From the NCBI RefSeq assembly GCF_046119375.1, contig NW_027362769.1:374790001-374854000 (forward strand): a stretch of DNA of 64,000 nt, written 5' to 3'. Both the position numbers and the translations under genes were made by a program. Origin of the DNA: Phyllobates terribilis (Eukaryota). The notes under the pieces are model-generated. The model did not search any database. It was not told where the DNA came from and saw only the letters and a list, made by a program, of their open reading frames with translations. Below are positions 1 through 64,000 of the stretch, one piece after another (the stretch's first letter is position 1; the number at the start of each line of letters is the position of its first letter).

Positions 1-279
1 CTGCCATGGAGGGCATGACTGGACGCCGGATGATGGTACTGCAAATCGAATTGCTCATCTCTGTCCGGCACCTATAAAGTCCAATTCAAACAAACTTTGT
101 ATCCCACAATTACAGAACAAAGATCCCGGCTGCAGCAGAATAAATTTGCTTTAAACTGCTTAGAAAATCCATTAAAAAATATATATATATTTGTGATTTT
201 AGAGCTCAAAGCTTCGTTGCACATGAACATGAAAAACCAGTTTAGCTGGCTGGTGGGAAGAATCTTTTCAATGCAGAAT

Positions 280-1489
280 TGTGGCGCCCCTGAGGGTTCG
301 ACCGCCACAGGGATGCTGCACTTCTTTAATGGGGTGCAGTGTTCCTCCTCTGAGGTAAGAACAGTGTGATGATCGGGACCCTTCCTTTACATCCAACACC
401 ACATTTCTCCACCAGAGGGGGCTAGAAGGCACTAGGTGCTGCCCTCCTGGTTAGAGGGAGACTGGGGGAACCAAGAGTTAGGGGAATCAGTTAGTGGGTG
501 AGGGTGGAGGACTCACAATTTAGTGACAATTCAAATTTCATATTTAATAAAAAGCCATCTTGGCTCTTGGTCCTTGTTAGTCAAGTCTATTGGCTGTCAT
601 CTACTGTGATCTCCCACCCTGAAAGTGGATCCTGTGTGGACCTGCAGCGGATGGAGACACAGCCCTCGTACCCCGGCCTTGGGACGAGGGGCAGGTTGCA
701 GACGAGGAATGTCTCAACCCGGTCAAGGATCACGACCAAGAAGGCCCGGAGTTTAAGAGTGTAGCTCCACAGCAAATGGATCCCAGGGAGGATGCAGACG
801 GAGCGGTATACGCCACCTGTCTTCGCCAACCTGATATATTCAGAGGGAGTCCGGCTGCAAGAGGGGTACCGGCCCCCGCCAGCCGACCTTGCTACTCCAT
901 GTCCTGGTCAGGAAAGTCCGGTAGGCCCTGAGGATCCCACCGGGTATCGGAAGGAGCGGAGCTGCCACCCGTACCCTTTTTCTGAGAGGAGTTCAGAGGG
1001 AGACCCGGCCTATCTACACACACAGACAGGAAAGGATTCGACTTGTAGTTCAGGAACACTCTGGTGCGGGGTCCTGATCGAATACTGGACTTACTCAGAG
1101 GTTGTCGGACCCCCGTTCCTGGTGACCGCAGAACTCCGCGGGGAGCAGGGAGTCGACTTCCTTCTGCCATCTCTTATGTGAGTAAAGCCTTGGAAGTTCC
1201 CCCCTATGGCCTCCGGATTCTTTATTCTGCGTAGTAACAACCACGGCTGCCATAACACCATGCCTCGGCAGACTGCAGCAGCGATGGTGGCCTTCACCAG
1301 GTACCACAGGTGGCGTAGTCGTAATCAGCCACTCGACCCGGATAAGCCCACACCATTCTTTTAATGTGACGGCCCTGGGCACGGAGCGGGTCCGGGCCAC
1401 GGCTGCACCCCATCTCTCCATCACAGGACCCGACTCCGAGTCCCCCATCTCCAAGGGTAAAAAGGGGGCTTCTGAGCACAGGCGTCACA
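280..1489. mobile_element. Solo LTR (Gypsy-like), about 1.2 kb
   Basis: Starts TGTGGCGCC and ends GGCGTCACA (TG...CA, 8/9 inverted match); exact 4-bp target-site duplication GAAT at 276-279 and 1490-1493; no credible coding content. Confidence 0.75.
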
Positions 1490-1889
1490 GAATTCTTGCA
1501 TGAGACTTGTATGCAGCCATCATCAGCATCAGCAATGCCCCATGGTAGAGCTGGAATGAGGTATAGGATCAATTGTGTCCATCGCTAAGGGATGATGTAT
1601 GTGGAAGATATTCTGACTGAATGAGAGACCTATTGACAAAATACCAAGTCAATTTTGACTTGTTTGAAGATCGATGACTGATCACTGCCTTTGCGGGACA
1701 ATGAGCAATAATGAGCATACTTCAGTAATTAGGTCAATTATTTAATAAGATCACCTGAAGACTGTGGGGCCATTGGGCTACCTAAACAGTTTGCACAAGT
1801 ATAGAATGGTGCCTTAGTCCTTCTGTTCTATTGAGGCAAACCCCCATATGGTGTACAGTAGAAATAACCGTGCCATACAGTATAGTACC

Positions 1890-2245
1890 CAAGAAGAATC
1901 GACGCCTTCGAAATGTGGTGCTGGGGAATGATGTTATTAATACCATGGAAGAACAAATAAATCAATTTTGGAACAAATCAAGCCAGACATGTCACTTGAA
2001 GCAATGATCACCAAGCTACAACTTGCCTACTTTGAGCACATCATACGAAGAGAGCAATCACTGGAGAAAGACATCATGATTGGAAGAATAGAAGGAACAA
2101 GGCAAAGAGGAAGACCAGCAACCCGATGGCTTGATACTATCAAGATGATGGTGAAGAAGACCCTGGTGGACCTATCTAGGCTTGACAAGATCGATCTTCC
2201 TACAGATCTTTAATCCATCAAGTCACCATCGCTCAAGATCAAGCT
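1890..2245 (+). mobile_element. RTE-clade LINE 3' fragment
   Basis: Encodes ..IDAFEMWCW.. and SLEAMITKLQLAYFEHIIRREQSLEKDIMIGRIEGTRQRGRPATRWLD, the typical C-terminus of RTE/BovB-like ORFs. Confidence 0.75.
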
Positions 2246-2925
2246 GCATGCCGTTAAAAAAATGTTGACAAAATCAGTGGTACGCAGAGAAATCTGGTGA
2301 CCTCATTGTGAAGGTTCAAAATGGACCACCCCAATGGGCCCTGGTTGTGGTTAAAAAAAAGCCATCAGATCCTCTGATCTCTAGGGCTCTCTTCCCAGCT
2401 CATGTCTAACTGCTTAGATGCTCTGCTCACCATAGAATCTAAGGGGTTAAGTTGATCAGATCTGGCTCCAATCGCAGCAGTTATCGACTGGTGTCAACTG
2501 TGTAAAACAGCTGTCACCTGCTGGGTATGGTGCATGAGATCACTCCATCCAAATCCTCCAGACGATACACTGAGTATCAGGAGAATTGGGCGGATGCCAG
2601 GTCTGACTCTTCTTATGGGTCACATAGCAGTTGTGGTATGTCACCGGACAAGATTAAACAGTTGTCTAAATATCAATACCACACATGGCTGCCACCACCG
2701 TCCACCGAAAAAATAATATACAACACAATGCCAAAGCAAATATCGCCACACAATGTGCAAATGACAGCAACATACAAATTCCAAATGACAGCTCCGTCTG
2801 TAAATTAATAGTAACAGTGTAATGTAGTGCCTAAATAATGCTGCATACAATTATTATTAATTGTGTAGAGCTCAAAAATCATGTGCCAGACCACTGACTG
2901 ATGCAGGTTTCACACCTCCTGCATA

Positions 2926-4328
2926 CAGTGGTGCTTGAAAGTTTGTGAACCCTTCAAAACGTTCCTTTTTTCTGCATAAATTTGACCTTAAACTACATTA
3001 TATTTTCAGGTACTAAAAGTTGAAAAAGAACCAAATAAAATAATGAGTCAAATATATTAGACTTTATCATTTTATAGATGATTTTGATCCAACATAAAAT
3101 GTATGTGAGTGGTAAAAGTTTGTGAACGTTTGCTTTTAGTATTTGATGTGACCCCTTGTGTAGCAATAACTGCATCTAACAATTTCCAGTAATTGTTGAT
3201 TAGTCCTGCACATCTGCTTGGAGGAATTTTAGCCCATTCCTCCGTGCAAAATGGCGTAACTTCTGTTACGTTGTTGGGTTTTCTCCCATCAACTGTTCAT
3301 TTCAGGTCCTTCCACAACATTTCTATTGGATCAGGGTCAGGACTTTGACTTGTTAATGCCAAAACTTTAGCTTTATTCTTCTTTGCCGATTATTGTGCAG
3401 AACAACTTGTGCCCTTTGGGTGGGTGTCTTGCTCCATGACCCACATTGCTGAGATTCAGCTTATGAACAGATGTCCTGACATTTTCCTTTAGAATTATTT
3501 GCTGGTAAAAGAACCAGGTACATAAGAACTAACCCAGAGCATGAAACTACCACCACCGTGTGTCACAGATGGTATGAGGTTTATATGCTGTAATATAGTG
3601 CTTTTCTTACTCCAAACATAAAACTTCGCATTTAAACTAAAAGGCTCTATTTTGGTCTCATCCATCCAAAATATATTGTTTCAAATGCATTCTGGCTTGT
3701 CCAGGTAATCGTTGGCAAACTGCAGATGGCTAGTATTGTTCTTTTTGGGGAGCAGTGGCTTTCTCCTTGCAATCTTGCCATGCACACCATTTCAGTGTAC
3801 TCCTGATGGAGTTAGTGTAAGAGTGGCCTTTAGTTGCTTAGAAGTTACCTTGGGTTCCTTTGTGAGCTCGCAAACTATTATACATCTTGCTCTTGGAGTG
3901 ACCTTTGTTGGTTGACCACTCTTGGTAAGGGTAATAATGGTCTTGGATGTCCTCAATTTGTACATAATCTGTGGACTATGGATCAGTGGAATCCAAACTC
4001 TTTAGAGAGATTTCTGTAACCTGTTCCAGTCTGATGAACATCGCAACTCTTTCTGAGGTCCTCGGAAATCTCCTTTGTTTGTGCCACCATACACTTCCAC
4101 AAACATGTGTTGTGAAGATCAGACTTTGACAGATCCCTTTTCTTTAAATAAAATAGGTCAACTACTCACACCTGATTGTCGTCCCAGTTTAATATTTTTG
4201 ACTCATCTGTTTGATTTGGTTCTTTATCTATTTTTATGACTTGTGGTATAATCTGATGTAAGTTCAGGTCAAATTTATGCAGGAATATGAAAAATTCTGA
4301 AAGTTTCACAAACTTTCAAGCACAATAG
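2926..4328 (-). mobile_element. Decayed Tc1/mariner transposon
   Basis: TA|CAGTGGTGCTTGAAAGTTTGTGAAC at 2924 and degenerate inverted copy TTCACAAACTTTCAAGCAC at ~4305-4323; minus-strand remnant SQSPDPDPIEMLWKDLK (~3300-3350). Confidence 0.8.
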
Positions 4329-4484
4329 GTGTCACTGCATCTCATTCCAAACTAATGGGGACAGGGTGAAGCTATTGCACAATGCACAGTAATGTAATCA
4401 TACTATAAGACAATATCACAAGGTAATATATCATATAATATGTATCTCTTCTATACATCATCACACACTATATAGAGATAAGTA

Positions 4485-4735
4485 TTGGGACACGTATTAA
4501 TCACTGAATGCAGGTTTCTCATTCAGTCCCATTGCCCCCGGTGTATAACATCCAGCCTGTCGACCACGGCAGAGTGTGCAGCGCTCACTGATACCAGTGC
4601 GGTCCTGTAATAGGAGCCACCGATGTAATAAGTCCGGTCATGACTTTCTTCCCTCCTAATCTTCGCCATTCACCTGTGAGTGATATTATTGAGAAGTGGA
4701 AGGAACCGCAACAACTCAGCCACGAAGTGGGACAA
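4485..4735 (+). mobile_element. Tc1 5' fragment
   Basis: AAGTATTGGGACAC TIR-like motif and transposase N-terminal remnant DIIEKW..TATQPRSG. Confidence 0.55.
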
Positions 4736-5197
4736 TGTACTTGCTGCTCTCTTGCCTCCCTCCTTACTACCTCCCGTGTCAGACTGACACTCTTATTTCA
4801 GTGACCAGCCCCCCCCCCCCCACACGACTGAAAACTCTTGCAAGCGCCATCACTGCTGCTGCGGTGCATGGGCCGACCGACTCACTGGGTCAATGGATGT
4901 CATCCGAATCTCGTACTTCACATGCATCACCCCAGCACTGATTGCAAGAGATCTCTGTCAGGGGAGGCAGGTTACTGAAACAAGGCTGACCTGTCAGTCT
5001 GACACAGGAGGCAGCCGGTGAGCAGGCAGTAAGGAGGGAGGCAGGGGAGCTGCAAGTGCATTGCCCCACCCCAAAGCACTTGCAGCAGATTTGCATAAGA
5101 TTTCAACACTTGATTGCTGAGAAACGCCAAAACGGATTTCTACAATCAAGGTATTGTTAGTTTGAGGCATAAAATCCTGAAGACAGCTTTCCTTTAA

Positions 5198-5619
5198 AAA
5201 GAATCTGCCACCAGGTATTTAGAAAAAGAGATCCAGAAATGTGTCGCTTACTGAGCTGCTTGCTGTTGCTTTGATAAAATCAGTGTTTTATGAGGAGGAG
5301 ATTATCACTTGAGGACTAGTAATCATGCTGCCAGGTAGTCCTCCATATTCATGAGCTCTACATAACCCCACCCCCACCACTGATTGGCAGCTTTCTGCCT
5401 ATGCACAGGGTACAGAGAAAGCAGCCAATCAGTGGTATGGGTGGGGTTTTATAGAGCTCAGCATTCAGAGAACTGGTAGATCTGCAGTACATAAAACTCT
5501 GCTTTTATCAAAACTACAGCAAGCAGCCCAACAAGTGATACATCGCTGGAATCAGGGTCTCTGCCCCTACATCATGCTGCTATTAGATGGAGTAACAAAA
5601 CCCTGGTGATGGATTCCTT
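5198..5619. mobile_element. Kolobok/T2-type MITE
   Basis: Flanked by TTAA; ends AAGAATCTGCCACCAGG / CCTGGTGATGGATTCCT. A related fragment lies at ~24360-24720. Confidence 0.6.
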
Positions 5620-6249
5620 TTAAGGCAGAATGTGCTTAGATGAGGGATCTGGGAGAGAGATGTCGGAGTCTGATTCCCACAGTGTGACAGCCATGATTCC
5701 CGCAGTGTGACGGCCATGTTTTGAATGGCTAATTGTCTTCCGATGGGTTCGAATGACAGTGTAATGTGAATGGGGGCCCGGACAGATAAATGTCGGGGGA
5801 GGAAAGGATCTGTCATGTCCAATTCCAACTGCTGATCCTTTATTCTGTTGAAATCATATTTCTCTGTATGTCTTTTCCATCTCCCCAGAAATATTTAACT
5901 TGGGGTCAATGACGATTCAGTAACACCTATCTCTCATTTTAGGGAAAAGTGAAAGTGCTCTTTAAGAGAAGATATGGGACTGAGCATCTCCCATTGCTCT
6001 ACTTATTTGCATTTCTTCATCCATTATGATACAGGTGTCGTCTTTTACTATGTGTTTGATAAGGGTGAGATATTTGCACTGGCACCGGTGAAAAAAGATC
6101 AAAAGACAAAAGGGACGGTGCGATTTGGCTCCATGCAATTTCGGTTTCACGGGAGACCAGCCTTCCACCCCTTCCTTTGTAGTCTATGAATTCCAGGGTT
6201 GCAGAGGTAAAAAGCTCAGTGTCTCTGCAGGTGTCAGCAGGTGAGAAAT

Positions 6250-9200
6250 ATGAGCCGGTATCCAGTAGAAGCCAAGGCTGTAGGACTGGTGCAGCATGAG
6301 AAGCAGAAGGTAAGCTTCTATCGCTGATATTCCTGTCCACTCCCATAATATTTCCCCATGACTTTAGGAGGAAAACGAAACACAATGCATGCACTGGACA
6401 ATCCCTTTTATGCAAGCAGGGTCCTCTTATAATTAGGGAATGCCATTAATTGGACCCAGTGATAAACTAACCTGTGGGGAAACCTGGCAGCAGGTGTTTC
6501 ATTTTTCTGCAGTGCCCCCACAGTGTAAATGTAGTATTACACAGTTCTGTACAACGCACATATGCGCTGGATCCTCCAGAACATAGATGAAACTTATGGG
6601 TAAAGCCTCATTCAGACGCCGGTGATTTTTATTGTATGTAAATATATGGACCGTTGTTCATCAGTGTTATAAATCCGATGTCAGGTTTTACCATCAATTT
6701 TTCATCAGTGATTTTCCGGTATAAAAAAAATAATTATTAAGCTTCTCCTATACATTAGACGTTAATCACTGATGCCATCCTTGCGCTGTGTTTTTCACGG
6801 ACACATAGACATGTATGGGTATTTTTGATCTATGATTTGGATCAAAAAATAGACATATCTCTGATTTTTTTTGTGGAACACATGGTCTCCCAAAAAGAAA
6901 CAGAGAGCCCTATAGACTATAATGGGTACATATCTTACCGTGAAAAAAAAAAATTGAGATCTGAATGGAGCTTAAAGTTTTACGCTGTCATTTATGCTAT
7001 TCTTTGTGTTCTTGCAGCTCTTCATGTTCTCCATCCTCTGGTCGGACTCTAATAATATTCTCATATACAGGACGTATGACGTCTTCAAGGAGCTTTCAGT
7101 AAGTTTTTTTCATTTTAATTTAGAGCTATACAAGAGACTCAAACATGAGAGTGAAATTGTAGACAGGAAAATATAAAAACAGCCATAAAACCTACAATAA
7201 TGACAACCTCGGTATTCCTATAATAAGTACAGAGCCCTCATAATAACAGCCACAGAATTCCAATAATAACAGCTACAGTAGCCCATAATAATAGTGTCCA
7301 AAATAACTTTTATGGTAGCTCCATAATAATAAGTACAGAGGGCTGTAGAAACTGCCATAATTCTCCATAATAACAGCCACAGAGTGCAAATAATATCAGC
7401 CTCATTGCCGAATAATACCAGCCCTATAATAATAAGTACAGCATGCCATAATACCAGCCACAGTGCCCCATCCCCAAAATAATAAATGCAGAGTCCCATA
7501 ACAACCACAGTGCCCCATAATAATAAATACAGAGTCCCATAATAACAGCCACAGTGCCCCATAATAATAAATACAGAGTCCCATAATAACAACCACAGTG
7601 CCCCATAATAATAAATACAGAGTCCCATAATAACAGCCACAGTGCCCCATAATAATAAATACAGAGTCCCATAATAACAACCACAGTGCCCCATAATAAT
7701 AAATACAGAGTCCCATAATAACAGCCACAGTGCCCCATAATAATAAATACAGAGTCCCATAATAACAGCCACAGTGCCCCATAATAATAAGTACAGAATG
7801 CTATAATAACAGCCACAGTATCCCATAATAATAAGTACAGAGTCCCATAATAACAACCACAGTGCCCCATAATAAGTACAATGCCCCATAATAACAGCCA
7901 CAGTGCCCCATAATAAGTACAATGCCCCATAATAACAGCCACAGTGCCCCATAATAATAAGTACAGTGCCCCATAATAACATCCACAGTGCCCCATAATA
8001 ATAAGTACAGAGTCCCATAATAACAACCAAAGTGCCCCATAAGTACAATGCCCCATAATAACAGCCACAGTGCCCCATAATAAGTACAATGCCCCATAAT
8101 AACAGCCACAGTGCCCCATAATAATAAGTAGAGTCCCATAATAACAACCACAGTGCCCCATAAGTACAATGCCCCATAATAACAGCCACAGTGCCCCATA
8201 TTAAGTACAATGCCCCATAATAACAGCCACAGTGCCCCATAATAATAAGTACAGTGCCCCATAATAACAGCCACAGTACCCCATAATAAGTACAGAGTCC
8301 CATAATAACAGCCACAGTACCCCATAATAATAAGTACAGTGCCCCATAATAACATCCACAGTGTCCCATAATAATAAGTACAGAGTCCCATAATAGCAAC
8401 CACAGTGCCGCATGAGTACAATGCCCCATAATAACAGCCACAGTGCCCCATGATAAGTACAATGCCCCATAATAACAGCCACAGTGCCCCATAATAATAA
8501 GTACAGAGTCCCATAATAACAACCACAGTGCCCCATAAGTACAATGCCCAATAATAACAGCCACAGTGCCCCATAATAATAAGTACAGTGCCCCATAATA
8601 ACATCCACAGTGCCCCATAATATTAAGTACAGAGTCCCATAATAACAACCACAGTGCCCCATATTAAGTACAATGCCCCATAATAACAGCCACAGTGCCC
8701 CATAATAATAAGTACAGTGCCCCATAATAACATCCACAGTGCCCCATAATAATAAGTACAGAGTCCCATAATAACAACCACAGTGCTGCATAAGTACAAT
8801 GCCCCATAATAACAGCCACAGTGCCCCATAATAAGTTCAATGCCCCATAATAACAGCCACAGTGCCCCATAATAATAAGTACAGAGTCCCATAATAACAA
8901 CCACAGTGCCCCATAAGTACAATGCCCCATAATAACAGCCACAGTACCCTATATTAAGTACAATGCCCCATAATAACAGCCACAGTACCCCATAATAAGT
9001 ACAGAGTCCCATAATAACAGCCACAGTACCCCATAATAATAAGTACAATGTCCCATAATAACAGCCACAGTACCCCATAATAATAAGTACAGTGCCCCAT
9101 AATAACAGCCACGGTACCCCATAATAAGCAGAGTCCCATAATAACAGCCACAGTACCCCATAATAATAAGTACAATGCCCCATAATAACAGCCACAGTGC

Positions 9201-12200
9201 CCCATAATAATAAGTACAGAGTCCCATAAGAACAACCACAGTGCCCCATAATAATTACAGTGCCCCATAATAACATCCACAGTGCCCCATAATAATAAGT
9301 ACAATGGCCCATAATAACAGCCACAGTGCCCCATAATAAGTACAATGCCCCATAATAACAGCCACAGTGCCCCATAATAATAAGTACAATGCCCCATAAT
9401 AACAGCCACAGTACCCCATAATAAGTACAGAGTCCCATAATAACAACCACAGTGCCCCATAATAAGTACAATGCCCCATAATAACAGCCACAGTGCCCCA
9501 TAATAACAACCACAGTGCCCCATGATAACAGCTATGGAGCTCCTCTAATGACCGCTTAAGTGTCCCTATAATATCAACCCTCAAATAACGGCCATAGATC
9601 CCCACATAGTCCCAATAACAACAGCACCAGTACTCTAAAAATTACATCCAGAGACCACATAATAGCAACCACAGTACCCTAAAAATAACAGCCTCAGTGC
9701 CCTATGATAACAGTCCCTGTCCTAAAGCCACGGTACCCTAAGGGTATGTGCACACGTTGCATTTTTTATGCGTTTTTGTTACAGGAAAAAAAAACATCGT
9801 TTTCCAGTACCAGCAAAGTGAACGAGATTTCAGAATTTCTTACTGATGCTGCTTATTTTTTCCTTGCAAATTTGAATTAAATCTGCCGCATTTCAATTCT
9901 TTCAGAGTTTTTGCAGCATTTTTCATCTATTCAAATGAATGGGTGAAAAAACGTATCAAAGATGAGCGTATTTTATGCAGCGCTTTTCCTGTCAACACTT
10001 CCATATTTGCAGCAGTAATATCTAATGCACATACTGAACATGTGAACATACCCTAATAATACTAAGCAGGGTCCCCATAATAAGAGCTGATGACAGCCAC
10101 ATTGCCTTCACATGAGAACAGCGCCCTAGTAAAAAAACCACAACGCTACACTGCCCTCAATAACAGCCACAGTGATCTTATCTCAGAAGAGGACTATTGT
10201 AGCCCCCAGTAATTACTGAGTAAGTAAGTATAACCCTCATCATCTGCTTTGATCATCTAGAAATCACTTACGAGGAAGTTTCCACTGGAGGCCGGCGTGG
10301 TGAACAAATTAGAGAGAATTCTTCCCATTCTCAGGGGTAAGTGAGGCATTTACTCCACGCAGAAGACATCAGAGATGCAAGTGATCTGTGAAATTACATA
10401 GGACTGCAATAACGCTAACCTCACACGTAGCCATTTATTTTGTTTTTGGTCATTTTTGTTTGTTTTTCATTTGTGCCTTATTCTGCATTTAATTAGCTTT
10501 TTTTTAAGTTTATTTTATATGTACTATTCTGTTTTTTGTTCCTTTTTTATGTTCGTCATTGTGAAGAAAGTTTGGAGTTTTCAGATTTTTGCGGCCGTTT
10601 CATCATTGCAACGTTTTAAAAAGTCACTAAATTTTTATGAAAATGTCATCCAGCTTTCCTCGTTTATCTACATCTTAAATTTTTGGTGAAACATATGACA
10701 TTTTGGGTTATTAAAATCCCCAAACCGGTTAAAGACAAAAATAAAGCGCTTTCTTTCTTTATTTTTGTGCAAAATTCTTGAATCATGGACCATTTGGAAG
10801 AATTTGGTGCAAAAAAAAAAGCCCTTAACGAATAACACAAGAGAAAGTAAACAGAAAAGTGACTCTTCTTTTTTCCATTAGGTCTATGACATCACGTAAT
10901 TAAAAACTGACTAGCTAAATCTTTCTAAGTTCTATGTAAAAACAGAAGGTCATTTTTTCCTGTATGAGTCATAAGTCACTGCAAAAGTCCCAGGTCAGGG
11001 AGAGGAGGGAGCAGCTGGGTCAGGAGTTGAACAGATGATGATTGCAGAGACGAGAGACCTCCTGTTTCTACATAGAGCAGAGAAAAGAGAAGAATTAGCT
11101 GGGTAGAAAGGCAAAATGAGCAATTGTAAGTACACAGTGCTATATAATATGATGATTGCAATGTATTAAGAGGATAAAATCTTTGATGGGAGTGCTTCTT
11201 TAAAGAACTACAAGTCCTAGCATAATGGATAAATGGACAAATTGCATGGCCGGCGTCTGTCTCTAACAGCAGAAAGCGGAGCTGAGCTCTGTGCGCTGCT
11301 GTTAACCATTTATGTGATGCTGTCAATCTCTGACAGCAGCATTTAACTGGCGGAGTTGCCAGTACAATCGCATTGTCCCCCCTACATGGGACTCAATTGC
11401 AGAATATTAATGAGTTGAAGGCTACCGGGAACTAGATGTTCGCAAGTTCAAGGGTAGTAAAAAAAAAAACGAAAAAAAACCCCATAGTTTTAAAAATATA
11501 TATTAAAAAAAGTAAAAAATTTGAATCATTCCTCATTTTCCCTCATTAAAAAATGAATATATTTGAAATCACTGAGTCCGTAAACGTCCTGTACATCAAT
11601 ATATAAAATTAATGAATCCGTACGGAAAACTTCAAAAAGAGAAAAAAATGATCAAAACGCCAGAATTGCCCTAAACATCCTATGTACGACAAAATGGAAT
11701 CAAGGAAAACGTCAGTTCGCAATGCAAAAAACAAGCCCTCACACAGCTCAATAGACAGAAAAATAAAAACATTCCGGGGGTCTCAGAAAATGGCGACATG
11801 AACCAAAATTTATTTATCTGTATTTTTTTTTTTTTTAAACTTCAAATTTTTTTTTATTAAATAAAAAAAACAAACTATGCAAGTTTGGTATCACCGTAAT
11901 CGTACAGACCTGGAGAATCAGAGGAAAAATAAAAAATCCTTGTCGGGAAGGGGTTAAAGAACTCCTTTGCCTCTGAATAGATACCAAATGAATGAGTAAA
12001 GAACTTCATTTTCCTTTCAGGTTGAACAAGTTAGTGGAACAATGGGAGTCCTTCTTGTGATTTTACACGAAACTTGTATGACAATGAACGTTTTCTTCTA
12101 ACTATTATGAAAATCTTAGACTTTCATTTTACAAGGATCAGGAAATGTCACTGTTAAATATTTTATAGTATTTGTTTTATATGCAGAATTTACTTATAAG

Positions 12201-15200
12201 ATCCAATCTGCTGATAAAATCTTTGAACCAGACCTTACGATGCGGTTTATTGCTCACATTAGGAATATATAAACAGGGTCTGTCTGTTCATTCCGCAACT
12301 GATAAGCTAAAGTTGTGACATTTTATTGGAAGTGCTTTTATATAGAGTCACACCCTTCTATAGAAAAAAAAATAAGTTCTAGAACTTTTTAGAACAATCA
12401 AAACTAAAGCACTAAGTAAGTCATTACAGTAGAGGTTCCAAAATATTGGCCGGCTAGCACTTCGAGAACTGGCATAATAGCAGAACGTCGTAATATGGGA
12501 TCTAGAATCAACCAGGTTATGAAAATATTCTGTGTACTGTAATATTTGGTGGATCAGGGCGACACTACACTCTATAACTTAGAGTTACATAGTTACATAG
12601 TTACATAGTTTATAAGGCCGAAAAAAGACAAGCGTCCATCCAGTTCAGCCTATTTCTTGTGCACTGCTGCTATTCCGCAGCGTTGATCCAGGTTAAGGCA
12701 AAAAAAAACCATGCGGTATAGGCCAATTTACATCATTGAGGAAAAATTCATTTCCCGACACCAATCTGGCAGTCAGATTAAATCCCTGGATTAATTAACT
12801 AAGCATAAGATGTAATTTTATTGTTCTCAAGAAAGGCGTCCAGGCCTCTCTTGAACTCATTAAGTGAGTTGGACATCACCACTTCCTCTCCCAGAGAGTT
12901 TCAGAGTCTCACGGCTCTGACCGTAAAGAATCCCCTTCTATGCTGGTGCAGGAACCTCCTTTCCTCCAGACGCATAGTGTGCCCCCTCATCTTTGTCACC
13001 ATCCTTGGTATAAATAGGTCATGGGAGAGATCTCTGTACTGCCCCCTGATGTATTTATACATGTTTATGAGGTCTCCCCTAAGCCTTCTCTTTTCCAACG
13101 TAAATAGGCCTAATTTTGACAACCTCTCTGGGTATTCTAGTCCCTCCATTCCCTTTATTACCTTAGTCGCCCTCCTTTGTACCCTCTCTAGCTCCAATAT
13201 GTCTTTCCTGAGCACAGGAGCCCAGAACTGTGCACAATATTCTAAGTGCGGCCTTACCAGCGCTTTATACAGAGGAAGAACAATGTTCTCATCATATGCC
13301 CCTATTCCTCTTCTGATGCATGCCATGACTCTATTTGCCTTCGCAGCTGCTGCCTGACACTGGGCACTCCAATTTAATTTGCTATTAACCAAGACGCCCA
13401 GGTCCTTCTCCATGTCAGATTTCCCCAACGGTTTCCCATTTAATATGTATGGGTGACTGCTGTTTTTCTTTCCCATGTGCATGACCTTACATTTATCGGC
13501 ATTGAACCCCATTTGCCACTTTTTGGCCCAACTCCCCAATTTATCTAAATCCTCCTGTAGCTGTGACCTATCCACATCTGTATTAACTACTTTACAAAGT
13601 TTAGTATCATCTGCAAATATTGCTATTTTACTATGCAACCCTTCCACTAGATCATTAATAAATATATTAAATAATATAGGGCCCAAGACAGACCCTTGAG
13701 GCACCCCGCTAGTAACCCTGACACACCCTGAGCTTACTCCATTGATAACCACCCTCTGCTTTCTATCACTCAGCCAGCTATTTACCCACTTGCACACATT
13801 ATCCCCCAGACCAAGCATTCTCATTTTATATACCAACCTTTTGTGTGGCACGGTATCAAACGCTTTGGAGAAGTCAAGGTATACACCATCCACTGACTCT
13901 CCCCGGTCCAGCTGTGAGCTCACCTCCTCGTAGAAGGCCATCAGGTTTGTTTGGCAGGAGCGATCCCTCATGAATCCATGTTGATATGGAGTTAGACAGT
14001 TATTATCATTAAGATATTCTACAATAGCATCTCTAAGAAATCCTTCAAACAATTTACCCACAACAGACGTTAAGCTGACTGGTCTATAGTTCCCAGGGTC
14101 ACTTTTAGACCCCTTTTTGAATATTGGTACCACATTTGCTTGGCGCCAGTCTAGTGGGACAGTCCCTGTCCATAAAGAGTGCTTGAATATAAGATACAGC
14201 GGCCTGTCTATCACATTACTTAATTCTTTTAGTACCCGGGGGTGTATGCCATCTGGGCCTGGTGACTTGTCTATTTTGATATTATTTAGGCGTTTCTGTA
14301 CTTCCTCCTGGGTTAGGTGGGTGATATTTAGCGGAGGGTTTACTTTATCACTCTGCATTTCCTCCGATAAATTGTTTTCTTTTGTGAAAACAGTGGAGAA
14401 GAAGCTATTGAGTAGGTTTGCTTTACCCTCATCGCCCTCTATGATTTTACCCAGGTTATTTTTCAATGGGCCAACTCCATCAGTTTTAATCCTTTTACTG
14501 TTTATATAGTTAAAGAACAGTTTGGGATTCGTTTTACTTTCCTTGGCAATTAGTCTCTCTGTCTCCTCTTTTGCTATTCTTATTTGTTTCTTACAGATTT
14601 TGTTTTTTTCCCTATAAGATATTAGCGCTTCCTCGCTGCCTTCTTGTTTAAGTTTACCGAAAGCCCTTTTTTTGTTTTTCATTGCCCTCTTGACTTCCTT
14701 ATTTAGCCACATTGGCTTCCTCCTATTCCTAGCCCTTTTATTCCCGTAAGGTATGTACCTTCTACAGTGACTATGTAGGACTGTTTTGAAAATTTCCCAT
14801 TTTCTATCCGTGCTCCTATTACTAAAGATACTATCCCAGTCTATAAGGTGAAGGGCATCTCTTAGCTGTTCAAACTTTGCCCTCCTGAAGTTCAGTGTTT
14901 TGTGACTCCCTTGCTGGGCACCCTACTGAAGCACATGTGGAATTGTATAATGTTGTGGTCACTATTTCCCAGATGCCCCCCGACCTGCACCTCAGTTATT
15001 CTGTCTGGCCTGTTAGTTAATATTAAATCTAAAAGGGCCGTCCCTCTAGTTGGTTCCTGCACAAGTTGTGACAAATAATTGTCTTTGATAATTGACAGAA
15101 ACCTGTTTCCTTTCTGAGATCTACAGCTTTCGGTTTCCCAGTCTATATCGGGGTAGTTGAAGTCCCCATATCGGGGTAGTTGAAGTCCCCAACAATGTGC

Positions 15201-18200
15201 AACAATGAAACACTAATACTTCGAATTGGTCAGTACTGGCATTCAAGTACATAGGGTTGGTCACAATTATAGTTGGAATCGGTCAACAATTGACCATACA
15301 ATTGGCATACTATTATATGGAACTGGTAAGCTCTGGCGTACTATATATTTGAGGCTGGTCAGAATTAGCACTATAATACTTGGGATGGTCAACATTGACA
15401 TTTTAACACTTGACATTGGTTAACATTAGCACACTAATACTTGGAATTGGTCAACATTTGCATGCTAATACTTCAGGTTGGTCAACATTGGACCAATACT
15501 TGGGGATGGTCAACAATGGCACTTCAATACTTGAGGTTGGTCAACATTGGACCAATACTTGGGGATGGTCAACAATGGCACTTCAATACTTGAGGTTGGT
15601 CAACATTGGACCAATACTTGGGGATGGTCAACATTGAAACTTCAATACTTGAGATTTATCAACATTGACAACCTAATACTTGGGATTGGTCAGCAATTGC
15701 ATGCTAATACTTGAGGTTGGTCAACATTGGAACAAAACTTGGGGATGATCAACATTGGCAATTCAGTACTTGATATTGGTCAATATTTACACACTGATAC
15801 TTGAAATTAGTTAACACTGACACCGCAACCTTTGTGATTGGTCAAGCATAACACTTCATTACTTGGGAATGGTAAACAATTGATTTCCAATACTTGAGAT
15901 TGGTCAACATTGGCACTCCAATACTTGGGGATAGCCCACATTGGTAGTCCAATAATTTAGTATGGTAAACATTGGCACACTAACACTTGAAATTAGTCAT
16001 CATTGGCTTACTAATACATGGAAATGGTCAACATTGTTACTCCAGTACATTAATACTTGAAACTGGTCAACATTTACACACTAAATCTTGGAACTGGCCA
16101 ACAATGACATTCCTATTCTTGTGTTGGTCAATATTGGAACACCAATTCTTGAGGTTGGTCAGTATCAGCACACTAATACTTGGTGTTGGTCAACACTAGC
16201 ATATTACCGTAATACTTGAAACTGGTCAACATTGGCACTGTATTACTTGAGATTGGTTGACATTAGCACACTATTACTTGAAAATAGTCAACAGTAGCAC
16301 ACTTGCTTTTAAGGCCTTAGTTAGATAATGTCTTCGGCCTCTACAAGTCCTATCTCTTTAAAAGTATTATGAAAGTATTGAGTTGTATCTATGACAGAGT
16401 GAATCATGAATTGCAACCTTGGTGTGACTTACAACTATTATGATTCAAGTTACCACCTTACTCATGCCAGTCATTGTGTTGCGTAATAATTATTTTTTTG
16501 CTTTTATAGATGCCCCATTGCTGTTCCGCAGTAAATTTTCTAATCGATACTTAGAGAGGCTCCGACTTTTAGAAATTTATTCCAAGGAACTTCTTCAAAC
16601 TGACTCCAAGATCTCTCAGTGTGAAGAGGTTATTGATTTTTTTACTCCTAAGAAGCAGGACCTCACTCCGTCCTTTCCTGAAAACAGGTTTGTATAGTAG
16701 ACGTCCTATCTAGAGATCATGAATGGACAGACGTATCACCGTCACCACGAGTCATGTTAACATCCTTGAATGTTCATCTTTGGTTTTTCTGAGCATGAAA
16801 AGTACCTAAATCGTCATTATCTCCTTATTTCAGTGTTGTAATAATGCCATCAGACAATGATCAAAAAGAGGTAACATATCCACCCAGGTCAACACAACTC
16901 ACCACCACACAGCCAATTATATCTGAATCCTACATCTGCCTTGATAACTTTGAAACCAAAGATACCAAGAACAGACCATTTAAGGTCAAGAAGAATCAAT
17001 GCATTGATGTCCTGATAAGAGATCCTTCTGGTAGGTCCTAGATTTCACATGTGACAAGAAAAGAGTCACCACCAAGTGAATCTAAAAGTTAGGCATCTAT
17101 TCCTTTCTTCTAGGCTGGTGGTTGGTGGAGAATGAAGAGAAACAAGTATCCTGGTTCCCGGCTCCTTATCTGAAAAAGTCAGAGTCTTTAGAAGATATTA
17201 ACTCAAAGAGGAAATCATTCAGGAAAGGTTGGTGAAGTGGACAACTTTCATAGCTCCAACTGAGGCAATTATTCAGAAAAATCATAGAGGCATAAGAGGA
17301 TTACACAGGTGGGGGCTTGTGACCATTGTTTCCTCTAAAGGCCTCTATAAACATTAGACTACTGTCGTCTAAACCCGTTGATATCTCATTGACAGATGAT
17401 GTAGTTGGAGAGAATGATCTGGGCTGACGGCAGCGACTCTCTCATAGATAACACAGGAGGACTCAGCCGAGCCGAACGTTTCTGTGTATGGGGGAATTGG
17501 GAGAGATAGCAGTCCGCTGAACGATTAGTCCGACATCATTTGCCCAAAAGTTATTTATTATGCATGGGGGGGTTTGTGTATTTGTGGCTTAGGTTAAGGC
17601 ACTCGGACTACCGATCACATTGTTCTTCTGGAGATAAGCTGCCGGCCCATGTGTCTGCTGGCGGCTTTCTCATAGAGGACACGGGTACGCTCAACCAAGC
17701 GCTCCTGTGTATGGGAGTGTGAACAGATATGGCTGTCAGAGGAATGATCGGCCAAAGCATCGTTCAGCCGACAGCCATCTAATGTGTATGGCTGGCCTCT
17801 GGGACAGGAGCTCTGATATCTCCAAGCCAGGTTATACAAAAATTCTAGAAATATTAGCCTAAATTGCTCTTACAATTTTTCTTACAGCAGCCAGATACTC
17901 CAGAGCATCTTGATCTAAGAGAGTGACAGTTATTGATGGCGATTCATCAAAGCTTTTTCACCAGATTTTTGGCGAAAAAAAGCTTTGAAAAGTCGCATTA
18001 TTTTGTGCAATTGCGAGTTTGCACAAAAAAAGTGATTTGGCGTGTTAAGGTCATTCATGCCGTCAAATTCATGATGAGCGGCGGTGTTTGCTAGGCCACA
18101 GATCTTACTCCAGCTACGCACCCCACCTGATTCATTAAGAGGCGTGCGCTTCTTAATGAATCAGGAGCATCTGCTCCAAAACGCCCCCTCATCAAGACCG

Positions 18201-20383
18201 ACTAGAGAATCGCTGGATTGAATGAATCGCCCCCATGGTCTATATCTCAAGTGGTTTAAATCAATAAGGGGAATTTCATCTGCATCCCTGCTGGTCTAGG
18301 GCAGTGAATATGTTAATTTCTGCATTCAATGTGATCTAAAGCGGTAAAAAGGTTATTTTCTCACTCCTGGTGGTCTAGGGTAGTAAAAAGGTTTGCCTCA
18401 GCAGTGAAGAGATTTATGTCAGCATCCCTGGTGGTCTAGGGCAGTGTACTCTTTGGGTTAGTTTCAGCATCCATGGTGGTCTAGGACAGTGTATTCTTAC
18501 GGTCAGTTTCAGCATCGCTGGTGGTCTAGGATAGTGTACTCTTAGGGTTAGTTTCAGCATCCCTGGTGGTCTAGGACAGTGTACTCTTAGGGTTAGTTTC
18601 AGCATCCCTGGTGGTCTAGGATAGTGTACTCTTTGGGTTAGATTCAGCATGCATGGTGGCCTAAGAAAGTGAATCCTGCTTTGAGCAGGGGGTTGGACCA
18701 GATGACCCAGGAGGTCCCTTCCAACTCTACCATTCTATGATTCTATGATTCTAAGAATGTGGAAGTACTAGTCTAAGTATCCCTGGTAGAATAGGTCAGT
18801 AAAGAGCTTAGTGCCTGGATCTCCTGTGGTCTAGGGCAGTATTCTGTATGAATTAAAGTCAACATCCCTGGTGGTCTAGGGCAGTTGGTCTAGGAATATG
18901 TAGAGGCTAGGGTTAGTATTCCTGGTGGTCTAGTATGCATAGGGGCCTGGTGGTCCAGGGTAGTGAAGAGGTTCATCTCAGTATCCTAGTGGGGGTTAAT
19001 GACTGTCTCTGGTCACCTAGGACAGGGAAAGGTTTGTTTTCAAGCTCTTGGGTTTCTTGAGTGAAGAAATTATTCTGTTCTATCTATATTTTTCTAACAA
19101 GTTTCATCCATCCTGCAGCCATGTTGATACATATCCTTTTTTTCAGTAATGCTGCTGATCAGATTTCATTTTTTTCAGGAACGTATTACTACGCAGAGAA
19201 GGGCTACAAAGCTCAGAAAACAGATGAAATGTCACTTACGGTTGGCGTTGTGGTAGAGGTCATTGAGAAATCTGAAATTGGATGGTGGCTTATTTGGTAA
19301 GAGGGTTATTATTTTTTCTCTTTACAGCCAATGATTATTTAAAAGGGTAGAGTATAGATGGTATTAGCCCCCCATTCAAGTAAATACCAGACACAACCTA
19401 TGGACTAGAGTGGAGAAAGTATCCATACTTTTCCAATCTCAAAACTTGGCAAACAAATAGATGCTAAAGCATTTGGCATGGGGCTAAATATGGGACTAGA
19501 ATCCAAGAAATATCCATTCTTCATCTAGAAAAATCCTCATGGTGGCATGGTAGGCATATCAAAGTTGCTGCTTCTTTAAATTTCTGTGGTTAGGGCTGGC
19601 GGAGAATCTGCAATATGGGTAGAAAAGCAGTGGTCAGGGTGGGCGGCAATCAAAAAGCATAGAAAAGAAGAAGCTATGTCGAACTAAGTAAATGGAGAAG
19701 AAGTCAGAATGTCTGGGCAGTCTGAATTTACATGATATACTGTACATTCATAATAGTTTCCTTCTTTCTTGGTTTCTTTCTCTTTTAGTTACAATGGAAG
19801 ATTTGGTTATGCCCCATCCATGTGCCTCAAGCCATATCAAAACCCGCACCAGAAACTACAAGTAAACCTACATAATAACCTATCAGGGTCTTCTCCCAAT
19901 CTCTCCAAGGTGGTGAGCAGTCTAGATACAGCCTCCAACCCACAACATAGGAATAATGAGGATGGGGGCCATAAGGGTAAACTAGAAAGGCTGCAATCAA
20001 TATCACTGAACGATCTCGAAGACTTATCAGACGCATCTGACCAGTCATTTGTCAAGTCAAGGAGAAAAAGAAATGTATATGTGGAATGGGAGGTGCAAGA
20101 CGACAAGGAAGGTGCATCTTCTTCCATGACTGAGAAGCCAAGATCCATCCAGACAGTGGTCTCCATTCATGAATGGAAGGATAATAAGGAGATGGGCGAC
20201 CATGTGGAGGAAAAACAACGAAAAGATTCAGGATTTGTGGAACATCTGTCACCAAAGACATCAATTTCTTCGGACGATGCTGACACCACAACCCCACCTG
20301 TGCCAGAAAGACCTACAATGCAGGAGATCCAGTCTAGATGTACCAACACAACCAAGAAAGCTGCTCTACAGGGGAGTGGATGA
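6250..20383 (+). CDS. NOXO1: NADPH oxidase organizer 1, tandem copy A (PX, SH3, SH3, long linker, proline-rich C-terminus), 472 aa
   Basis: Hand-built exons 6250-6309 ([20 protein letters not shown]), 7018-7098 ([20 protein letters not shown]), 10261-10336 ([17 protein letters not shown]), 16510-16687, 16834-17030 ([13 protein letters not shown]), 17114-17227 ([20 protein letters not shown]), 19179-19296, 19789-20383 ([18 protein letters not shown]). All introns GT-AG, phases compatible, total 1419 nt = 473 codons. [17 protein letters not shown] motifs and adjacency to TBL3 favour NOXO1 over NCF1. Confidence 0.92.
6604..6972. mobile_element. Degenerate Harbinger-type MITE in NOXO1-A intron 1
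   Basis: Ends GCCTCATTCAGAC ... ATCTGAATGGAGC with TAA/TTA flanks. Confidence 0.45.
7200..9720. repeat. About 2.5 kb A/C-rich minisatellite (~40-45 bp modules: ccccataataataagtacag(a/t)g / ccccataataacagccacagtg) in NOXO1-A intron 2
   Basis: Obvious tandem periodicity with degenerate edges; generates overlapping repetitive ORFs in all three minus-strand frames. Confidence 0.95.
9742..10053. mobile_element. PIF/Harbinger-type MITE
   Basis: TIRs GGGTATGTGCACA / TGTGAACATACCC; TAA target-site duplication on both sides. Confidence 0.8.
11250..11953. mobile_element. piggyBac-like non-autonomous element, partial
   Basis: Ends GAAGGGG|TTAA; shares CTGTCAATCTCTGACAG..CATTTAAC and downstream AT-rich blocks with the complete copy at 49906-51039. 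Confidence 0.65.
12585..15196 (-). mobile_element. CR1 LINE, 5'-truncated ORF2 (end of APE endonuclease plus complete RT) in NOXO1-A intron 3
   Basis: 603-aa ORF 14712-12901 with [28 protein letters not shown]; endonuclease motifs GDFNYPDI and LDLILTN..GNSDHN upstream; TGG>TGA stop near the C-terminus; (CTATGTAA)n tail at ~12585-12610. Confidence 0.95.
15200..16300. repeat. Degenerate ~28-31 bp minisatellite (ggtcaacattggcacttcaatacttgaggtt)
   Basis: Recurrent GGTCAACATT...AATACTTG units; clean 59-bp dimers at ~15480-15660. Confidence 0.85.
17936..18234. mobile_element. MITE with GGCGATTCAT termini and internal palindrome
   Basis: GGCGATTCATCAA at ~17938 versus TGAATGAATCGCC at ~18221-18233; internal hairpin TGATTCATTAAGA-GGCGTGCGCT-TCTTAATGAATCA at ~18130-18165. 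Confidence 0.55.
18285..19030. repeat. 39-bp minisatellite (catccctggtggtctagggcagtgtactcttagggttagtttcag), degenerate at the edges
   Basis: About 7 clean units at 18414-18660 and decayed units on either side. Confidence 0.85.
18671..18750 (+). mobile_element. Extremely 5'-truncated CR1 3' end
   Basis: GGGGTTGGAC..GATGACC..GAGGTCCCTTCCAAC followed by an (ATTCTATG)n tail, the classic CR1 terminus. Confidence 0.8.
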
Positions 20384-20439
20384 ACCCATGCTAAGGACTA
20401 TAAATTTAAAAAAAAATTGCAGGGAACCTCCACCATGCT

Positions 20440-21439
20440 TCAATATTGCCTGCAGACCCTCATTATTGTGCCGCTCTCCAGCCCTTCAGCGGACAAACAG
20501 TCTTCTGTTTCAGCCAAATATTTCACACTTTGACTCATCAGTCCAGGGCACCTGCTGCAGTTTTTCTGCACACCAGTTAATATGCATTTCTGCATAGTTG
20601 AGTCCCTCCATCTTGTTTCCATGTAGAAAGTTTTGGGTTTTGGCAGCATGAAGACCAGGTCTGGCGAGATTTTTCTGAAGTTCTGAGTTGATGGCACTGC
20701 TGGACATCTTCCAATTTAGAAGGGACGTAAGAATGATATGTCTGTGATCTGCTGCGCTAAGTTTCCTTGGCTGGCCTCAATTTTGCCCATTTGTTGGTGC
20801 TTTTTCAAAAGACCAGCAGCACATCTTGAAACAACAGTCTGCTTTGAAATCTTTGCCTGGGAGACACCTTGCTGATGCAGTATAACTACGTTGTGCCTTA
20901 TTGCTGTGCTCACCCTTGCCATGGTGTATGACATGTGACATGAAACTGACTTCCACAACCTCACCTTTGTAGCAGAGTTTGGCTGTTCCACACCCAGTTT
21001 TAATCCTTGCTGATGCAGTATAACTACCTTGTGTCTTGTTACTGTGCTCACTTTTGCCTTAGCAGCAGAGTTTGGCTGTTCCTCACCCAATTGTAAGCCT
21101 CCTACACAGCTGTTTCTGCTTCAGTTAATAACTGTGTTTCAACCTATATACGAAAATGATGATCATTATCACCTGTTTGTAGAATTGGTTACTCACACAC
21201 TTGACTATAATCCCACAAAATCCCTGATTGTGTGCACACGTACTTAGAAGAATGGGTGCTGTTTTGAAGACAAAGAGCGGTCACCAAATATTGATGTGAT
21301 TCACATTTCTCTTTTGTTCATTCACTTTTCATTTTGTTAATTGAAACAAAATAAACTATTAACACTTCTATTTGTGAAAGTTTCTTACTTTGCAGCATTT
21401 TTGTTTTACCTTTCTGCCTAAAATATTTGCACAGAACTG
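20440..21439 (-). mobile_element. Tc1 5' half immediately downstream of the NOXO1-A stop codon
   Basis: Minus-strand WTDESKCEIFG (first D of the DDE triad) and HNVVILHQQGVSQAKISKQ HTH; TIR reading TA|CAGTTCTGTGCAAATATTTTAGG at 21441-21418; internal local duplication at ~20860-21090. Confidence 0.8.
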
Positions 21440-21674
21440 TAAATCACAAGCAAATTATCCTCCTACCCTCACCTAAGAGATTTCTTTGACAGGAACATTT
21501 CCTAGAAACAGGTGACAATCTGGTATCTGACTCCACATCCTTCAAGGTTAGTTTCATATTCTGTAACAAGGCTGATTTCCCCGTAGAGGATTTAGGTGCA
21601 TGACGCCTGGCAGGTGTAGGGTGACCTCACCTCTGCTGCACCCCCTGCTGGTGGATTTTTCACTTGCAACTGTA

Positions 21675-24257
21675 TCTACTATATAATTGTCTTATCCCGT
21701 CTGTCTGTCTATCTATCTGTCTGTCTGTCTGTCTGTCCTGGAAATCCCGCGTCGCTCATTGGTCCGGCAGCGGCCAATCAGCGCCGCGGGATTTCTGAAA
21801 AAAGATGGCGGCCGTTAGCGGCTCATCTGGCGGATGGAGGTCAGCGGCGATGCAGCGGGGAGATAAGCGGCGCTAGCAGCACAACTACCCCGACCGGCGC
21901 CGCTGACCTCCATGCGGCTAACGTCGGAAGATCAGCGGCTTGGCCCGCTGATCTCCCGACAGCAAGTGTGAACAGAGGACCGGGGAGCAGCGCCGCCGGT
22001 CGGGATGCTTCTGCTGCGAGCAGCCGCTCATCTCCCGGCTTCTCGCAGCAGAAGGAGCCGCACAAGCAGCGCCGCTCCCAGGCCCACACTAATACGACGC
22101 TGATTGGTCGCGGTGGCCGGCCGCGACCAATCAGCGAGATGGGCGGCAAATTTAAACGCCACTCTGCTGATTGGTCGCGGTGGCCGGCCGCGACCAATCA
22201 GCGAGATGGGCGGCAAATTTAAACGCCTCTGTGCTGATTGGTCGCGGTCGGCCACCGCGACCAGTCAGCGAGATGGGCGGCAAATTTAAACGCCGCTCTG
22301 CTGATTGGTCGCGGTGGCCGGCCGTGACCAATCAGCGAGATGGGCGGCAAATTTAAACGCCACTCTGCTGATTGGTCGCGGTGGCCGGCCGCGACCAATC
22401 AGCGAGATGGGCGGCAAATTTAAACGCCTCTGTGCTGATTGGTCGCGGTCGGCCACCGCGACCAATCAGCGAGATGGGCGGCAAATTTAAACGCCGCTCT
22501 GTTAATTGGTCGCGGTGGCCGGCCGCGACCAATCAGCGAGATGGACGGCAAATTTAAACGCCGCTCTGCTAATTGGTCGCGGTGGCCAGCCATGACCAGT
22601 GAGATGTCCGGCTAATTTAAACGCCGCTCTGCTGATTAATCGCGGCCGGCCACCGCAACCAATCAGCGAGATGGGCGGCAAATTTAAACGCCGCTCTGCT
22701 GATTGGTCGCAGCCGGCCACCGCGACCAATCAGCGATATCGGCGGCAAATTTAAACGCCGCTCTGCTGATTGGTTGCGGTCGCCGGCCACGACCAATCAG
22801 CGATATAGGCTGCAAATTTAAACGCCGCTCTGCTGATTGGTCGCGGTGGCCGGCCGCGACCAATCAGCGAGATGGGCGGCAAATCTAAACGCCGCTCTGC
22901 TGATTGGTCACGGTGGCCGGCCGCGACCAATCAGCGATATAGGCTGCAAATTTAAACGCCGCTCTGCTGATTGGTCGCGGTGGCCGACCGCGACCAATCA
23001 GCGAGATTGGCGCTAAATTTAAACACCGCTCTGCTGATTGGTCGCGGTCGACCAGCGGCGACCAATCAGCGATATAGGCTGCAAATTTAAACGCCGCTCT
23101 GCTGATTGGTCGCGGTGGCCGACCGTGACCAATCAGCGAGATTGGCGCTAAATTTAAACACCGCTCTGCTGATTGGTCGCGGTCAGCCGGCGGCGACCAA
23201 TCAGTGATATAGGCTGCAAATTTAAACGCCGCTCTGCTGATTGGTCGCGGTCAGCCGGCGGCGACCAATCAGTGATATAGGCTGCAAATTTAAACGCCGC
23301 TCTGCTGATTGGTCGCGGTGGCCGACCGTGACCAATCAGCGAGATTGGCGCTAAATTTAAACACCGCTCTGCTGATTGGTCGCGGTCAGCCGGCGGCGAC
23401 CAATCAGTGATATAGGCTGCAAATTTAAACGCCGCTCTGCTGATTGGTCGCGGTCAGCCGGCGGCGACCAATCAGTGATATAGGCTGCAAATTTAAACGC
23501 CGCTCTGCTGATTGGTCGCGGTCGGCCACCGCGACCAATCAGTGAGATTGGCGCTAAATTTAAACAGCGCTCTGCCGATTGGTCGCGGCCGCCGGCCAAC
23601 CACGACCAATCAGCGAGATGGGCGGCAAATCTAAACGCCGCTCTGCTGATTGGTCACGGTGGCCGGCCGTGACCAATCAGCGATATAGGCTGCAAATTTA
23701 AACGCCGCTCTGCTGATTGGTCGCGGTGGCCGACCGTGACCAATCAGTTAGATTGGCGCTAAATTTAAACAGCGCTCTGCTGATTGGTCGTGGCCGCCGG
23801 CCAACCACGACCAATCAGCGAGATTGGCGCCAAACTTAAACAACGCTCTGCTGATTGGTCGCGGCCGCCGGCGACCGCTACCAATCAGCGATTTTGGCGC
23901 CAAATTTAAAAACCGCTCTGCTCATTGGTCCTGACCGCCGGCCGGCCGAGACCAATCAGCGAGATTGCCGCCAAATTTAAACAACGCTCTGCTGATTGGT
24001 CGATTTTATCGCCAAATTTAAACAAGCTCTCCGGTCCTCACTAACACAGTTCGCTGATTGGTCACGGCCGCCACCCGTGACCAATCACCGATATTGCCGC
24101 CAAATTTAAACACCGTTTTGCTGATTGGTCGCGGTTGCCGGCCGCGACCAATCAGCGATTTTGGAGCCAAATTTAAACAACGTTCTGCTGATTGCGCCCG
24201 GTCGGCCGCATACATATTCTAGAATACCCGATGCGTTAGAATCGGGCCACCATCTAG
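21675..24257 (+). mobile_element. Non-autonomous Helitron, family 1 copy 1, with internal 67-bp palindromic minisatellite
   Basis: Inserted at A|T with no TSD; 5' TCTACTATATAATTGTC; (TCTG)n; 3' hairpin CCCGATGCGTTAGAATCGGG then CCACCATCTAG. Confidence 0.85.
22095..24205. repeat. About 30 x 67-bp unit, each an inverted repeat GCTGATTGGTCGCGG-loop-CCGCGACCAATCAGC plus AAATTTAAAC spacer
   Basis: 67-bp period is visible in the offsets of repeated ORFs (22104/22171, 22305/22372). Confidence 0.95.
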
Positions 24258-25816
24258 TTTTGCAATAAACATACTTGATGTGTTACGTATACAATTTTTT
24301 TATTATTATTTTTTATAAGCTATGCATAAGGGAAGCATGAACCAGCACTACAGTGCCCATTTAAAGGGAATCTAAGTTTTTGCTACCCTTTCTGAGAGCA
24401 GCATGATAAAGGGGCAAAGACCCCGATTCCAGTGCTGTGCCACTTACTAGACTGCTTGCTGCAGTTTTCTCTGCTGCAGATTTAGCAGAGTTTGGAATGC
24501 TGAGCCTTGTATAACCCCGCCCACATCACTGATTGGCTACTTTCTTTGTACACTGTGCATAGGCAGATGGCTGCAGATGGTGACAGTCACAGTGACAGTG
24601 GGGTTATACAGAGTAAATGATTATGGAGGGCTAAATGACAGCAGTTTTACTAGTCCTCTAGTGATAATCTCCTGCTGATAAAACTATGATTTTATCAAAA
24701 CTACAGCAGTACCATAACACCTCTCACTTACGTAATGTTTGCTGGGTTTCTCATTGAGGTTTCGCTGTATGTCTAGGGAAGCTCTATGTCTGCTTTGCCC
24801 TGGATCCATGGATTACAACATGGTGACATGTCTTGAAGAACATACTGTATGTAAGGAGGATTCCCTCCAGCCTCTTCTCTCATTGTTATTATAATGCAAT
24901 CTTACAACTTTCAAATCCATGTTATGGAATGAGGAAACAATACATAATTGTATTCATTGTGATTTTCCCGTGGGCTGGTGGAGTTGGTTTTTCAAGGACA
25001 ACCTCATCATACCACGGGAAGTTTCTACCGCTTCTTAAGATATATTCACATGACATCTTTTCGACAAAACCGACAACTTTTCGAAAGCGGAAGAAGCTTC
25101 ATGAAAATGCCTGTCACCTTTTTCCTGAAGCATCTTCATTGGTTTTTCTGCCATCCTCTTTGTGGTGGCTCCGACGCCGAGAGCTTTTTTTGCCATTTAA
25201 ATTTTAAAAGCCACCCAAAAAATGAACCTCTTTTAACAACTTCCCAGCTTTGGAAGCCTGAAGAGGTTAAAAGAAATGACAAAGACGGCACATGTGCACA
25301 GTGAGTCGTTATTACATTACTTTGCATTATTTCATTTTTTTTTTGGAGCGCTTTTTCGGGGGGCAGAATCCCCCTGAAAAAGACATTGTGTGCACTTTTT
25401 ATTTTTCGTAACAAATTGGACATTTTTTATCATCTTACCACATTTAGTATTTGGAGAGTTTTTATTATTTAGGGCGTGATAGAAAGTAAATAGACAATTC
25501 ATTTTTTAAATTTAAGCAATTTTTTTTATTCACATAGAGAAACTATTAAATATTTCTGCTTGAGTCTAACGTTTATTCTGAAATATAAAATGATCTGGAT
25601 AGTTAAACGGGGTCAGAACTGGGACTTTGGGCTCAACAGCGGCATAAATCTTTTTTTTTCTTCTTTTTGTTAATTTCTATATTTTGCTAAATATTATTTT
25701 TTTTTATTTTACATTAGGGAATATTTTTTTTACATTTTCCACTATATATTTCTAATATGCATGGAGCCGATATAGCAGCCCCACTTGTATGGGAAACTAG
25801 CCTTGTTGATGTCTTA

Positions 25817-26289
25817 GGCTATGTTCACACATTGCGTTTTTTTTTCTGCAACAAAACCTGATCTCTTGCCAGGAAGGTTTGTTCCCAATTTTGCTTGTTT
25901 TTTTTGCTGCGTTTTTTTCACTGTCCTTTTGTCTCTTTATGCATGTACATAAAGTTCAATGAAAAAAAAATCTCATTCTATTTCATCGGGTTTTGTCACA
26001 AAAAATGCTGAAATAACTGACACCTGCATTTTTGATGCGTTTTTTCAGTGTTTTTTTCACCACCCATTACTTCCAATGGGTTAAAAAAGTTGAAAAAACT
26101 CTGAAAGAAGTGACATGCTCTATTCTGCAAAAACAAACAAACATGCAAAGCACAAAATACTGATGAAACAAAAACCAAGGTGTGTGCATGAGATTTCTGG
26201 AATCTCATAGACTTTGCTGGTACTGTAAAACGCAGCTGAAAATTTGCATTAAAAAACGCATAAAAAATATGCAATGTGTGAACATAGCC
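25817..26289. mobile_element. PIF/Harbinger-type MITE
   Basis: TIRs GGCTATGTTCACACATTGC / GCAATGTGTGAACATAGCC; TTA TSD on both sides. Confidence 0.85.
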
Positions 26290-29200
26290 TTAGTTATCAC
26301 ATTAAGTGCTGGGTGTAATTAGACATCCTAAGGATCGGGCATCAATATCAAAGTTCCAGACAAACCCTTTAATGCTCAATAAAATATGACTTTCATGGAT
26401 TGACATCATAAATGTGCCGACGTGCTGGCGGATGTGTTTAAGGTACTCCAAGAGACCGCGACTTATTGAGCTTCTGAAAAAGAAGGATTCTTACTTATTT
26501 GCTGCAAGTAGCAGACAACGGTTGTACTGTCTTATCTTCATTTGCAGCAGGAATAGCTGCTCTGGAGCACAAACTGCTGCTCTTAGCACGCTCGCTTTCA
26601 GAATTTTAATTCTGATGAATCATAAAATAATATTAGAATTACTTTGCTATTGCCTCCTAAGTAAGGAATTTGGAGTTTATTGTTTCCTCATTATTTCTTA
26701 TATATATTGTATAATTGATGATATTCTGGCAGCAGACAGGTGTTTTATGCCCAGGGATGGAGGAAGTTAGATTCTTATATTGCATGTATATTGAACCTGT
26801 ATGCTTCATGTACTAATTATAGATGTGTGCACGTGACATGAATATTACAAGTCACCACATATGACCCATATTATTCTAACTGCTCCAGCCTAGCTGTCAG
26901 TATGTGGAAATACAAGTGTGGATCTATTTCTCAAAAAATACTTTTCTTTTATGTAATCTTAATTCAACCCATTGAACTTCCATGTTGCAGTAGTGCTTCA
27001 TTAGTGACTACCAGAAACGTCATTTGTCTCTGGGAGTGGTGGTGGTCGGGGCAGGGGGGGGGGCATTAGAGGATCAGACAGAAAAACTCTGATCTATATT
27101 TCTACCTGCAACAATTCAGCAGTTCCCACAGAGAGGGATCCCAATGAAAATATCTTCAAGGAGTTTTCCACTTTTGGGGATAATTTTTGTTTTCTTGCTT
27201 AAATGCATGTATTTTTGGCTAAAAATAATTGTTGTAATTGGGTTTCATTAAAAAATTTGCACCGTTTGCTTTCTATAGCCTCTATGTTACACTGTCTATC
27301 TCTGGCTGCAGAATGGGTTAAGTGAGACTGTGTCAGTGAGCTCATCCTAACAGCCCAATAGTTGAGTTTCTAACTCTTTAATCTGTTGTTTCCTGCTCCT
27401 CTCAGCTGATTTATGGCTATGGATCAAATCATAGCTCAATGATCAGAAAAAAAAAAAGAGTCTGTAAAAGCCAAATGATGCAACATTTTTAATGAAACCC
27501 ATTTGCAAAAATGAATTTTGGCCCCAAGTACATGCATTTAAGTAAAAATAAATAAATAAATGTGTCTAAATCCCCTGCATGTCTATATACCCGGTGGTCT
27601 AGGGCAGTGCAGCAAGAAGAAACAGATAAAGGCTCTAGCTTATTTGCAGAGATTGATCGCTGCCGGTAAGGTCCTGCATCTGCCCCTCAAGATCACTGAG
27701 AAGAAACATTGCTACTTATTTCTCAGACAAGACCGAGTGGTATATCATCTTGGCAAATGTATAACTTTTTTTTGGTACGACTTGGATGTGTCGGACATTA
27801 AGAATCATATATTTTGGCAGTACCCTCCTTTCCCTACTGATGACCATTGATTCACAACAGGAATACTTGGAGGTTGTCATTTGCTCATATTCTCTTATTT
27901 TTTGTTGCACAGATAAAATCTTATAGAATTACTGTAGCAATAACTGAACCTCAGCCCTTTAAAAAAAAAAATCAATACAAAGAGATCACAACATCATACG
28001 TGGTATGTGGGATGTGCTGGGTATGTTAGAATGTTATGTGATCCCCATCTTATAGGCTATCTTCACCCCTGTAGATCCCAGGTGAGAGATATTGTCGTCA
28101 TCTTCATTATCGTGATTTTATCTTTTTATAGAGATGAAAAATGACATGGATAGCACCATCCCTTGAAACGTTATTAAGTTGGAGGGGTTCTAATGGCCCT
28201 TCAGTGATGTGAGTGAATGCGTTCTGTTCGTCCCTATGCTACAATGCTGAAAATGTATCGCCAATAAATATCGGATCGATGCAAACCCAAAAATGTATAT
28301 CTATACACCGACACCGGCTGGTCTGCGACATATTCTTTGATCAAAGGAAGCTGTTTCCTGATGAAGGCAGTTCTCCTCCTCTGCGTAAATGAATTTCCAT
28401 TTTGGTATCTGGTTCCCAGAGAATCTCATGTTTAATTACCTGGACACTGCAGGGGGCCACTGCTTCAATGGAGCTGGAGGTGTCAGCTCTCTTTCTCATC
28501 TCCCTTATTTAAATTAGTCCCTCTGTTCCTAGGTCTAATTAATCCCAGATGTTCAATGTGAGGGGGGGATACCTCCCCTCTCTGGATATGTCTTATGAAT
28601 GTTTAATTTTTCACTATGACATACTCCAAAATAGTACCAATGATAGCAGCAGCACGGAACACAGAAACCAAGCACTTATCACATGTCCAATAACTGACAA
28701 ATACTCAGAAAATAGCGACAACTTTTTTTTGTTGAATACATATTCCAAACTTTCTATATGAGTTATGTTTTATTCAGTTTTTTTTTCAAGATGAATGTTT
28801 TCCTTGTTTTTCCTTTTCTTTTCCACCTCCCTCTTTTTCAGTTTATTTTTACTCCTCCTTTCTATTCCCTGTTCTTTCCTTTCCCATGTCCTTCCTCCTT
28901 TCCCATTTCCTTTCTCTCCTTTTTTCCTCCTTCTTTAATTCTGACTTTTTTCCCTTAGATAGTTGCGGTGACAATTTACACTGTTATTAATGTTAATTTG
29001 TATTGCTCATTATATATGTTTATTATGTCTTTCCCTTCTCCCCAGTTATATGCTAAAAATCCTCACAATAAAAACTATATTAAACAACAACAAAAAAGAA
29101 AATGGTGACAAAAATCAGATTTTTTTTCCTACAAATTTCAGTATTTTTTCACTACTGAAATAGAAAAAAAAATCATAAAACTATACAAGTTTGGCATCAC

Positions 29201-30122
29201 TGTAATAGTACTGACCTTAAACATCGTGTTGCCGGGTCATTTTTATTGCACAATGAACATCATAAAAACCCAAAGATTAATGACGGGATTGCAAAGGTTT
29301 TTATTTTTCTTCATATCATCCCACTTAGAACTTTTTGTCCATTAAATGGTAAAATGAAAGGTCATTCAAAAGAACAACTTGTCCTGCAAAAACAAATCCT
29401 CATTATTGAGCTATGCAGATGGAAAGATAGAAAAGTTATGACTCTTGGAAGAAGGAGAGAAAAATTGCCACAACAAGAACAAAGAATTGAAATTGAGGCG
29501 GCTATAATGGCAGCGTAATTTGTGAACAGAGTGGGGGGGTATAATGTAGGAAAACTGAGGAAAAAAAAGGAGATTTTTTTCAGTGCAAAGTATGTCGAAA
29601 ACTAACAAAAGCAAAAAAGAATTTAGCAACAATGAAGGTAATGTGTTAACTTTAAAATGAAAGAATATATAACATGGGAGTATCAAAGGAGTGATATATT
29701 GATTTCAGAAATATCAGTGATATCCATTGTCTAGGCTCTTTATAACTAAACATGGAGAATCATTTCTAGGATCTACATTTTGGAGTCTACAAATAGTAAA
29801 AAGCCCCCCTGCACAAACGTCGCACAATGAAAGTCGGTGGTTCTTTGATCTAGATACACTAGAAATGAAATTGAACTATTTGCCTTTCAATAAAGCAATC
29901 TATTAGGGGGGTAGACTTCCAAGACCAGTCGAGGACCAAAGGTATCCCTGATGAAGGAAAATATATTTTCCGTAAAAGTGTCACTATTCTGGGACGGGAC
30001 CGCCAGCAATTCTCTATAATCTGAGGGAACACTTTGCAAACTGTTCGTTTCCTCCGCAGCAGAAATTAAGTATTACACAGTCCTCATAGAAGTCAATGAA
30101 CTGTCTGTGGAATGTTTAGATT

Positions 30123-30750
30123 CAGTTGTGCTCAAAAGTTTACATACCCTGGCAGAATTTTTCCTTTCTTGGCCTTGTTTCAGAGAATATGAATGATAAC
30201 AAAAAAACTTTTTCTCCACTCGTGATTATTGGCTGGGTGAAGCCATTTATTGTCAAACTACTGTGTTTTCTCTTTTTAAATCTTAATGACAACCAAAAAC
30301 ATCCAAATAACCCTGATCAAAAGTTCACATACCCCAGTTCTTAATACCAGGTATTGCCCCCTCTAACATCAATGACAGCTTGAAGTCTTTTGTGGTAGTT
30401 GTGGATGAGGTTCTTTATTTCCTCAGATGGTAAAGCTGCCCATTCTTCTTGGCAAAAAGTCTCCAGTTCCTGTAAATTCCTGGGCTGTCTAGCATGAACT
30501 GCGCACTTGAGATCTCCCCAGAGTGGCTCATTGATATTGAGGTCAGGAGACTGAGATGGCCACTCCAGAACCTTCACTTTCTTCTGCTGTAGCCAATGAC
30601 AGGTCGACTTGGCCTTGTGTTTTGGATCGTTGTCATGTTGGAACATCCAAGTACGTCCCATGCTCAGCTTCCAGGCTGATGAGTGCAAATTCACCTCCAG
30701 TATTTACTGGAAAAATTCTGCCGGGGTATGTAAACTTTTGAGCACAACTG
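30123..30750 (-). mobile_element. Internally deleted Tc1 retaining the transposase C-terminus, about 450 bp upstream of NOXO1-B
   Basis: TIRs CAGTTGTGCTCAAAAGTTTACATACCC at both ends; [29 protein letters not shown]. Confidence 0.9.
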
Positions 30751-31139
30751 TATGTGGAGTCCTCCAGAGCTGGGGGTGCTCTTTTTAATTATGATCTGAT
30801 GATGGAAAGTGAGATGAAGATACCCCTTCAGAATTCCTTAGTAGAGTATATGATCGTAGCTTTCCTAACCCAGATTCATACAATATGACATCTGGGCTAG
30901 ATTTTAGGTGAGTTACGAAGTCCCCCCCATTATTACGTCAGACCAGGCATTCTTTACATATGATATTATTACTGCTACAATACATTGTCTTCTCTTCTCT
31001 TTAAGAAATCACATGATGATGAAAACAAGGAATTACCCAACTACCAGAATGTTGAGTCCTTTACTTCCTCCAAGGCGTGATGTTTCTTTCTTGAGTCAAT
31101 AACTTCTGATTGGTGGAATAATTATAACCTGGCGTTGCA

Positions 31140-31211
31140 GAATATTATAAAGAGAGGCTACCACTGTCTATAATCATAACAATCTTGTCGGCAAGATGCC
31201 TCAGCAGACCA
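31140..31211 (+). promoter_or_regulatory. Candidate TATA box and proximal 5' region of NOXO1 copy B
   Basis: TATTATAAA at ~31143-31151, about 45-60 nt upstream of the ATGs at 31196/31211. Motif only; the TSS is not demonstrated. Confidence 0.35.
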
Positions 31212-33774
31212 TGGCCGGGCGTCATCCGTTGGAAGTCAAAGCTGTCGGCGTTCTTCGGAATGGGAAGCGGAAGGTAGCGTATTGCAACCATTTGTTCTTC
31301 TCGTAGCTGTACAGTCTATAGCAACGTCAACAGAAACAGCGCCACCCTTGTCTACAGGTTGAGTCTAGTATTGCAGTTCAGCTCTATTAAAGTGAATGGT
31401 GCTGAGATGTAATACCACACATAACCTGTTGGGGTGCTGTTTTTGAAAGAACACAGCCATGTTTTTAATAATCTTGAGCCTGTTTGCACTCCGTTGCACT
31501 CACCTGCCTCAATAATTATGTCTTGAAAATTCACTAAGGCTACTTTTTAAACGAGTACTCTCTTTTGTCTGCTTACTAGAAGGGTCCTTCAATGATCTCC
31601 TATTGGGACCCCAAGAATTCAGTTTTAATCTATTTTAAATCTTAATTTTCCTTCAGCGCCACCATAGGGGAAATTAGGCATTACACAATATCTATTCAAA
31701 TCTATTGGTTGTCTGTGTAATGTAGCACAGGACAGGTCCTCCAGAGCGAGAGATAGTCTTTACACTGCTCACCGCTTTGACCATGAGATCATGAACAATG
31801 GACTCCCATATATGAAATCAATAGGGCGTATGAAAATGGGTTTCCAAACTAAACAACCCCTTTAAATATGGTGGTTCTGTGAACAGAAACAGAGTATAAA
31901 CCATGATGATAGCCTCCTTGAACCTTGAGGTTGCCATATGCCTACAGGATGCATGGCTCTAACCACAGGACCCCACACATTTTGGATGAAAGTTGGTTGA
32001 ACCTAACGATTTTGGCAGGACCGAGCAATCATCTGTTGTGTATGGGGTCCTTCCTACTCTCCTCCAACAGATGATACCAGGAGAGATAAGAATCATGGAG
32101 TTTTCAGGGGAGAAGTCTGACAGCATCTTTCTTCCCTCTGCCCGTTCAAAAACATCAAATCGATCTTATTAAAGGGGATCGGAGGACTTTTGGGGTCCTG
32201 CCGTTTCTGAGCCTTAATGCAAAATCTATAACAAGACCCCACATGCCATGTTGTGGCCCATGTGCGGTGCACCCCCTAAAGTTACACCCCTAGTAACAAT
32301 GACAAACACGCATAGCCTGCTATGTATAGATCTTGCTTCTTCTTCCAGGCCATGCTTGGACTTCTAGTCCATCAATAATAAAAAAAAATATCTATAAAAA
32401 AAAAGTGAATTTTATGTAATTATTTTTTTCATTTTGACAGAGCAATATCTTTTCAATTCTGTGGTCTGACCACAACGACATAGTCGTCTACCGGACGTTT
32501 GAAGACTTCAAAAAGATGCACGTAAGTAACATTTTTCCCAAAAAGGACGTTGCTCGTTGCGTTGTAGCCCATGGAGCCATGGTTTACATAGAAACCAATG
32601 ACGCTTTTGCTTAATGAGTATCTAATAGCGTTTAGGCGAGGCCTGGTCACGTGAGAGGCCACGTAATTGCACTACAGTTGCCACGTTTTAGTATCCGACA
32701 TGTATCATGTGACCAGTGTCCAATTTTAGCCATGTGTTTAATTTATGACATTTTTTTGATAAAAGGGTTGTTTGCGACACCGGCCATAGCAATCAAAATG
32801 AAAGCTGGACTCTGATTGGTTGCATTAGGCAACAATGGCAAAATTAATTGAGACTTCAAAACTCAGGCAAGGGACAAGTATATCATTTGTCCACAGCAAC
32901 CAGCATTACCCATAGCAACCAATCAGCTGTCAGCTTTTATCTTCCACAGGGCCTTTGAAGAATGAAAGATGTGACCTGATTGGTTGCTGTGGGAAACTGC
33001 TTTACTTTTCCCTGTTAGTAATTCTAATAAAGTCCCCTATGACCTCGTTAGTTTCTGTCTACGTGGAAGATTTTTAGTCTGTATTTCGGTGGCAAAATGT
33101 TTTGGATAGAGCATAAAAACATTTTTTAAGACTCTTATTTACACCCAATTTGACACGTCTAGAGGTGTCCTAAAAAGGGGTATGGCTGAGAGAGGTGATA
33201 AAATCTGCTGAATTTAACAAACTTTTGGATTAAAATCTGCACTATCTTGCGCCAGTCATAAGGAAAATCCCTTAACATGCATCACAAGATGCAGAAAATG
33301 TATTCGCCATTTTTATAAACTTGATTTAGAAAAAAGTGAAATAAATCTTTTTTTTTTCCTCTTCTTTATTCATAGCGAGAATTAAGAAAAAAATTCCCAT
33401 TGGAATCCGGGTTACTTCGAAAATCGGAGAATATGATCCCCAAACTGAGAGGTAACGAGACTAGTCATCAATATCCAAGATCGACTGGTCCCAATCATTT
33501 CTAGGGATCCCATAAAAACAATCAAATTTAGGGGGTTCATTATAATTCAGCGGTCGGCCCCCAAGCATAGAAGGGCCCAGTATTTATGTAGCCCTTTCCT
33601 GGACCCTTGGTGAAATCCAACACAGGCCCCACCTGGCTAAGCGCCCTTTAAAGGGTGCCTAGCCCATTATATATATATATATATATAAATCCTGGCTAGA
33701 ATTTTTCCACATTTAGGGTATGATTTAAAGAGAAAAAAAAAAGAAAATTCTATATAACCCACACACACACAGCG

Positions 33775-33839
<65 letters not shown>

Positions 33840-36800
33840 TAGATGGTGGCCCGATTCTAACGCATCGGGTATTCTAGAATATGTATGCGGCCGACTGGGC
33901 GCGACTAATCAGCGAAGCAGTGTTTAAATGGGTTGTGTACTACTTTAAATTAACCCCCCAATGTATCCCCCCGGGGCCCCTAATGAATTTTGTAATTACG
34001 TCAGGTTGTCAATACTGCTTGTGACAACATCGCTGACCACGCACAGCCAGCACGTAATTCCCCCGGCTCTTGCTTCCGCTTACATCACGACTATTTGTGG
34101 CTGCAGCCAGGGGTCTCCTGTTCCGCGTACCACGGTGAATGACGGGCTGTGGGCGGGGTTATCCCCCATCGTGTCACACCCAGCATCCACCGCGCGCTAT
34201 GTCAATGAATGCGCGTGCAATCAGCGAACCGTGTTAGTGAGGACCGGGGAGCGGCGCTGCCTGTGCGGGTACTTCCGCTGCGAGCAGCCGGGAGATGACC
34301 GGCTAGCGCCGGTCATCTCCCGGCTGCATCGCCGCTGACCTCCATGCGGCTACCGTCGGGAGATCAGCGGCTAGGTTCGCTGATCTCCCGACGGCAAGTG
34401 TGAAGGGAGGACCGGGGAGCGGTGCCGCCTAGGCCGCCGGTCGGGGTACTTCTGCTGCAAGCTGGTCATCTCCCGGCTGCATCGCCGCTGACCTCCGTGC
34501 GGCAGATGAGCCGCTAACGGCCGCCATCTTGTTCTGAAATCCGGCGTCGCTGATTGGCCGCGGCTGGACCAATCAGCGACGCTGGATTTCCTGGATGGAG
34601 ACAGACGGGATAAGCCGATTATATAGTAGATATATATATATATACACACACATATATACATACATAAACATACATACATTCACACAAACATAAAATGGAA
34701 AAGAAAAATCATACCCAAGATGTGGAAAAATCCTATCCAGAATTTATGGCTCGGTCACGTAAGTAAATTCTGGATAGGATTTTTCCCCATGTTGGGTATG
34801 ATTTTATAGAATTTAAAAAAAAAATCGTACCCAAAATGTGAAAGAATCCTATCCGGAAATTTTTTATTTTTTTTTCTTTCCGAAGAATGGGACTGTCCCA
34901 TGGGCGGATAATTATCTGTAATAAATATTCGGCATAGCAATGTGTTTACACCAGAGGTGGCTGAGTAATTCCCTAAAACGGCAATTACCATTGTGGACAT
35001 TATCTTTAACAGCCGTCCCGATGATTCATGGGCTAATTTCCTCTTCTTCCTTATAGACGTGCCGATCTTCAGGAAAAACAGGAGCAGCAGTCGCTTTATA
35101 GAGAGGCTGCGATTACTGGAGAGATTTTCCCAGGAGCTGCTGAAGACGGACAACAAAATCTCACAATGCAACGTGGTGACGACGTTCTTTACGCCCAAAG
35201 ACAGTGACCTAAACGCCACCTTCCCCGAAAACAGGTGTGTGCAGCCTGAGGACAACATATTCACATTTTAGGACATTTTAGGACGCATTCAGGACATTTT
35301 AAGCAGTCTTCGGAGCCACTTTTTTTTTTTTTTTTTTAGGTGGAGTTTGCACAATCCCCAACCTTTGTTATACAATGCACCAGATCGTCCTTGGAGTACC
35401 AGAACTGCTGGCAAATATGTTATTATACTTCATTTAGTGATCTAAAAGTTAGGAGACATGTTGCCCACTTTTTAAAATGACCAACAAAGAAATTCATAGT
35501 CGGGGGTCTCCTATTGAGGACCCTCATCTAGTAACTGGAATGCAGCAGCTACTGAGAGCATCTTTAACTATGGAGGACCTGATCTGTCCATGCATTGTGA
35601 TGACAGACTATTAAACACTGTGCAATACTTAATTTCTCCTGTAGTGGCCACTGTACAGAATTTTAACACTTGCTTCTTGATTCAGATTATGTGATCACAG
35701 TTGATCACTGTGATTTTTAACATATTGTGTGGGTTTTCTTAAAATAAAATTTAAGATTCAACAGCTTTAGAGGAGACCTATCACCAAGTCAAAAGTGGCC
35801 AGTTTTGCTTTTATTTCATTATCAAGGTTTTTTTGATTGTTAATTCCATACCATTCCAGAGATACAGCCCTTTTTTAATGCTTTTTTGGTCACACGGCAT
35901 TAATGCAGAGCAACCTAAAGCCACATCCCCAGAAAAATCCTATCAGCCACGCCCCTTTGGCAAAGAACATAAAAATTAGGACTAAATAAAATGGTCCATA
36001 GCTCTGGAACCGTATTGTACATTTTAAAAAGACAAAAAATGGAATATTCAGGGAGGCTAAAGGAATAAAATAAGACCAAACAACTGGCCATTTTTTGGCT
36101 TTGTGACAGATCCCCTTTAAGAGACAGAAGCTTCTGCACTAAGACTTGGAAATAAAATATAACTCGTTTTTCTGGTTACAGTGTAGTGATATTGCCATCA
36201 GAAGTAAGAGAAACTCAGAAAAGAGAAGAACCGAAACAACTACCACAACCACCAGCCTCCGCACCTATTGTATCCCAGATGTATGTGTGTATCGAAGACT
36301 ACGAAACCAAGGACACCAAGAACCGGCCCTTCAAAATCAAGCGCTGTGAGCAGCTGGGGGTATTGATCAAGGAAAACTCAGGTGAGACGTCACCAGGCCT
36401 TTATCGATAGATGCAAGTTATAGGAATGACATCATGGAAGTTGTAATAACGCCTATTTTACATTTTAGGGTGGTGGCTGGTGGAAAACGAAGAAAAACGA
36501 GTGGCCTGGTTTCCTGCTCCATTCCTTAAGGCGGTAGAAGAGAAAGAGGAGTCGGATTCGGGAACAGAATCAGATGACAAAGGTACGCTGTGCACCCGGT
36601 GTTGCATGTTCTACAGATGTATGCTTAAAAACAATGGGAACATTGGAAACTTCATTGCTATAGAAAAAGAAAAGAAAAAAAAAACCGGTGCAGGAATTGT
36701 TTCCACTACTAGGTGGCAGATTAGAATATTGTATCACTCTTGTGTGTTGCTCAATCGGCTCAAGAGCACAATATCTGGTCAGACAAAGTATTGCAAGCAA

Positions 36801-39800
36801 AAAATAATCCATTTTTTTTTTATAAAATATCATTATTTTTGGGAGAGGTGAGGAGACCGATACACTGCAATTGTGGCTGATCTCTGCTTTTAGAGGCAGA
36901 TGCAGGCGTAAGGAGTGTGGAGTAAGCTCAGCTCCTGATCTATGCCAGACATATAGTTCATGGAGAACGACAGGGTTAATAATTCCATAAACTATAACGT
37001 CCTGTACTCTTTTACTATCCAGGAGTCCGTTACTATTCAACTTCATCTTATGAAGCCATGAGCTGCGATGAATTGTCCATCTCCAGAGGAGTCGTAGTAG
37101 AAGTCAAGGAGAAGTCAAACAATGGATGGTGGCTAATAAGGTATGCAAATAGGATCGGTTTCTAGAAATAAATCCATTCAATGAGGATTCTACACTGCTC
37201 AAAAAAATAAAGGGAACAGTCAAGTAACACATCCTAGATCTGAATGAATGAAATTCTCATTGAATACTTTGTTCTGTACAAAGTTGAATGTGCTGACAAC
37301 AAAATCACACAAAAATCATCAATGGAAATCACATTTATTAACCATTGGAGGCCTGGATATGGAGTCACCCCCAAAATTAAAGTGGAAAAACACACTACAG
37401 TCTGATCCAACTTTGATGTAATGTCCTTAAAACAAGTCAAAATGAGGCTCAGTATTGTGTGTGGCCTCCACGTGCCTGTATGACCTCCCTACAACGCCTG
37501 GGCATGCTCCTGATGAGGCTGAGTATTGTGTGTGGCCTCCACGTGCCTGTATGACCTCCCTACAACGCCTGGGCATGCTCCTGGTGAGGCTGAGTATTGT
37601 GTGTGGCCTCCACGTGCCTGTATGACCTCCTTACGCCTGGGCATGCTCCTGGTGAGGCTGAGTATTGTGTGTGGCCTCCACGTGCCTGTATGACCTCCCT
37701 ACAACACCTGGGCATGCTCCTGATGAGGCTCAGTATTGTGTGTGGCCTCCACGTGCCTGTATGACCTCCTTACAACGCCTGGGCATGCTCCTGGTGAGGC
37801 TGAGTATTGTGTGTGGCCTCCACGTGCCTGTATGACCTCCTTACGCCTGGGCATGCTCCTGGTGAGGCTGAGTATTGTGTGTGGCCTCCACGTGCCTGTA
37901 TGACCTCCCTACAACACCTGGGCATGCTCCTGATGAGGCTCAGTATTGTGTGTGGCCTCCACGTGCCTGTATGACCTCCCTACAATGCCTGGGCATGCTC
38001 CTGATGAGGCTCAGTATTGTGTGTGGCCTCCACGTGCCTGTATGACCTCCCTACAACGCCTGGGCATGCTCCTGATGAGGCTCAGTATTGTGTGTGGCCT
38101 CCACGTGCCTGTATGACCTCCCTACACCGCCTGGGCATGCTCCTGATGAGGTTGCGGATGGTCTCCTGTGGGATCTCCTCCCAGACCTGGACTAAAGCAT
38201 CCGCCAACTCCTGGACAGTCTGTGGTGCAACGTGACGTTGGTGGATGGAGCGAGACATGATGTCCCAGATGTGCTCATTCGGATTCAGGTCTGGGGAACG
38301 GGCGGGCCAGTCCATAGCTTCAATGCCTTCATCTTGCAGGAACTGCTGACACACTCCAGCCACATGAGGTCTGGCATTGTCCAGCATTAGGAGCCCAGGG
38401 CCAACCGCACCAGCATATGGTCTCACAAGGGGTCTGAGGATCTCATCTCGGTACCTAATGGCAGTCAGGCTATCTCTGGTGAGCACATGGAGGGCTGTGC
38501 GGCCCTCCAAAGAAATGCCACCCCCACACCATTACTGACCCACTGCCAAACCGGTCATGCTGAAGGATGTTGCAGGCAGCAGATTGCTCTCCACGGCGTC
38601 TCCAGACTCTGTCACGTCTGTCACATGTGCTCAGTGTGAACCTGCTTTCATCTGTGAAGAGCACAGGGCGCCAGTGGCAACTTTGCCAATCCTGGTGTTC
38701 TCTGGTAAATGCCAAGCGTCCTGCACGGTGTTGGGCTGTGAGCACAACCCCCATCTGTGGACGTCGGACCCTCATGGAGTCGGTTTCTAACCGTTTGTGC
38801 AGACGCATGCACATTTGTGGCCTGCTGGAGGTCATTTTGCAGGGCTCTGGCAGTGCTCCTCCTGTTCCTCCTTGCACAAAGGCGGAGGTAGTGGTCCAGC
38901 TGCTGGGTTGTTTCCCTCATATGGCCCTCTCCACGTCTCCTGGTATCTGCTCCATGCTCTGGACACTGGGCTGACAGACACAGCTACCCTTCTTGCCACA
39001 GCTCGCATTGATGTGCCATCCTGGTTGAGCTGCACTACCTGAGCAACTTCTGTGGGTTGTACTGTAGACACCGCCTCATGCTACTGTACCTCTAGGGGTG
39101 AGAGCAATGGCAAAATGAAAAAGTGACCAAAACAACAGCCAAAAAGGATGAGAACAGAGAAATGGTGTGTGGTCACCACCTGCAGAACCGCTCCTTTATA
39201 GGGGGCATCTTGCTAATTGCCGATCATTTCTACCAGTTGTCTGTTCCATTTGCACAACAGCAGGAGAAATTGATTCACAATCAGTGTTGCTTCATAACTG
39301 GACAGGTAGATTTCACAGAAGTGTTATAGACTTGGAGTTATATTCTGTTGTTTAAGTGTCCCCTTTTTTTATGAGCAGTGTATATCTTAATATAGATTTA
39401 GTTGAAAAATGTAGAAACATTTATAGTTTTAAAAATGCCATGTAATACCTCCCTTCCCCTGTGGGGGAGCTGCAGGGAAAATAAAACTTGCTGTATCAGT
39501 ATAACTTTACCATATACTTGACATAATGGATCTCTAATCTCATCTTTATGAATAGGTATAATGGAAAAACTGGATATGTCCCAGCGATGTATTTGAAACC
39601 CTACCGAAATTGTCACCAGCTTGAGTCCATGATGAACCAAGGAGCCTTTTCTTCTATGGGAAACCTCTTCAAGGCCTCCAGCACCTTGGAGGTGAACAGA
39701 GCAGAGGAGTCATGGAGGAAATATGATAATCATCCTGACGCAGAAAATAAACTGGACAGACGAAAATCCAGGTCAATTAGCGGTTTCCCACTAAATACTC

Positions 39801-40174
39801 AATATGGATTTCAACAACCTCCTGTGAGAACATCACCGATGGGAAAAATCGGGGTGGAGACCCCAAGCTCGGAAACAGAAATGAAGCCTAAGGTTCGGAA
39901 GAACAGAAATCCACCTGCTGCTTCCGAGCAGCCAGCAATAGTCGTCCAAGAAGCCCCCATCCCCCGACCGAGGAAGATAAGTCAAGACGCACGGACTATG
40001 GGAAGTAATCCCAGCAGCCCTAAAGAAACTAGCGGCTCCCCCAACTCTCATCTTGTCTTTGACATTACCCCTCCGGTCCCTCAACGGCCCAAACATCATG
40101 AAATTCTTAACAATTGTACATTTGTAACGAGGACAGCTTTAAAGAAAAGGGAGGGCGTACTCCTGGACGGCTAA
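31211..40174 (+). CDS. NOXO1: NADPH oxidase organizer 1, tandem copy B, 482 aa (487 aa if the in-frame upstream ATG at 31196 is used)
   Basis: Exons 31211-31273 ([13 protein letters not shown]), 32441-32521, 33376-33451, 35057-35234, 36182-36381, 36469-36582, 37023-37140, 39556-40174. All GT-AG, total 1449 nt = 483 codons. Exons 2, 3, 4, 6, 7 are the same size as in copy A (81/76/178/114/118). [20 protein letters not shown]. Directly abuts TBL3 tail-to-tail. Confidence 0.94.
33780..33838. repeat. (TA)n microsatellite
   Basis: About 29 TA units, resuming after the Helitron at 34631. Confidence 0.95.
33839..34630 (-). mobile_element. Non-autonomous Helitron, family 1 copy 2 (short, 792 bp, array not expanded) in NOXO1-B intron 3
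   Basis: Reverse complements of the same termini as 21675-24257 (CTAGATGGTGGCCCGATTCTAACGCATCGGG ... ATTATATAGTAGA); inserted in a (TA)n tract. Confidence 0.85.
35771..36116. mobile_element. Kolobok/T2-type MITE in NOXO1-B intron 4
   Basis: Ends AGGAGACCTATCAC / GTGACAGATCCCCT|TTAA. Confidence 0.55.
37193..39380 (-). mobile_element. Full-span Tc1 transposon with frameshifted transposase in NOXO1-B intron 7
   Basis: TA TSDs; TIRs CACTGCTCAAAAAAATAAAGGGAACA; remnants [18 protein letters not shown] (HTH), [30 protein letters not shown]. Confidence 0.92.
37444..38150. repeat. 10 x 71/68-bp tandem array made from the Tc1 transposase 3' end
   Basis: Unit starts at 37444, 37515, 37586, 37654, 37725, 37796, 37864, 37935, 38006, 38077. 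Confidence 0.95.
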
Positions 40175-40335
40175 AGACAGTAAAATGTGTTTTTTTTAAA
40201 CTTTTAATTATATCTATATTTATTCTGTATATTTATTATTTCAGTAATTGGATCCATATTGGTGAAGTGGCACTGAGCAGATCGATATAGGGTTTAGTAT
40301 ACCTGGTAATTTACTTATATTATGTTCATTCTATG

Positions 40336-40390
40336 CTTAGGAGTCCAGTGGGCGGTCCCACTCAGTAGAACCGCCCACTGGACTCCTAAG
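40336..40390. other. Perfect 21-bp inverted repeat (MITE-derived hairpin) in the probable NOXO1-B 3' UTR
   Basis: CTTAGGAGTCCAGTGGGCGGT-13 nt-ACCGCCCACTGGACTCCTAAG; AATAAA at ~40411. Confidence 0.8.
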
Positions 40391-41511
40391 AACAAGTCAG
40401 AATTTGAATGAATAAAATAGAAGTTGAGTCTTTTCCTACTAAACTATATATTAGTCTGTTCAGCTCCTCTTCCTTTAGAATTTGTTGCCTGCAGATCAGA
40501 CACCATGATCAATATGATAAGGCCCCTTTAAAGGGATGATATTAAAAGATTTTTTATCTATTTTGTGAGTTGAGTGAAAGGGTTTGTGGGAAAAAAAAAA
40601 AAAAAAAAAGGGAGAGGTGCTGGACACCCACGTCCATACATCAGCATCTCCCCAAGGCAGACCAGACAGAAGAGAGAGGCGGCGGACAATCCCTTTAACG
40701 TTTAGCGCATACATTCACTATGATCTTTATCTGATAAATTGGTATATTTTGATGTTGCATTGTATCAATGAGAAATAAATACAAACCAAGTGTTGTAAAT
40801 CTCCATTATGTATCATCACAGCGGGATATTCAACGACTTCTGCCAGCTGCAGTACCATTCTTCTCCACTAGAGGTGCAAATTATCTTTCAACAGACACAT
40901 ATGCAACAGCGCCACCAAGGGTAATCAGCTTAGATCTCACTTGGGTTAAAAAAAAAAAAAAATGTATAACATACCACTTGTATACAACGCCATATAGTTT
41001 TTTGGTCCAATGTTGTATTTGGATTATTTTCTTAATATATATCTTTATGGTATAGACACAAAGTTGAATGACAAATTGCTTTCTGCCAGCAGTCACCACT
41101 AGGGGGAGCTCACTGTATACTGTTTTATTATGGAGTTCAATGAAAAAAAAACTGTATACCAATAGCTTCCTCTAGTGGTAGCTGCCCAAAATGGTGCTAC
41201 TATTCTAGTTACCAGTAATATGTTGGCAGTGTATAGTCACTTGATATTGCAAAGTGAGAGACCGGCAAAAAGAAAAGGTCTGTATTAAATATTCAAAATT
41301 GTGTGCCCCCCCCCGAAAACGTTCATAGGACGGGGCAGACAGAAGTTTTACCCCTAAAAAAAATTAAGAATTAAACCAATGAAATTGGAGCATGAAGCGT
41401 TTTTTTGGTAACTGGTCCACAATCCATCCAGGATGGCGGATATGACCCCAGCAGGTCCGGGGGGTTTTGGTTGACCCTATATGACTGTATGGTGAAAGTC
41501 TGGTCCTGGCT

Positions 41512-44500
41512 TCAAGCTTTGCCATTTTCTTGCATGGGAAGAGCAAGACTGGGCACCGGGATGGGCACGCCGTCCTTCTCCACTGGTAGATCGGTCAGTC
41601 TCATGTGCTGCCACATGAAGTCCACGAACATGGACGCCTGCAGTAACCTCCCCATCCTCTGCATGTGGCGCTCTGGAAGAAAACAGGGCAACGTCATGAG
41701 AGCGTGCAAGAGGCATTCCCTGTAACGCGTCTATGGTCGGCGTCCTCACCTGTGTAGGGGATGAGCGCCTCAATGCTGCCCCTGATGCCGCTGTACTGAA
41801 GCAGCTCCTCGGGCGGCTCGTGCCGCAGCAGGATGCTCAGCACGCACTGGGCTTCGTGACAGTTGCGTGAGTTGGTATTCCAGACGCTGCAGTATCTCAG
41901 GATGGACTCTGATGGGCAGACAAGGTCGTTATAGAATGATACATCTTAAAACAGCGCCACCCCCGTCTTCAGGTTGTGTGTGGTATTGCAGCCAAGCCCT
42001 AATCACTAATGGAACTAAGCTGCAATTCCAGACACAACCTATGGATGGGTGTGGAGCTGTTTGGGGGTTTCTCTACAGATCACTGCTGAGCTCTGGAGGT
42101 TTTAGTACAGAGATACTTTATGATCAGTCTATTCGAACAGGACTTTTCCAACTAGTAGGTTAAAGCAGAGGACCCCTTTAATATAGATGTGCATTTCTTT
42201 AAAGGAGTTCTCTAGAAATTGGTTACTGATGCTCGGCCATTTTATAAAGCACTGTGCCTAAGTGATCTGTGGCCACTGTAAGGGGAACACAGGCAATAAG
42301 ACCCCAAAACCAGCTCAGGTCCCTCAGACACAACATTTCCTGCATTTATCCCAATTACCTTTTTGGTCTTGTCGCAGCCTCAGAATATTTTTTTCCAGGT
42401 CGTCCTTCCCTTGTGGTTCTTGCAAGATGGCTGGAGGCAGAGCATAGGATGGAAGATAAAAACAGCCCAAACATATCCCCCCTCCTATTAGTACAGCTTA
42501 GCACAGAAGTAGCCTGTGCTGCAGTTTCTTAAAGGGCCAGCAAACTTAAATCAGCAGTGTACTAAGGAGTAGAGGCACACATCAACTGTATCTATGTATG
42601 TGAATGTATCTGTAGGTAAAGCACAATAAGATGAGATACAGGGGCTTCCCATTGTGCAGGAACCTCTAGCAAAGCTACAGCAACAAATCCTTGCTCAAAA
42701 GGGTGGCTAAAGGCAAAACTGTGCAACAAATCCAGTGCTGAATCAGAACAGTGTTCCTTCATTTTCTGATCAGTGGGGGTCCCAGACGTCTGACCCAGCT
42801 GATTATAAATTTATGGCATATCCTAGAATTAAGAAAAACTCCTTTAAAGGGGACCTGTCACTTGACATAAAAATGTCATTTTTTTACCTGATGTAAATGC
42901 CGCTGTTCTCCTGAATCCGGCGATGTTTTTCTTTTCTTCCTGCGCCTCTCCGTTCCTGAGATATGGCCTCCTCTTCCCTGCATGCAATTCTAGTCTTGTA
43001 ATTCAGTTGGGTGTGGCTCTACAGAAGCCAACGAAGGGGACCACGCCCACAAAGATGACCACACCCACAAAGACTAGATTTATAAACAGGAAAGATGGAG
43101 CCATATCTCAGGAATGGAAAAGCACAGGAACAAAAGAAAAACATCTCCGGATTCAGGAGAACAGCGGCATTTACACCAAGTAAAAAAAAAATACATATTT
43201 ATTGCAAGTGACAGGTCCCCTTTAAGGATTTTTTTCAGGAATATATATTGATGGCATATCCTCCGAACAGCATGTGGATGAGAGTCTGATGCCAAGGAAA
43301 TTCAACTACTCAACTCATTAATAAACACGTCATCCTTTACCCACTTTGAAGTGGTTAACAGAGAACAAAAGATAGCATTTAAAAACACACAAAAAAAAAA
43401 AAAAAAAAATGCGGGTTTAGTTCCATCTCATTTAAGCACCGGCATACCCTCAATGCTCAGAGGGTTAAAAATGGGCACTTTGCTACCCACCTTTGATGAC
43501 TCGGAGTACAGTATGAGGCTGGTCTAAGGAGATTGCTAGGCCCAAAGCCTTGAGGAACCGCTTCTCGTGTAGAAGGTTCGACAGTTCCTGTTGTCTTAGA
43601 AGCAAAAAAAAAAAAAAAAGTTAATTAGGATCTTGGCCATTAAGAGACCCGTATATGATAAGCAGGATCATTGTAAGACTCACTGCAAGATTTCATTCTC
43701 CTGCTTTGCCTCCTCTTCTGCCAACTCTACCTCCGTGACATCCTGCACAGAAACCAAAAATGTGTGACCATCTGACAGTTCAGTCGGCCGTAGAAGGAAA
43801 CACACTTTAAATGGGCGCAATATGGTAATTTGCATTACAGGTCCACTTAAAGCGTGTTCCAACAGTTCAGCAGGATGGGGCTTAGAAAGTCACATGATTT
43901 GATATATGAGGTCTCAGATGTCTGCTCACCTTCCACAGGACAATGCTGGAATCTGCAGATCCAGTCACCACGGCGCTGTCCAGTCGGTTCCTATGAAGCC
44001 CCCAGACTTTATCCTCGTGACCGTCCAATGTCTTAACGCACTCGTTGGTTTTTATGGTCCAGAGTTTCAGCAGACCATCGGAGCCACTGAATGTGATGAG
44101 AACCATGAAGGGTTAAAGGGTTATTCACCACCTTCATAGATGGGGTATGGTTGGATAGAACTTGTAAAGACGAGCAATTTTGCAATTTACTACTTGTTAA
44201 AATTTTCAGCCGTTCTTGAGAAATGAACACTTTTCTTTTGTTTACAGCTCGTTGCCTTGGAGACCGACCACCGCTGCTAGACAGCAGAACATGCTCAGTG
44301 CTCACAAGCTCTTTTCTATTGAGCTTCTCAGCACTGTTTTGAAACAGGCCAGGATCGCTGGACCATGCTTTTACTTCCTAATCCTGGCCAACTTGAGCAC
44401 AGTGCTTACAAGCTTAGACAGCAGTGGTGGTCGATCTCCTAGGCAACCATGCTGTAAAACAAAAGAAAAAAAGTGATAATATCTCAAGAACGGTTGCAAA

Positions 44501-47500
44501 TTTTAATCTGCAATAAATGGCAAAAGTGCTTGTTTTAACAAGTAGGATCTGATAATATCCACATGAAAATGGGAATAAACCCCTTTAAATGGAAATATAC
44601 GCTGAAGGAAGAGCACGAGCTGGGAGAGACGGGTTAGCGGTTACCTTGTCAACAGCTGGGTGCCACGACTTACGAATACCACCTTCAGTACAGAGGCGTC
44701 GTGACCCTCAAAGGTCTGCGGGAGGGATAATGAGAGGGAGGGTAATAAAAATATATTGTAGTCATGTTGGGAGTTGTAGTATTCTACAGAGGAGGGCAGA
44801 ATGGTATGATCACCTTTAAGCAGCTGAAGTCATGTAGACCCCAAAGTCTGACGGTCCCGTCTGCAGATGAAGTGGCTACAACTTGGTCCACAGGTGAGAA
44901 CTGCACGCACCACACGCCGCGCTTGTGTCCCCTGAAGACGCCCATGAGAGACAGGTCGGTCGACGACCACAGCTTGGCGGTCTTATCTTGAGACCCGGAG
45001 ACGATCAACTTGTCGTTAGGAGACACCGCAACACTGTTAATATCCTGAGAAGCAAAAAGGGGAAAATATGTATATATTATTGTATGAATTACATCTGCTA
45101 TTTTATAATCCAGCACACCTGGGCATCTCCTGGATATAGTTATGTATATACAGCCGGTATAACCTGGGCATCTCCTGGATATAGTTATGTATATACAGCC
45201 GGTATAACCTGGGCATCTCCTGTATATAATTATATATGTACAGCCGGTATAACCTGGGCATCTCCTGGATATAGTTATGTATATACAGCCGGTATAACCT
45301 GGACATCTCCTGTATATAATTATATATGTACAGCCGGTATAACCTGGGCATCTCCTGTATATAATTATATATGTACAGCCGGTATAACCTGGGCATCTCC
45401 TGTATATAATTATATATGTACAGCCGGTATAACCTGGGCATCTCCTGTATATAATTATATATGTACAGCCGGTATAACCTGGGCATCTCCTGTATATAAT
45501 TATATATGTACAGCCGGTATAACCTGGGCATCTCCTGTATATAATTATATATGTACAGCCGGTATAACCTGGGCATCTCCTGTATATAATTATATATGTA
45601 CAGCCGGTATAACCTGGGCATCTCCTGTATATAATTATATATGTACAGCCGGTATAACCTGGGCATCTCCTGTATATAATTATATATGTACAGCTGGTAT
45701 AACCTGGGCATCTCCTGTATATATAACTAGCTATTGAACCCGTTCTACGCCCGGGTGGCGAGCATTTTTATTGGTATATGGTCTCCCATGCTGCAAATGT
45801 GTCTTCAGTAAAATGGCGCCGGATAGCGCTATGCGCATGCGCCGATCCGATGCCTCACTCCTGCCCCAGTCTCCAGCGAAGAGAGGCGCCGCCGCAACGC
45901 TCCTCCCGGTCAGGTAAGTATGGCGCCGGAGATCGCGGTATGCGTTCAGTGTCTACGCACACCGCGATCTCCAGCGCCATACACTCCTCGTACCTGTAAC
46001 GGCTTTATGCCTGCTTCTGCCTGGAGCCAGACAGCGCGTCACGCATGCGCAGTCTATCGAGGCTTCAGACAGGCACACTTGCAGCATTATATTATAGATT
46101 ATATATGTACAGCTGGTATAACTTGGGTATCTCCTATGTAGAATTATATATGTGAAGCTGGTATAACCTGGGCATCTCCTGTATATAATTATATATGTAC
46201 AGCTGGTATAACCTGGGCATCTCCTGTATATAATTATATATGTACAGCTGGTATAACCTGGGCATCTCCTGTATATAATTATATATGTACAGCTGGTATA
46301 ACCTGGGCATCATTTGTATATATAATTATATATATACAGCTGGTATAACCTGGGCATCATTTGTATATATAATTATATATGTACAGCTGGTATAACCTGG
46401 GCATCTCCTGTATATAGTTACATATATACAGCTGGTATAACCTGGGCATCTCCTGTATATAATTATATATGTACAGCTGGTATAACCTGGGCATCTCCTG
46501 TATATAATTATATATGTACAGCTGGTATAACCTGGGCATCTCCTGTATATAATTATATATGTAAAGCTGGTATAACCTGGGTATGTTCTGTATATAATTA
46601 TATATTTACAGCTGGTATAACCTGGGCATCATCTCAGTCCTCTTTTACCTTATCATGCCCCTTCTCTGTCACGCTGGCGTACAGACTCTCCAGTTCGGGG
46701 GTCCGGCCTTTAGACACTGTCACGGTCTCGGGAAGCGTCCAGCGCTTTAGTGTGAAATCTTGGCTTCCGCTGACAATAAAGGAATTTTTCAATCTAAAAG
46801 AAAGAGACAAAAGCTGAAGGCGACACCGGTCCGTCCCATGACGCCATGTCTGCTGCGGTTCAGGAACTACAACCACAGAGATCAGCGGCGCCCGCAGTTT
46901 GTTAGCCGCTCATCCATCCTTCCTGGAGTTCAGGTTTTAGGACAGGGACTCCCCTACCTGGAGCATGCGATCGCCCCCACACCATTGGTGTGACCTCCGC
47001 CCATGGCGACACAATGCACGCGTCCGGTGGTTTTATTCATCCTCCAGATCCTGACAGTTCGATCCTATAAGAAAGTGCAAGTTGAGCAAAGTACAAGGAG
47101 GTCACCTGCTGGAGCGGCTCGTATTTTAACACATTTTTTGGACTGTACCTTGGCGCAGCTGGCAAACATGAGACCTTTCTTAAACACATCAAGGGCAAGA
47201 ACAGTCTCTAAAAAAATAAAAAAAATTAAAAAAAGAAAGTTAAAAAAAATATATTGCCATCTTGTGGCTCATGTTGGTATCGCTCTTAGGCTATTAAAAC
47301 CTACAAATGGCTAAAAAAAAATGTATTTATTAAAAAAAATTAAGATTTAAGCACCTTTGCAAATCATCCTGATTAAAAAAAAAAATATATATAAAAAAAG
47401 GATCTACTGTTTTGTGCACACAGCTCCAATGAAGAGTTATGTGTCTCCAAGGTTTCGCCCTCCTGCCGGTTTACTCAGTAGTTTGACAAGATCAGGTGTA

Positions 47501-50500
47501 ATGAGGGGAGTGACACAATTTCAGGATCAGACCAATTTTTTTATATATATTTTTGGGTGCGAAGAATTCCTTTTTGCAGTTAGGTTTCGTTACAAATTTT
47601 GGATCGTTTGGCTTTTATAGGATTTTTTTTTCTGCACATTTCAAAAGGAGATAACTGAGGATCTGTCGGTGAGCTCGTTCTTGATAGGCTGAAAAAGACA
47701 ATGACAAACTCCTATTTATGAACACACATCAAAGTTTCAGCTCTTCTTTGATGTGGCCTGTGGTAGTCAATCCGCCCAGAAGAGCTCAGATATAAATTTA
47801 CAAACTCCTGGGAGATTGAGCTCACTGACAGATTCTCAGTAGAGTCGAGCAATTAGATCTGTGCTAGCACAGTCTAATCTGCCATGGTGGCCGATCTTCA
47901 CTTGTAAAGTATAACCACTGTACTTATTTCCCACCAGGTACATCACTAGTCTCCGTAGTTCCTGTTCTTTCACGACAGGCATGTAACCACTGCAACCAAT
48001 CACTAGCCGCAGCAGTGACTGACAAATCATCGCAGCAGCCAGTGATTGACTGCAGTGGTCACATGTCCATCTGGCTAGAACAGGATGTCCAGAAACAGGC
48101 TCAGTACTTCTCACTTAGTCCAGAAGGAAATGTTACCGTTGCATTCAGTGATTGGCTGCAGCGGTCACATGCACATTCAGACTGGATAAAAAAAAAAATG
48201 CAGGAAAAGTGGAAATAATTTGCAGCAGAATTTTGGGGGATTTTTTTTGTATTGTGATGTGTCTGCAGACATTTCTACGCCCTCCCCCGAACGATTCGCT
48301 GCACACAACGTACCCGAGTGACCGTACAGGATCTGGCAGTTAGATGTTTCCAGCTCAAAGACTTTTATTTGGGGGCTGTTTGTGGCCACAACAATATGGG
48401 AGTCAGAGGGACCCAAGAATTTCACATCCAGAACCTCGTCGTTGTATCCTGCAAACTGCGGGTGAGAAGGTTAGGAGGCGGCGAAGATCACGAGAACCCG
48501 GGGGCGAGAAAGGACGAGACAAGACACACCTGCTTCTTCAGCTGCAGATTGTGGAGGTCGTACATGATAATGCTGTGCTCCGCGCTCACCGTCACCACCT
48601 CCTCCTGGTTAGGGAGAAGCAGGCAGTGCGTCAGGCTGTGCTCGTCACCCTCCTCTTCTGAGGCTTTCCTTCCGGGGTGAGGAGATGGCTGAGTGTATAA
48701 ACACCGGGACGTGGCTGCATCCCACACCTGCAGTATACCTGCAGAATACAGATGTAACCCAGTAAAGTATGCACACAGTGACTGCAGCAGCAGAATAGTG
48801 AGTGCAGCTCTGGAGTATAATACAGGATGTAACTCAGGATCAGTAATGTATGTACACAGTGACTGCACCAGCAGAATAGTGAGTGCAGCTCTGGAGTAGA
48901 ATACAGGGTGTAACTCAGGATCAGTAATGTATGTACACAGTGACTGCACCAGCAGAATAGTGAGTGCAGCTCTGGAGTATAATACAGGAGGTAACTCAGG
49001 ATCAGTAATGTAATGTATGTACACAGTGACTGCACCAGCAGAATAGTGAGTGCAGTTCTGGAGTATAATACAGGATGTAACTCAGGATCAGTAATGTAAT
49101 GCATGTACACAGTGACTGCACTAGCAGAATAGTGAGTGCAGCTCTGGAGTATATACAGGATGTCACGCAGGATCAGTAATGTATGTGAATAGTGAGTGCG
49201 AATTACTTTTTCAAGCTATGTTTTTGGCCCAGAATGAGCAATGCTGCTATAATAAGCAAACAATCCTTGTAATTCCTGCTTCTGTCCTACCTTTACTGCC
49301 AGCTGTGATGAAGAGAAGAGACTTTGTGTCCTGATCTCTGCCGATGAGCTTTGGGATGTTGGGGAGGAGAAGGACAACTTCCACACTCTGTTGAGAAAAA
49401 ATAAATTGTTTCCCGTGTATATAATATCGACAATAGATCACAGAGCAAGTGATCACCGACCTCGTACACGGGAACCGTCCTCTTGGGCGTCTTGGTCTCC
49501 AGGTCCCACACGGTGCAGATCTTATCCCGACCTGAGCTGCAGACAGGAGATCACAATGGCTGATCATCACTGGGGCACACAATGCATTGGCTTTGTACAA
49601 TTAGGGACTTACCTGATCATGATGTCCCCATCAGCAGAGAAGCACAAGGAGGTGACGGCGCTGTAATGATTCTCCAGGAGACGCAGACACTTGCTGGACT
49701 TCAGATCCCAGATACGGATCTTATAATCCATGGAGGAGGAGAAGAGCTGCAGCCGGGACATGTCAGGATGAAACTGCACCAGACTAGAAAAATAAGACGA
49801 TGATCAAAAATGCTAAAGAGACTGCAATACCAGACCGAGCCACTGAGCGGCGCTGTTTCCGGAGAACAGCGGCCATGTTTTTCTAATCTCCTATGACCCC
49901 TTTAACACCTTTCCGACGTGGTACGTAATAGTACGCACCACGTCGGCACCCCCTGTTCACCGCGGGCTCCGGCGCTGAGCCTGAACTAAACCGGGCACAT
50001 GTCAGCTGATTTATACAGCTGACATGTGCCCGCCACGATCCACCCGCAGCTGTTAACTAGTTAAATGCCACTGTCAATCTCTGACAGCGGCATTTAACAG
50101 CACCGTGCTGGAAGCACGTCACTTACCCTGCCCATCAGTGACCCCGTCGCGTGATCGCGGGTCACCAATGTGTGGGCATGACAACCCGGGGTCTGCAGCA
50201 GACCCCTGTGGCTGTCGTGTAAAGATTGCTCTGAGCGCCACCTAGTGGTCGGCGCTCATAGCACATGAGCATTTCTACTACATAGAGGCGATCTGCTCAT
50301 CACCTCTATGTAGCAGAGGCGATCGGACTGCTGCTGCTTCTAGTCTCCTATGGAGACTATAGAAGCATGTAAAAAGTGTATATATATATGTTTTTAAAAA
50401 TATTAAAAAAATTTAAAAGTTTAAATCACCTCCCTTTTTGCCCCATTGAAACAAAATTCCAAACGCCAGAATTACATTTTTTTGGTCACCGCAACATTGC

Positions 50501-53500
50501 AATAAAATGCAATGACGGGCGATCAAAACATTGGATCTACCCCAAAATGATATCAATAAAAAAAATCAGCTCGGCGTGCAAAAAAAAAAAATATACCCTC
50601 ACCCAGCCCCAGATCCCAAACAATAGAAACGCTACGGGTCTCGGAAAATGGCGTTTCTTTTAGCAAACTTTGTAATATTTTTTCACCACTTAAATAAAAA
50701 AGAACCTATACATGTTTGGTGTCTACGAACTCATAATGATCTGGAGAATAATGATGGCAGGTCAATTTTAGCATTCAGTGACCGTGGTATATAAAAAAAA
50801 AACAACTGTGGAATTGCATTTTTTTTGCAATTTCACCACACTTGGAATTTTTCTCCTGGTTTCCAGTACACGATATGGTAAAACCAATGATGGCGTTTTA
50901 AAGTACAACTTGTCCCGCAAAAAATAAGCCCTTACATGGCCATATTGGACAAAAAATAAAAAAAAAGGTTCGGGCTCTGGACAGAAGAGGAGCAAAAAAC
51001 GAAAACGCAAAAATTGAAAATGCTCCGGTCATGAAGGGGTTAAATATTGCATTACCTAAAACACAAAGCAGACCATTTACTACTGCAACAGATCGTACAA
51101 CCAATGTGGATGGCAGTTTGCCCCCTAAACTAGCATCTAAAACTTACTGGACCACCCCGGAGGAGCCCTTCAGGTTGTGGGTGCAGTACTGCTTCAGAAC
51201 ATCCCAGATTTTGATTGTGCTGTCACAGCCCCCTACAGGTAGAGAAGGGTAATACAGTTATATGTAGCTGCACAGCGTCAGCAGATCACCGGCTAAGCAG
51301 CCAGAAATATGTAATGACCATAACAAGCACAAAAGTAAAAGAAAACACAGAAAATTATAAATATTCTAATCAAGATTCTGCAACATGGAAGCTGCGCTCT
51401 TATTGTACATCTGACAGCGGTAGAAGTAAGCCACATATTAGAGAATTGATCCGCAGCACCCTGGTCCAGTGGCCAGGTCAGTAGCTCGTGGTAGCCAGAC
51501 GGTAGCCGTGCGATAAGAGTCCCCAGCGCATTTTGTGATGAGCAGGTCTGGCATCATGTTGCCCCAGTTAAGGCGCCGGGAAGGCGGATCGCAGGGCTCC
51601 GGACCAGCTGACACAGGGCGATGCAGATCAAATTACTGATATCTAATCTTTTCTTTTAATCTTTTTTTTTTTTTCTGATTGTACAATTTTTCTTATGGGG
51701 ACAGCCATCTTACTCAAAGTGCTGTTAACAACTTTTAGAGATTTGCTTTAGAGCAGGAAACAATAGACAGGAGGGGACTCATTGACTTCTATTGGGGGGG
51801 GGGGTGTGGTTGTATTGGGGCATTCTCTTTGACCTGTGTAGGGAGGGGGCGGAAGAGGTGAGCTGTGACAACTATGGTGAATGGTGGATCCTGTGTAATA
51901 TATATCACTTTTCAGCAGTCACATTATCATCAGAGGCAGGAAACATACATGCATATAACAAGGTGGGAAGTTGGAGTCTTACCTGTAGCCAGCAATGTAG
52001 AGGTAGAGTCAAAGGCCATGCTGGAGACCGGCGCGGTGTGGATGGCCTTCCAGGTCCGAGTGCATGTGCCCATCTGCCACTGCCATTGTTTTAGCAGCAA
52101 AGCGCGACTGCTGGTCACCAGGATCTACAGGGAAGACAGAACTTGAAGGGCAGGTCCAGCTTTACAACCACTTTTAATTAATTGCTCCCATACATCCAAA
52201 ATAAAAACCGAAAAAAATTGCAGATAATCCTGATTAATTATCCGCTACAGTTTTGTGTCTACATCTCCTATGCAGACCGATTTGTTACCATGGTAACAGA
52301 CTACAAACAAACCCTGTGTAGTCTGACCACAATTATAGCCGTATGCCCCCGGCTTCTTGCCGACCTCCTGAATGTAGAAACAAGGGAGTAGATATTACTG
52401 CAGGATCAGACTACGCGTAACTTGTTTGCAGCTATGGAAACACACAGGTTTGCACAGGAGCTGTATACACAAAATGGTAGAATTTCTTTTTACTAATTCT
52501 AATAACAAAAATGTCTTAATCTTTCTGTTGAGAGGAGGCTACTTGATATTACATACTTACCCCATCATCTGGGCTGAGTATAAAACACGTGATGTCCTCC
52601 TGATCATCCTAGAAGGATAAAAAAAATATGTTTAGCTTAGGGAAATGGCGCTCTATATAGGATGGCATCAGATGGGGGTAGTCTCAATCTTACCACAGCG
52701 CTCTATATAGGACGGTATCAGATGGGGGTAGCCTCAATCTCACCACATCGCTCTATATAGGACGGTATCAGATGGGGGTAGCCTCAATCTCACCACAGCG
52801 CTCTATATAGGACGGTATCAGAAGGGGGTAGCCTCAATCTCACCACGGCGCTCTATATAGGACGGTATCAGATGGGGGTAGCCTCAATCTCACCACGGCG
52901 CTCTATATAGGACGGTATCAGATGGGGGTAGCCTCAATCTCACCACGGCGCTCTATATAGGACGGTATCAGATGGGGGTAGCCTCAATCTCACCACGGCG
53001 CTCTATATAGGATGGTATCAGATGGGGGTAGCCTCAATCTCCCCAGGGCGCTCTATATAGGATGGTATCAGATGGGAGTAGCCTCAATCTCCCCACGGAG
53101 CTCTATATAGGATGGTATCAGATGGGAGTAGCCTCAATCTCCCCACGGAGCTCTATATAGGATGGTATCAGATGGGGGTAGCCTCAATCTCACCTCCTGG
53201 CACTGACTGGAGGAGTCACATGCTCCTGTTATTGCCCACACAAACCCAGTTACCTCCTATGGGGAAGCGTTTTAGGACTGTAGGTTCCTCACCTGTTCTA
53301 TAGTTCGGGTGATGGCCCCGGTAGCGATCTCAAGGACATTCAGCTTATTACCGCATATACATAACAGATGGGTCCCATCCTTACTGATCTGACAGACAAA
53401 AATAAATCATAATCAGATCCCGACGGCCTCTAACATCATGGACGTCAATGTGAAAACATCTGCTGAATACCTGAACTTTGCCTCTTTTATAGAAAGGCTC

Positions 53501-54268
53501 AATCTTCTTCTCCACGGCGTAACTGGAAAATACAGACAATGAGTTATGGTGCATCCCCCAAAGACTTTGGAAACCCCAGACTAGTTATCAGGACCCCCAC
53601 CGAACCTGAGAATATGGCAACGTAATCAATATTACCAGAGGAAAGTAATAGTACATATAATAGGGATCCAGGTAGAGCGGAACTGGGCATGGGGTGAGAG
53701 GACAATGTCAATTTGTCCAAGGGTCTGGCCTGAAGAGGGGCCTCAATTCATTTAGTAGTTTGGTCTGGGGTCTTAATTGACTTCGGGGCTTGGTCTGGGA
53801 GGGATCTCAATTCAACCTGTGATGTTATCGGGATGGGGGGGTTCTGGCCTGGGGTCTCAATTGAAAAGTAAACAAAAAATCTATTCCCCTTTGCACATCA
53901 CACCCACTCTGATGACACCCTGCTCACACAGCTGCGGGGCTTGTGACCAGGGAGGTCTGGCACGGTAACGCACCCTGCCCAGTGTGAACAGCACAAGCTC
54001 AAGAAGAGACACTGTATACACGAGGGTCTCCATTCACTGACAGCAAGAGCAGATCTGGACACATGATGGATGACATAGAATCTTTACATAGTCAGCTGCC
54101 CCCTTTAATGCTAAATATCAGTGTAGAAAATATTACATAGAACTGTGATGTGGTGGTGGAGCTGGGACTTGTAGTACCACCAGTGCTATACGCAGGATTG
54201 GGCAAAGTACAGGAAATAAACCTCCCCCTGACTTACTTGGTCTTAAACTGCACAGCAGGAGCCGCCAT
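41512..54268 (-). CDS. TBL3: Transducin beta-like protein 3 / UTP13 (WD40 SSU-processome protein), 22 exons, 824 aa
   Basis: Exons (minus): 54268-54237, 53522-53471, 53388-53293, 52608-52561, 52124-51983, 51232-51148, 49783-49613, 49536-49461, 49387-49291, 48738-48530, 48455-48314, 47207-47149, 47064-46958, 46793-46649, 45044-44814, 44715-44645, 44086-43930, 43742-43684, 43594-43491, 42430-42359, 41908-41750, 41672-41512. Sum 2475 nt, open throughout. Diagnostic peptides FKTNYAVEKKIEPFY, WKAIHTAPV, DINSVAVSPNDKL, FEGHDASVLKV, WNTNSRNCHEAQ. Confidence 0.96.
42848..43221. mobile_element. Kolobok/T2-type foldback MITE in TBL3 intron 19
   Basis: TTAA TSD; TIR AGGGGACCTGTCACTTG; long internal inverted arms (TGTAAATGCCGCTGTTCTCCTGAATCCGG). 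Confidence 0.85.
44117..44584. mobile_element. Kolobok/T2-type MITE in TBL3 intron 16
   Basis: TTAA|AGGGTTATTC ... GAATAAACCCCT|TTAA; related copy at ~58105-58520. Confidence 0.75.
45115..46630. repeat. 43-bp minisatellite (acctgggcatctcctgtatataattatatatgtacagc(c/t)ggtata) in TBL3 intron 14, split by a Helitron
   Basis: Near-perfect units at 45115-45726 and 46099-46630. Confidence 0.95.
45727..46098 (-). mobile_element. Small non-autonomous Helitron, family 2 (372 bp)
   Basis: Minus-strand 5' TCTATAATATAATG; 3' hairpin CCCGGGCGTAGAACGGG..TAGCTAG; inserted at A|T of one minisatellite unit (TATAA|TTATA), no TSD. Confidence 0.75.
48765..49200. repeat. About 5 x 81-86 bp minisatellite (gtacacagtgactgcaccagcagaatagtgagtgcagctctggagtataatacaggatgtaactcaggatcagtaat) in TBL3 intron 9
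   Basis: Unit starts at ~48771, 48852, 48933, 49019, 49105. Confidence 0.9.
49906..51039. mobile_element. piggyBac-like non-autonomous element (1134 bp) in TBL3 intron 6
   Basis: TTAA|CACCTTTCCGAC ... TCATGAAGGGG|TTAA; no coding capacity. Confidence 0.75.
52649..53185. repeat. 11 x 50-bp minisatellite in TBL3 intron 3
   Basis: CTCTATATAG recurs exactly every 50 nt from 52651 to 53151. Confidence 0.95.
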
Positions 54269-54279
54269 GTTCTGCTTCT

Positions 54280-54440
54280 ATCCCGTCCTCCTCCCGCCGA
54301 TCAGCAGCATAGAGCAGAAACACACGCGAACAGCGACATCACATGCATGCCGTACAGAGCAGCTCACTTCCGGCGCCATCATTCTACGTCATCAGCCGGG
54401 CAGGAAGTACAACGGGCGCCATCTTGCTGCACCCAAAGCT
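54280..54440 (-). promoter_or_regulatory. TBL3 CpG-rich housekeeping promoter / 5' UTR region
   Basis: Upstream of the TBL3 ATG: ETS/GABP-like CACTTCCGG (~54366), CRE-like TACGTCA (~54386), CAGGAAGT (~54401), YY1-like AAGATGGCGCC read on the minus strand (~54414-54424); CpG-rich, no TATA. Confidence 0.6.
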
Positions 54441-54606
54441 GTCCATATTTTAAAGGCACAGCGTAAAGTTATATAAAGTGGTTACATTTGGCTGTAGAGG
54501 TCCAGCAGGGCATAGTTGTACAATTTTTTTTTTACTCTTCTATGTCAAATAATTAATAGTTTTCCTATATATTGGCCTGCCATATATTTATACAACTAGA
54601 CCATGA

Positions 54607-57600
54607 TCTACTATATAATTGTCTTATCCCGTCTGTTTGTCTGTCTGTCCAGGAAATCCCGCGTCGCTCATTGGTCCGGCAGCGGCCATTCAGCGCAGCG
54701 GGATTTCAGAAAAACGATGGCGGCCGTTAGCGGCTCATCTGCGGGACGGAGCTCAGCGGCGTTGCAACCGGGAGATGAGCACCGCGAGGCGCTCATCTCC
54801 AGTACCAGCAGAAGGACCCCGACCGCCGGACCCATCTGCGGGACGGAGATGCAGTCGGGAGATGAGCGGCGCGAGGCGCTCATGTCCCAGCCGGCAGCAG
54901 CGGAAGGACCGCCAGCGTCGCTGACATCCATGCGGAAGGGAGGACCGGGGTGCGGCGCTGTGGGTCGGGATACTTCTGCTGCGAGCGCCCGCTCATGTCC
55001 CGGGTTCTCGCAGCGGAAGTAGCCGCACAGGCAGCGCCGCTCCCCGGTCCTCACCAAGATGATTCGATGATTGGTCGCGGTCTTCGGACCCGACCAATCA
55101 CTGATCTTAGCGCAAAAGTTAAATACCGCTGTGCTGATTGGTAGCGGACGCTGCCCACGACCAATCACCGATTTGGGCGCCAAATTTAAATATTGGCCGC
55201 GACCAATCAGCACAGTAGTGGTTAACTTTAGCCGCAAGATCAGTGATTGGTCGCGGGCCAAGACCGCGACCAATCACCGATTTGTGCGGCACATTTAAAT
55301 AGCGGCCGCGACCAATTGGATGTCAGCGCCGCTCCCCGGTTCTCCCTTCACACCCTTGCCGCATGGATGTCAGCGGCGCTGCCTGTGCGGATACTTCCGC
55401 TGCGAGAACCGGACATTTGTGTTAAAAATCGCTGATTGGTCGCTGGCGCTGCCCGCGACCAATCACCGATTTGGGCGCCAAATTTAAATATCGCCGCGAC
55501 CAATCAGCACAGCGGTGTTTAAATCTGGAGCCAAGATCGGTGATTGGTCGCGTCCGATATTTAAATTTGCCGCCCAAATTGGTGATAGGTCGCGGGCAGC
55601 GCCAGCGACCAATCAGCGATTTTTAACACAAATGTCCGGACCTTAGTAACACCATGCGGATACTGTGGGGATATCAGCGGCTAGAGTGTGAAGGGAGGAC
55701 CGGGGAGCGGTGCTGCCTGTGCGGATACTTCCGCTGCGAGAACCAGGGACATGAGCGGGCGCTCGCAGCAGAAGTATCCCGACCCGCAGCGCCGCTCCCC
55801 GGTCCTCCCTTCACACCCTAGCCGCTGATGTCCCCACAGTATCAGCATGGTGTTACAAAGGTCCGGACATTTGTGTTAAAAATCGCTGATTGGTCGCTGG
55901 CGCTGCCCGCGACCAATCACCGATTTGGGCGCCAAATTTAAATATCGGCCGCGACCAATCACCGATCTTGGCTCCACATTTAAACACCGCTGTACTGATT
56001 GGTCGCGGACGCTATTTAAATGTGGCGCCAAAATCGGTGATTGGTCGCGCCCAGCGTCGGCGACCAATCAGCACAGCGGTGTTTAAATGTGGAGCCAAGA
56101 TCGGTGATTGGTCACGGCCGATATTTAAATTTGGCGCCCAAATCGGTGATTGGTCGCGGGCAGCACCCGCGACCAATCAGCGATTTTTAACACAAATGTC
56201 CGGACCTTTGTAACACCATGCGGATACTGTGGGGAGATCAGCGGCTAGGCTGTGAAGGGAAGACCGGGGAGCGGCGCTGCGGGTCGGGATACTTCTGCTG
56301 CGAGCAGTCGCTCATGTCCCGGGTTCTCGCAGCGGAAGTAGCCGCACAGGTGGCGGCGCTCCCAGGTCCTCACTAATACGATTCCGCTCCCCGCTCCTCA
56401 CCAATACGATTCGCTGATTGGTCGCGCTCTCCGCACGCGACCAATCAGTGATCTTGGCGCTAAAGTTAAACACCGCTCTGCTGATTGGTCGTGGCCGCTG
56501 CCCGCGACCAATCACCGATTTGGGCGCCACATTTAAATAGCGGCCGCGACCAATCACCGATCTTGCCGCCACATTTAAACACTGCTGTGCTAATTGGTCG
56601 CGGACACCAGCCGCGACCAATCAGCGAGCTTGGCGCCAAATTTAAACAACGCTCTGCTGATTGGTCGCGGACGCCAGATGCGTCCAATCAGCGAGATTGG
56701 CGCCAAATTTAAACAACGCTCTGCTGATTGCGGTCGCTGGCCGAGATCAATCAGCAGTATTGGCGCAAAATTTAAACAACGCTCTGCTGATTGGTCGCGG
56801 CCGTCAGCCGCGACTAATCAGCGATTTTGGCGCCAAATTTAAACACCGCTCTGCTGATTGTTCGCGGCCGGCGACCAATCAGCGATTTTGGCGCCAAATT
56901 TAAACCCCGCTCTGCATCGCTCTGCTGATTGGTCGCGGTCGCCGGCCGCGACCAATCAGCAGTATTGTCGCCAAATTTAAACACCTCTTTGCTGATTGGT
57001 CGCGGTCGCGACTAATCAGCGATTTTGGTGCCAAAATTAAACACGCTCTCCATTCCTCACTAACACGGTTCGCTGATTGGTCACGGCCGCCGCCCGCGAC
57101 CAATCAGCGATTTTGGCGCCAAATTTAAACACCGCTCTGCTGATTGGTCGCGGCCACCATCCGCGACCAATCAGCGAGATTGGCGCCAAATTTAAACAAC
57201 GCTCTGCTGATTGGTCGAGGCCAGCGACCGCGACCAATCAGCAGAGCGATGCAGAGCGGGGTTTAAATTTGGCCCCAAAATCGCTGATTAGTCGCGTCTG
57301 ACAGCCACGACCAATCAGCAGAGCGTTGTTTAAATTTTGCGCCAAAATCGCTGATTGGTCGCGGCCTCGACCAATCAGCGATTTTGGCGCCAAATTTAAA
57401 CACCGCTCTGCTGATTGGTCGCGGCTGTCAGACGCGACTAATCAGCGATTTTGGGGCCAAATTTAAACACGCTCTCCATTCCTCACTAACACGGTTCGCT
57501 GATTGGTCGCGGCCGCCGCCCGCGACCAATCAGCGATTTTGGCGCCAAATTTAAACACCGCTTTGCTGATTGGTCGCGGTTGCCTAACGCGACCAATCAG

Positions 57601-57702
57601 CGATTTGGGCGCCAAATTTAAACGCCGCTCTGCTAATTTCGCCCCTTCGGCCGCATACCTATTCTAGAATACCCAATGCGTTCAAATCGGGCCACCATCT
57701 AG
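54607..57702 (+). mobile_element. Non-autonomous Helitron, family 1 copy 3 (3096 bp) upstream of TBL3
   Basis: A|TCTACTATATAATTGTC ... CCCAATGCGTTCAAATCGGGCCACCATCTAG|T; internal CCAAT-palindrome array with rearranged and inverted blocks. Confidence 0.85.
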
Positions 57703-58544
57703 TCTATAATAATACACTAATGCATTGTCCTTAGATCACGGTCACCATCTTGACTGTTGTGCTAAGTATTTAATCATTTTCATTCTCATCAAGTCTTACT
57801 AGTGTTACCTAACCTTCAGCTGTTGGAAAACTACAACTCCTAGTATGTCATGGCAGACTGTAGTTGTTAGGGCATGCTGAGAGTTGTACAGTTTGCAATA
57901 ACTAATAGGACACTACTAAGCAGCTTGTAACACGTTGCATCTCTTTGTCCCACTAGTTTGCATTTTTTTTGTGGCTTCTGACTCCTCAACCTAAAACTGT
58001 CCAGGGTTCTTAAGGGATTTTAAAAAGTAACAATGTATTGCAATAATATAGCCTTATTTTATCTGGTTTTGTTACACTCTGAGACCCTCATAGATCCTGA
58101 AAAGTAAAGGGTTATTCCCATCTTCATAAATAGCCCATTGTCAGAAAGTCCTTGTAAATACAAGTCATTTTGCAATTTACAATTTTTTTAAATGTTCTAC
58201 CATTCTGTTGCTTAGGAGACCGACCACTGCTGCAGCTGTCTAGCTTATAAACAGTGCTCTAATGTTGGCCAGCATTAGGAGGCAACAATGCTCTCCAGAG
58301 ATCCTATCCAGCTTCAAAATAGTGATTGCAATCTCAACAGAAAAGAGTTTGTAAGCACTACGCGTGTTCTACTGTCTAGCAACGGTGGTCAGTCTCCTAA
58401 ACAAAGAGCTATAAAGAAAAGTAAAGTGTTAATATCTCAAGAACGGTACACCATTTTAAACACTTTTCTTTTGTTTATAGCTCATTGCCGTGGAGACCGA
58501 CCACCGCTGTTAGACAGTAGAACACGCGCAGCGCTAACAAAATC

Positions 58545-58793
58545 TTTTCTGTTGAGATTGCAATCACTGTTTCGCAATCAAAACATCGTACCTACCCAAA
58601 AATAGTATCAATGAAAAAGTCAGCTCAGGGCGCAAAAAATGAGCCCTCACACAGTCCCATATCCTGAACATTGAAAATGACACGGGTCTTGGAAAGCGGC
58701 GACAAGCAAAAATTAAAAGAAAAAAGGATTTTTTTTTTATTTTTTTTTACATATTTCAGAATATTTTTCCACCACTTAAATAAAAATACAACT

Positions 58794-58836
<43 letters not shown>

Positions 58837-59115
58837 CATACCCTCCATGCACAATATATAGTATATGCTATATCATATTTCCAGGTCAGTAACAATTTTG
58901 GAATTGCATTTTTCTTTGCAGTTTCAAAGCACTTGGAATTTTTTTCCCCACTTTCCAGTGCATCATATGATAAAATAAAAAGTACAACTTGTTCCACAAA
59001 AAAAAAAGAAGCCCTCATACAGCTATATGGCCAGAAAAATAAGAGTTATGACTTTTGGAAGAAAGGCAGGAAAAAAAGAAAAAAAAAAAAGGAAATTGGC
59101 TGCGGCGTGAAGGGG
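58545..59115. mobile_element. piggyBac-like element, 3' partial copy
   Basis: Ends GTGAAGGGG|TTAA; homologous to ~50500-51039; contains a (TA)n tract at ~58796-58831. Confidence 0.6.
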
Positions 59116-59149
59116 TTAACGGCTGTAGAGGGGGAACTGTTTAATAGTT

Positions 59150-62024
59150 ACCCCCTCTGACACGGCCTCTCCTGCTGCACTTTCGTACGGCGGATTCCAC
59201 CTCTCCCATACCCCCCGCCCCACCGGCAAGCACGGTGGAGGAATAGGTTTCCACCTCTCAGATAACTGCTCCTTCACCCATATCCCACTGCCGCCCTCAA
59301 TTACTCTCCCCTCTTTTGAAGTGCACTGCGTGCGCATCTACTCCCCCTCCAACCTCCAACTGGCTATCATTTACCGCCCCCCAGGATCAACCACCACTTT
59401 CTTTGACCACTTCACCACTTGGCTACTTAATTTCCTCTCCGTTGACATCCCCACTATCCTCATGGGTGACTTTAACATCCCCATTGACACTTCCCTCTCA
59501 GCTGCCTCTAAGCTTCTATCCCTCACTTCCTCCTTCGGTCTTACCCAGTGGTCTTCCACACCCACCCACAAAGACAGCCACACGCTGGACCTCATCTTCA
59601 CCCGCCTCTGTTCCCTATCTAACCTCTCTAACTCACCTCTCCCTCTCTCTGACCACAACCTACTTACATTCTCTACCCTCTCCTCTCCAGGTCAACAATC
59701 CCCACTCCACAAACTTGCACACCCTCGCAGAAATCTCAGACACCTTGACCTACACTCACTCTCTGAATCCCTTCTCCCTCTTACAGACATTAGTTCCTTA
59801 CATGATGCAGATGTTGCTGCCACTTTATGCAACACCACAACAGCTGCAGCTCTCGATTCGGTCGCCCCCCTCACACATACCAAAGCTCGCACAAACAGAC
59901 AACCCTGGCACACCAGCCTAACTAAAGAACTGCGACGGGCCTCCAGGGTTGCCGAGCGTAGATGGAAAAAGTCCCACTCCAATGAGCACTTCATTGCATT
60001 CAAACAATCCTTCACTACCTTCAAGTCCACACTCACTGCAGAAAAACAAACATACTTCGCATCTCTCATATCCTCCCTGTCTCACAACCCCAAACAACTA
60101 TTCAACACCTTCAATTCTCTCCTCCAGCCCGCAGTGCCTCCTCCCTCTCCTCTTATTTCAGCCGAAGCCTTTGCTTCATTCTTCAAGCAGAAGATTGACA
60201 CCATCAGACAAAGCTTTTGCCTAAAGCCCCCACAGCCCCACCCCACACCTACTCAACCCTCTTCCTCCAAAACCACTTTCTCCACCATTTCTGAAGATCA
60301 ACTTTCCTCTTTACTCTCCAAATCACACCTCACGACCTGTAAATTTGACCCAATCCCGTCCCACCTCATCCCAAACCTTACCACTATCTTCATCCCAGCC
60401 CTAGCCCACTTCTTCAACCTGTCACTAACAACTGGTGTCTTCCCCTCATGCTTCAAACATGCCTCAATCACACCCATCCTCAAAAAGCCCTCCCTTGACC
60501 CATCCTCTCTGACTAGCTATCGCCCCATATTACTTCTCCCCTATGCCTCAAAACTACTGGAACAACACGTCCATTCTGAACTGTCCTCCCACCTCTCCTC
60601 CTGCTCCCTCTTCGACCGCCTACAATCTGGTTTCCGACCGCACCGTTCTACTGAAACTGCCCTGACTAAAGTCACCAACGACCTACTAACCGCCAAATCC
60701 AAGCGACACTACTCTGTCCTCCTCCTCCTAGACCTGTCATCTGCCTTCGACACAGTGGACCATTCCCTCTCGGCATCACAGACTTGGCCCTATCCTGGAT
60801 CTCCTCATACCTAACAGACAGGACATTCAGTGTCTCCCACTCACGCACCACCTCCTCATCTCGCCCATCTGTCGGTGTCCCCCAAGGTTCAGTCCCAGGG
60901 CCTCTGCTCTTCTCCATCTACACCTTAGGCCTGGGGCAGCTCATAGAGTCCCATGGCTTTCATTATCACCTCTATGCTGATGACACACAGATCTACCTCT
61001 CTGGACCCGATATCTCCTCCCTACTAACCAAAATCCCACGTCTGTCCGCCATTTCATCCTTCTTCTCTGATAGATTTCTAAAACTTAACATGGACAAAAC
61101 AGAATTCATCATCTTTCCGCCATCCCATTCACCCCCCCCAACTGACCTATCTATCAATGTCGATGGCTGTCCACTCTCCCCAGTCACCCAAGCTCACTGC
61201 CTTGGGATAACCCTGGACTCTGAACTCTCCTTCAAACCACATATCCAAGTCCTTTGCACGTCCTGCCGACTCCAACTCAAAAATATCTCCCGGATCCGCA
61301 CATTCCTCAACCATGAATCTGCAAAAACACTAGTGCATGTCCTCATCATCTCCCGCCTCGACTACTGCAACCTCCTGCTCTGTGGCCTCCCTTCTACCAC
61401 TCTTGCACCCCTCCAATCTATCCTAAACTCTGCTGCCCGACTAATCCACCTGTCCCCCCGCTATTTCCCAGCCTCTCCTCTCTGTCAATCTCTTCACTGG
61501 CTCCCCATTGCTCAGAGACTCCAGTTCAAAACCCTAACCATGGCATACAAAGCCATTCACAACCTGTCTCCTCCATATATCTCTGACCTAGTCTCCCGTT
61601 ACATACCCGCACGCAACCTCCGATCCTCACAAGATCTCCTTCTCTACTCCCCTCTTATCTCCTCCTCCCACAATAGCATACAAGATTTCTCCCGTGCTTC
61701 CCCCGTACTCTGGAACTCTCTACCCCAACACATCAGACTCTCGTCGACCGTGGAAACCTTCAAAAGGAGCCTGAAGACCCACCTCTTCCGACAAGCCTAC
61801 AACCTGCAGTAACCACCGCTGCATGACCAGCTCTACCCTCACCTAATGTATCCTCACCCATCCCTTGTAGATTGTGAGCCCTCGCGGGCAGGGTCCTCGC
61901 TCCTCCTGTACCAGTCGCTGTCACATTGTGTTCAAGATTATTGTACTTGTTTTTGCTATGTATACCCCTTTTCACATGTAAAGCGCCATGGAATAAATGG
62001 CGCTATAACAATAAATAATAATAA
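59150..62024 (+). mobile_element. L2-clade LINE, 5'-truncated ORF2 (APE plus RT) with one frameshift
   Basis: Open frame from ~59150 (GGGIG, IYRPP, MGDFN, LDLIF, SDHNLL), RT motifs [23 protein letters not shown]; frameshifting deletion at ~60770; 3' UTR TAGATTGTGAGCCC..GCAGGG and (AAT)n tail; candidate TSD TAATAGTT (59142-59149 / 62025-62032). Confidence 0.9.
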
Positions 62025-62924
62025 TAATAGTTGCATACATCCTGGGGGGCCTTTGTGAGCCCGAAAAGTTCCCTTTGCCACATAAGAACACACCACTATT
62101 GAAATGGTAGCTGGGGGCCTATAGTTGACAATGGTCCCAAATTTGCCTGGACTGTCCTGAAATTTCTAGAAATGGTCCCAATAAATTTAGGTATTTCCTG
62201 GTCCGAAGTTTAATACTTGACCAATAGTCATTCCCACCTTCTTTTGAGCTATCTCTATTCTACCAACCGAGCACTTGGCAAATATGGCGGCTTTGGTATG
62301 AGAAGGGAAGCCCTATACCTTACAGTTTAAAAAAAATGATATGTATATAAAAAAAGAATGCACAGTGAGAATATAAAACTGTATTTATTAAGAAAACAAT
62401 TCATTAATATAAATGTTCCAAATTCCAACATTTATGACAATTTTCCTCTCGTTATAAAAAGGATTTGTATGATTTAAATAAAGTTTATTGAAGGTCTGCC
62501 ATTTTCAAATTCTGAATCTCTCTGCTGCCCATAGCAACCAATCACAGCACAGCTTTCATTTTGTATTCTGCTTTTGAAAAATGAAAGCTGTACTGTGATT
62601 GGTAACCTTCGCAAGAGGACGGCAACCATTCTGACCAGGTCCATGCCGCTGCAGGGATTTCTTACAAGCTTTTATTTTTGAATTGTGGCAAAATGAATAC
62701 ATAAAAGTGTAATAGATAAATAAAAACATTGGATAAGTAAGATAAGATACATAAAAACGTGGGAATTCCAAAGCAAAAGTCCATTTTCAGATATACTATA
62801 ATTATATATATGTAATAGATATATATATCTATCCATCCCTCACCTGCGTCCGGTAAAGAAGTGTTCCCATCTCCAAGATGCTATCCCAATCTGTAGTAGA
62901 TGTAATAATAATATTACCAAATAC

Positions 62925-63140
62925 ATCCAATTAGAAATTAAGTACAGTTCTTCTGATTAGCTATATTGCTTACCCCATGGGCAGAGCATTGTAGTAACTT
63001 AGGTGTCCATGGTTGTGACCACTAACAGCTAATTGTCACTATATGGGTGGTAGTAACCATGGATACCTAAACTACTACAATGCCCTGCACATGGGGTAAG
63101 CGACGTAGCTAATCAGACGAACTATACTACATTTCTAATT
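62925..63140. mobile_element. Foldback MITE
   Basis: Inverted arms TTAGAAAT..AGTTC.TCTGATTAGCTA versus TAGCTAATCAGA.GAACT..ATTTCTAA, plus inner inverted arms around 62970-63100. Confidence 0.55.
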
Positions 63141-64000
63141 GGAGGTATTTGCTAATATTATTACACCTACTACATAGTAGGAAGGATCTTGGAGATAGAA
63201 ATACCTTTTTAAGCCAGCATGGCGGCCACTATGGTAGCAAAAATGTGCATTGTTTCATGGCGATTTTCCAAAATCATGGAAAATGGTTTAGTTGTGATGC
63301 AATCGCGGCAAGAAACGCAATGCACGAGCAGTGTTTGATTCCTTATCTAGGGCCATGGAGGGGTTTCCTATTGCCAAGGCTATGCTCAAGCAGTTTTTTT
63401 TGCAGGCGTAAAAAAATACAACAATTTTTCAAAGAGGAATCTGTTTTTGTTTTTTTACCTAATGTGGTACTGAAATTGAATTTTTTCCCCCACACATTCT
63501 TTCACAGCATCAAGTTTGTAGCAGATTACACGTGGAATCCTCCTCAAAGAAGTGACATGTAACTTTTTTTTTTATTTTTCCCCATGAATTGTTTTGCAAA
63601 ATCTCATTGGGGAAAAAAAAAAAAGAAAAACGAATAAAAAAATAATTCTTTCGAACAGCAGCGCGAATTTTCCAATGAAATAAATAGGAAGAGTAATAAA
63701 AGTGGATTTTATGCAGTTTAGGAGGAGAATTCTGGATTGGATCTACAGTAAAATCGTCCTTTTAAAAAAAACTGTATGTACAAAACTGGATCTTCTCCAA
63801 AATCCTCTTCAAATACTCGAACTATTTCTTCAATGGAAAATAAACTTTGCTGTTCATAAGCAGTTTTTTTTTACTAATGAGGTCTTGAAAAACTTCTTTG
63901 AGGTGGATCCTCTTGGAATTTTCCAAGTCAAAAGGCTGCAAAAACATAGGGTAGGTTCTTTTGAAGACAGGAAAAAAAATGAGTTTTTCCAAGAGAAACC

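Follow-up and report, generated by a model that had tools for sequence, protein, structure and literature searches.

Two predicted NOXO1 co-orthologues in tandem beside a putative TBL3 gene in Phyllobates terribilis, probably duplicated before living frogs diversified

The window, by which we mean the whole 64,000-nucleotide stretch of the Phyllobates terribilis genome analysed here, contains two NOXO1-type genes in tandem, with copy A directly upstream of copy B and copy B adjoining a putative TBL3 gene (Table 1). Models built from the sequence give copy A (6250-20383, forward strand) eight exons comprising 1419 nt and 472 aa, and copy B (31196-40174, forward strand) eight exons comprising 1464 nt and 487 aa. 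The earlier note on this DNA had described two complete eight-exon genes in the same orientation, with identical intron phases and five equal exon sizes; the models confirm this description, and its outer limits turn out to be the ATG of copy A and the last stop-codon base of copy B. All introns in both genes are of the GT..AG type, the exon start phases (0, 0, 0, 1, 2, 1, 1, 2) are common to the two copies, and exons 2, 3, 4, 6 and 7 are equal in size (81, 76, 178, 114 and 118 nt). The spliced proteins are identical, letter for letter, to the RefSeq models XP_073504505.1 (P0207) for copy A and P0154 for copy B, both named “NADPH oxidase organizer 1-like [Phyllobates terribilis]” and located on the same 417.9-Mb record.

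Table 1. Coordinates of the two NOXO1-type genes, the spacer and the neighbouring gene in the window.
Feature	Position	Strand	Remarks
Copy A exon 1	6250..6309	+	ATG at 6250; PX domain start; gene model
Copy A exon 2	7018..7098	+	81 nt, PX; AG/GT, phase 0; same size as copy B exon 2
Copy A exon 3	10261..10336	+	76 nt, PX; AG/GT; same size as copy B exon 3
Copy A exon 4	16510..16687	+	178 nt, C-terminal half of PX; weak Pfam PX match for the exon alone
Copy A exon 5	16834..17030	+	197 nt, linker and first half of SH3-1; aligns to p47phox tandem SH3
Copy A exon 6	17114..17227	+	114 nt, second half of SH3-1; WWLVENE..WFPAPYL motif
Copy A exon 7	19179..19296	+	118 nt, first part of SH3-2; Pfam SH3_1 E = 2.8e-07 for the exon alone
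Copy A exon 8	19789..20383	+	Completes SH3-2; variable tail; proline-rich terminus PPVPERP; stop codon
Spacer between copies A and B	20384..31195	.	About 10.8 kb, repeat-rich; repeat ORFs
Copy B exon 1	31196..31273	+	ATG at 31196; gene model
Copy B exon 2	32441..32521	+	81 nt; gene model
Copy B exon 3	33376..33451	+	76 nt; run X19 contig runs from exon 4 into 33420-33449
Copy B exon 4	35057..35234	+	178 nt; joint 35230/36178 (cut +4), GT..AG, in 3 runs
Copy B exon 5	36182..36381	+	200 nt; joint 36379/36467 (cut +2) in 4 runs
Copy B exon 6	36469..36582	+	114 nt; joint 36580/37021 (cut +2) in 4 runs
Copy B exon 7	37023..37140	+	118 nt; joint 37138/39554 (cut +2) in 4 runs
Copy B exon 8	39556..40174	+	Completes SH3-2; tail bears the [10 protein letters not shown] motif; proline-rich terminus PPVPQRP; stop codon
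WD40-repeat gene, taken as TBL3	43800..54000 (approximate)	-	Minus-strand WD40 ORFs; tail-to-tail with copy B

Copy B is spliced as modelled. In four runs from two studies, contigs connect exons 4 to 8 where the models place the splice sites, with no more than two mismatches, the contig evidence from run X1 covering exons 5 to 8, and exon 8 is spanned by contigs over 39554-40200 with no mismatches. Exon-to-exon joints were the criterion for expression of this copy; a word share of 0.4 in sequencing runs was rejected as evidence, as most of the depth came from transposon remains in intron 7.

The spacer carries a 67-bp tandem array at about 21.7-24.3 kb, and tblastn found no NOXO1-like coding remains within it, nor a third NOXO1 copy or relic anywhere in the window. 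Synteny at TBL3, which had been suggested as a check, holds: the strongest single-stretch PDB match of the WD40 neighbour is human TBL3 (chain 7mq8_LR, 179.6 bits), and in Anomaloglossus, Engystomops and Xenopus laevis, too, the gene after copy B is a WD40 gene, of 823-831 aa. For instance, Engystomops has the gene order A, B, WD40 gene, with eight exons as in the window, and the gene upstream of its copy A is not NOXO1-like. The copy A gene of Xenopus laevis is absent within 10 kb of copy B.

Despite their common architecture, the two copies have diverged deeply. The exon 4 peptides share 33 of 58 residues (57%) when whole codons are counted and 35 of 60, the figure reported earlier, when the two split codons are included. 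Over their full length the proteins are identical at 199 of 453 positions (44%), and the tails reach only about 27% identity in alignment, in agreement with the previous description of C-terminal linkers that can barely be aligned. A blastn comparison of gene A with gene B returned a single match, which covers 56 nt within exon 7 and is 75% identical; the introns are therefore unrelated, and the earlier note had likewise seen no obvious similarity between them.

Both types occur in about 25 other frog genomes and throughout Anura, from Bombina and pipids to neobatrachians, and in salamanders, in caecilians and in the coelacanth (Latimeria) the gene is likewise present as a linked pair. Contrary to what had been supposed, the pair is thus not special to this lineage. 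In careful maximum-likelihood trees, which were rooted on fish NOXO1 sequences with no NCF1 included, frog A (support 100/99) and frog B (100/100) each hold Bombina, pipids, pelobatoids and neobatrachians. Together they form one clade (97/96, or 98/96 with mammals added) that lies inside Amphibia (96/92, or 89/86 with mammals). Since each type is well supported and the two make up a single amphibian clade, the duplication predates the living frogs; the proposal of an old tandem duplication is borne out, and the suggested phylogeny places both copies inside vertebrate NOXO1. A first quick tree set mammals beside frog B, a position that the careful search moved to the base of tetrapods and that we judged to be long-branch attraction.

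The most likely place for the duplication is the frog stem lineage, although this placement is not secure. An event older than frogs, whether common to frogs and salamanders (Batrachia), to amphibians as a whole or to the coelacanth as well, appears rather unlikely; the clustering by order would then have arisen spuriously, through gene conversion between the tandem copies or through fast evolution on the frog branches. One ancient event would be more economical, given that three amphibian orders and Latimeria are paired, and the pairing of frog A with salamander a was not rejected under the C20 site-mixture model (p-AU 0.056, a single constraint). Similarly, the order-clustering signal per segment (delta lnL 14.3, 4.9 and 0.55) comes mainly from PX and is absent from the tail, a distribution that fits partial 5' conversion; with a delta lnL of 0.55, the tail segment cannot separate the duplication hypotheses. 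Over the whole gene, however, AU tests disfavour both batrachian pairings (p = 0.011 and 0.0009) and strongly disfavour the four lissamphibian pairings that represent a duplication shared by all amphibians (delta lnL at least 96, p at most 3e-4), although the constrained trees came from fast searches under LG+F+G4 and the rejection may be overstated. The support for frog A and B as one clade likewise argues against the older event.

Returning to a duplication on the frog stem, both copies have been kept under purifying selection, as the earlier note had inferred. Between orthologues, dN/dS by the NG86 method is about 0.2-0.3 (0.21-0.26 for copy A and 0.20 for copy B), with lower values for the domains (0.12-0.17) than for the tails (0.34-0.43), the comparison set being Engystomops and two Logan mRNA contigs; between the paralogues, or against the distant B-type contig L002, synonymous sites are saturated and yield no value. 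Neither copy is relaxed by this measure, and the models of both are open. Other frogs supply intron-free contigs that code for proteins of type A (L001) and of type B (L002). It is very improbable that one copy, most plausibly A, is decaying or silent in Phyllobates terribilis with its frame merely still open. Copy A lacks a basic tail motif that is retained in almost every NOXO1 protein outside mammals, and this loss would fit such decay, but all eight exons of copy A are open with canonical splice sites, its domains have a dN/dS of 0.15-0.17, its RefSeq model carries no low-quality flag, A-type orthologues are intact in about 20 species across the frog tree, and L001 is a spliced A-type mRNA from another frog.

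The domain content identifies both proteins as NOXO1. Pfam PX scores 28.4 bits in copy A and 36.9 bits in copy B (cut-off 21.6), and Pfam SH3_1, SH3_2 and SH3_9 exceed their cut-offs in both. The PX domains are of the NOXO1 type because the human NOXO1 PX (2L73) scores 111 bits (A) and 100 bits (B), more than twice the 49 and 39 bits of the p47phox PX (1KQ6). Both proteins align over the two SH3 domains of the p47phox chains 8wej_C, 1uec and 1wlp. Near the C-terminus each has a proline-rich motif, PPVPERP in A and PPVPQRP in B, which by analogy would be the NOXA1-binding site. In an alignment of copy B to 1NG2, Pro-Pro-Arg-Arg is missing from the place where p47phox has its autoinhibitory core, and copy A has no polybasic core in the stretch opposite the autoinhibitory region, as judged from the family alignment only. 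The basic, serine-rich RRKSRSIS of copy B lies beyond the core position and is common in non-mammalian NOXO1. A profile search with exon 4 returned 83 proteins, of which those named or read were NOXO1-like, apart from one SH3PXD2-like protein, and none was NCF1; word-index searches gave only NOXO1 proteins among the best 120. In the trees, which had no NCF1 outgroup, both copies nest in amphibian sequences among annotated fish, coelacanth, lungfish, sauropsid and mammal NOXO1. That one copy might instead be a relative of NCF1 (p47phox) or SH3PXD2 (Tks), a grouping the earlier note had named as a possible refutation, can practically be dismissed: in the PDB, both proteins match p47phox chain 8wej_C over the greatest length, as would be expected when, to our knowledge, no full-length NOXO1 structure exists, and a Hyperolius B-type isoform is named “putative neutrophil cytosol factor 1C”, but the PX scores of both copies, the core position in copy B and the nesting of both among vertebrate NOXO1 at the NOXO1-TBL3 locus all speak against it.

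The tails differ between the types in a complementary manner. All 22 frog B sequences and 5 of 20 frog A sequences contain the pattern R-x-x-S-[RK]-S, and 16 of 20 frog A and 8 of 22 frog B sequences contain [ST]P[ND][LIF], these counts being of simple patterns with related species treated as independent. In neobatrachian frogs, including Phyllobates, copy A has [ST]-P-N-L only and copy B has R-x-x-S-[RK]-S only; the tail of Phyllobates copy A keeps S-P-N-L and has lost the basic motif. Both motifs occur together in the single-copy NOXO1 of turtle, crocodilian, bird and lungfish. This complementary retention of two ancestral motifs suggests that the two copies may be regulated differently. The [ST]-P-N-L of copy A looks like a proline-directed site and the R-x-x-S-[RK]-S of copy B like a basophilic-kinase or 14-3-3 site. 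A broader proposal, which we put forward as possible but doubtful, is that ancestral tail motifs were split between A and B to give differently switched organizers, and that tandem NOXO1 pairs were kept independently in frogs, salamanders, caecilians and coelacanth and never in amniotes.

We consider it probable that the pair in the window represents two co-orthologues, predicted to be functional, of the single amniote NOXO1, both kept since a direct tandem duplication next to TBL3 that preceded the diversification of the living frogs. The PX domain of NOXO1 binds membrane lipids, the proline-rich tail of p22phox is the ligand of the tandem SH3 in p47phox and NOXO1, and the C-terminal PxxPxRP of NOXO1 binds the SH3 domain of NOXA1. 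Both copies keep this full organizer layout, so that either would be predicted to build an oxidase of the NOX1 or NOX3 type; going by what is established for NOXO1, each copy would act together with NOXA1 and p22phox. The binding partners of A and B are thus predictions from what is known of NOXO1, as would be any division of labour between them. The two copies may serve different NOX partners or tissues, as the earlier note suggested, the complementary tail motifs being the single functional hint.

NOXO1 controls how much reactive oxygen is produced in the gut, through NOX1, and in the inner ear, through NOX3, and it is usually treated as a single tetrapod gene. Mammals have one NOXO1, next to TBL3, and the mammalian organizer is constitutively active. 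Our findings indicate that frogs, including the Xenopus models, have two NOXO1 copies on which selection has acted from a time before the living frogs split up. Work on frog “noxo1”, whether by knock-down, by knock-out or on expression, must therefore name the copy, and redundancy between the copies could mask phenotypes. In addition, the complementary tail motifs offer a testable idea about organizer regulation outside mammals. No paper describing amphibian NOXO1 pairs was found among those searched, and a standard evolutionary survey gives one NOXO1 for Xenopus tropicalis (PMC2121648).

Set against known systems, the frog NOXO1 pair is an ordinary retained duplicate, already catalogued by genome annotation. 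The RefSeq NOXO1 pairs of Bombina bombina, Xenopus laevis and Engystomops pustulosus are orthologous type for type and show no essential difference from the pair in the window. The thought that both copies might already be annotated as known orthologues in all tetrapods is partly right: both proteins are RefSeq models and other frogs are paired, but amniotes have a single gene. Within the same family, Ranitomeya and Dendrobates differ in carrying extra A-type copies, whereas the Phyllobates window has only one. Teleosts, with noxo1a and noxo1b, are also non-mammalian vertebrates that retain two NOXO1 paralogues; theirs, however, lie on different chromosome records and group within ray-finned fishes, so that their duplication is separate from that of frog A and B.

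NCF1 (p47phox) has the same domain order, and its structures align well to the frog tandem SH3, but the frog PX domains are of the NOXO1 type, copy B shows no polybasic autoinhibitory core at the aligned position, and the frog pair sits at another genomic location. Mammalian NOXO1 is the closer counterpart, with PX, tandem SH3 and a C-terminal proline-rich motif in the same order, a NOXO1-type PX (2L73 being the best PX match of the frog proteins) and a tail-to-tail arrangement with TBL3. It differs in being one gene where the frog has two, in lacking both [ST]-P-N-L and R-x-x-S-[RK]-S in the two sequences examined, and in its length, the frog proteins being about 100 residues longer, with a long tail from SH3-2 to the proline-rich end.

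The tandem pair in the window is an old, selected duplicate of NOXO1, as an earlier note based on the sequence alone had correctly read it. Conserved blocks were located by comparing the + strand translation of the first half of the 6250-40174 stretch with the second half, which share eight colinear blocks, and splice sites were set by reading the sequence around each block. The resulting models of the upstream gene (copy A) and the downstream gene (copy B) have GT..AG at every intron, the same intron phases throughout, and equal sizes for exons 2, 3, 4, 6, and 7. The two copies are identical at 33 of 58 residues of the exon 4 peptide and at 199 of 453 (44%) over the whole protein, falling to about 27% in the aligned tails, the stretch after SH3-2. 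Nucleotide similarity between the two genes is confined to 56 nt of exon 7. Every element of the earlier note's gene structures, phases, exon sizes, and divergence was thus borne out by the rebuilt models and alignments, including both end coordinates, 6250 and 40174. No third NOXO1 copy or relic was detected within the window.

Gene models of the NOXO1 pair and other elements in the window
Feature	Position	Strand	Description
Copy A, exons 1-4	6250-6309, 7018-7098, 10261-10336, 16510-16687	+	472-aa product (exons 1-8)
Copy A, exons 5-8	16834-17030, 17114-17227, 19179-19296, 19789-20383	+	
Copy B, exons 1-4	31196-31273, 32441-32521, 33376-33451, 35057-35234	+	487-aa product (exons 1-8)
Copy B, exons 5-8	36182-36381, 36469-36582, 37023-37140, 39556-40174	+	
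Tandem repeat array	7218-9605		Copy A intron 2; ~2.4 kb; marked strand asymmetry (GC skew as low as -0.37); long spurious minus-strand ORFs
Open ORF, 603 aa	12901-14712	-	Copy A intron 3; reverse-transcriptase-like; LINE insertion by its looks
Transposase remains and repeats	37100-39500 (copy B intron 7), also 30341-30694		Tc1/mariner-like, with array of ~70-bp repeats; summed depths of RNA-run contigs in thousands, far over flanking exons, because the genome holds many further copies
Two long ORFs, 497 and 342 aa	59321-61812	+	Reverse-transcriptase-like; LINE-type retroelement by their looks, lying past the WD40 gene's 5' end

Both copies exceed the curated Pfam cut-offs for PX and SH3. The PX domain of copy A scored 111 bits against human NOXO1 (2L73) and 49 bits against p47phox (1KQ6), and that of copy B scored 100 and 39 bits, respectively; identity of either copy with NCF1 (p47phox) was rejected, since both PX domains are far closer to NOXO1. 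A profile of both exon 4 peptides, searched against protein cluster representatives, returned 83 proteins, with no NCF1 among the matches that were named or read. The synteny check at TBL3 proposed in the earlier note was also positive: copy B lies tail-to-tail with a minus-strand WD40 gene on its 3' side, for which human TBL3 gives the strongest match over a single stretch, and in Anomaloglossus, Engystomops, and Xenopus laevis the B-type gene likewise precedes a WD40 gene, there 823-831 aa long. Together, the PX scores, the profile matches, and the TBL3-like neighbor indicate that both copies are NOXO1 genes at the NOXO1 locus.

Both copies are already RefSeq models, because their spliced proteins match, residue for residue, P0207 (XP_073504505.1; copy A) and P0154 (copy B), two stored proteins that bear the name "NADPH oxidase organizer 1-like [Phyllobates terribilis]" on one 417.9-Mb record. 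When the full-length matches of the profile were used as queries in a word-index search, many frogs had two such proteins on a single chromosome record among the matches listed, for example Bombina, Discoglossus, Xenopus laevis, X. tropicalis, Hymenochirus, Spea, Pelodytes, Hyla, Mixophyes, Engystomops, Leptodactylus, Anomaloglossus, Pyxicephalus, and Hyperolius. Two salamanders, Ambystoma and Lissotriton, and one caecilian, Rhinatrema, show the same arrangement; for Pleurodeles and Geotrypetes there are two proteins each, not shown on one record, and Latimeria has two as well. The pair is therefore not a special trait of the P. terribilis lineage, since it is common to all frogs and already annotated.

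Several other models were observed alongside these pairs. Other poison frogs carry extra A-type copies, of which Ranitomeya imitator has three and Dendrobates tinctorius two (P0104, P0202-P0206), and a 993-aa model in Ranitomeya variabilis, twice the length of one copy, may be two fused copies. P0008 (Eleutherodactylus coqui, 520 aa) is a third, very divergent NOXO1-like protein, with a branch of 1.3 changes per site in a quick tree.

The age of the duplication was addressed with a maximum-likelihood tree of 60 proteins rooted on shark and ray-finned fishes, thinned of some redundant frogs, teleosts, and sauropsids, and omitting two mammals (very long branches, odd composition) and one aberrant Eleutherodactylus protein (very long branch). 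Both copies fall within an Amphibia clade (support 96/92), in which the orthologues of copy A (frog A, 100/99) and of copy B (frog B, 100/100) join each other (97/96; 98/96 with the mammals added back, which fall at the tetrapod base). Bombina, pipids, pelobatoids, and neobatrachians are represented in frog A and frog B alike, bearing out the proposed old tandem duplication. The two types of salamanders (96/88), of caecilians (100/99), and of the coelacanth (87/64) likewise join each other. A safe statement from these sequences is that the duplication is older than living frogs, and the event most likely lies on the frog stem. Alternatively, the duplication may be earlier and since obscured by gene conversion, as the uneven signal (strong in PX, weaker across the SH3 pair to the point of being slight, absent from the tail) would allow; under a site-mixture model, grouping frog A and salamander type a as the sole constraint was not rejected (p = 0.056). 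However, AU tests (LG+F+G4, fast constrained searches) disfavor a duplication shared by frogs and salamanders in either pairing (delta lnL 28.5, p-AU 0.011; delta lnL 33.7, p-AU 0.0009) and one shared by all amphibians in all four pairings (delta lnL at least 96, p-AU <= 3e-4). Possibly repeated duplications in amphibians, with a frog-stem origin as the preferred reading for this pair, merit follow-up.

Selection on both copies, also claimed earlier, is supported by orthologue comparisons for each copy (NG86), with dN/dS of 0.20-0.26. Coding sequences of both genes were recovered from the Engystomops loci, where both genes show this eight-exon structure and type A is followed by type B and then a WD40 gene; two intron-free Logan contigs from other frogs encode an A-type (L001) and a B-type (L002) protein. 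Values were 0.21 for copy A against Engystomops A, 0.26 against L001, and 0.20 for copy B against Engystomops B; for both copies they were 0.12-0.17 in the PX-SH3 part and 0.34-0.43 in the tails. Synonymous sites are saturated between the paralogues.

Copy B is transcribed and spliced as modeled, because RNA contigs from four runs of two studies, placed on 35000-40200, skip the introns at precisely the predicted GT..AG positions. In each of three runs a single contig spans exons 4 to 8, and in the remaining run one contig spans exons 5 to 8 and another carries exon 4. Of the four multi-exon contigs, three match the stretch without mismatch and one shows two mismatches; one contig extends into exon 3. 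The word share of these runs is uninformative on expression, because it comes mostly from transposon remains in copy B intron 7. Expression of copy A in P. terribilis is predicted from two sources only, its RefSeq model and the other frog's A-type mRNA contig.

By homology with mammalian NOXO1, each copy should have a three-part organizer role, in which the PX domain would dock on membrane lipids, the tandem SH3 pair would hold p22phox, and a terminal PxxPxRP would recruit NOXA1. The tail is the only place where a functional-looking difference between the copies was found. The family alignment revealed two short tail motifs conserved across many NOXO1 proteins outside mammals, among them the single-copy NOXO1 of turtles, crocodilians, birds, and lungfish: [ST]-P-N-L, directly after SH3-2, followed later in the tail by L-x-R-x-[RK]-S-[RK]-S-L. 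By simple patterns, with related species counted as independent, the basic motif R-x-x-S-[RK]-S occurs in 5/20 frog A and 22/22 frog B proteins, and the [ST]-P-N-L type in 16/20 and 8/22, respectively, with losses mainly in neobatrachians. Copy A carries SPNL and RLQSIS (within 19789-20383), and copy B carries MGNL and RRKSRSIS (within 39556-40174). These complementary losses are consistent with a division of regulatory inputs between copy A and copy B, a possibility worth follow-up.

Overall, the pair is of modest interest, since it is frog-wide and already annotated. Databases already catalogue both genes, yet the pair appears to be undescribed in the literature searched, where no published account of a frog or amphibian NOXO1 pair was found; Kawahara and Lambeth (PMC2121648) give Xenopus tropicalis a single NOXO1 and mention no pair. 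The teleost genes noxo1a and noxo1b represent a separate duplication inside ray-finned fishes. Both copies resemble p47phox in the tandem SH3 region, which is alignable along p47phox structures, but copy B lacks Pro-Pro-Arg-Arg at the residues aligned with the p47phox autoinhibitory core. Judging from its conservation in many non-mammalian NOXO1 proteins, the basic tail motif of copy B is an ancestral NOXO1 feature rather than one borrowed from p47phox.

What the first reader, a model, noticed from the sequence alone, without database searches (positions are those of the whole stretch)
21675..24257. Helitron that amplifies a palindromic double-CCAAT 67-bp unit
Seen: inside Helitron termini lie about 30 units, each a 15-bp-arm inverted repeat containing ATTGG and CCAATCAG in opposite orientations, separated by an AT-rich AAATTTAAAC spacer. 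That is roughly 60 NF-Y-consensus (RRCCAATCAG-like) sites in a CpG-dense 2.1 kb. The 5' end also has two CCAAT boxes and a perfect YY1 motif AAGATGGCGGC (~21803). Established: Helitrons often carry internal tandem arrays that seed satellites, and NF-Y binds CCAAT. Inference: a mobile NF-Y array or cruciform cassette placed between the two NOXO1 genes. Each hairpin could also stall or re-prime rolling-circle replication, which would explain the expansion.
Basis: partly seen in the sequence, partly recalled or inferred. Interest (0 to 1): 0.7.

Follow-up and report, generated by a model that had tools for sequence, protein, structure and literature searches.

The report
Helitron carrying a CCAAT-palindrome minisatellite
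This is a non-coding copy of a rolling-circle transposon (Helitron) in a frog genome, filled with 30 tandem 67-bp units that each look like a small promoter piece; that is a known kind of element, and no regulatory activity is shown.

Summary
Window 21675-24257 is a complete non-autonomous Helitron. It starts with TC after an A and ends with CTAG before a T. A 6-bp-stem hairpin lies 11 nt from the 3' end.

It carries 30 tandem units of about 67 bp. Each unit has a palindrome with 15-16-bp arms, and the arms are mirror-image CCAAT boxes. There are 53 exact RRCCAATCAG sites in the element. The whole window has 92, against 0.8 expected by chance.

Two more copies of the family lie in the same window: 33839-34630 (-) and 54607-57702 (+). 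This scan has already noted the family many times elsewhere in this genome.

The array grew by duplication of 3-unit blocks. Hairpin loops occur in both orientations, which points to inversions mediated by the arms. The two units at the 3' edge are shared in position with copy C.

Arm changes are almost never compensated (4 compensated, 63 disruptive). The CCAAT pentamer is about 3 times better kept than other non-CpG arm positions. So conservation follows the motif, not the stem.

Still untested: NF-Y binding, promoter activity, methylation state, and the idea that hairpins re-prime rolling-circle replication. Helitrons built largely of minisatellites are already described in frogs, fish, flies, bivalves and bats.

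Verdict: a real feature, a new member of a known kind, of moderate to low interest.

The parts
21675..24257 (+). Helitron copy A, non-autonomous, 2583 bp
   Evidence: A|TC...CTAG|T termini. Termini align with copies B and C. There are only three 5' ends and three 3' ends in the window.
21675..21698 (+). Left terminal sequence, beginning TC and containing a TATATAA stretch
   Evidence: Nearly identical in the three copies. The 13-mer at the end has exact matches only at 21675, 34630 (-) and 54607.
21699..21737 (+). (GTCT)n microsatellite inside the left end; its length differs between copies
21741..21795 (+). Leader palindrome with 22-nt arms carrying ATTGG and CCAATCAG
   Evidence: Inverted repeat I3, 91% complementary. 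DNA fold -24.7 kcal/mol, z = -7.3. Local similarity to the array unit.
21802..21812 (+). AAGATGGCGGC, a YY1/TISU-type motif
   Evidence: Sequence. Exact in copy B and one mismatch in copy C. CAAGATGGCGGC is quoted as the TISU motif in PMC9658832.
21813..22098 (+). G+C-rich leader full of nested inverted repeats
   Evidence: 13 inverted-repeat pairs, with arms up to 50 nt.
22099..23990 (+). Main array, units A01-A28 of 63-71 bp
   Evidence: Three-unit higher-order repeats: A01-03 against A04-06, and A16-18 against A19-21.
23991..24052 (+). Truncated unit plus a copy of the leader-end segment, embedded in the array
   Evidence: Leader-end pattern found at 24027-24060. The same arrangement occurs in copy C at 57046 and 57472.
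24053..24186 (+). Two edge units, A29 and A30, positionally shared with the last two units of copy C
   Evidence: Gapless 258-column alignment of the A and C tails, 88% identical.
24187..24257 (+). Right terminal sequence: hairpin 24227-24246 (6-bp stem, 8-nt loop), then 11 nt ending in CTAG
   Evidence: The geometry matches the Helibat/Helraiser description in PMC4778049.
33839..34630 (-). Helitron copy B, 792 bp, inserted in a (TA)n run inside an intron of the second NOXO1 gene. The array is replaced by a segment of about 290 bp found nowhere else in the window.
54607..57702 (+). Helitron copy C, 3096 bp, with about 24 palindromes, extra leader segments in both orientations and inverted unit blocks

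Best explanation
Copy A is a non-autonomous canonical Helitron. It inherited an internal minisatellite from its family.

Unit anatomy (shown). Each 67-bp unit has a palindrome whose two arms are mirror-image high-quality CCAAT boxes. It also has a variable G/C-rich box and an invariant AAATTTAAAC block. The palindrome resembles the one in the element's own promoter-like 5' leader, which pairs a double CCAAT with a YY1/TISU-type motif.

Array dynamics (shown from the sequence). The array changes locally by duplication of multi-unit blocks, through slippage or unequal exchange. It also changes by inversions whose breakpoints lie in the palindrome arms. The units at the array edge stay stable and are shared between copies.

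Function (inferred). The unit is a multiplied piece of the family's own promoter or enhancer, likely bound by NF-Y. In non-coding copies like this one it is simply carried along. Any effect on NOXO1 or other host genes is unproven.
For: - Helitron hallmarks are present in three copies. The hairpin lies 11 nt from the CTAG end, as in Helraiser.
- The array has 30 units.
- Three-unit blocks are duplicated with 1, 0, 1 and 0, 0, 0 mismatches.
- The loop TGGCCGG and its exact reverse complement CCGGCCA both occur, with forward spacers on both sides. Copy C has whole inverted unit blocks bounded by palindromes.
- The tail (leader-end fragment, two units and the right end) aligns without gaps between A and C at 88% identity.
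- Among 37 distinct arm pairs there are 488 consensus pairs, 63 disrupted and only 4 compensated. The CCAAT pentamer is disrupted in 9 of 185 cells, against 30 of 222 for other non-CpG arm positions (Fisher p = 0.0036).
- The leader and the unit share local similarity, scoring 26-31 against a shuffle mean of about 17, sd 2.1-2.6.
- There are 53 RRCCAATCAG sites in the element.
- TEs with multiple good CCAAT boxes are bound by NF-Y in mammals (PMC12065363, PMC3730095).
Against: - No binding, accessibility, methylation or transcript data were available.
- Units within an array are related by descent, so the Fisher test overstates independence.
- The leader-to-unit similarity is short (20-31 nt), and one shuffle scored higher.
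- The AAATTTAAAC block is the best-conserved part of the unit, and NF-Y does not explain it.
- Only three copies could be compared.
- Copy B lacks the array, so the array may be dispensable for movement and says nothing about function.
Confidence: 0.7

Rival explanations
1. Neutral minisatellite. The array is selfish or neutral tandem DNA that happens to contain CCAAT. Its conservation reflects only recent amplification, not any sequence-specific function.
For: Much of the array is very young: blocks are duplicated with 0-1 mismatches. Helitron minisatellites without an assigned function are common (PMC12001565). No functional data exist.
Against: The pentamer is about 3 times better kept than other non-CpG arm positions across two copies whose tails differ by 12%. 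Both arms and the AAATTTAAAC block are kept between copies A and C, while the loop and the G/C box drift. The same motif pair also sits in the single-copy leader of all three elements.
Confidence: 0.22
2. The hairpin is the functional feature. The palindromes fold in the single-stranded Helitron intermediate. There they stall, terminate or re-prime replication. On this view that drives array expansion or helps transposition.
For: The predicted DNA hairpins are strong, -15.6 to -24.9 kcal/mol in the four units folded. Loop flip-flop and arm-bounded inversions show that the arms interact in vivo. Helitrons move through single-stranded or circular intermediates and use a 3' hairpin as a termination signal (PMC4778049).
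Against: There are only 4 compensated changes against 63 disruptive ones in the stem. Growth is in 3-unit blocks and includes leader-end fragments, not single hairpin-delimited units. Copy B has normal ends and a classic A|T insertion without any array.
Confidence: 0.1
3. Co-opted host regulatory element. Copy A (or copy C near TBL3) now acts as a promoter, an enhancer or a CpG island for the neighbouring genes.
For: The composition is CpG-island-like: GC 0.58 and observed/expected 1.30 over 2.6 kb. The element lies 1.3 kb downstream of the first NOXO1 stop codon and about 8 kb upstream of the first detected exon of the second gene. Only 7 of 31 differences between the A and C tails are CpG transitions.
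Against: There are no expression or chromatin data. The same composition is seen in all three copies whatever their position, including the antisense intronic copy B. High CpG is equally explained by youth and by descent from active master copies.
Confidence: 0.08

Closest known systems
Helibat1 / Helraiser-type canonical Helitrons, and Heli1Xen1 of Xenopus
   Same: 5' TC and 3' CTAG ends, a TA-rich left end, a palindrome 11 nt upstream of the 3' end beginning CCCG and ending CGGG, and insertion between A and T (PMC4778049, PMC12001565).
   Different: This copy has no transposase gene, and its interior is a 67-bp array.
Minisatellite-filled Helitrons: Heli2Xen / Helitron-N2_XT (166-bp units), Helitron-N1_DR, and the DINE/HINE, bivalve and bat elements
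   Same: Non-autonomous rolling-circle elements whose interior is mostly a tandem array. The array is also present in the coding partner (PMC12001565; PMC4067079 and PMC7492417, listed).
   Different: The unit here is 67 bp and is a CCAAT palindrome plus a G/C box and a TTTAAA box. I found no description of such a unit. DINE/HINE and the oyster elements are Helentrons, which have different ends.
LTR12 and other mammalian TEs with multiple CCAAT boxes, including the R66 tandem repeat
   Same: Many optimal CCAAT boxes per element. Those families have more than 1 per 100 bp and this one has 2.6 per 100 bp. In mammals such families are bound by NF-Y and can act as promoters (PMC12065363, PMC3730095).
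   Different: Those are retroviral LTRs with measured NF-Y occupancy. This is a DNA transposon with no binding data, and its boxes come in inverted pairs.
CCAAT plus CDE/CHR late cell-cycle promoters
   Same: TTTAAA is a functional CHR, and a G/C-rich CDE sits 4 nt upstream of it (PMC4176359). In this element 16 units read G[GC]CG[GC]-N4-TTTAAA next to CCAAT boxes.
   Different: This is a motif resemblance only. No start site, DREAM/MuvB binding or cell-cycle regulation could be tested. The G/C box is the least conserved part of the unit.
Tandem monomer promoters of mouse L1 (from my own knowledge, not checked here)
   Same: A transposon 5' region built of tandem promoter units whose number varies between copies.
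   Different: That is a retrotransposon with experimentally shown monomer promoter activity. It has no palindromes.

Membership tests
Canonical Helitron (non-autonomous) | 5' end begins with TC | tested here: met
   TC at 21675-21676. The same holds at 34630 (-) and 54607.
Canonical Helitron (non-autonomous) | 3' end is CTRR | tested here: met
   CTAG at 24254-24257. The 18-nt end is identical in the three copies.
Canonical Helitron (non-autonomous) | Subterminal hairpin about 10-12 nt before the 3' end | tested here: met
   Stem 24227-24232 pairs with 24241-24246, with 11 nt to the end. C to T or A changes in copy C weaken the stem.
Canonical Helitron (non-autonomous) | Insertion between host A and T, with no target-site duplication and no terminal inverted repeats | tested here: met
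   A|...|T in all three copies. Copy B sits in a (TA)n run. By inspection the ends are not complementary.
Canonical Helitron (non-autonomous) | A Rep/helicase-coding partner with the same ends | not testable with these tools
   None is present in the window, and the rest of the genome cannot be searched. An earlier scan note (s1-234824) reports one, unchecked.
Helentron / DINE-HINE type | Insertion between T and T, with short subterminal inverted repeats | tested here: not met
   The ends are TC/CTAG and the insertions are between A and T.
NF-Y-bound regulatory transposon (LTR12-like) | Multiple CCAAT boxes with consensus flanks | tested here: met
   53 RRCCAATCAG sites in the element. The window holds 92, against 0.78 expected.
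NF-Y-bound regulatory transposon (LTR12-like) | Measured NF-Y occupancy and promoter or enhancer activity | not testable with these tools
   No chromatin or reporter data.
CDE/CHR cell-cycle promoter | A CHR hexamer with a G/C-rich CDE 4 nt upstream, close to a start site and bound by DREAM/MuvB | tested here: inconclusive
   The motif spacing is present in 16 units. Binding, start sites and regulation are not testable, and the G/C box is poorly conserved.
CpG island | Length over 200 bp, GC above 0.5, CpG observed/expected above 0.6 | tested here: met
   2583 bp, GC 0.578, observed/expected 1.30.
CpG island | Unmethylated in the germline | not testable with these tools
   Only indirect evidence is available: 7 of 31 differences between the A and C tails are CpG transitions.

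The most novel reading that the evidence does not exclude
This abundant Helitron family spreads ready-made promoter or enhancer islands through the frog genome. The islands would be germline-unmethylated and bound by NF-Y, and perhaps by MuvB through the TTTAAA box. Copies such as A (next to NOXO1) and C (just upstream of TBL3) would then change host gene regulation. The number of units would tune the strength of the effect.
Probability: 0.12. Interest if true: 0.65.

Novelty: new member of a known kind. Interest (0 to 1): 0.3.

Why it matters
If the arrays bind NF-Y, one DNA transposon family would have seeded many dense CCAAT clusters across a large amphibian genome. That would be a non-retroviral counterpart of LTR12 in primates and a natural system for asking how unit number affects promoter strength.

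The loop flip-flop and the arm-bounded inversions also give a clean sequence record of how palindromic tandem arrays rearrange.

As it stands, the copy is a well-formed example of an already described class, the Helitron filled with a minisatellite.

Tried and rejected
So there is no copy number, polymorphism, expression or methylation evidence.
- Known RNA families. Nothing reaches a gathering score in the element or in the whole window. The only hits are weak generic microRNA-hairpin matches far below threshold.
- Outside copies. Exact-pattern scans with the 3' end and with the unit core found nothing in viral contigs or metagenome contigs.
- Empty site. The flanks of A, B and C have no paralogous unoccupied site in the window.
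- Coding capacity. The ORFs of 61-118 aa in the array are repeat translations in several frames and on both strands, not genes.
- Hairpin selection. I looked for compensatory arm changes and found 4 against 63 disruptive ones.
- Methylation-driven decay. CpG transitions are only modestly enriched among unit variants (10 of 46 variant types) and are few among copy-private changes. This does not separate youth from hypomethylation.
- Literature. I found no paper linking Helitrons with NF-Y arrays or describing Helitrons of poison frogs.
- Species. That the genome is a poison frog comes only from an earlier scan note. I did not test it.

Full report
**Observation.** The element begins with TC at 21675, after an A. 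It ends with CTAG at 24254-24257, before a T. Tandem Repeats Finder reports a 67-bp period at 22099-24002 (28.2 copies, 86% matches) and again at 24053-24194. Parsing against the unit consensus gives 30 units in the forward orientation. The element contains 29 CCAAT and 37 ATTGG, which is 2.6 per 100 bp. It has 53 exact RRCCAATCAG sites; the whole window has 92, against 0.78 expected from shuffles. GC is 0.58 and CpG observed/expected is 1.30, while the 2-kb flanks have 0.23 and 0.45. The leader palindrome with ATTGG and CCAAT (21741-21795) and AAGATGGCGGC (21802-21812) are present as described.

**It is a Helitron, and one of three in the window.** A BLAST of the element against the window found two more copies: B at 33839-34630 on the minus strand and C at 54607-57702 on the plus strand.
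- All three begin with the same 13-mer starting TC.
- All three end with the same 18-mer ending CTAG.
- All three lie between a host A and a host T. Copy B sits inside a (TA)n run.
- These end sequences occur exactly three times each, always correctly paired.
- The 3' hairpin (stem 24227-24232 with 24241-24246) ends 11 nt before the terminus. That is the geometry described for Helibat/Helraiser, whose hairpin acts as a termination signal (PMC4778049). It is also close to Heli1Xen1 of Xenopus (PMC12001565).
- No transposase gene is present. The ORFs in the array are repeat translations.

**Unit anatomy.** The unit consists of:
- a left arm (GCTGATTGGTCGCGG);
- a 7-11-nt loop;
- the complementary right arm;
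- a variable G/C-rich box;
- an almost invariant AAATTTAAAC block;
- a short linker.

Of the four units folded as single-stranded DNA, two fold with a 16-bp stem at -24.9 and -21.8 kcal/mol (z about -7). The other two have interrupted stems at -16.4 and -15.6 kcal/mol (z about -3). The units at the 3' edge of A and most units of C carry TTTTGGCGCC in place of GAGATGGGCGGC. I take that as the older form of the unit, an inference from its being shared between the two copies. The unit palindrome resembles the single-copy leader palindrome, with local alignment scores of 26-31 against a shuffle mean of about 17. The match is short, and one shuffle exceeded it.

**How the array changes.**
- The newest events are duplications of three-unit blocks. 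A01-03 against A04-06 differ by 1, 0 and 1 positions. A16-18 against A19-21 are identical.
- The asymmetric loop occurs as TGGCCGG in eight units, and with one or two changes in about ten more. In A09 and A10 it occurs as its exact reverse complement, CCGGCCA; A03, A06 and A22 carry that form with one change. The spacers on both sides remain forward. That is an inversion confined to the palindrome.
- In copy C, whole blocks of spacer-palindrome-spacer are inverted between two palindromes, for example 57243-57349. C also holds extra leader segments in both orientations.
- A fragment of the leader end is embedded near the 3' end of the array in A (24027-24060) and twice in C.
- The tail (that fragment, two units and the right end) aligns without a gap between A and C at 88% identity. 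So the array edge is inherited and stable, while the interior turns over.

This pattern is what slippage or unequal exchange, plus recombination or template switching between inverted arms, would produce. It does not call for hairpin re-priming of rolling-circle replication, although that cannot be excluded.

**Stem or motif?** Across 37 distinct arm pairs from A and C there are 488 consensus pairs, 63 disrupted pairs and only 4 compensated double changes. The CCAAT pentamer positions are disrupted in 9 of 185 cells, against 30 of 222 for other non-CpG arm positions (Fisher p = 0.0036). Conservation therefore follows the box rather than the helix. The caveat is that units are related by descent and only two arrays were available. 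The AAATTTAAAC block is at least as well conserved. It contains TTTAAA, a functional CHR variant, and in 16 units a G/C box lies 4 nt upstream, as a CDE would (PMC4176359). That is only a resemblance.

**CpG.** All three copies have CpG observed/expected of 1.04-1.30 in a window averaging 0.585. CpG transitions make up 10 of 46 variant types among the units of A. They make up 5 of 54 copy-private changes in the aligned left-end blocks and 7 of 31 differences between the A and C tails. That is much less than I would expect from long residence in methylated germline DNA; this expectation rests on my own knowledge. It fits either youth plus descent from active master copies, or protection from methylation. 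The data cannot separate the two.

**Context.** Paralogous exons on the plus strand define two genes, at about 7015-20380 and 32438-40171. Their exons carry PX and SH3 domains. The PX exon of the second gene matches PDB 2L73, NADPH oxidase organizer 1, at E = 3.3e-7. Copy A starts 1.29 kb after the first gene's stop codon (20381-20383). It lies about 8 kb before the first detected exon of the second gene. Copy B lies antisense in an intron of the second gene. I did not verify the TBL3 start next to copy C.

**Comparison with what is known.** Helitrons composed largely of minisatellites are documented in Xenopus (Heli2Xen/Helitron-N2_XT, 166-bp units, also flanking the coding copy), zebrafish, Drosophila, bivalves and bats (PMC12001565). 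Transposons carrying many optimal CCAAT boxes that NF-Y binds are documented in mammals: LTR12, MER and the R66 tandem repeat (PMC12065363, PMC3730095). I found no paper joining the two, and none on poison-frog Helitrons. Earlier notes of this scan describe the same family at many other places in this genome, including a copy with a broken transposase gene downstream of such an array. I used those notes as leads only.

**Limits.** Exact-pattern scans of viral and metagenome collections found nothing. Rfam found nothing. The rest of this genome could not be searched.

**Verdict.** The feature is real and accurately described. It is a non-autonomous Helitron with a family-inherited minisatellite of CCAAT palindromes. 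The Helitron call and the array description are secure. The NF-Y or promoter reading is plausible and modestly favoured by the conservation pattern, but untested. The re-priming mechanism is not supported. It is a new member of a known kind.

Noticed in passing
window 33839-34630 (-): Helitron copy B has kept both ends and the leader, but the array is replaced by a segment of about 290 bp (33930-34225) found nowhere else in the window. This may be captured or filler DNA. It sits in a (TA)n run inside an intron of the second NOXO1 gene.
   Followed up: partly
window 54607-57702 (+): Copy C is a rearranged element. It has additional leader segments in direct and inverted orientation (for example 54935-55299 with 56254-46646 direct and 55541-55812 inverted), a segmental duplication of about 426 bp (57019-57240 with 57445-57666, 90% identical), and two inverted units at 57253-57379. 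It has no internal Helitron ends.
   Followed up: partly
window 33685-33748 and 34706-34825: Short matching segments (79-88% identical, one in direct and one in inverted orientation) flank copy B and its TA/CA microsatellites. This suggests B landed inside another small repeat.
   Followed up: no
window 24378-24708 and 5261-5600: A different repeat of about 340 bp (74% identical, opposite orientations) lies about 120 bp downstream of copy A and in the first 6 kb of the window. It also carries an AGCCAATCAG site.
   Followed up: no
window 32800-33000: Three AACCAATCAG sites within 175 bp, in a GCAACCAATCAG / CTGATTGGTTGC arrangement, lie in the intron after the exon at 32438-32523. This looks like another interspersed repeat with CCAAT motifs, unrelated to the Helitron.
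   Followed up: no
window 7421-9532, 15301-16293, 37442-38151, 45117-46630, 48762-49183, 52647-53194: Six further tandem arrays, with periods of 44, 31/62, 71, 45, 81 and 50 bp. Several lie inside NOXO1 introns, so the locus is unusually rich in minisatellites.
   Followed up: no
window 21813-22098: The Helitron leader is a nest of long imperfect inverted repeats, with arms up to 50 nt and 78-95% complementarity. Parts of it are conserved among the three copies. Its role is unknown.
   Followed up: partly

What the first reader, a model, noticed from the sequence alone, without database searches (positions are those of the whole stretch)
39700..40174. NOXO1 copy B tail contains a p47phox autoinhibitory-region-like motif
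Seen: between SH3-B and the PRR, copy B has about 150 aa including RRKSRSIS (39758-39781), [11 protein letters not shown] (RKISQDAR at 39971-39994) and proline-directed sites PSSP/SGSP just before the PRR. From recall, p47phox has RKRLSQDAY in its polybasic autoinhibitory region and QSPGSP MAPK sites before its PRR, and mammalian NOXO1 is defined by lacking this region and acting constitutively. Inference: copy B may retain or have re-evolved phosphorylation-gated autoinhibition, making it an intermediate between p47phox and mammalian NOXO1. The match is a 7-residue motif and could be convergent.
Basis: partly seen in the sequence, partly recalled or inferred. Interest (0 to 1): 0.75.

Follow-up and report, generated by a model that had tools for sequence, protein, structure and literature searches.

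The report
Frog NOXO1 tail phospho-motifs, not AIR
The last exon of a poison-frog NOXO1 gene encodes a disordered tail with conserved probable phosphorylation motifs that most non-mammalian NOXO1 proteins share, and its exact resemblance to the p47phox autoinhibitory region comes from a single lineage-specific residue.

Summary
RRKSRSIS (39758-39781) and RKISQDAR (39971-39994) lie in the terminal exon (39556-40174, +) of an intact 8-exon NOXO1 paralog. That paralog is identical to the NCBI protein 'NADPH oxidase organizer 1-like [Phyllobates terribilis]'. Spliced contigs in four runs from two studies confirm exons 4-8.

- **Motif 1 is not special to copy B.** It matches a [LN]xRx[KR]S[RKH]S[LI] element found in sharks, bichir, sturgeon, lungfish, caecilians, salamanders, all three frog paralog clades and birds. 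Both serines are invariant in 56 sequences.
- **Motif 2 is conserved only in hyloid frogs**, as PRKIS[V/I/L][D/E]A. The Q that makes it read like p47phox 'SQDA' occurs only in Phyllobates among 152 family proteins.
- **SGSP is not conserved** (SGPP in the nearest relative).
- **The defining AIR core is absent.** No proline-rich tandem-SH3-binding core (xPPR[PR]) occurs in the linker.
- **Similarity to the AIR is at chance level.** Linker-versus-AIR alignment scores no better than shuffles (P=0.56 and 0.92). A tail profile hits only the p47phox C-tail.
- **AlphaFold2 was uninformative.** A control motif also failed to dock.

A NOXO1 that retains an AIR was already published for medaka in 2007. 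The most likely reading is conserved basophilic phosphorylation motifs. Their function is untested.

The parts
31211..40174 (+). NOXO1 copy B (clade B paralog), 8 coding exons: 31211-31273, 32441-32521, 33376-33451, 35057-35234, 36182-36381, 36469-36582, 37023-37140, 39556-40174. The product is 482 aa. The NCBI model starts 5 codons upstream at 31196.
   Evidence: Splice sites read. Junctions of exons 4-8 are confirmed by spliced contigs. 100% identity to P0033. PX plus two SH3 domains by Pfam.
39556..40174 (+). Terminal exon of copy B: last strand of SH3-B, about 150-aa disordered linker, PRR, C-tail and stop codon.
   Evidence: AF2 pLDDT is about 43-55 across the linker and 70-81 over the PRR/C-tail.
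39662..39682 (+). NLFKASS, the frog form of the family-wide S-T-P-N-L island about 25 aa after SH3-B.
   Evidence: Conserved island in alignments.
39749..39784 (+). Motif 1, [12 protein letters not shown]. It is a NOXO1 motif found across jawed vertebrates, with two invariant serines (P0033 S353 and S355).
   Evidence: Near-invariant in 26 anuran B orthologs. S66 and S68 are invariant columns in 56 sequences from sharks to birds.
39956..39991 (+). Motif 2, [12 protein letters not shown]. It is a hyloid-clade motif, P-x-P-R-K-I-[ST]-[VILQ]-[DE]-A, and fits a basophilic kinase consensus (R-K-x-S-hydrophobic).
   Evidence: Q at +1 is unique to Phyllobates. It sits at the same distance from SH3-B as the R[KN]DSGF[DVE]E motif of other NOXO1 proteins.
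40010..40042 (+). PSSP (40010-40021) and SGSP (40031-40042), proline-directed Ser sites.
   Evidence: The first S-P is partly conserved in hyloids. SGSP is SGPP in Anomaloglossus and absent elsewhere.
40070..40147 (+). PRR PPVPQRP (40070-40090) and the C-tail [19 protein letters not shown]. This is the only part of the tail with demonstrable homology to p47phox.
   Evidence: A tail profile hits p47phox residues 359-390 (1K4U chain P), E=3.6e-5. Invariant P/P/P/E/I/C/T columns. AF2 helices with pLDDT 70-81.
6250..20383 (+). NOXO1 copy A (clade A paralog), 8 exons, 472 aa. Its tail has KLERLQSIS (motif 1) and [11 protein letters not shown] (the family form of motif 2).
   Evidence: Gene model and 41% identity to copy B. 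Groups with Ranitomeya and Anomaloglossus clade A.

Best explanation
The region is the intrinsically disordered C-terminal linker of an expressed NOXO1 paralog (anuran clade B) of Phyllobates terribilis. It carries short linear motifs typical of non-mammalian NOXO1.

Motif 1 ([12 protein letters not shown]) is an ancient NOXO1 element with two invariant serines set among basic residues. Motif 2 ([10 protein letters not shown]) is the hyloid-frog version of a positionally equivalent R-K-x-S site.

The most likely function is inferred, not shown. Both would be substrates of basophilic kinases (PKA/PKC/AKT/PKD type). Their phosphorylation would tune organizer activity by recruiting a phospho-reader such as 14-3-3, or by modulating the weak PRR-to-tandem-SH3 lock that is documented for human NOXO1.

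It is not a p47phox-type AIR, because it has no proline-rich core that could occupy the tandem-SH3 groove. The exact 'ISQDA' identity with p47phox comes from one lineage-specific substitution to Q and is best read as convergence.
For: Shown:
- The gene is intact, spliced and transcribed.
- The family assignment is secure: PX plus two SH3 domains by Pfam; p47phox tandem-SH3 structures are the top fold matches; a WD40 gene lies downstream, as in the published NOXO1-TBL3 synteny.
- Motif 1 is conserved in 26 of 26 anuran B orthologs.
- Both motif 1 serines are invariant across 56 sequences spanning sharks, bichir, sturgeon, bowfin, teleosts, lungfish, caecilians, salamanders, frog clades A, B and C, and birds.
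- Motif 2 is conserved as PRKIS/T plus an aliphatic residue plus D/E in hyloids only. The p47 S328-like pattern is found in 1 of 152 family proteins.
- The linker is predicted to be disordered.
- No match to the published tandem-SH3 motif occurs in the linker.
- There is no AIR similarity beyond chance.

From established knowledge: R-[RK]-x-S-hydrophobic and R-x-x-S are basophilic kinase consensus sequences. Human NOXO1 is weakly autoinhibited through its PRR (PMC2864300; PMC12730246).
Against: There is no phosphorylation, binding or activity data for any non-mammalian NOXO1 tail. Motif 1 could still be a degenerate descendant of the AIR core: it shares R-R-x-S, and the medaka element IPRRDSPSS that Kawahara et al. 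aligned to the AIR fits the motif 1 pattern. The collinear order of RR-S, RK-x-S, S-P and PRR with p47phox is suggestive. Frog motif 1 lacks the +2 proline of a canonical 14-3-3 mode-1 site. AF2 could not test docking.
Confidence: 0.6

Rival explanations
1. The tail holds a true but degenerate AIR. Motif 1 would descend from the p47phox AIR core (PPRRSS) and motif 2 from the S328 site (RKRLSQDAY). Together they would bind the tandem SH3 domains and be released by phosphorylation, so non-mammalian NOXO1 would be stimulus-gated like p47phox.
For: The elements are collinear with p47phox (sequences). Motif 1 is the first conserved basic/Ser element after SH3-B. The medaka NOXO1 element that Kawahara et al. 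called an AIR (IPRRDSPSS) fits the motif 1 pattern R-R-x-S-x-S. Invertebrate p47phox-like proteins already have an AIR, so the NOXO1 ancestor had one. Motif 2 lies at a fixed distance from the PRR across NOXO1 clades.
Against: The two positions that PMC12730246 reports as contributing most to binding, Pro at motif position 2 and Arg at position 4, cannot both be placed on KLDRRKS or PIPRPRK. Alignment scores do not exceed shuffles. A 56-sequence tail profile finds no AIR-containing PDB chain (1NG2, 1UEC) at E<=10. The spacing between the motifs is about 70 aa, against 24 aa in p47phox. The 'SQDA' identity is derived within one lineage.
Confidence: 0.15
2. The resemblance is pure chance in a neutrally drifting, low-complexity linker, and neither motif has a function.
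For: The linker is disordered and rich in S, P, K and R. Shuffled linkers align to the AIR as well as the real one. SGSP, and the Q of SQDA, are not conserved.
Against: Motif 1 has two invariant serines over the whole span of jawed-vertebrate divergence sampled here, while its flanks are unalignable. Motif 2 is conserved across nine hyloid genera amid variable flanks. Neutral drift does not produce such islands.
Confidence: 0.07
3. Motif 2 is a newly evolved proline-rich SH3 ligand (P-x-P-x-P-R-K) that competes with p22phox for the tandem SH3 domains in hyloid frogs. This would be a re-invented AIR, regulated by phosphorylation of the adjacent serine.
For: The P-I/T-P-R/Q-P-R-K prolines are as conserved as the RKIS core in hyloids. 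A serine directly follows a basic, proline-rich stretch, as in RGAPPRRSS.
Against: The spacing is PxPxP rather than PxxP, and the stretch does not fit the strong or the weak published tandem-SH3 motif. There is no AF2 confidence peak (pLDDT about 50), although the control shows this test is insensitive.
Confidence: 0.1

Closest known systems
p47phox (NCF1) autoinhibitory / polybasic region, residues about 292-340
   Same: It lies between SH3-B and the PRR. It is basic and serine-rich. The order is an RR-S site, then an RK-x-S site, then S-P sites, then the PRR and C-tail. The PRR/C-tail is demonstrably homologous.
   Different: The frog linker has no PPII core (RGAPPRRSS / [PAVIL]PPR[PR]). Its two motifs are about 70 aa apart rather than 24 aa. 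It lacks the YRRNS and RFLQQRRR polybasic continuation. Similarity is not statistically detectable. It is encoded in one terminal exon, as in NOXO1.
Medaka (Oryzias latipes) NOXO1 with a predicted AIR (Kawahara, Ritsick, Cheng & Lambeth 2007, PMC2121648)
   Same: It is a non-mammalian NOXO1 with an RR-x-S element between SH3-B and the PRR, interpreted as an evolutionary remnant of the p47phox AIR. Its sequence IPRRDSPSS fits the motif 1 pattern.
   Different: That paper stated that the AIR is absent from zebrafish and all tetrapod NOXO1. Its Xenopus model was truncated before the last exon, so frog tails were never examined. The frog motif has no proline before RR.
Human NOXO1 PRR-mediated weak autoinhibition (Dutta & Rittinger 2010, PMC2864300; motif PTVPTRPSP, Kd about 50 uM)
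   Same: The domain plan is the same and the PRR/C-tail is conserved. This is the only tail segment with raised AF2 confidence in the frog protein.
   Different: The human tail is about 35 aa between SH3-B and the PRR and lacks motifs 1 and 2. The frog PRR has Q at motif position 3 (VPQRP), which lies outside the published weak-motif definition.
NOXA1 regulation by PKA phosphorylation and 14-3-3 binding (recalled from memory: Kim et al., J Biol Chem 2007; not checked here)
   Same: It is a precedent for basophilic-kinase and 14-3-3 control within the NOX1 system. Bird NOXO1 motif 1 (RSRSLP) is a textbook mode-1 14-3-3 site.
   Different: It concerns a different subunit. Frog motif 1 lacks the +2 proline. 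Nothing has been tested for NOXO1.

Membership tests
NOXO1 (NADPH oxidase organizer 1) | N-terminal PX domain followed by tandem SH3 domains | tested here: met
   Pfam PX (residues 34-125) and SH3 hits on P0033, which is copy B. The AF2 model's top fold matches are p47phox tandem-SH3 structures.
NOXO1 (NADPH oxidase organizer 1) | C-terminal PRR plus conserved C-tail (PxVPxRPxxxEILxRCTTxTK) | tested here: met
   [26 protein letters not shown] at 40070-40147. Invariant columns. Profile hit to the p47phox C-tail, E=3.6e-5.
NOXO1 (NADPH oxidase organizer 1) | Groups with NOXO1 rather than p47phox, with the expected gene structure and neighbourhood | tested here: met
   It falls in a clade of anuran NOXO1 proteins with 100/100 support. 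Database names are NOXO1 or NOXO1-like. The 8-exon structure has a single terminal exon. A WD40 gene lies downstream, consistent with TBL3 synteny. No p47phox sequence was included in the tree.
p47phox-type autoinhibitory region (AIR) | Tandem-SH3-binding PPII core, RGAPPRRSS; published motif [PAVIL]PPR[PR][^DE][^DE], or the weak form with T/A/V at position 3 | tested here: not met
   A regex scan of the copy B tail finds no match, and the PRR itself has Q at position 3. Motif definition from PMC12730246.
p47phox-type autoinhibitory region (AIR) | Sequence similarity to the AIR beyond chance | tested here: not met
   phmmer of the exon against PDB finds no p47phox hit at E<=10. A 56-sequence tail profile finds no AIR-containing chain. 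Local alignment against shuffles gives P=0.56 (human) and 0.92 (Xenopus).
p47phox-type autoinhibitory region (AIR) | Conserved phosphorylatable serines in basic context (S303/S304 and S328 equivalents) | tested here: inconclusive
   Conserved basic Ser motifs exist, but equivalence to S303/S304/S328 cannot be established. The S328-like 'SQDA' is specific to Phyllobates.
p47phox-type autoinhibitory region (AIR) | [quoted passage not shown] | not testable with these tools
   AF2 gives pLDDT about 50 at both motifs. A control NOXO1 (cod noxo1b) with a perfect strong motif, VPPRRPR, also gives pLDDT about 49, so the negative result carries no weight.
14-3-3 mode-1 binding site (R-S-x-pS-x-P) | Arg at -3, Ser at -2 and Pro at +2 around the phospho-serine | tested here: inconclusive
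   Frog motif 1 is K-S-R-S-[IL]-S, with no +2 Pro. Bird NOXO1 is R-S-R-S-L-P, a full match. The consensus is recalled from general knowledge.

The most novel reading that the evidence does not exclude
The motif [LN]xRx[KR]-S-[RKH]-S-[LI], with two serines invariant from sharks to birds and lost in the four placental mammals examined, could be a phospho-switch. It might be a degenerate descendant of the AIR or a 14-3-3 site. If so, the NOX1 organizer would be stimulus-gated in most vertebrates, and 'constitutively active NOXO1' would be a mammalian peculiarity rather than the defining property of the family.
Probability: 0.3. Interest if true: 0.6.

Novelty: new member of a known kind. Interest (0 to 1): 0.3.

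Why it matters
NOXO1 is usually described as the unregulated counterpart of p47phox. That view rests on mammalian proteins and on a 2007 survey whose frog model lacked the last exon.

The frog gene here is ordinary and already annotated. The ortholog comparison it prompted shows that long tails with a deeply conserved di-serine motif are the norm outside mammals.

If those serines are regulatory, NOX1 control in fish, amphibians and birds differs from the mammalian textbook. That is cheap to test by Ser mutants in a NOX1 reconstitution assay.

The specific claim of a p47-like AIR in copy B is not supported by the comparisons made here, although binding was not tested.

Tried and rejected
- **Word search with the 205-aa exon.** No hit, because full-length relatives exceed the length window. 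Solved by the exhaustive search and then a search with a full-length hit.
- **Pfam on the exon.** Nothing. Pfam p47_phox_C hits on other NOXO1 proteins looked promising, but the model is only 33 positions and covers the PRR/C-tail, not the AIR.
- **PDB sequence and profile searches.** Only the p47phox C-tail was found.
- **AF2 of copy B residues 150-487 with an 88-row alignment.** The linker is disordered, with no peak at either motif, and pTM is 0.37. Foldseek shows the two SH3 domains are not placed in the superSH3 arrangement (rmsd 13-21 Å to p47phox structures).
- **Control AF2 on cod noxo1b, which has a strong VPPRRPR motif.** It also shows no peak, so AF2 evidence was discarded as insensitive.
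- **Third word search restricted to the tail.** It found no further dendrobatid B orthologs, so the Q state cannot be dated more finely than Phyllobates versus Anomaloglossus.
- **p47phox profile-profile comparison.** Not done, because no p47phox protein id could be obtained from the tools. Only two short AIR segments copied were used.
- **Rfam scan of the window.** No hits.
- **Reading copy B as a p47phox gene.** Considered and rejected, on exon structure, tree position and N-terminal sequence.
Full report
**What is at the coordinates.**
The + strand of 39556-40174 is an open frame preceded by a TAG acceptor. It begins with the last strand of an SH3 domain ([16 protein letters not shown]) and ends with [26 protein letters not shown] and a TAA stop. 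PSSP is at 40010-40021, SGSP at 40031-40042 and the PRR at 40070-40090. The window contains no N.

**Gene models.**
Two tandem 8-exon genes lie on the + strand.
- Copy A: 6250-20383, 472 aa.
- Copy B: 31211-40174, 482 aa.
- Both are intact and 41% identical to each other.

I laid contigs of four runs from two studies of 'organism A' on 34900-40400 (5501 letters, within the operators' limit). Each run has a single 1.5-1.8 kb contig that joins exons 4, 5, 6, 7 and 8 at GT..AG borders. These are exactly the borders I had predicted. The contigs run about 110-220 nt past the stop codon. So copy B is transcribed and spliced, and the tail is translated in the stated frame.

The 482-aa product is 100% identical to P0033, 'NADPH oxidase organizer 1-like [Phyllobates terribilis]'. 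The gene is therefore already annotated and the window comes from the golden poison frog.

Pfam finds PX and SH3 domains. A WD40 exon lies downstream on the minus strand, consistent with the NOXO1-TBL3 synteny described in PMC2121648.

**Relatives.**
An exhaustive HMMER search with the exon found 20 proteins. A follow-up search with the best full-length hit found 178.

A maximum-likelihood tree gives three anuran clades, A, B and C. Each has 100/100 support and each contains Bombina, so the triplication predates crown frogs. Their order relative to birds and to caecilians plus salamanders is unresolved. Phyllobates has a clade C gene (P0111) on the same contig but outside this window.

**Motif 1.**
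- In 26 anuran B orthologs, KLDR[RK]KS[RK]S[IL]S is almost invariant.
- Across 56 tails, the two serines are invariant columns while the flanks do not align. The tails come from sawshark, basking shark, bichir, sturgeon, paddlefish, bowfin, teleosts, lungfish, caecilians, salamanders, frog clades A, B and C, and birds.
- Copy A in this window has KLERLQSIS at the aligned position.
- The four placental NOXO1 sequences in PMC2121648 lack the motif.

So motif 1 is an ancient family feature, not a peculiarity of copy B.

**Motif 2.**
- P-x-P-R-K-I-[ST] followed by V, I or L and then D or E is conserved in Anomaloglossus, Leptodactylus, Engystomops, Bufo, Rhinoderma, Hyla, Dendropsophus and Eleutherodactylus. 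It is weakly present in Mixophyes.
- It is absent from ranoid and archaeobatrachian B orthologs.
- The Q at +1 occurs only in Phyllobates. A pattern built from seven p47phox orthologs ([RK][RKQ][IL]SQ[DE][AST]) matches 1 of 152 family proteins, and that one is copy B.
- The motif sits at the same distance from SH3-B (133-140 aa) as the R[KN]DSGF[DVE]E motif of clade A, birds, caecilians and bowfin. It may therefore be a diverged form of that site.
- SGSP is SGPP in the nearest relative and absent elsewhere.

**Is it an AIR?**
The AIR is defined by a core, RGAPPRRSS, that fills the composite groove of the tandem SH3 domains. The published motif is [PAVIL]PPR[PR][^DE][^DE], or a weak form with T/A/V at position 3. 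Pro at position 2 and Arg at position 4 contribute most to binding (PMC12730246).
- No such motif occurs in the copy B linker.
- phmmer of the exon against PDB sequences finds no p47phox chain at E<=10.
- A 56-sequence tail profile finds only the p47phox C-tail (1K4U chain P, E=3.6e-5). It does not find the AIR-containing chains 1NG2 or 1UEC.
- Smith-Waterman scores of the 158-aa linker against the human and Xenopus AIR (copied) are 27 and 22. Shuffled linkers average 28 and 27, giving P=0.56 and 0.92.
- The post-hoc 7-residue pattern is rare in shuffles (3.5e-5), but it was chosen after seeing the match.

**Structure prediction.**
AF2 on residues 150-487 with 88 homologs gives confident SH3 domains, a helix after SH3-B and a disordered linker. 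pLDDT is about 49-50 at both motifs and 70-81 over the PRR/C-tail. The two SH3 domains are not placed in the superSH3 arrangement.

As a control I modelled cod noxo1b, whose linker has a perfect strong motif, VPPRRPR. It shows no confidence peak either. I therefore treat AF2 as uninformative here.

**Literature.**
- Kawahara et al. 2007 already reported that medaka NOXO1 retains a predicted AIR, as a remnant of the p47phox ancestor. They stated it is absent from zebrafish and tetrapods.
- Their Xenopus model ends at ...GWWLIR, before the last exon, so frog tails had never been assessed.
- The medaka element IPRRDSPSS fits the motif 1 pattern. This keeps alive the possibility that motif 1 is a degenerate AIR core.
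- Human NOXO1 has only a weak PRR-mediated lock, and 'equivalent phosphorylation sites are absent' (PMC2864300).

**Verdict.**
The motifs are real and conserved and fit basophilic kinase consensus sequences, so they are probable phosphorylation sites. The specific reading is not supported: copy B does not retain or re-create a p47phox AIR that would set it apart as an intermediate. The AIR core is missing, similarity is at chance level, motif 1 is family-wide and the p47-like Q is a single-lineage change.

The more interesting by-product is the deep conservation of motif 1, whose function is unknown.

Noticed in passing
window 22099-24002: GC-rich 67-bp satellite, 28 copies at 86% match, in the spacer between NOXO1 copy A and copy B.
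   Followed up: no
window 37442-39071 (intron 7 of copy B): A 71-bp tandem repeat (10 copies, 37442-38151) is followed by a Tc1/mariner-type DDE_3 transposase remnant on the minus strand (38085-38510). Contig depth here is in the thousands in all four runs, so these repeats are abundant in the libraries.
   Followed up: partly
window 44787-45116 (-) and about 48500-49000 (-): WD40-repeat exons of a minus-strand gene downstream of NOXO1 (Pfam WD40 E=6e-22). It is probably TBL3 by the synteny described in PMC2121648, but it was not identified directly.
   Followed up: partly
window 59321-61812 (+): LINE-type element with endonuclease and reverse-transcriptase ORFs (Pfam Exo_endo_phos_2 and RVT_1). 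It coincides with the strong negative GC skew at 58-62 kb.
   Followed up: no
P0111 (Phyllobates terribilis, same contig, outside the window): A third NOXO1 paralog (clade C, 443 aa) with a shorter tail, motif 1 as SDRGRSQSLG and a PRR (IPTRP) that fits the published weak tandem-SH3 motif. Frogs carry three ancient NOXO1 clades.
   Followed up: partly
P0019 (Gadus morhua noxo1b), residues 413-419: The linker contains VPPRRPR, a perfect match to the strong tandem-SH3-binding motif. It lies about 40 aa after the motif 1 position. This is a better AIR-like candidate in a NOXO1 than the frog motif.
   Followed up: partly
window 31196-31210: An in-frame upstream ATG adds MPQQT to copy B. The NCBI model uses it, whereas the family-typical start MAGRHP... 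is at 31211.
   Followed up: no
window 40340-40395: A near-perfect inverted repeat (about 20-nt arms) lies just downstream of the copy B coding region. Contigs of different runs diverge around 40328-40385, and 'organism B' runs share only about 5% of words. This suggests a mobile or repeated element in the 3' UTR.
   Followed up: no
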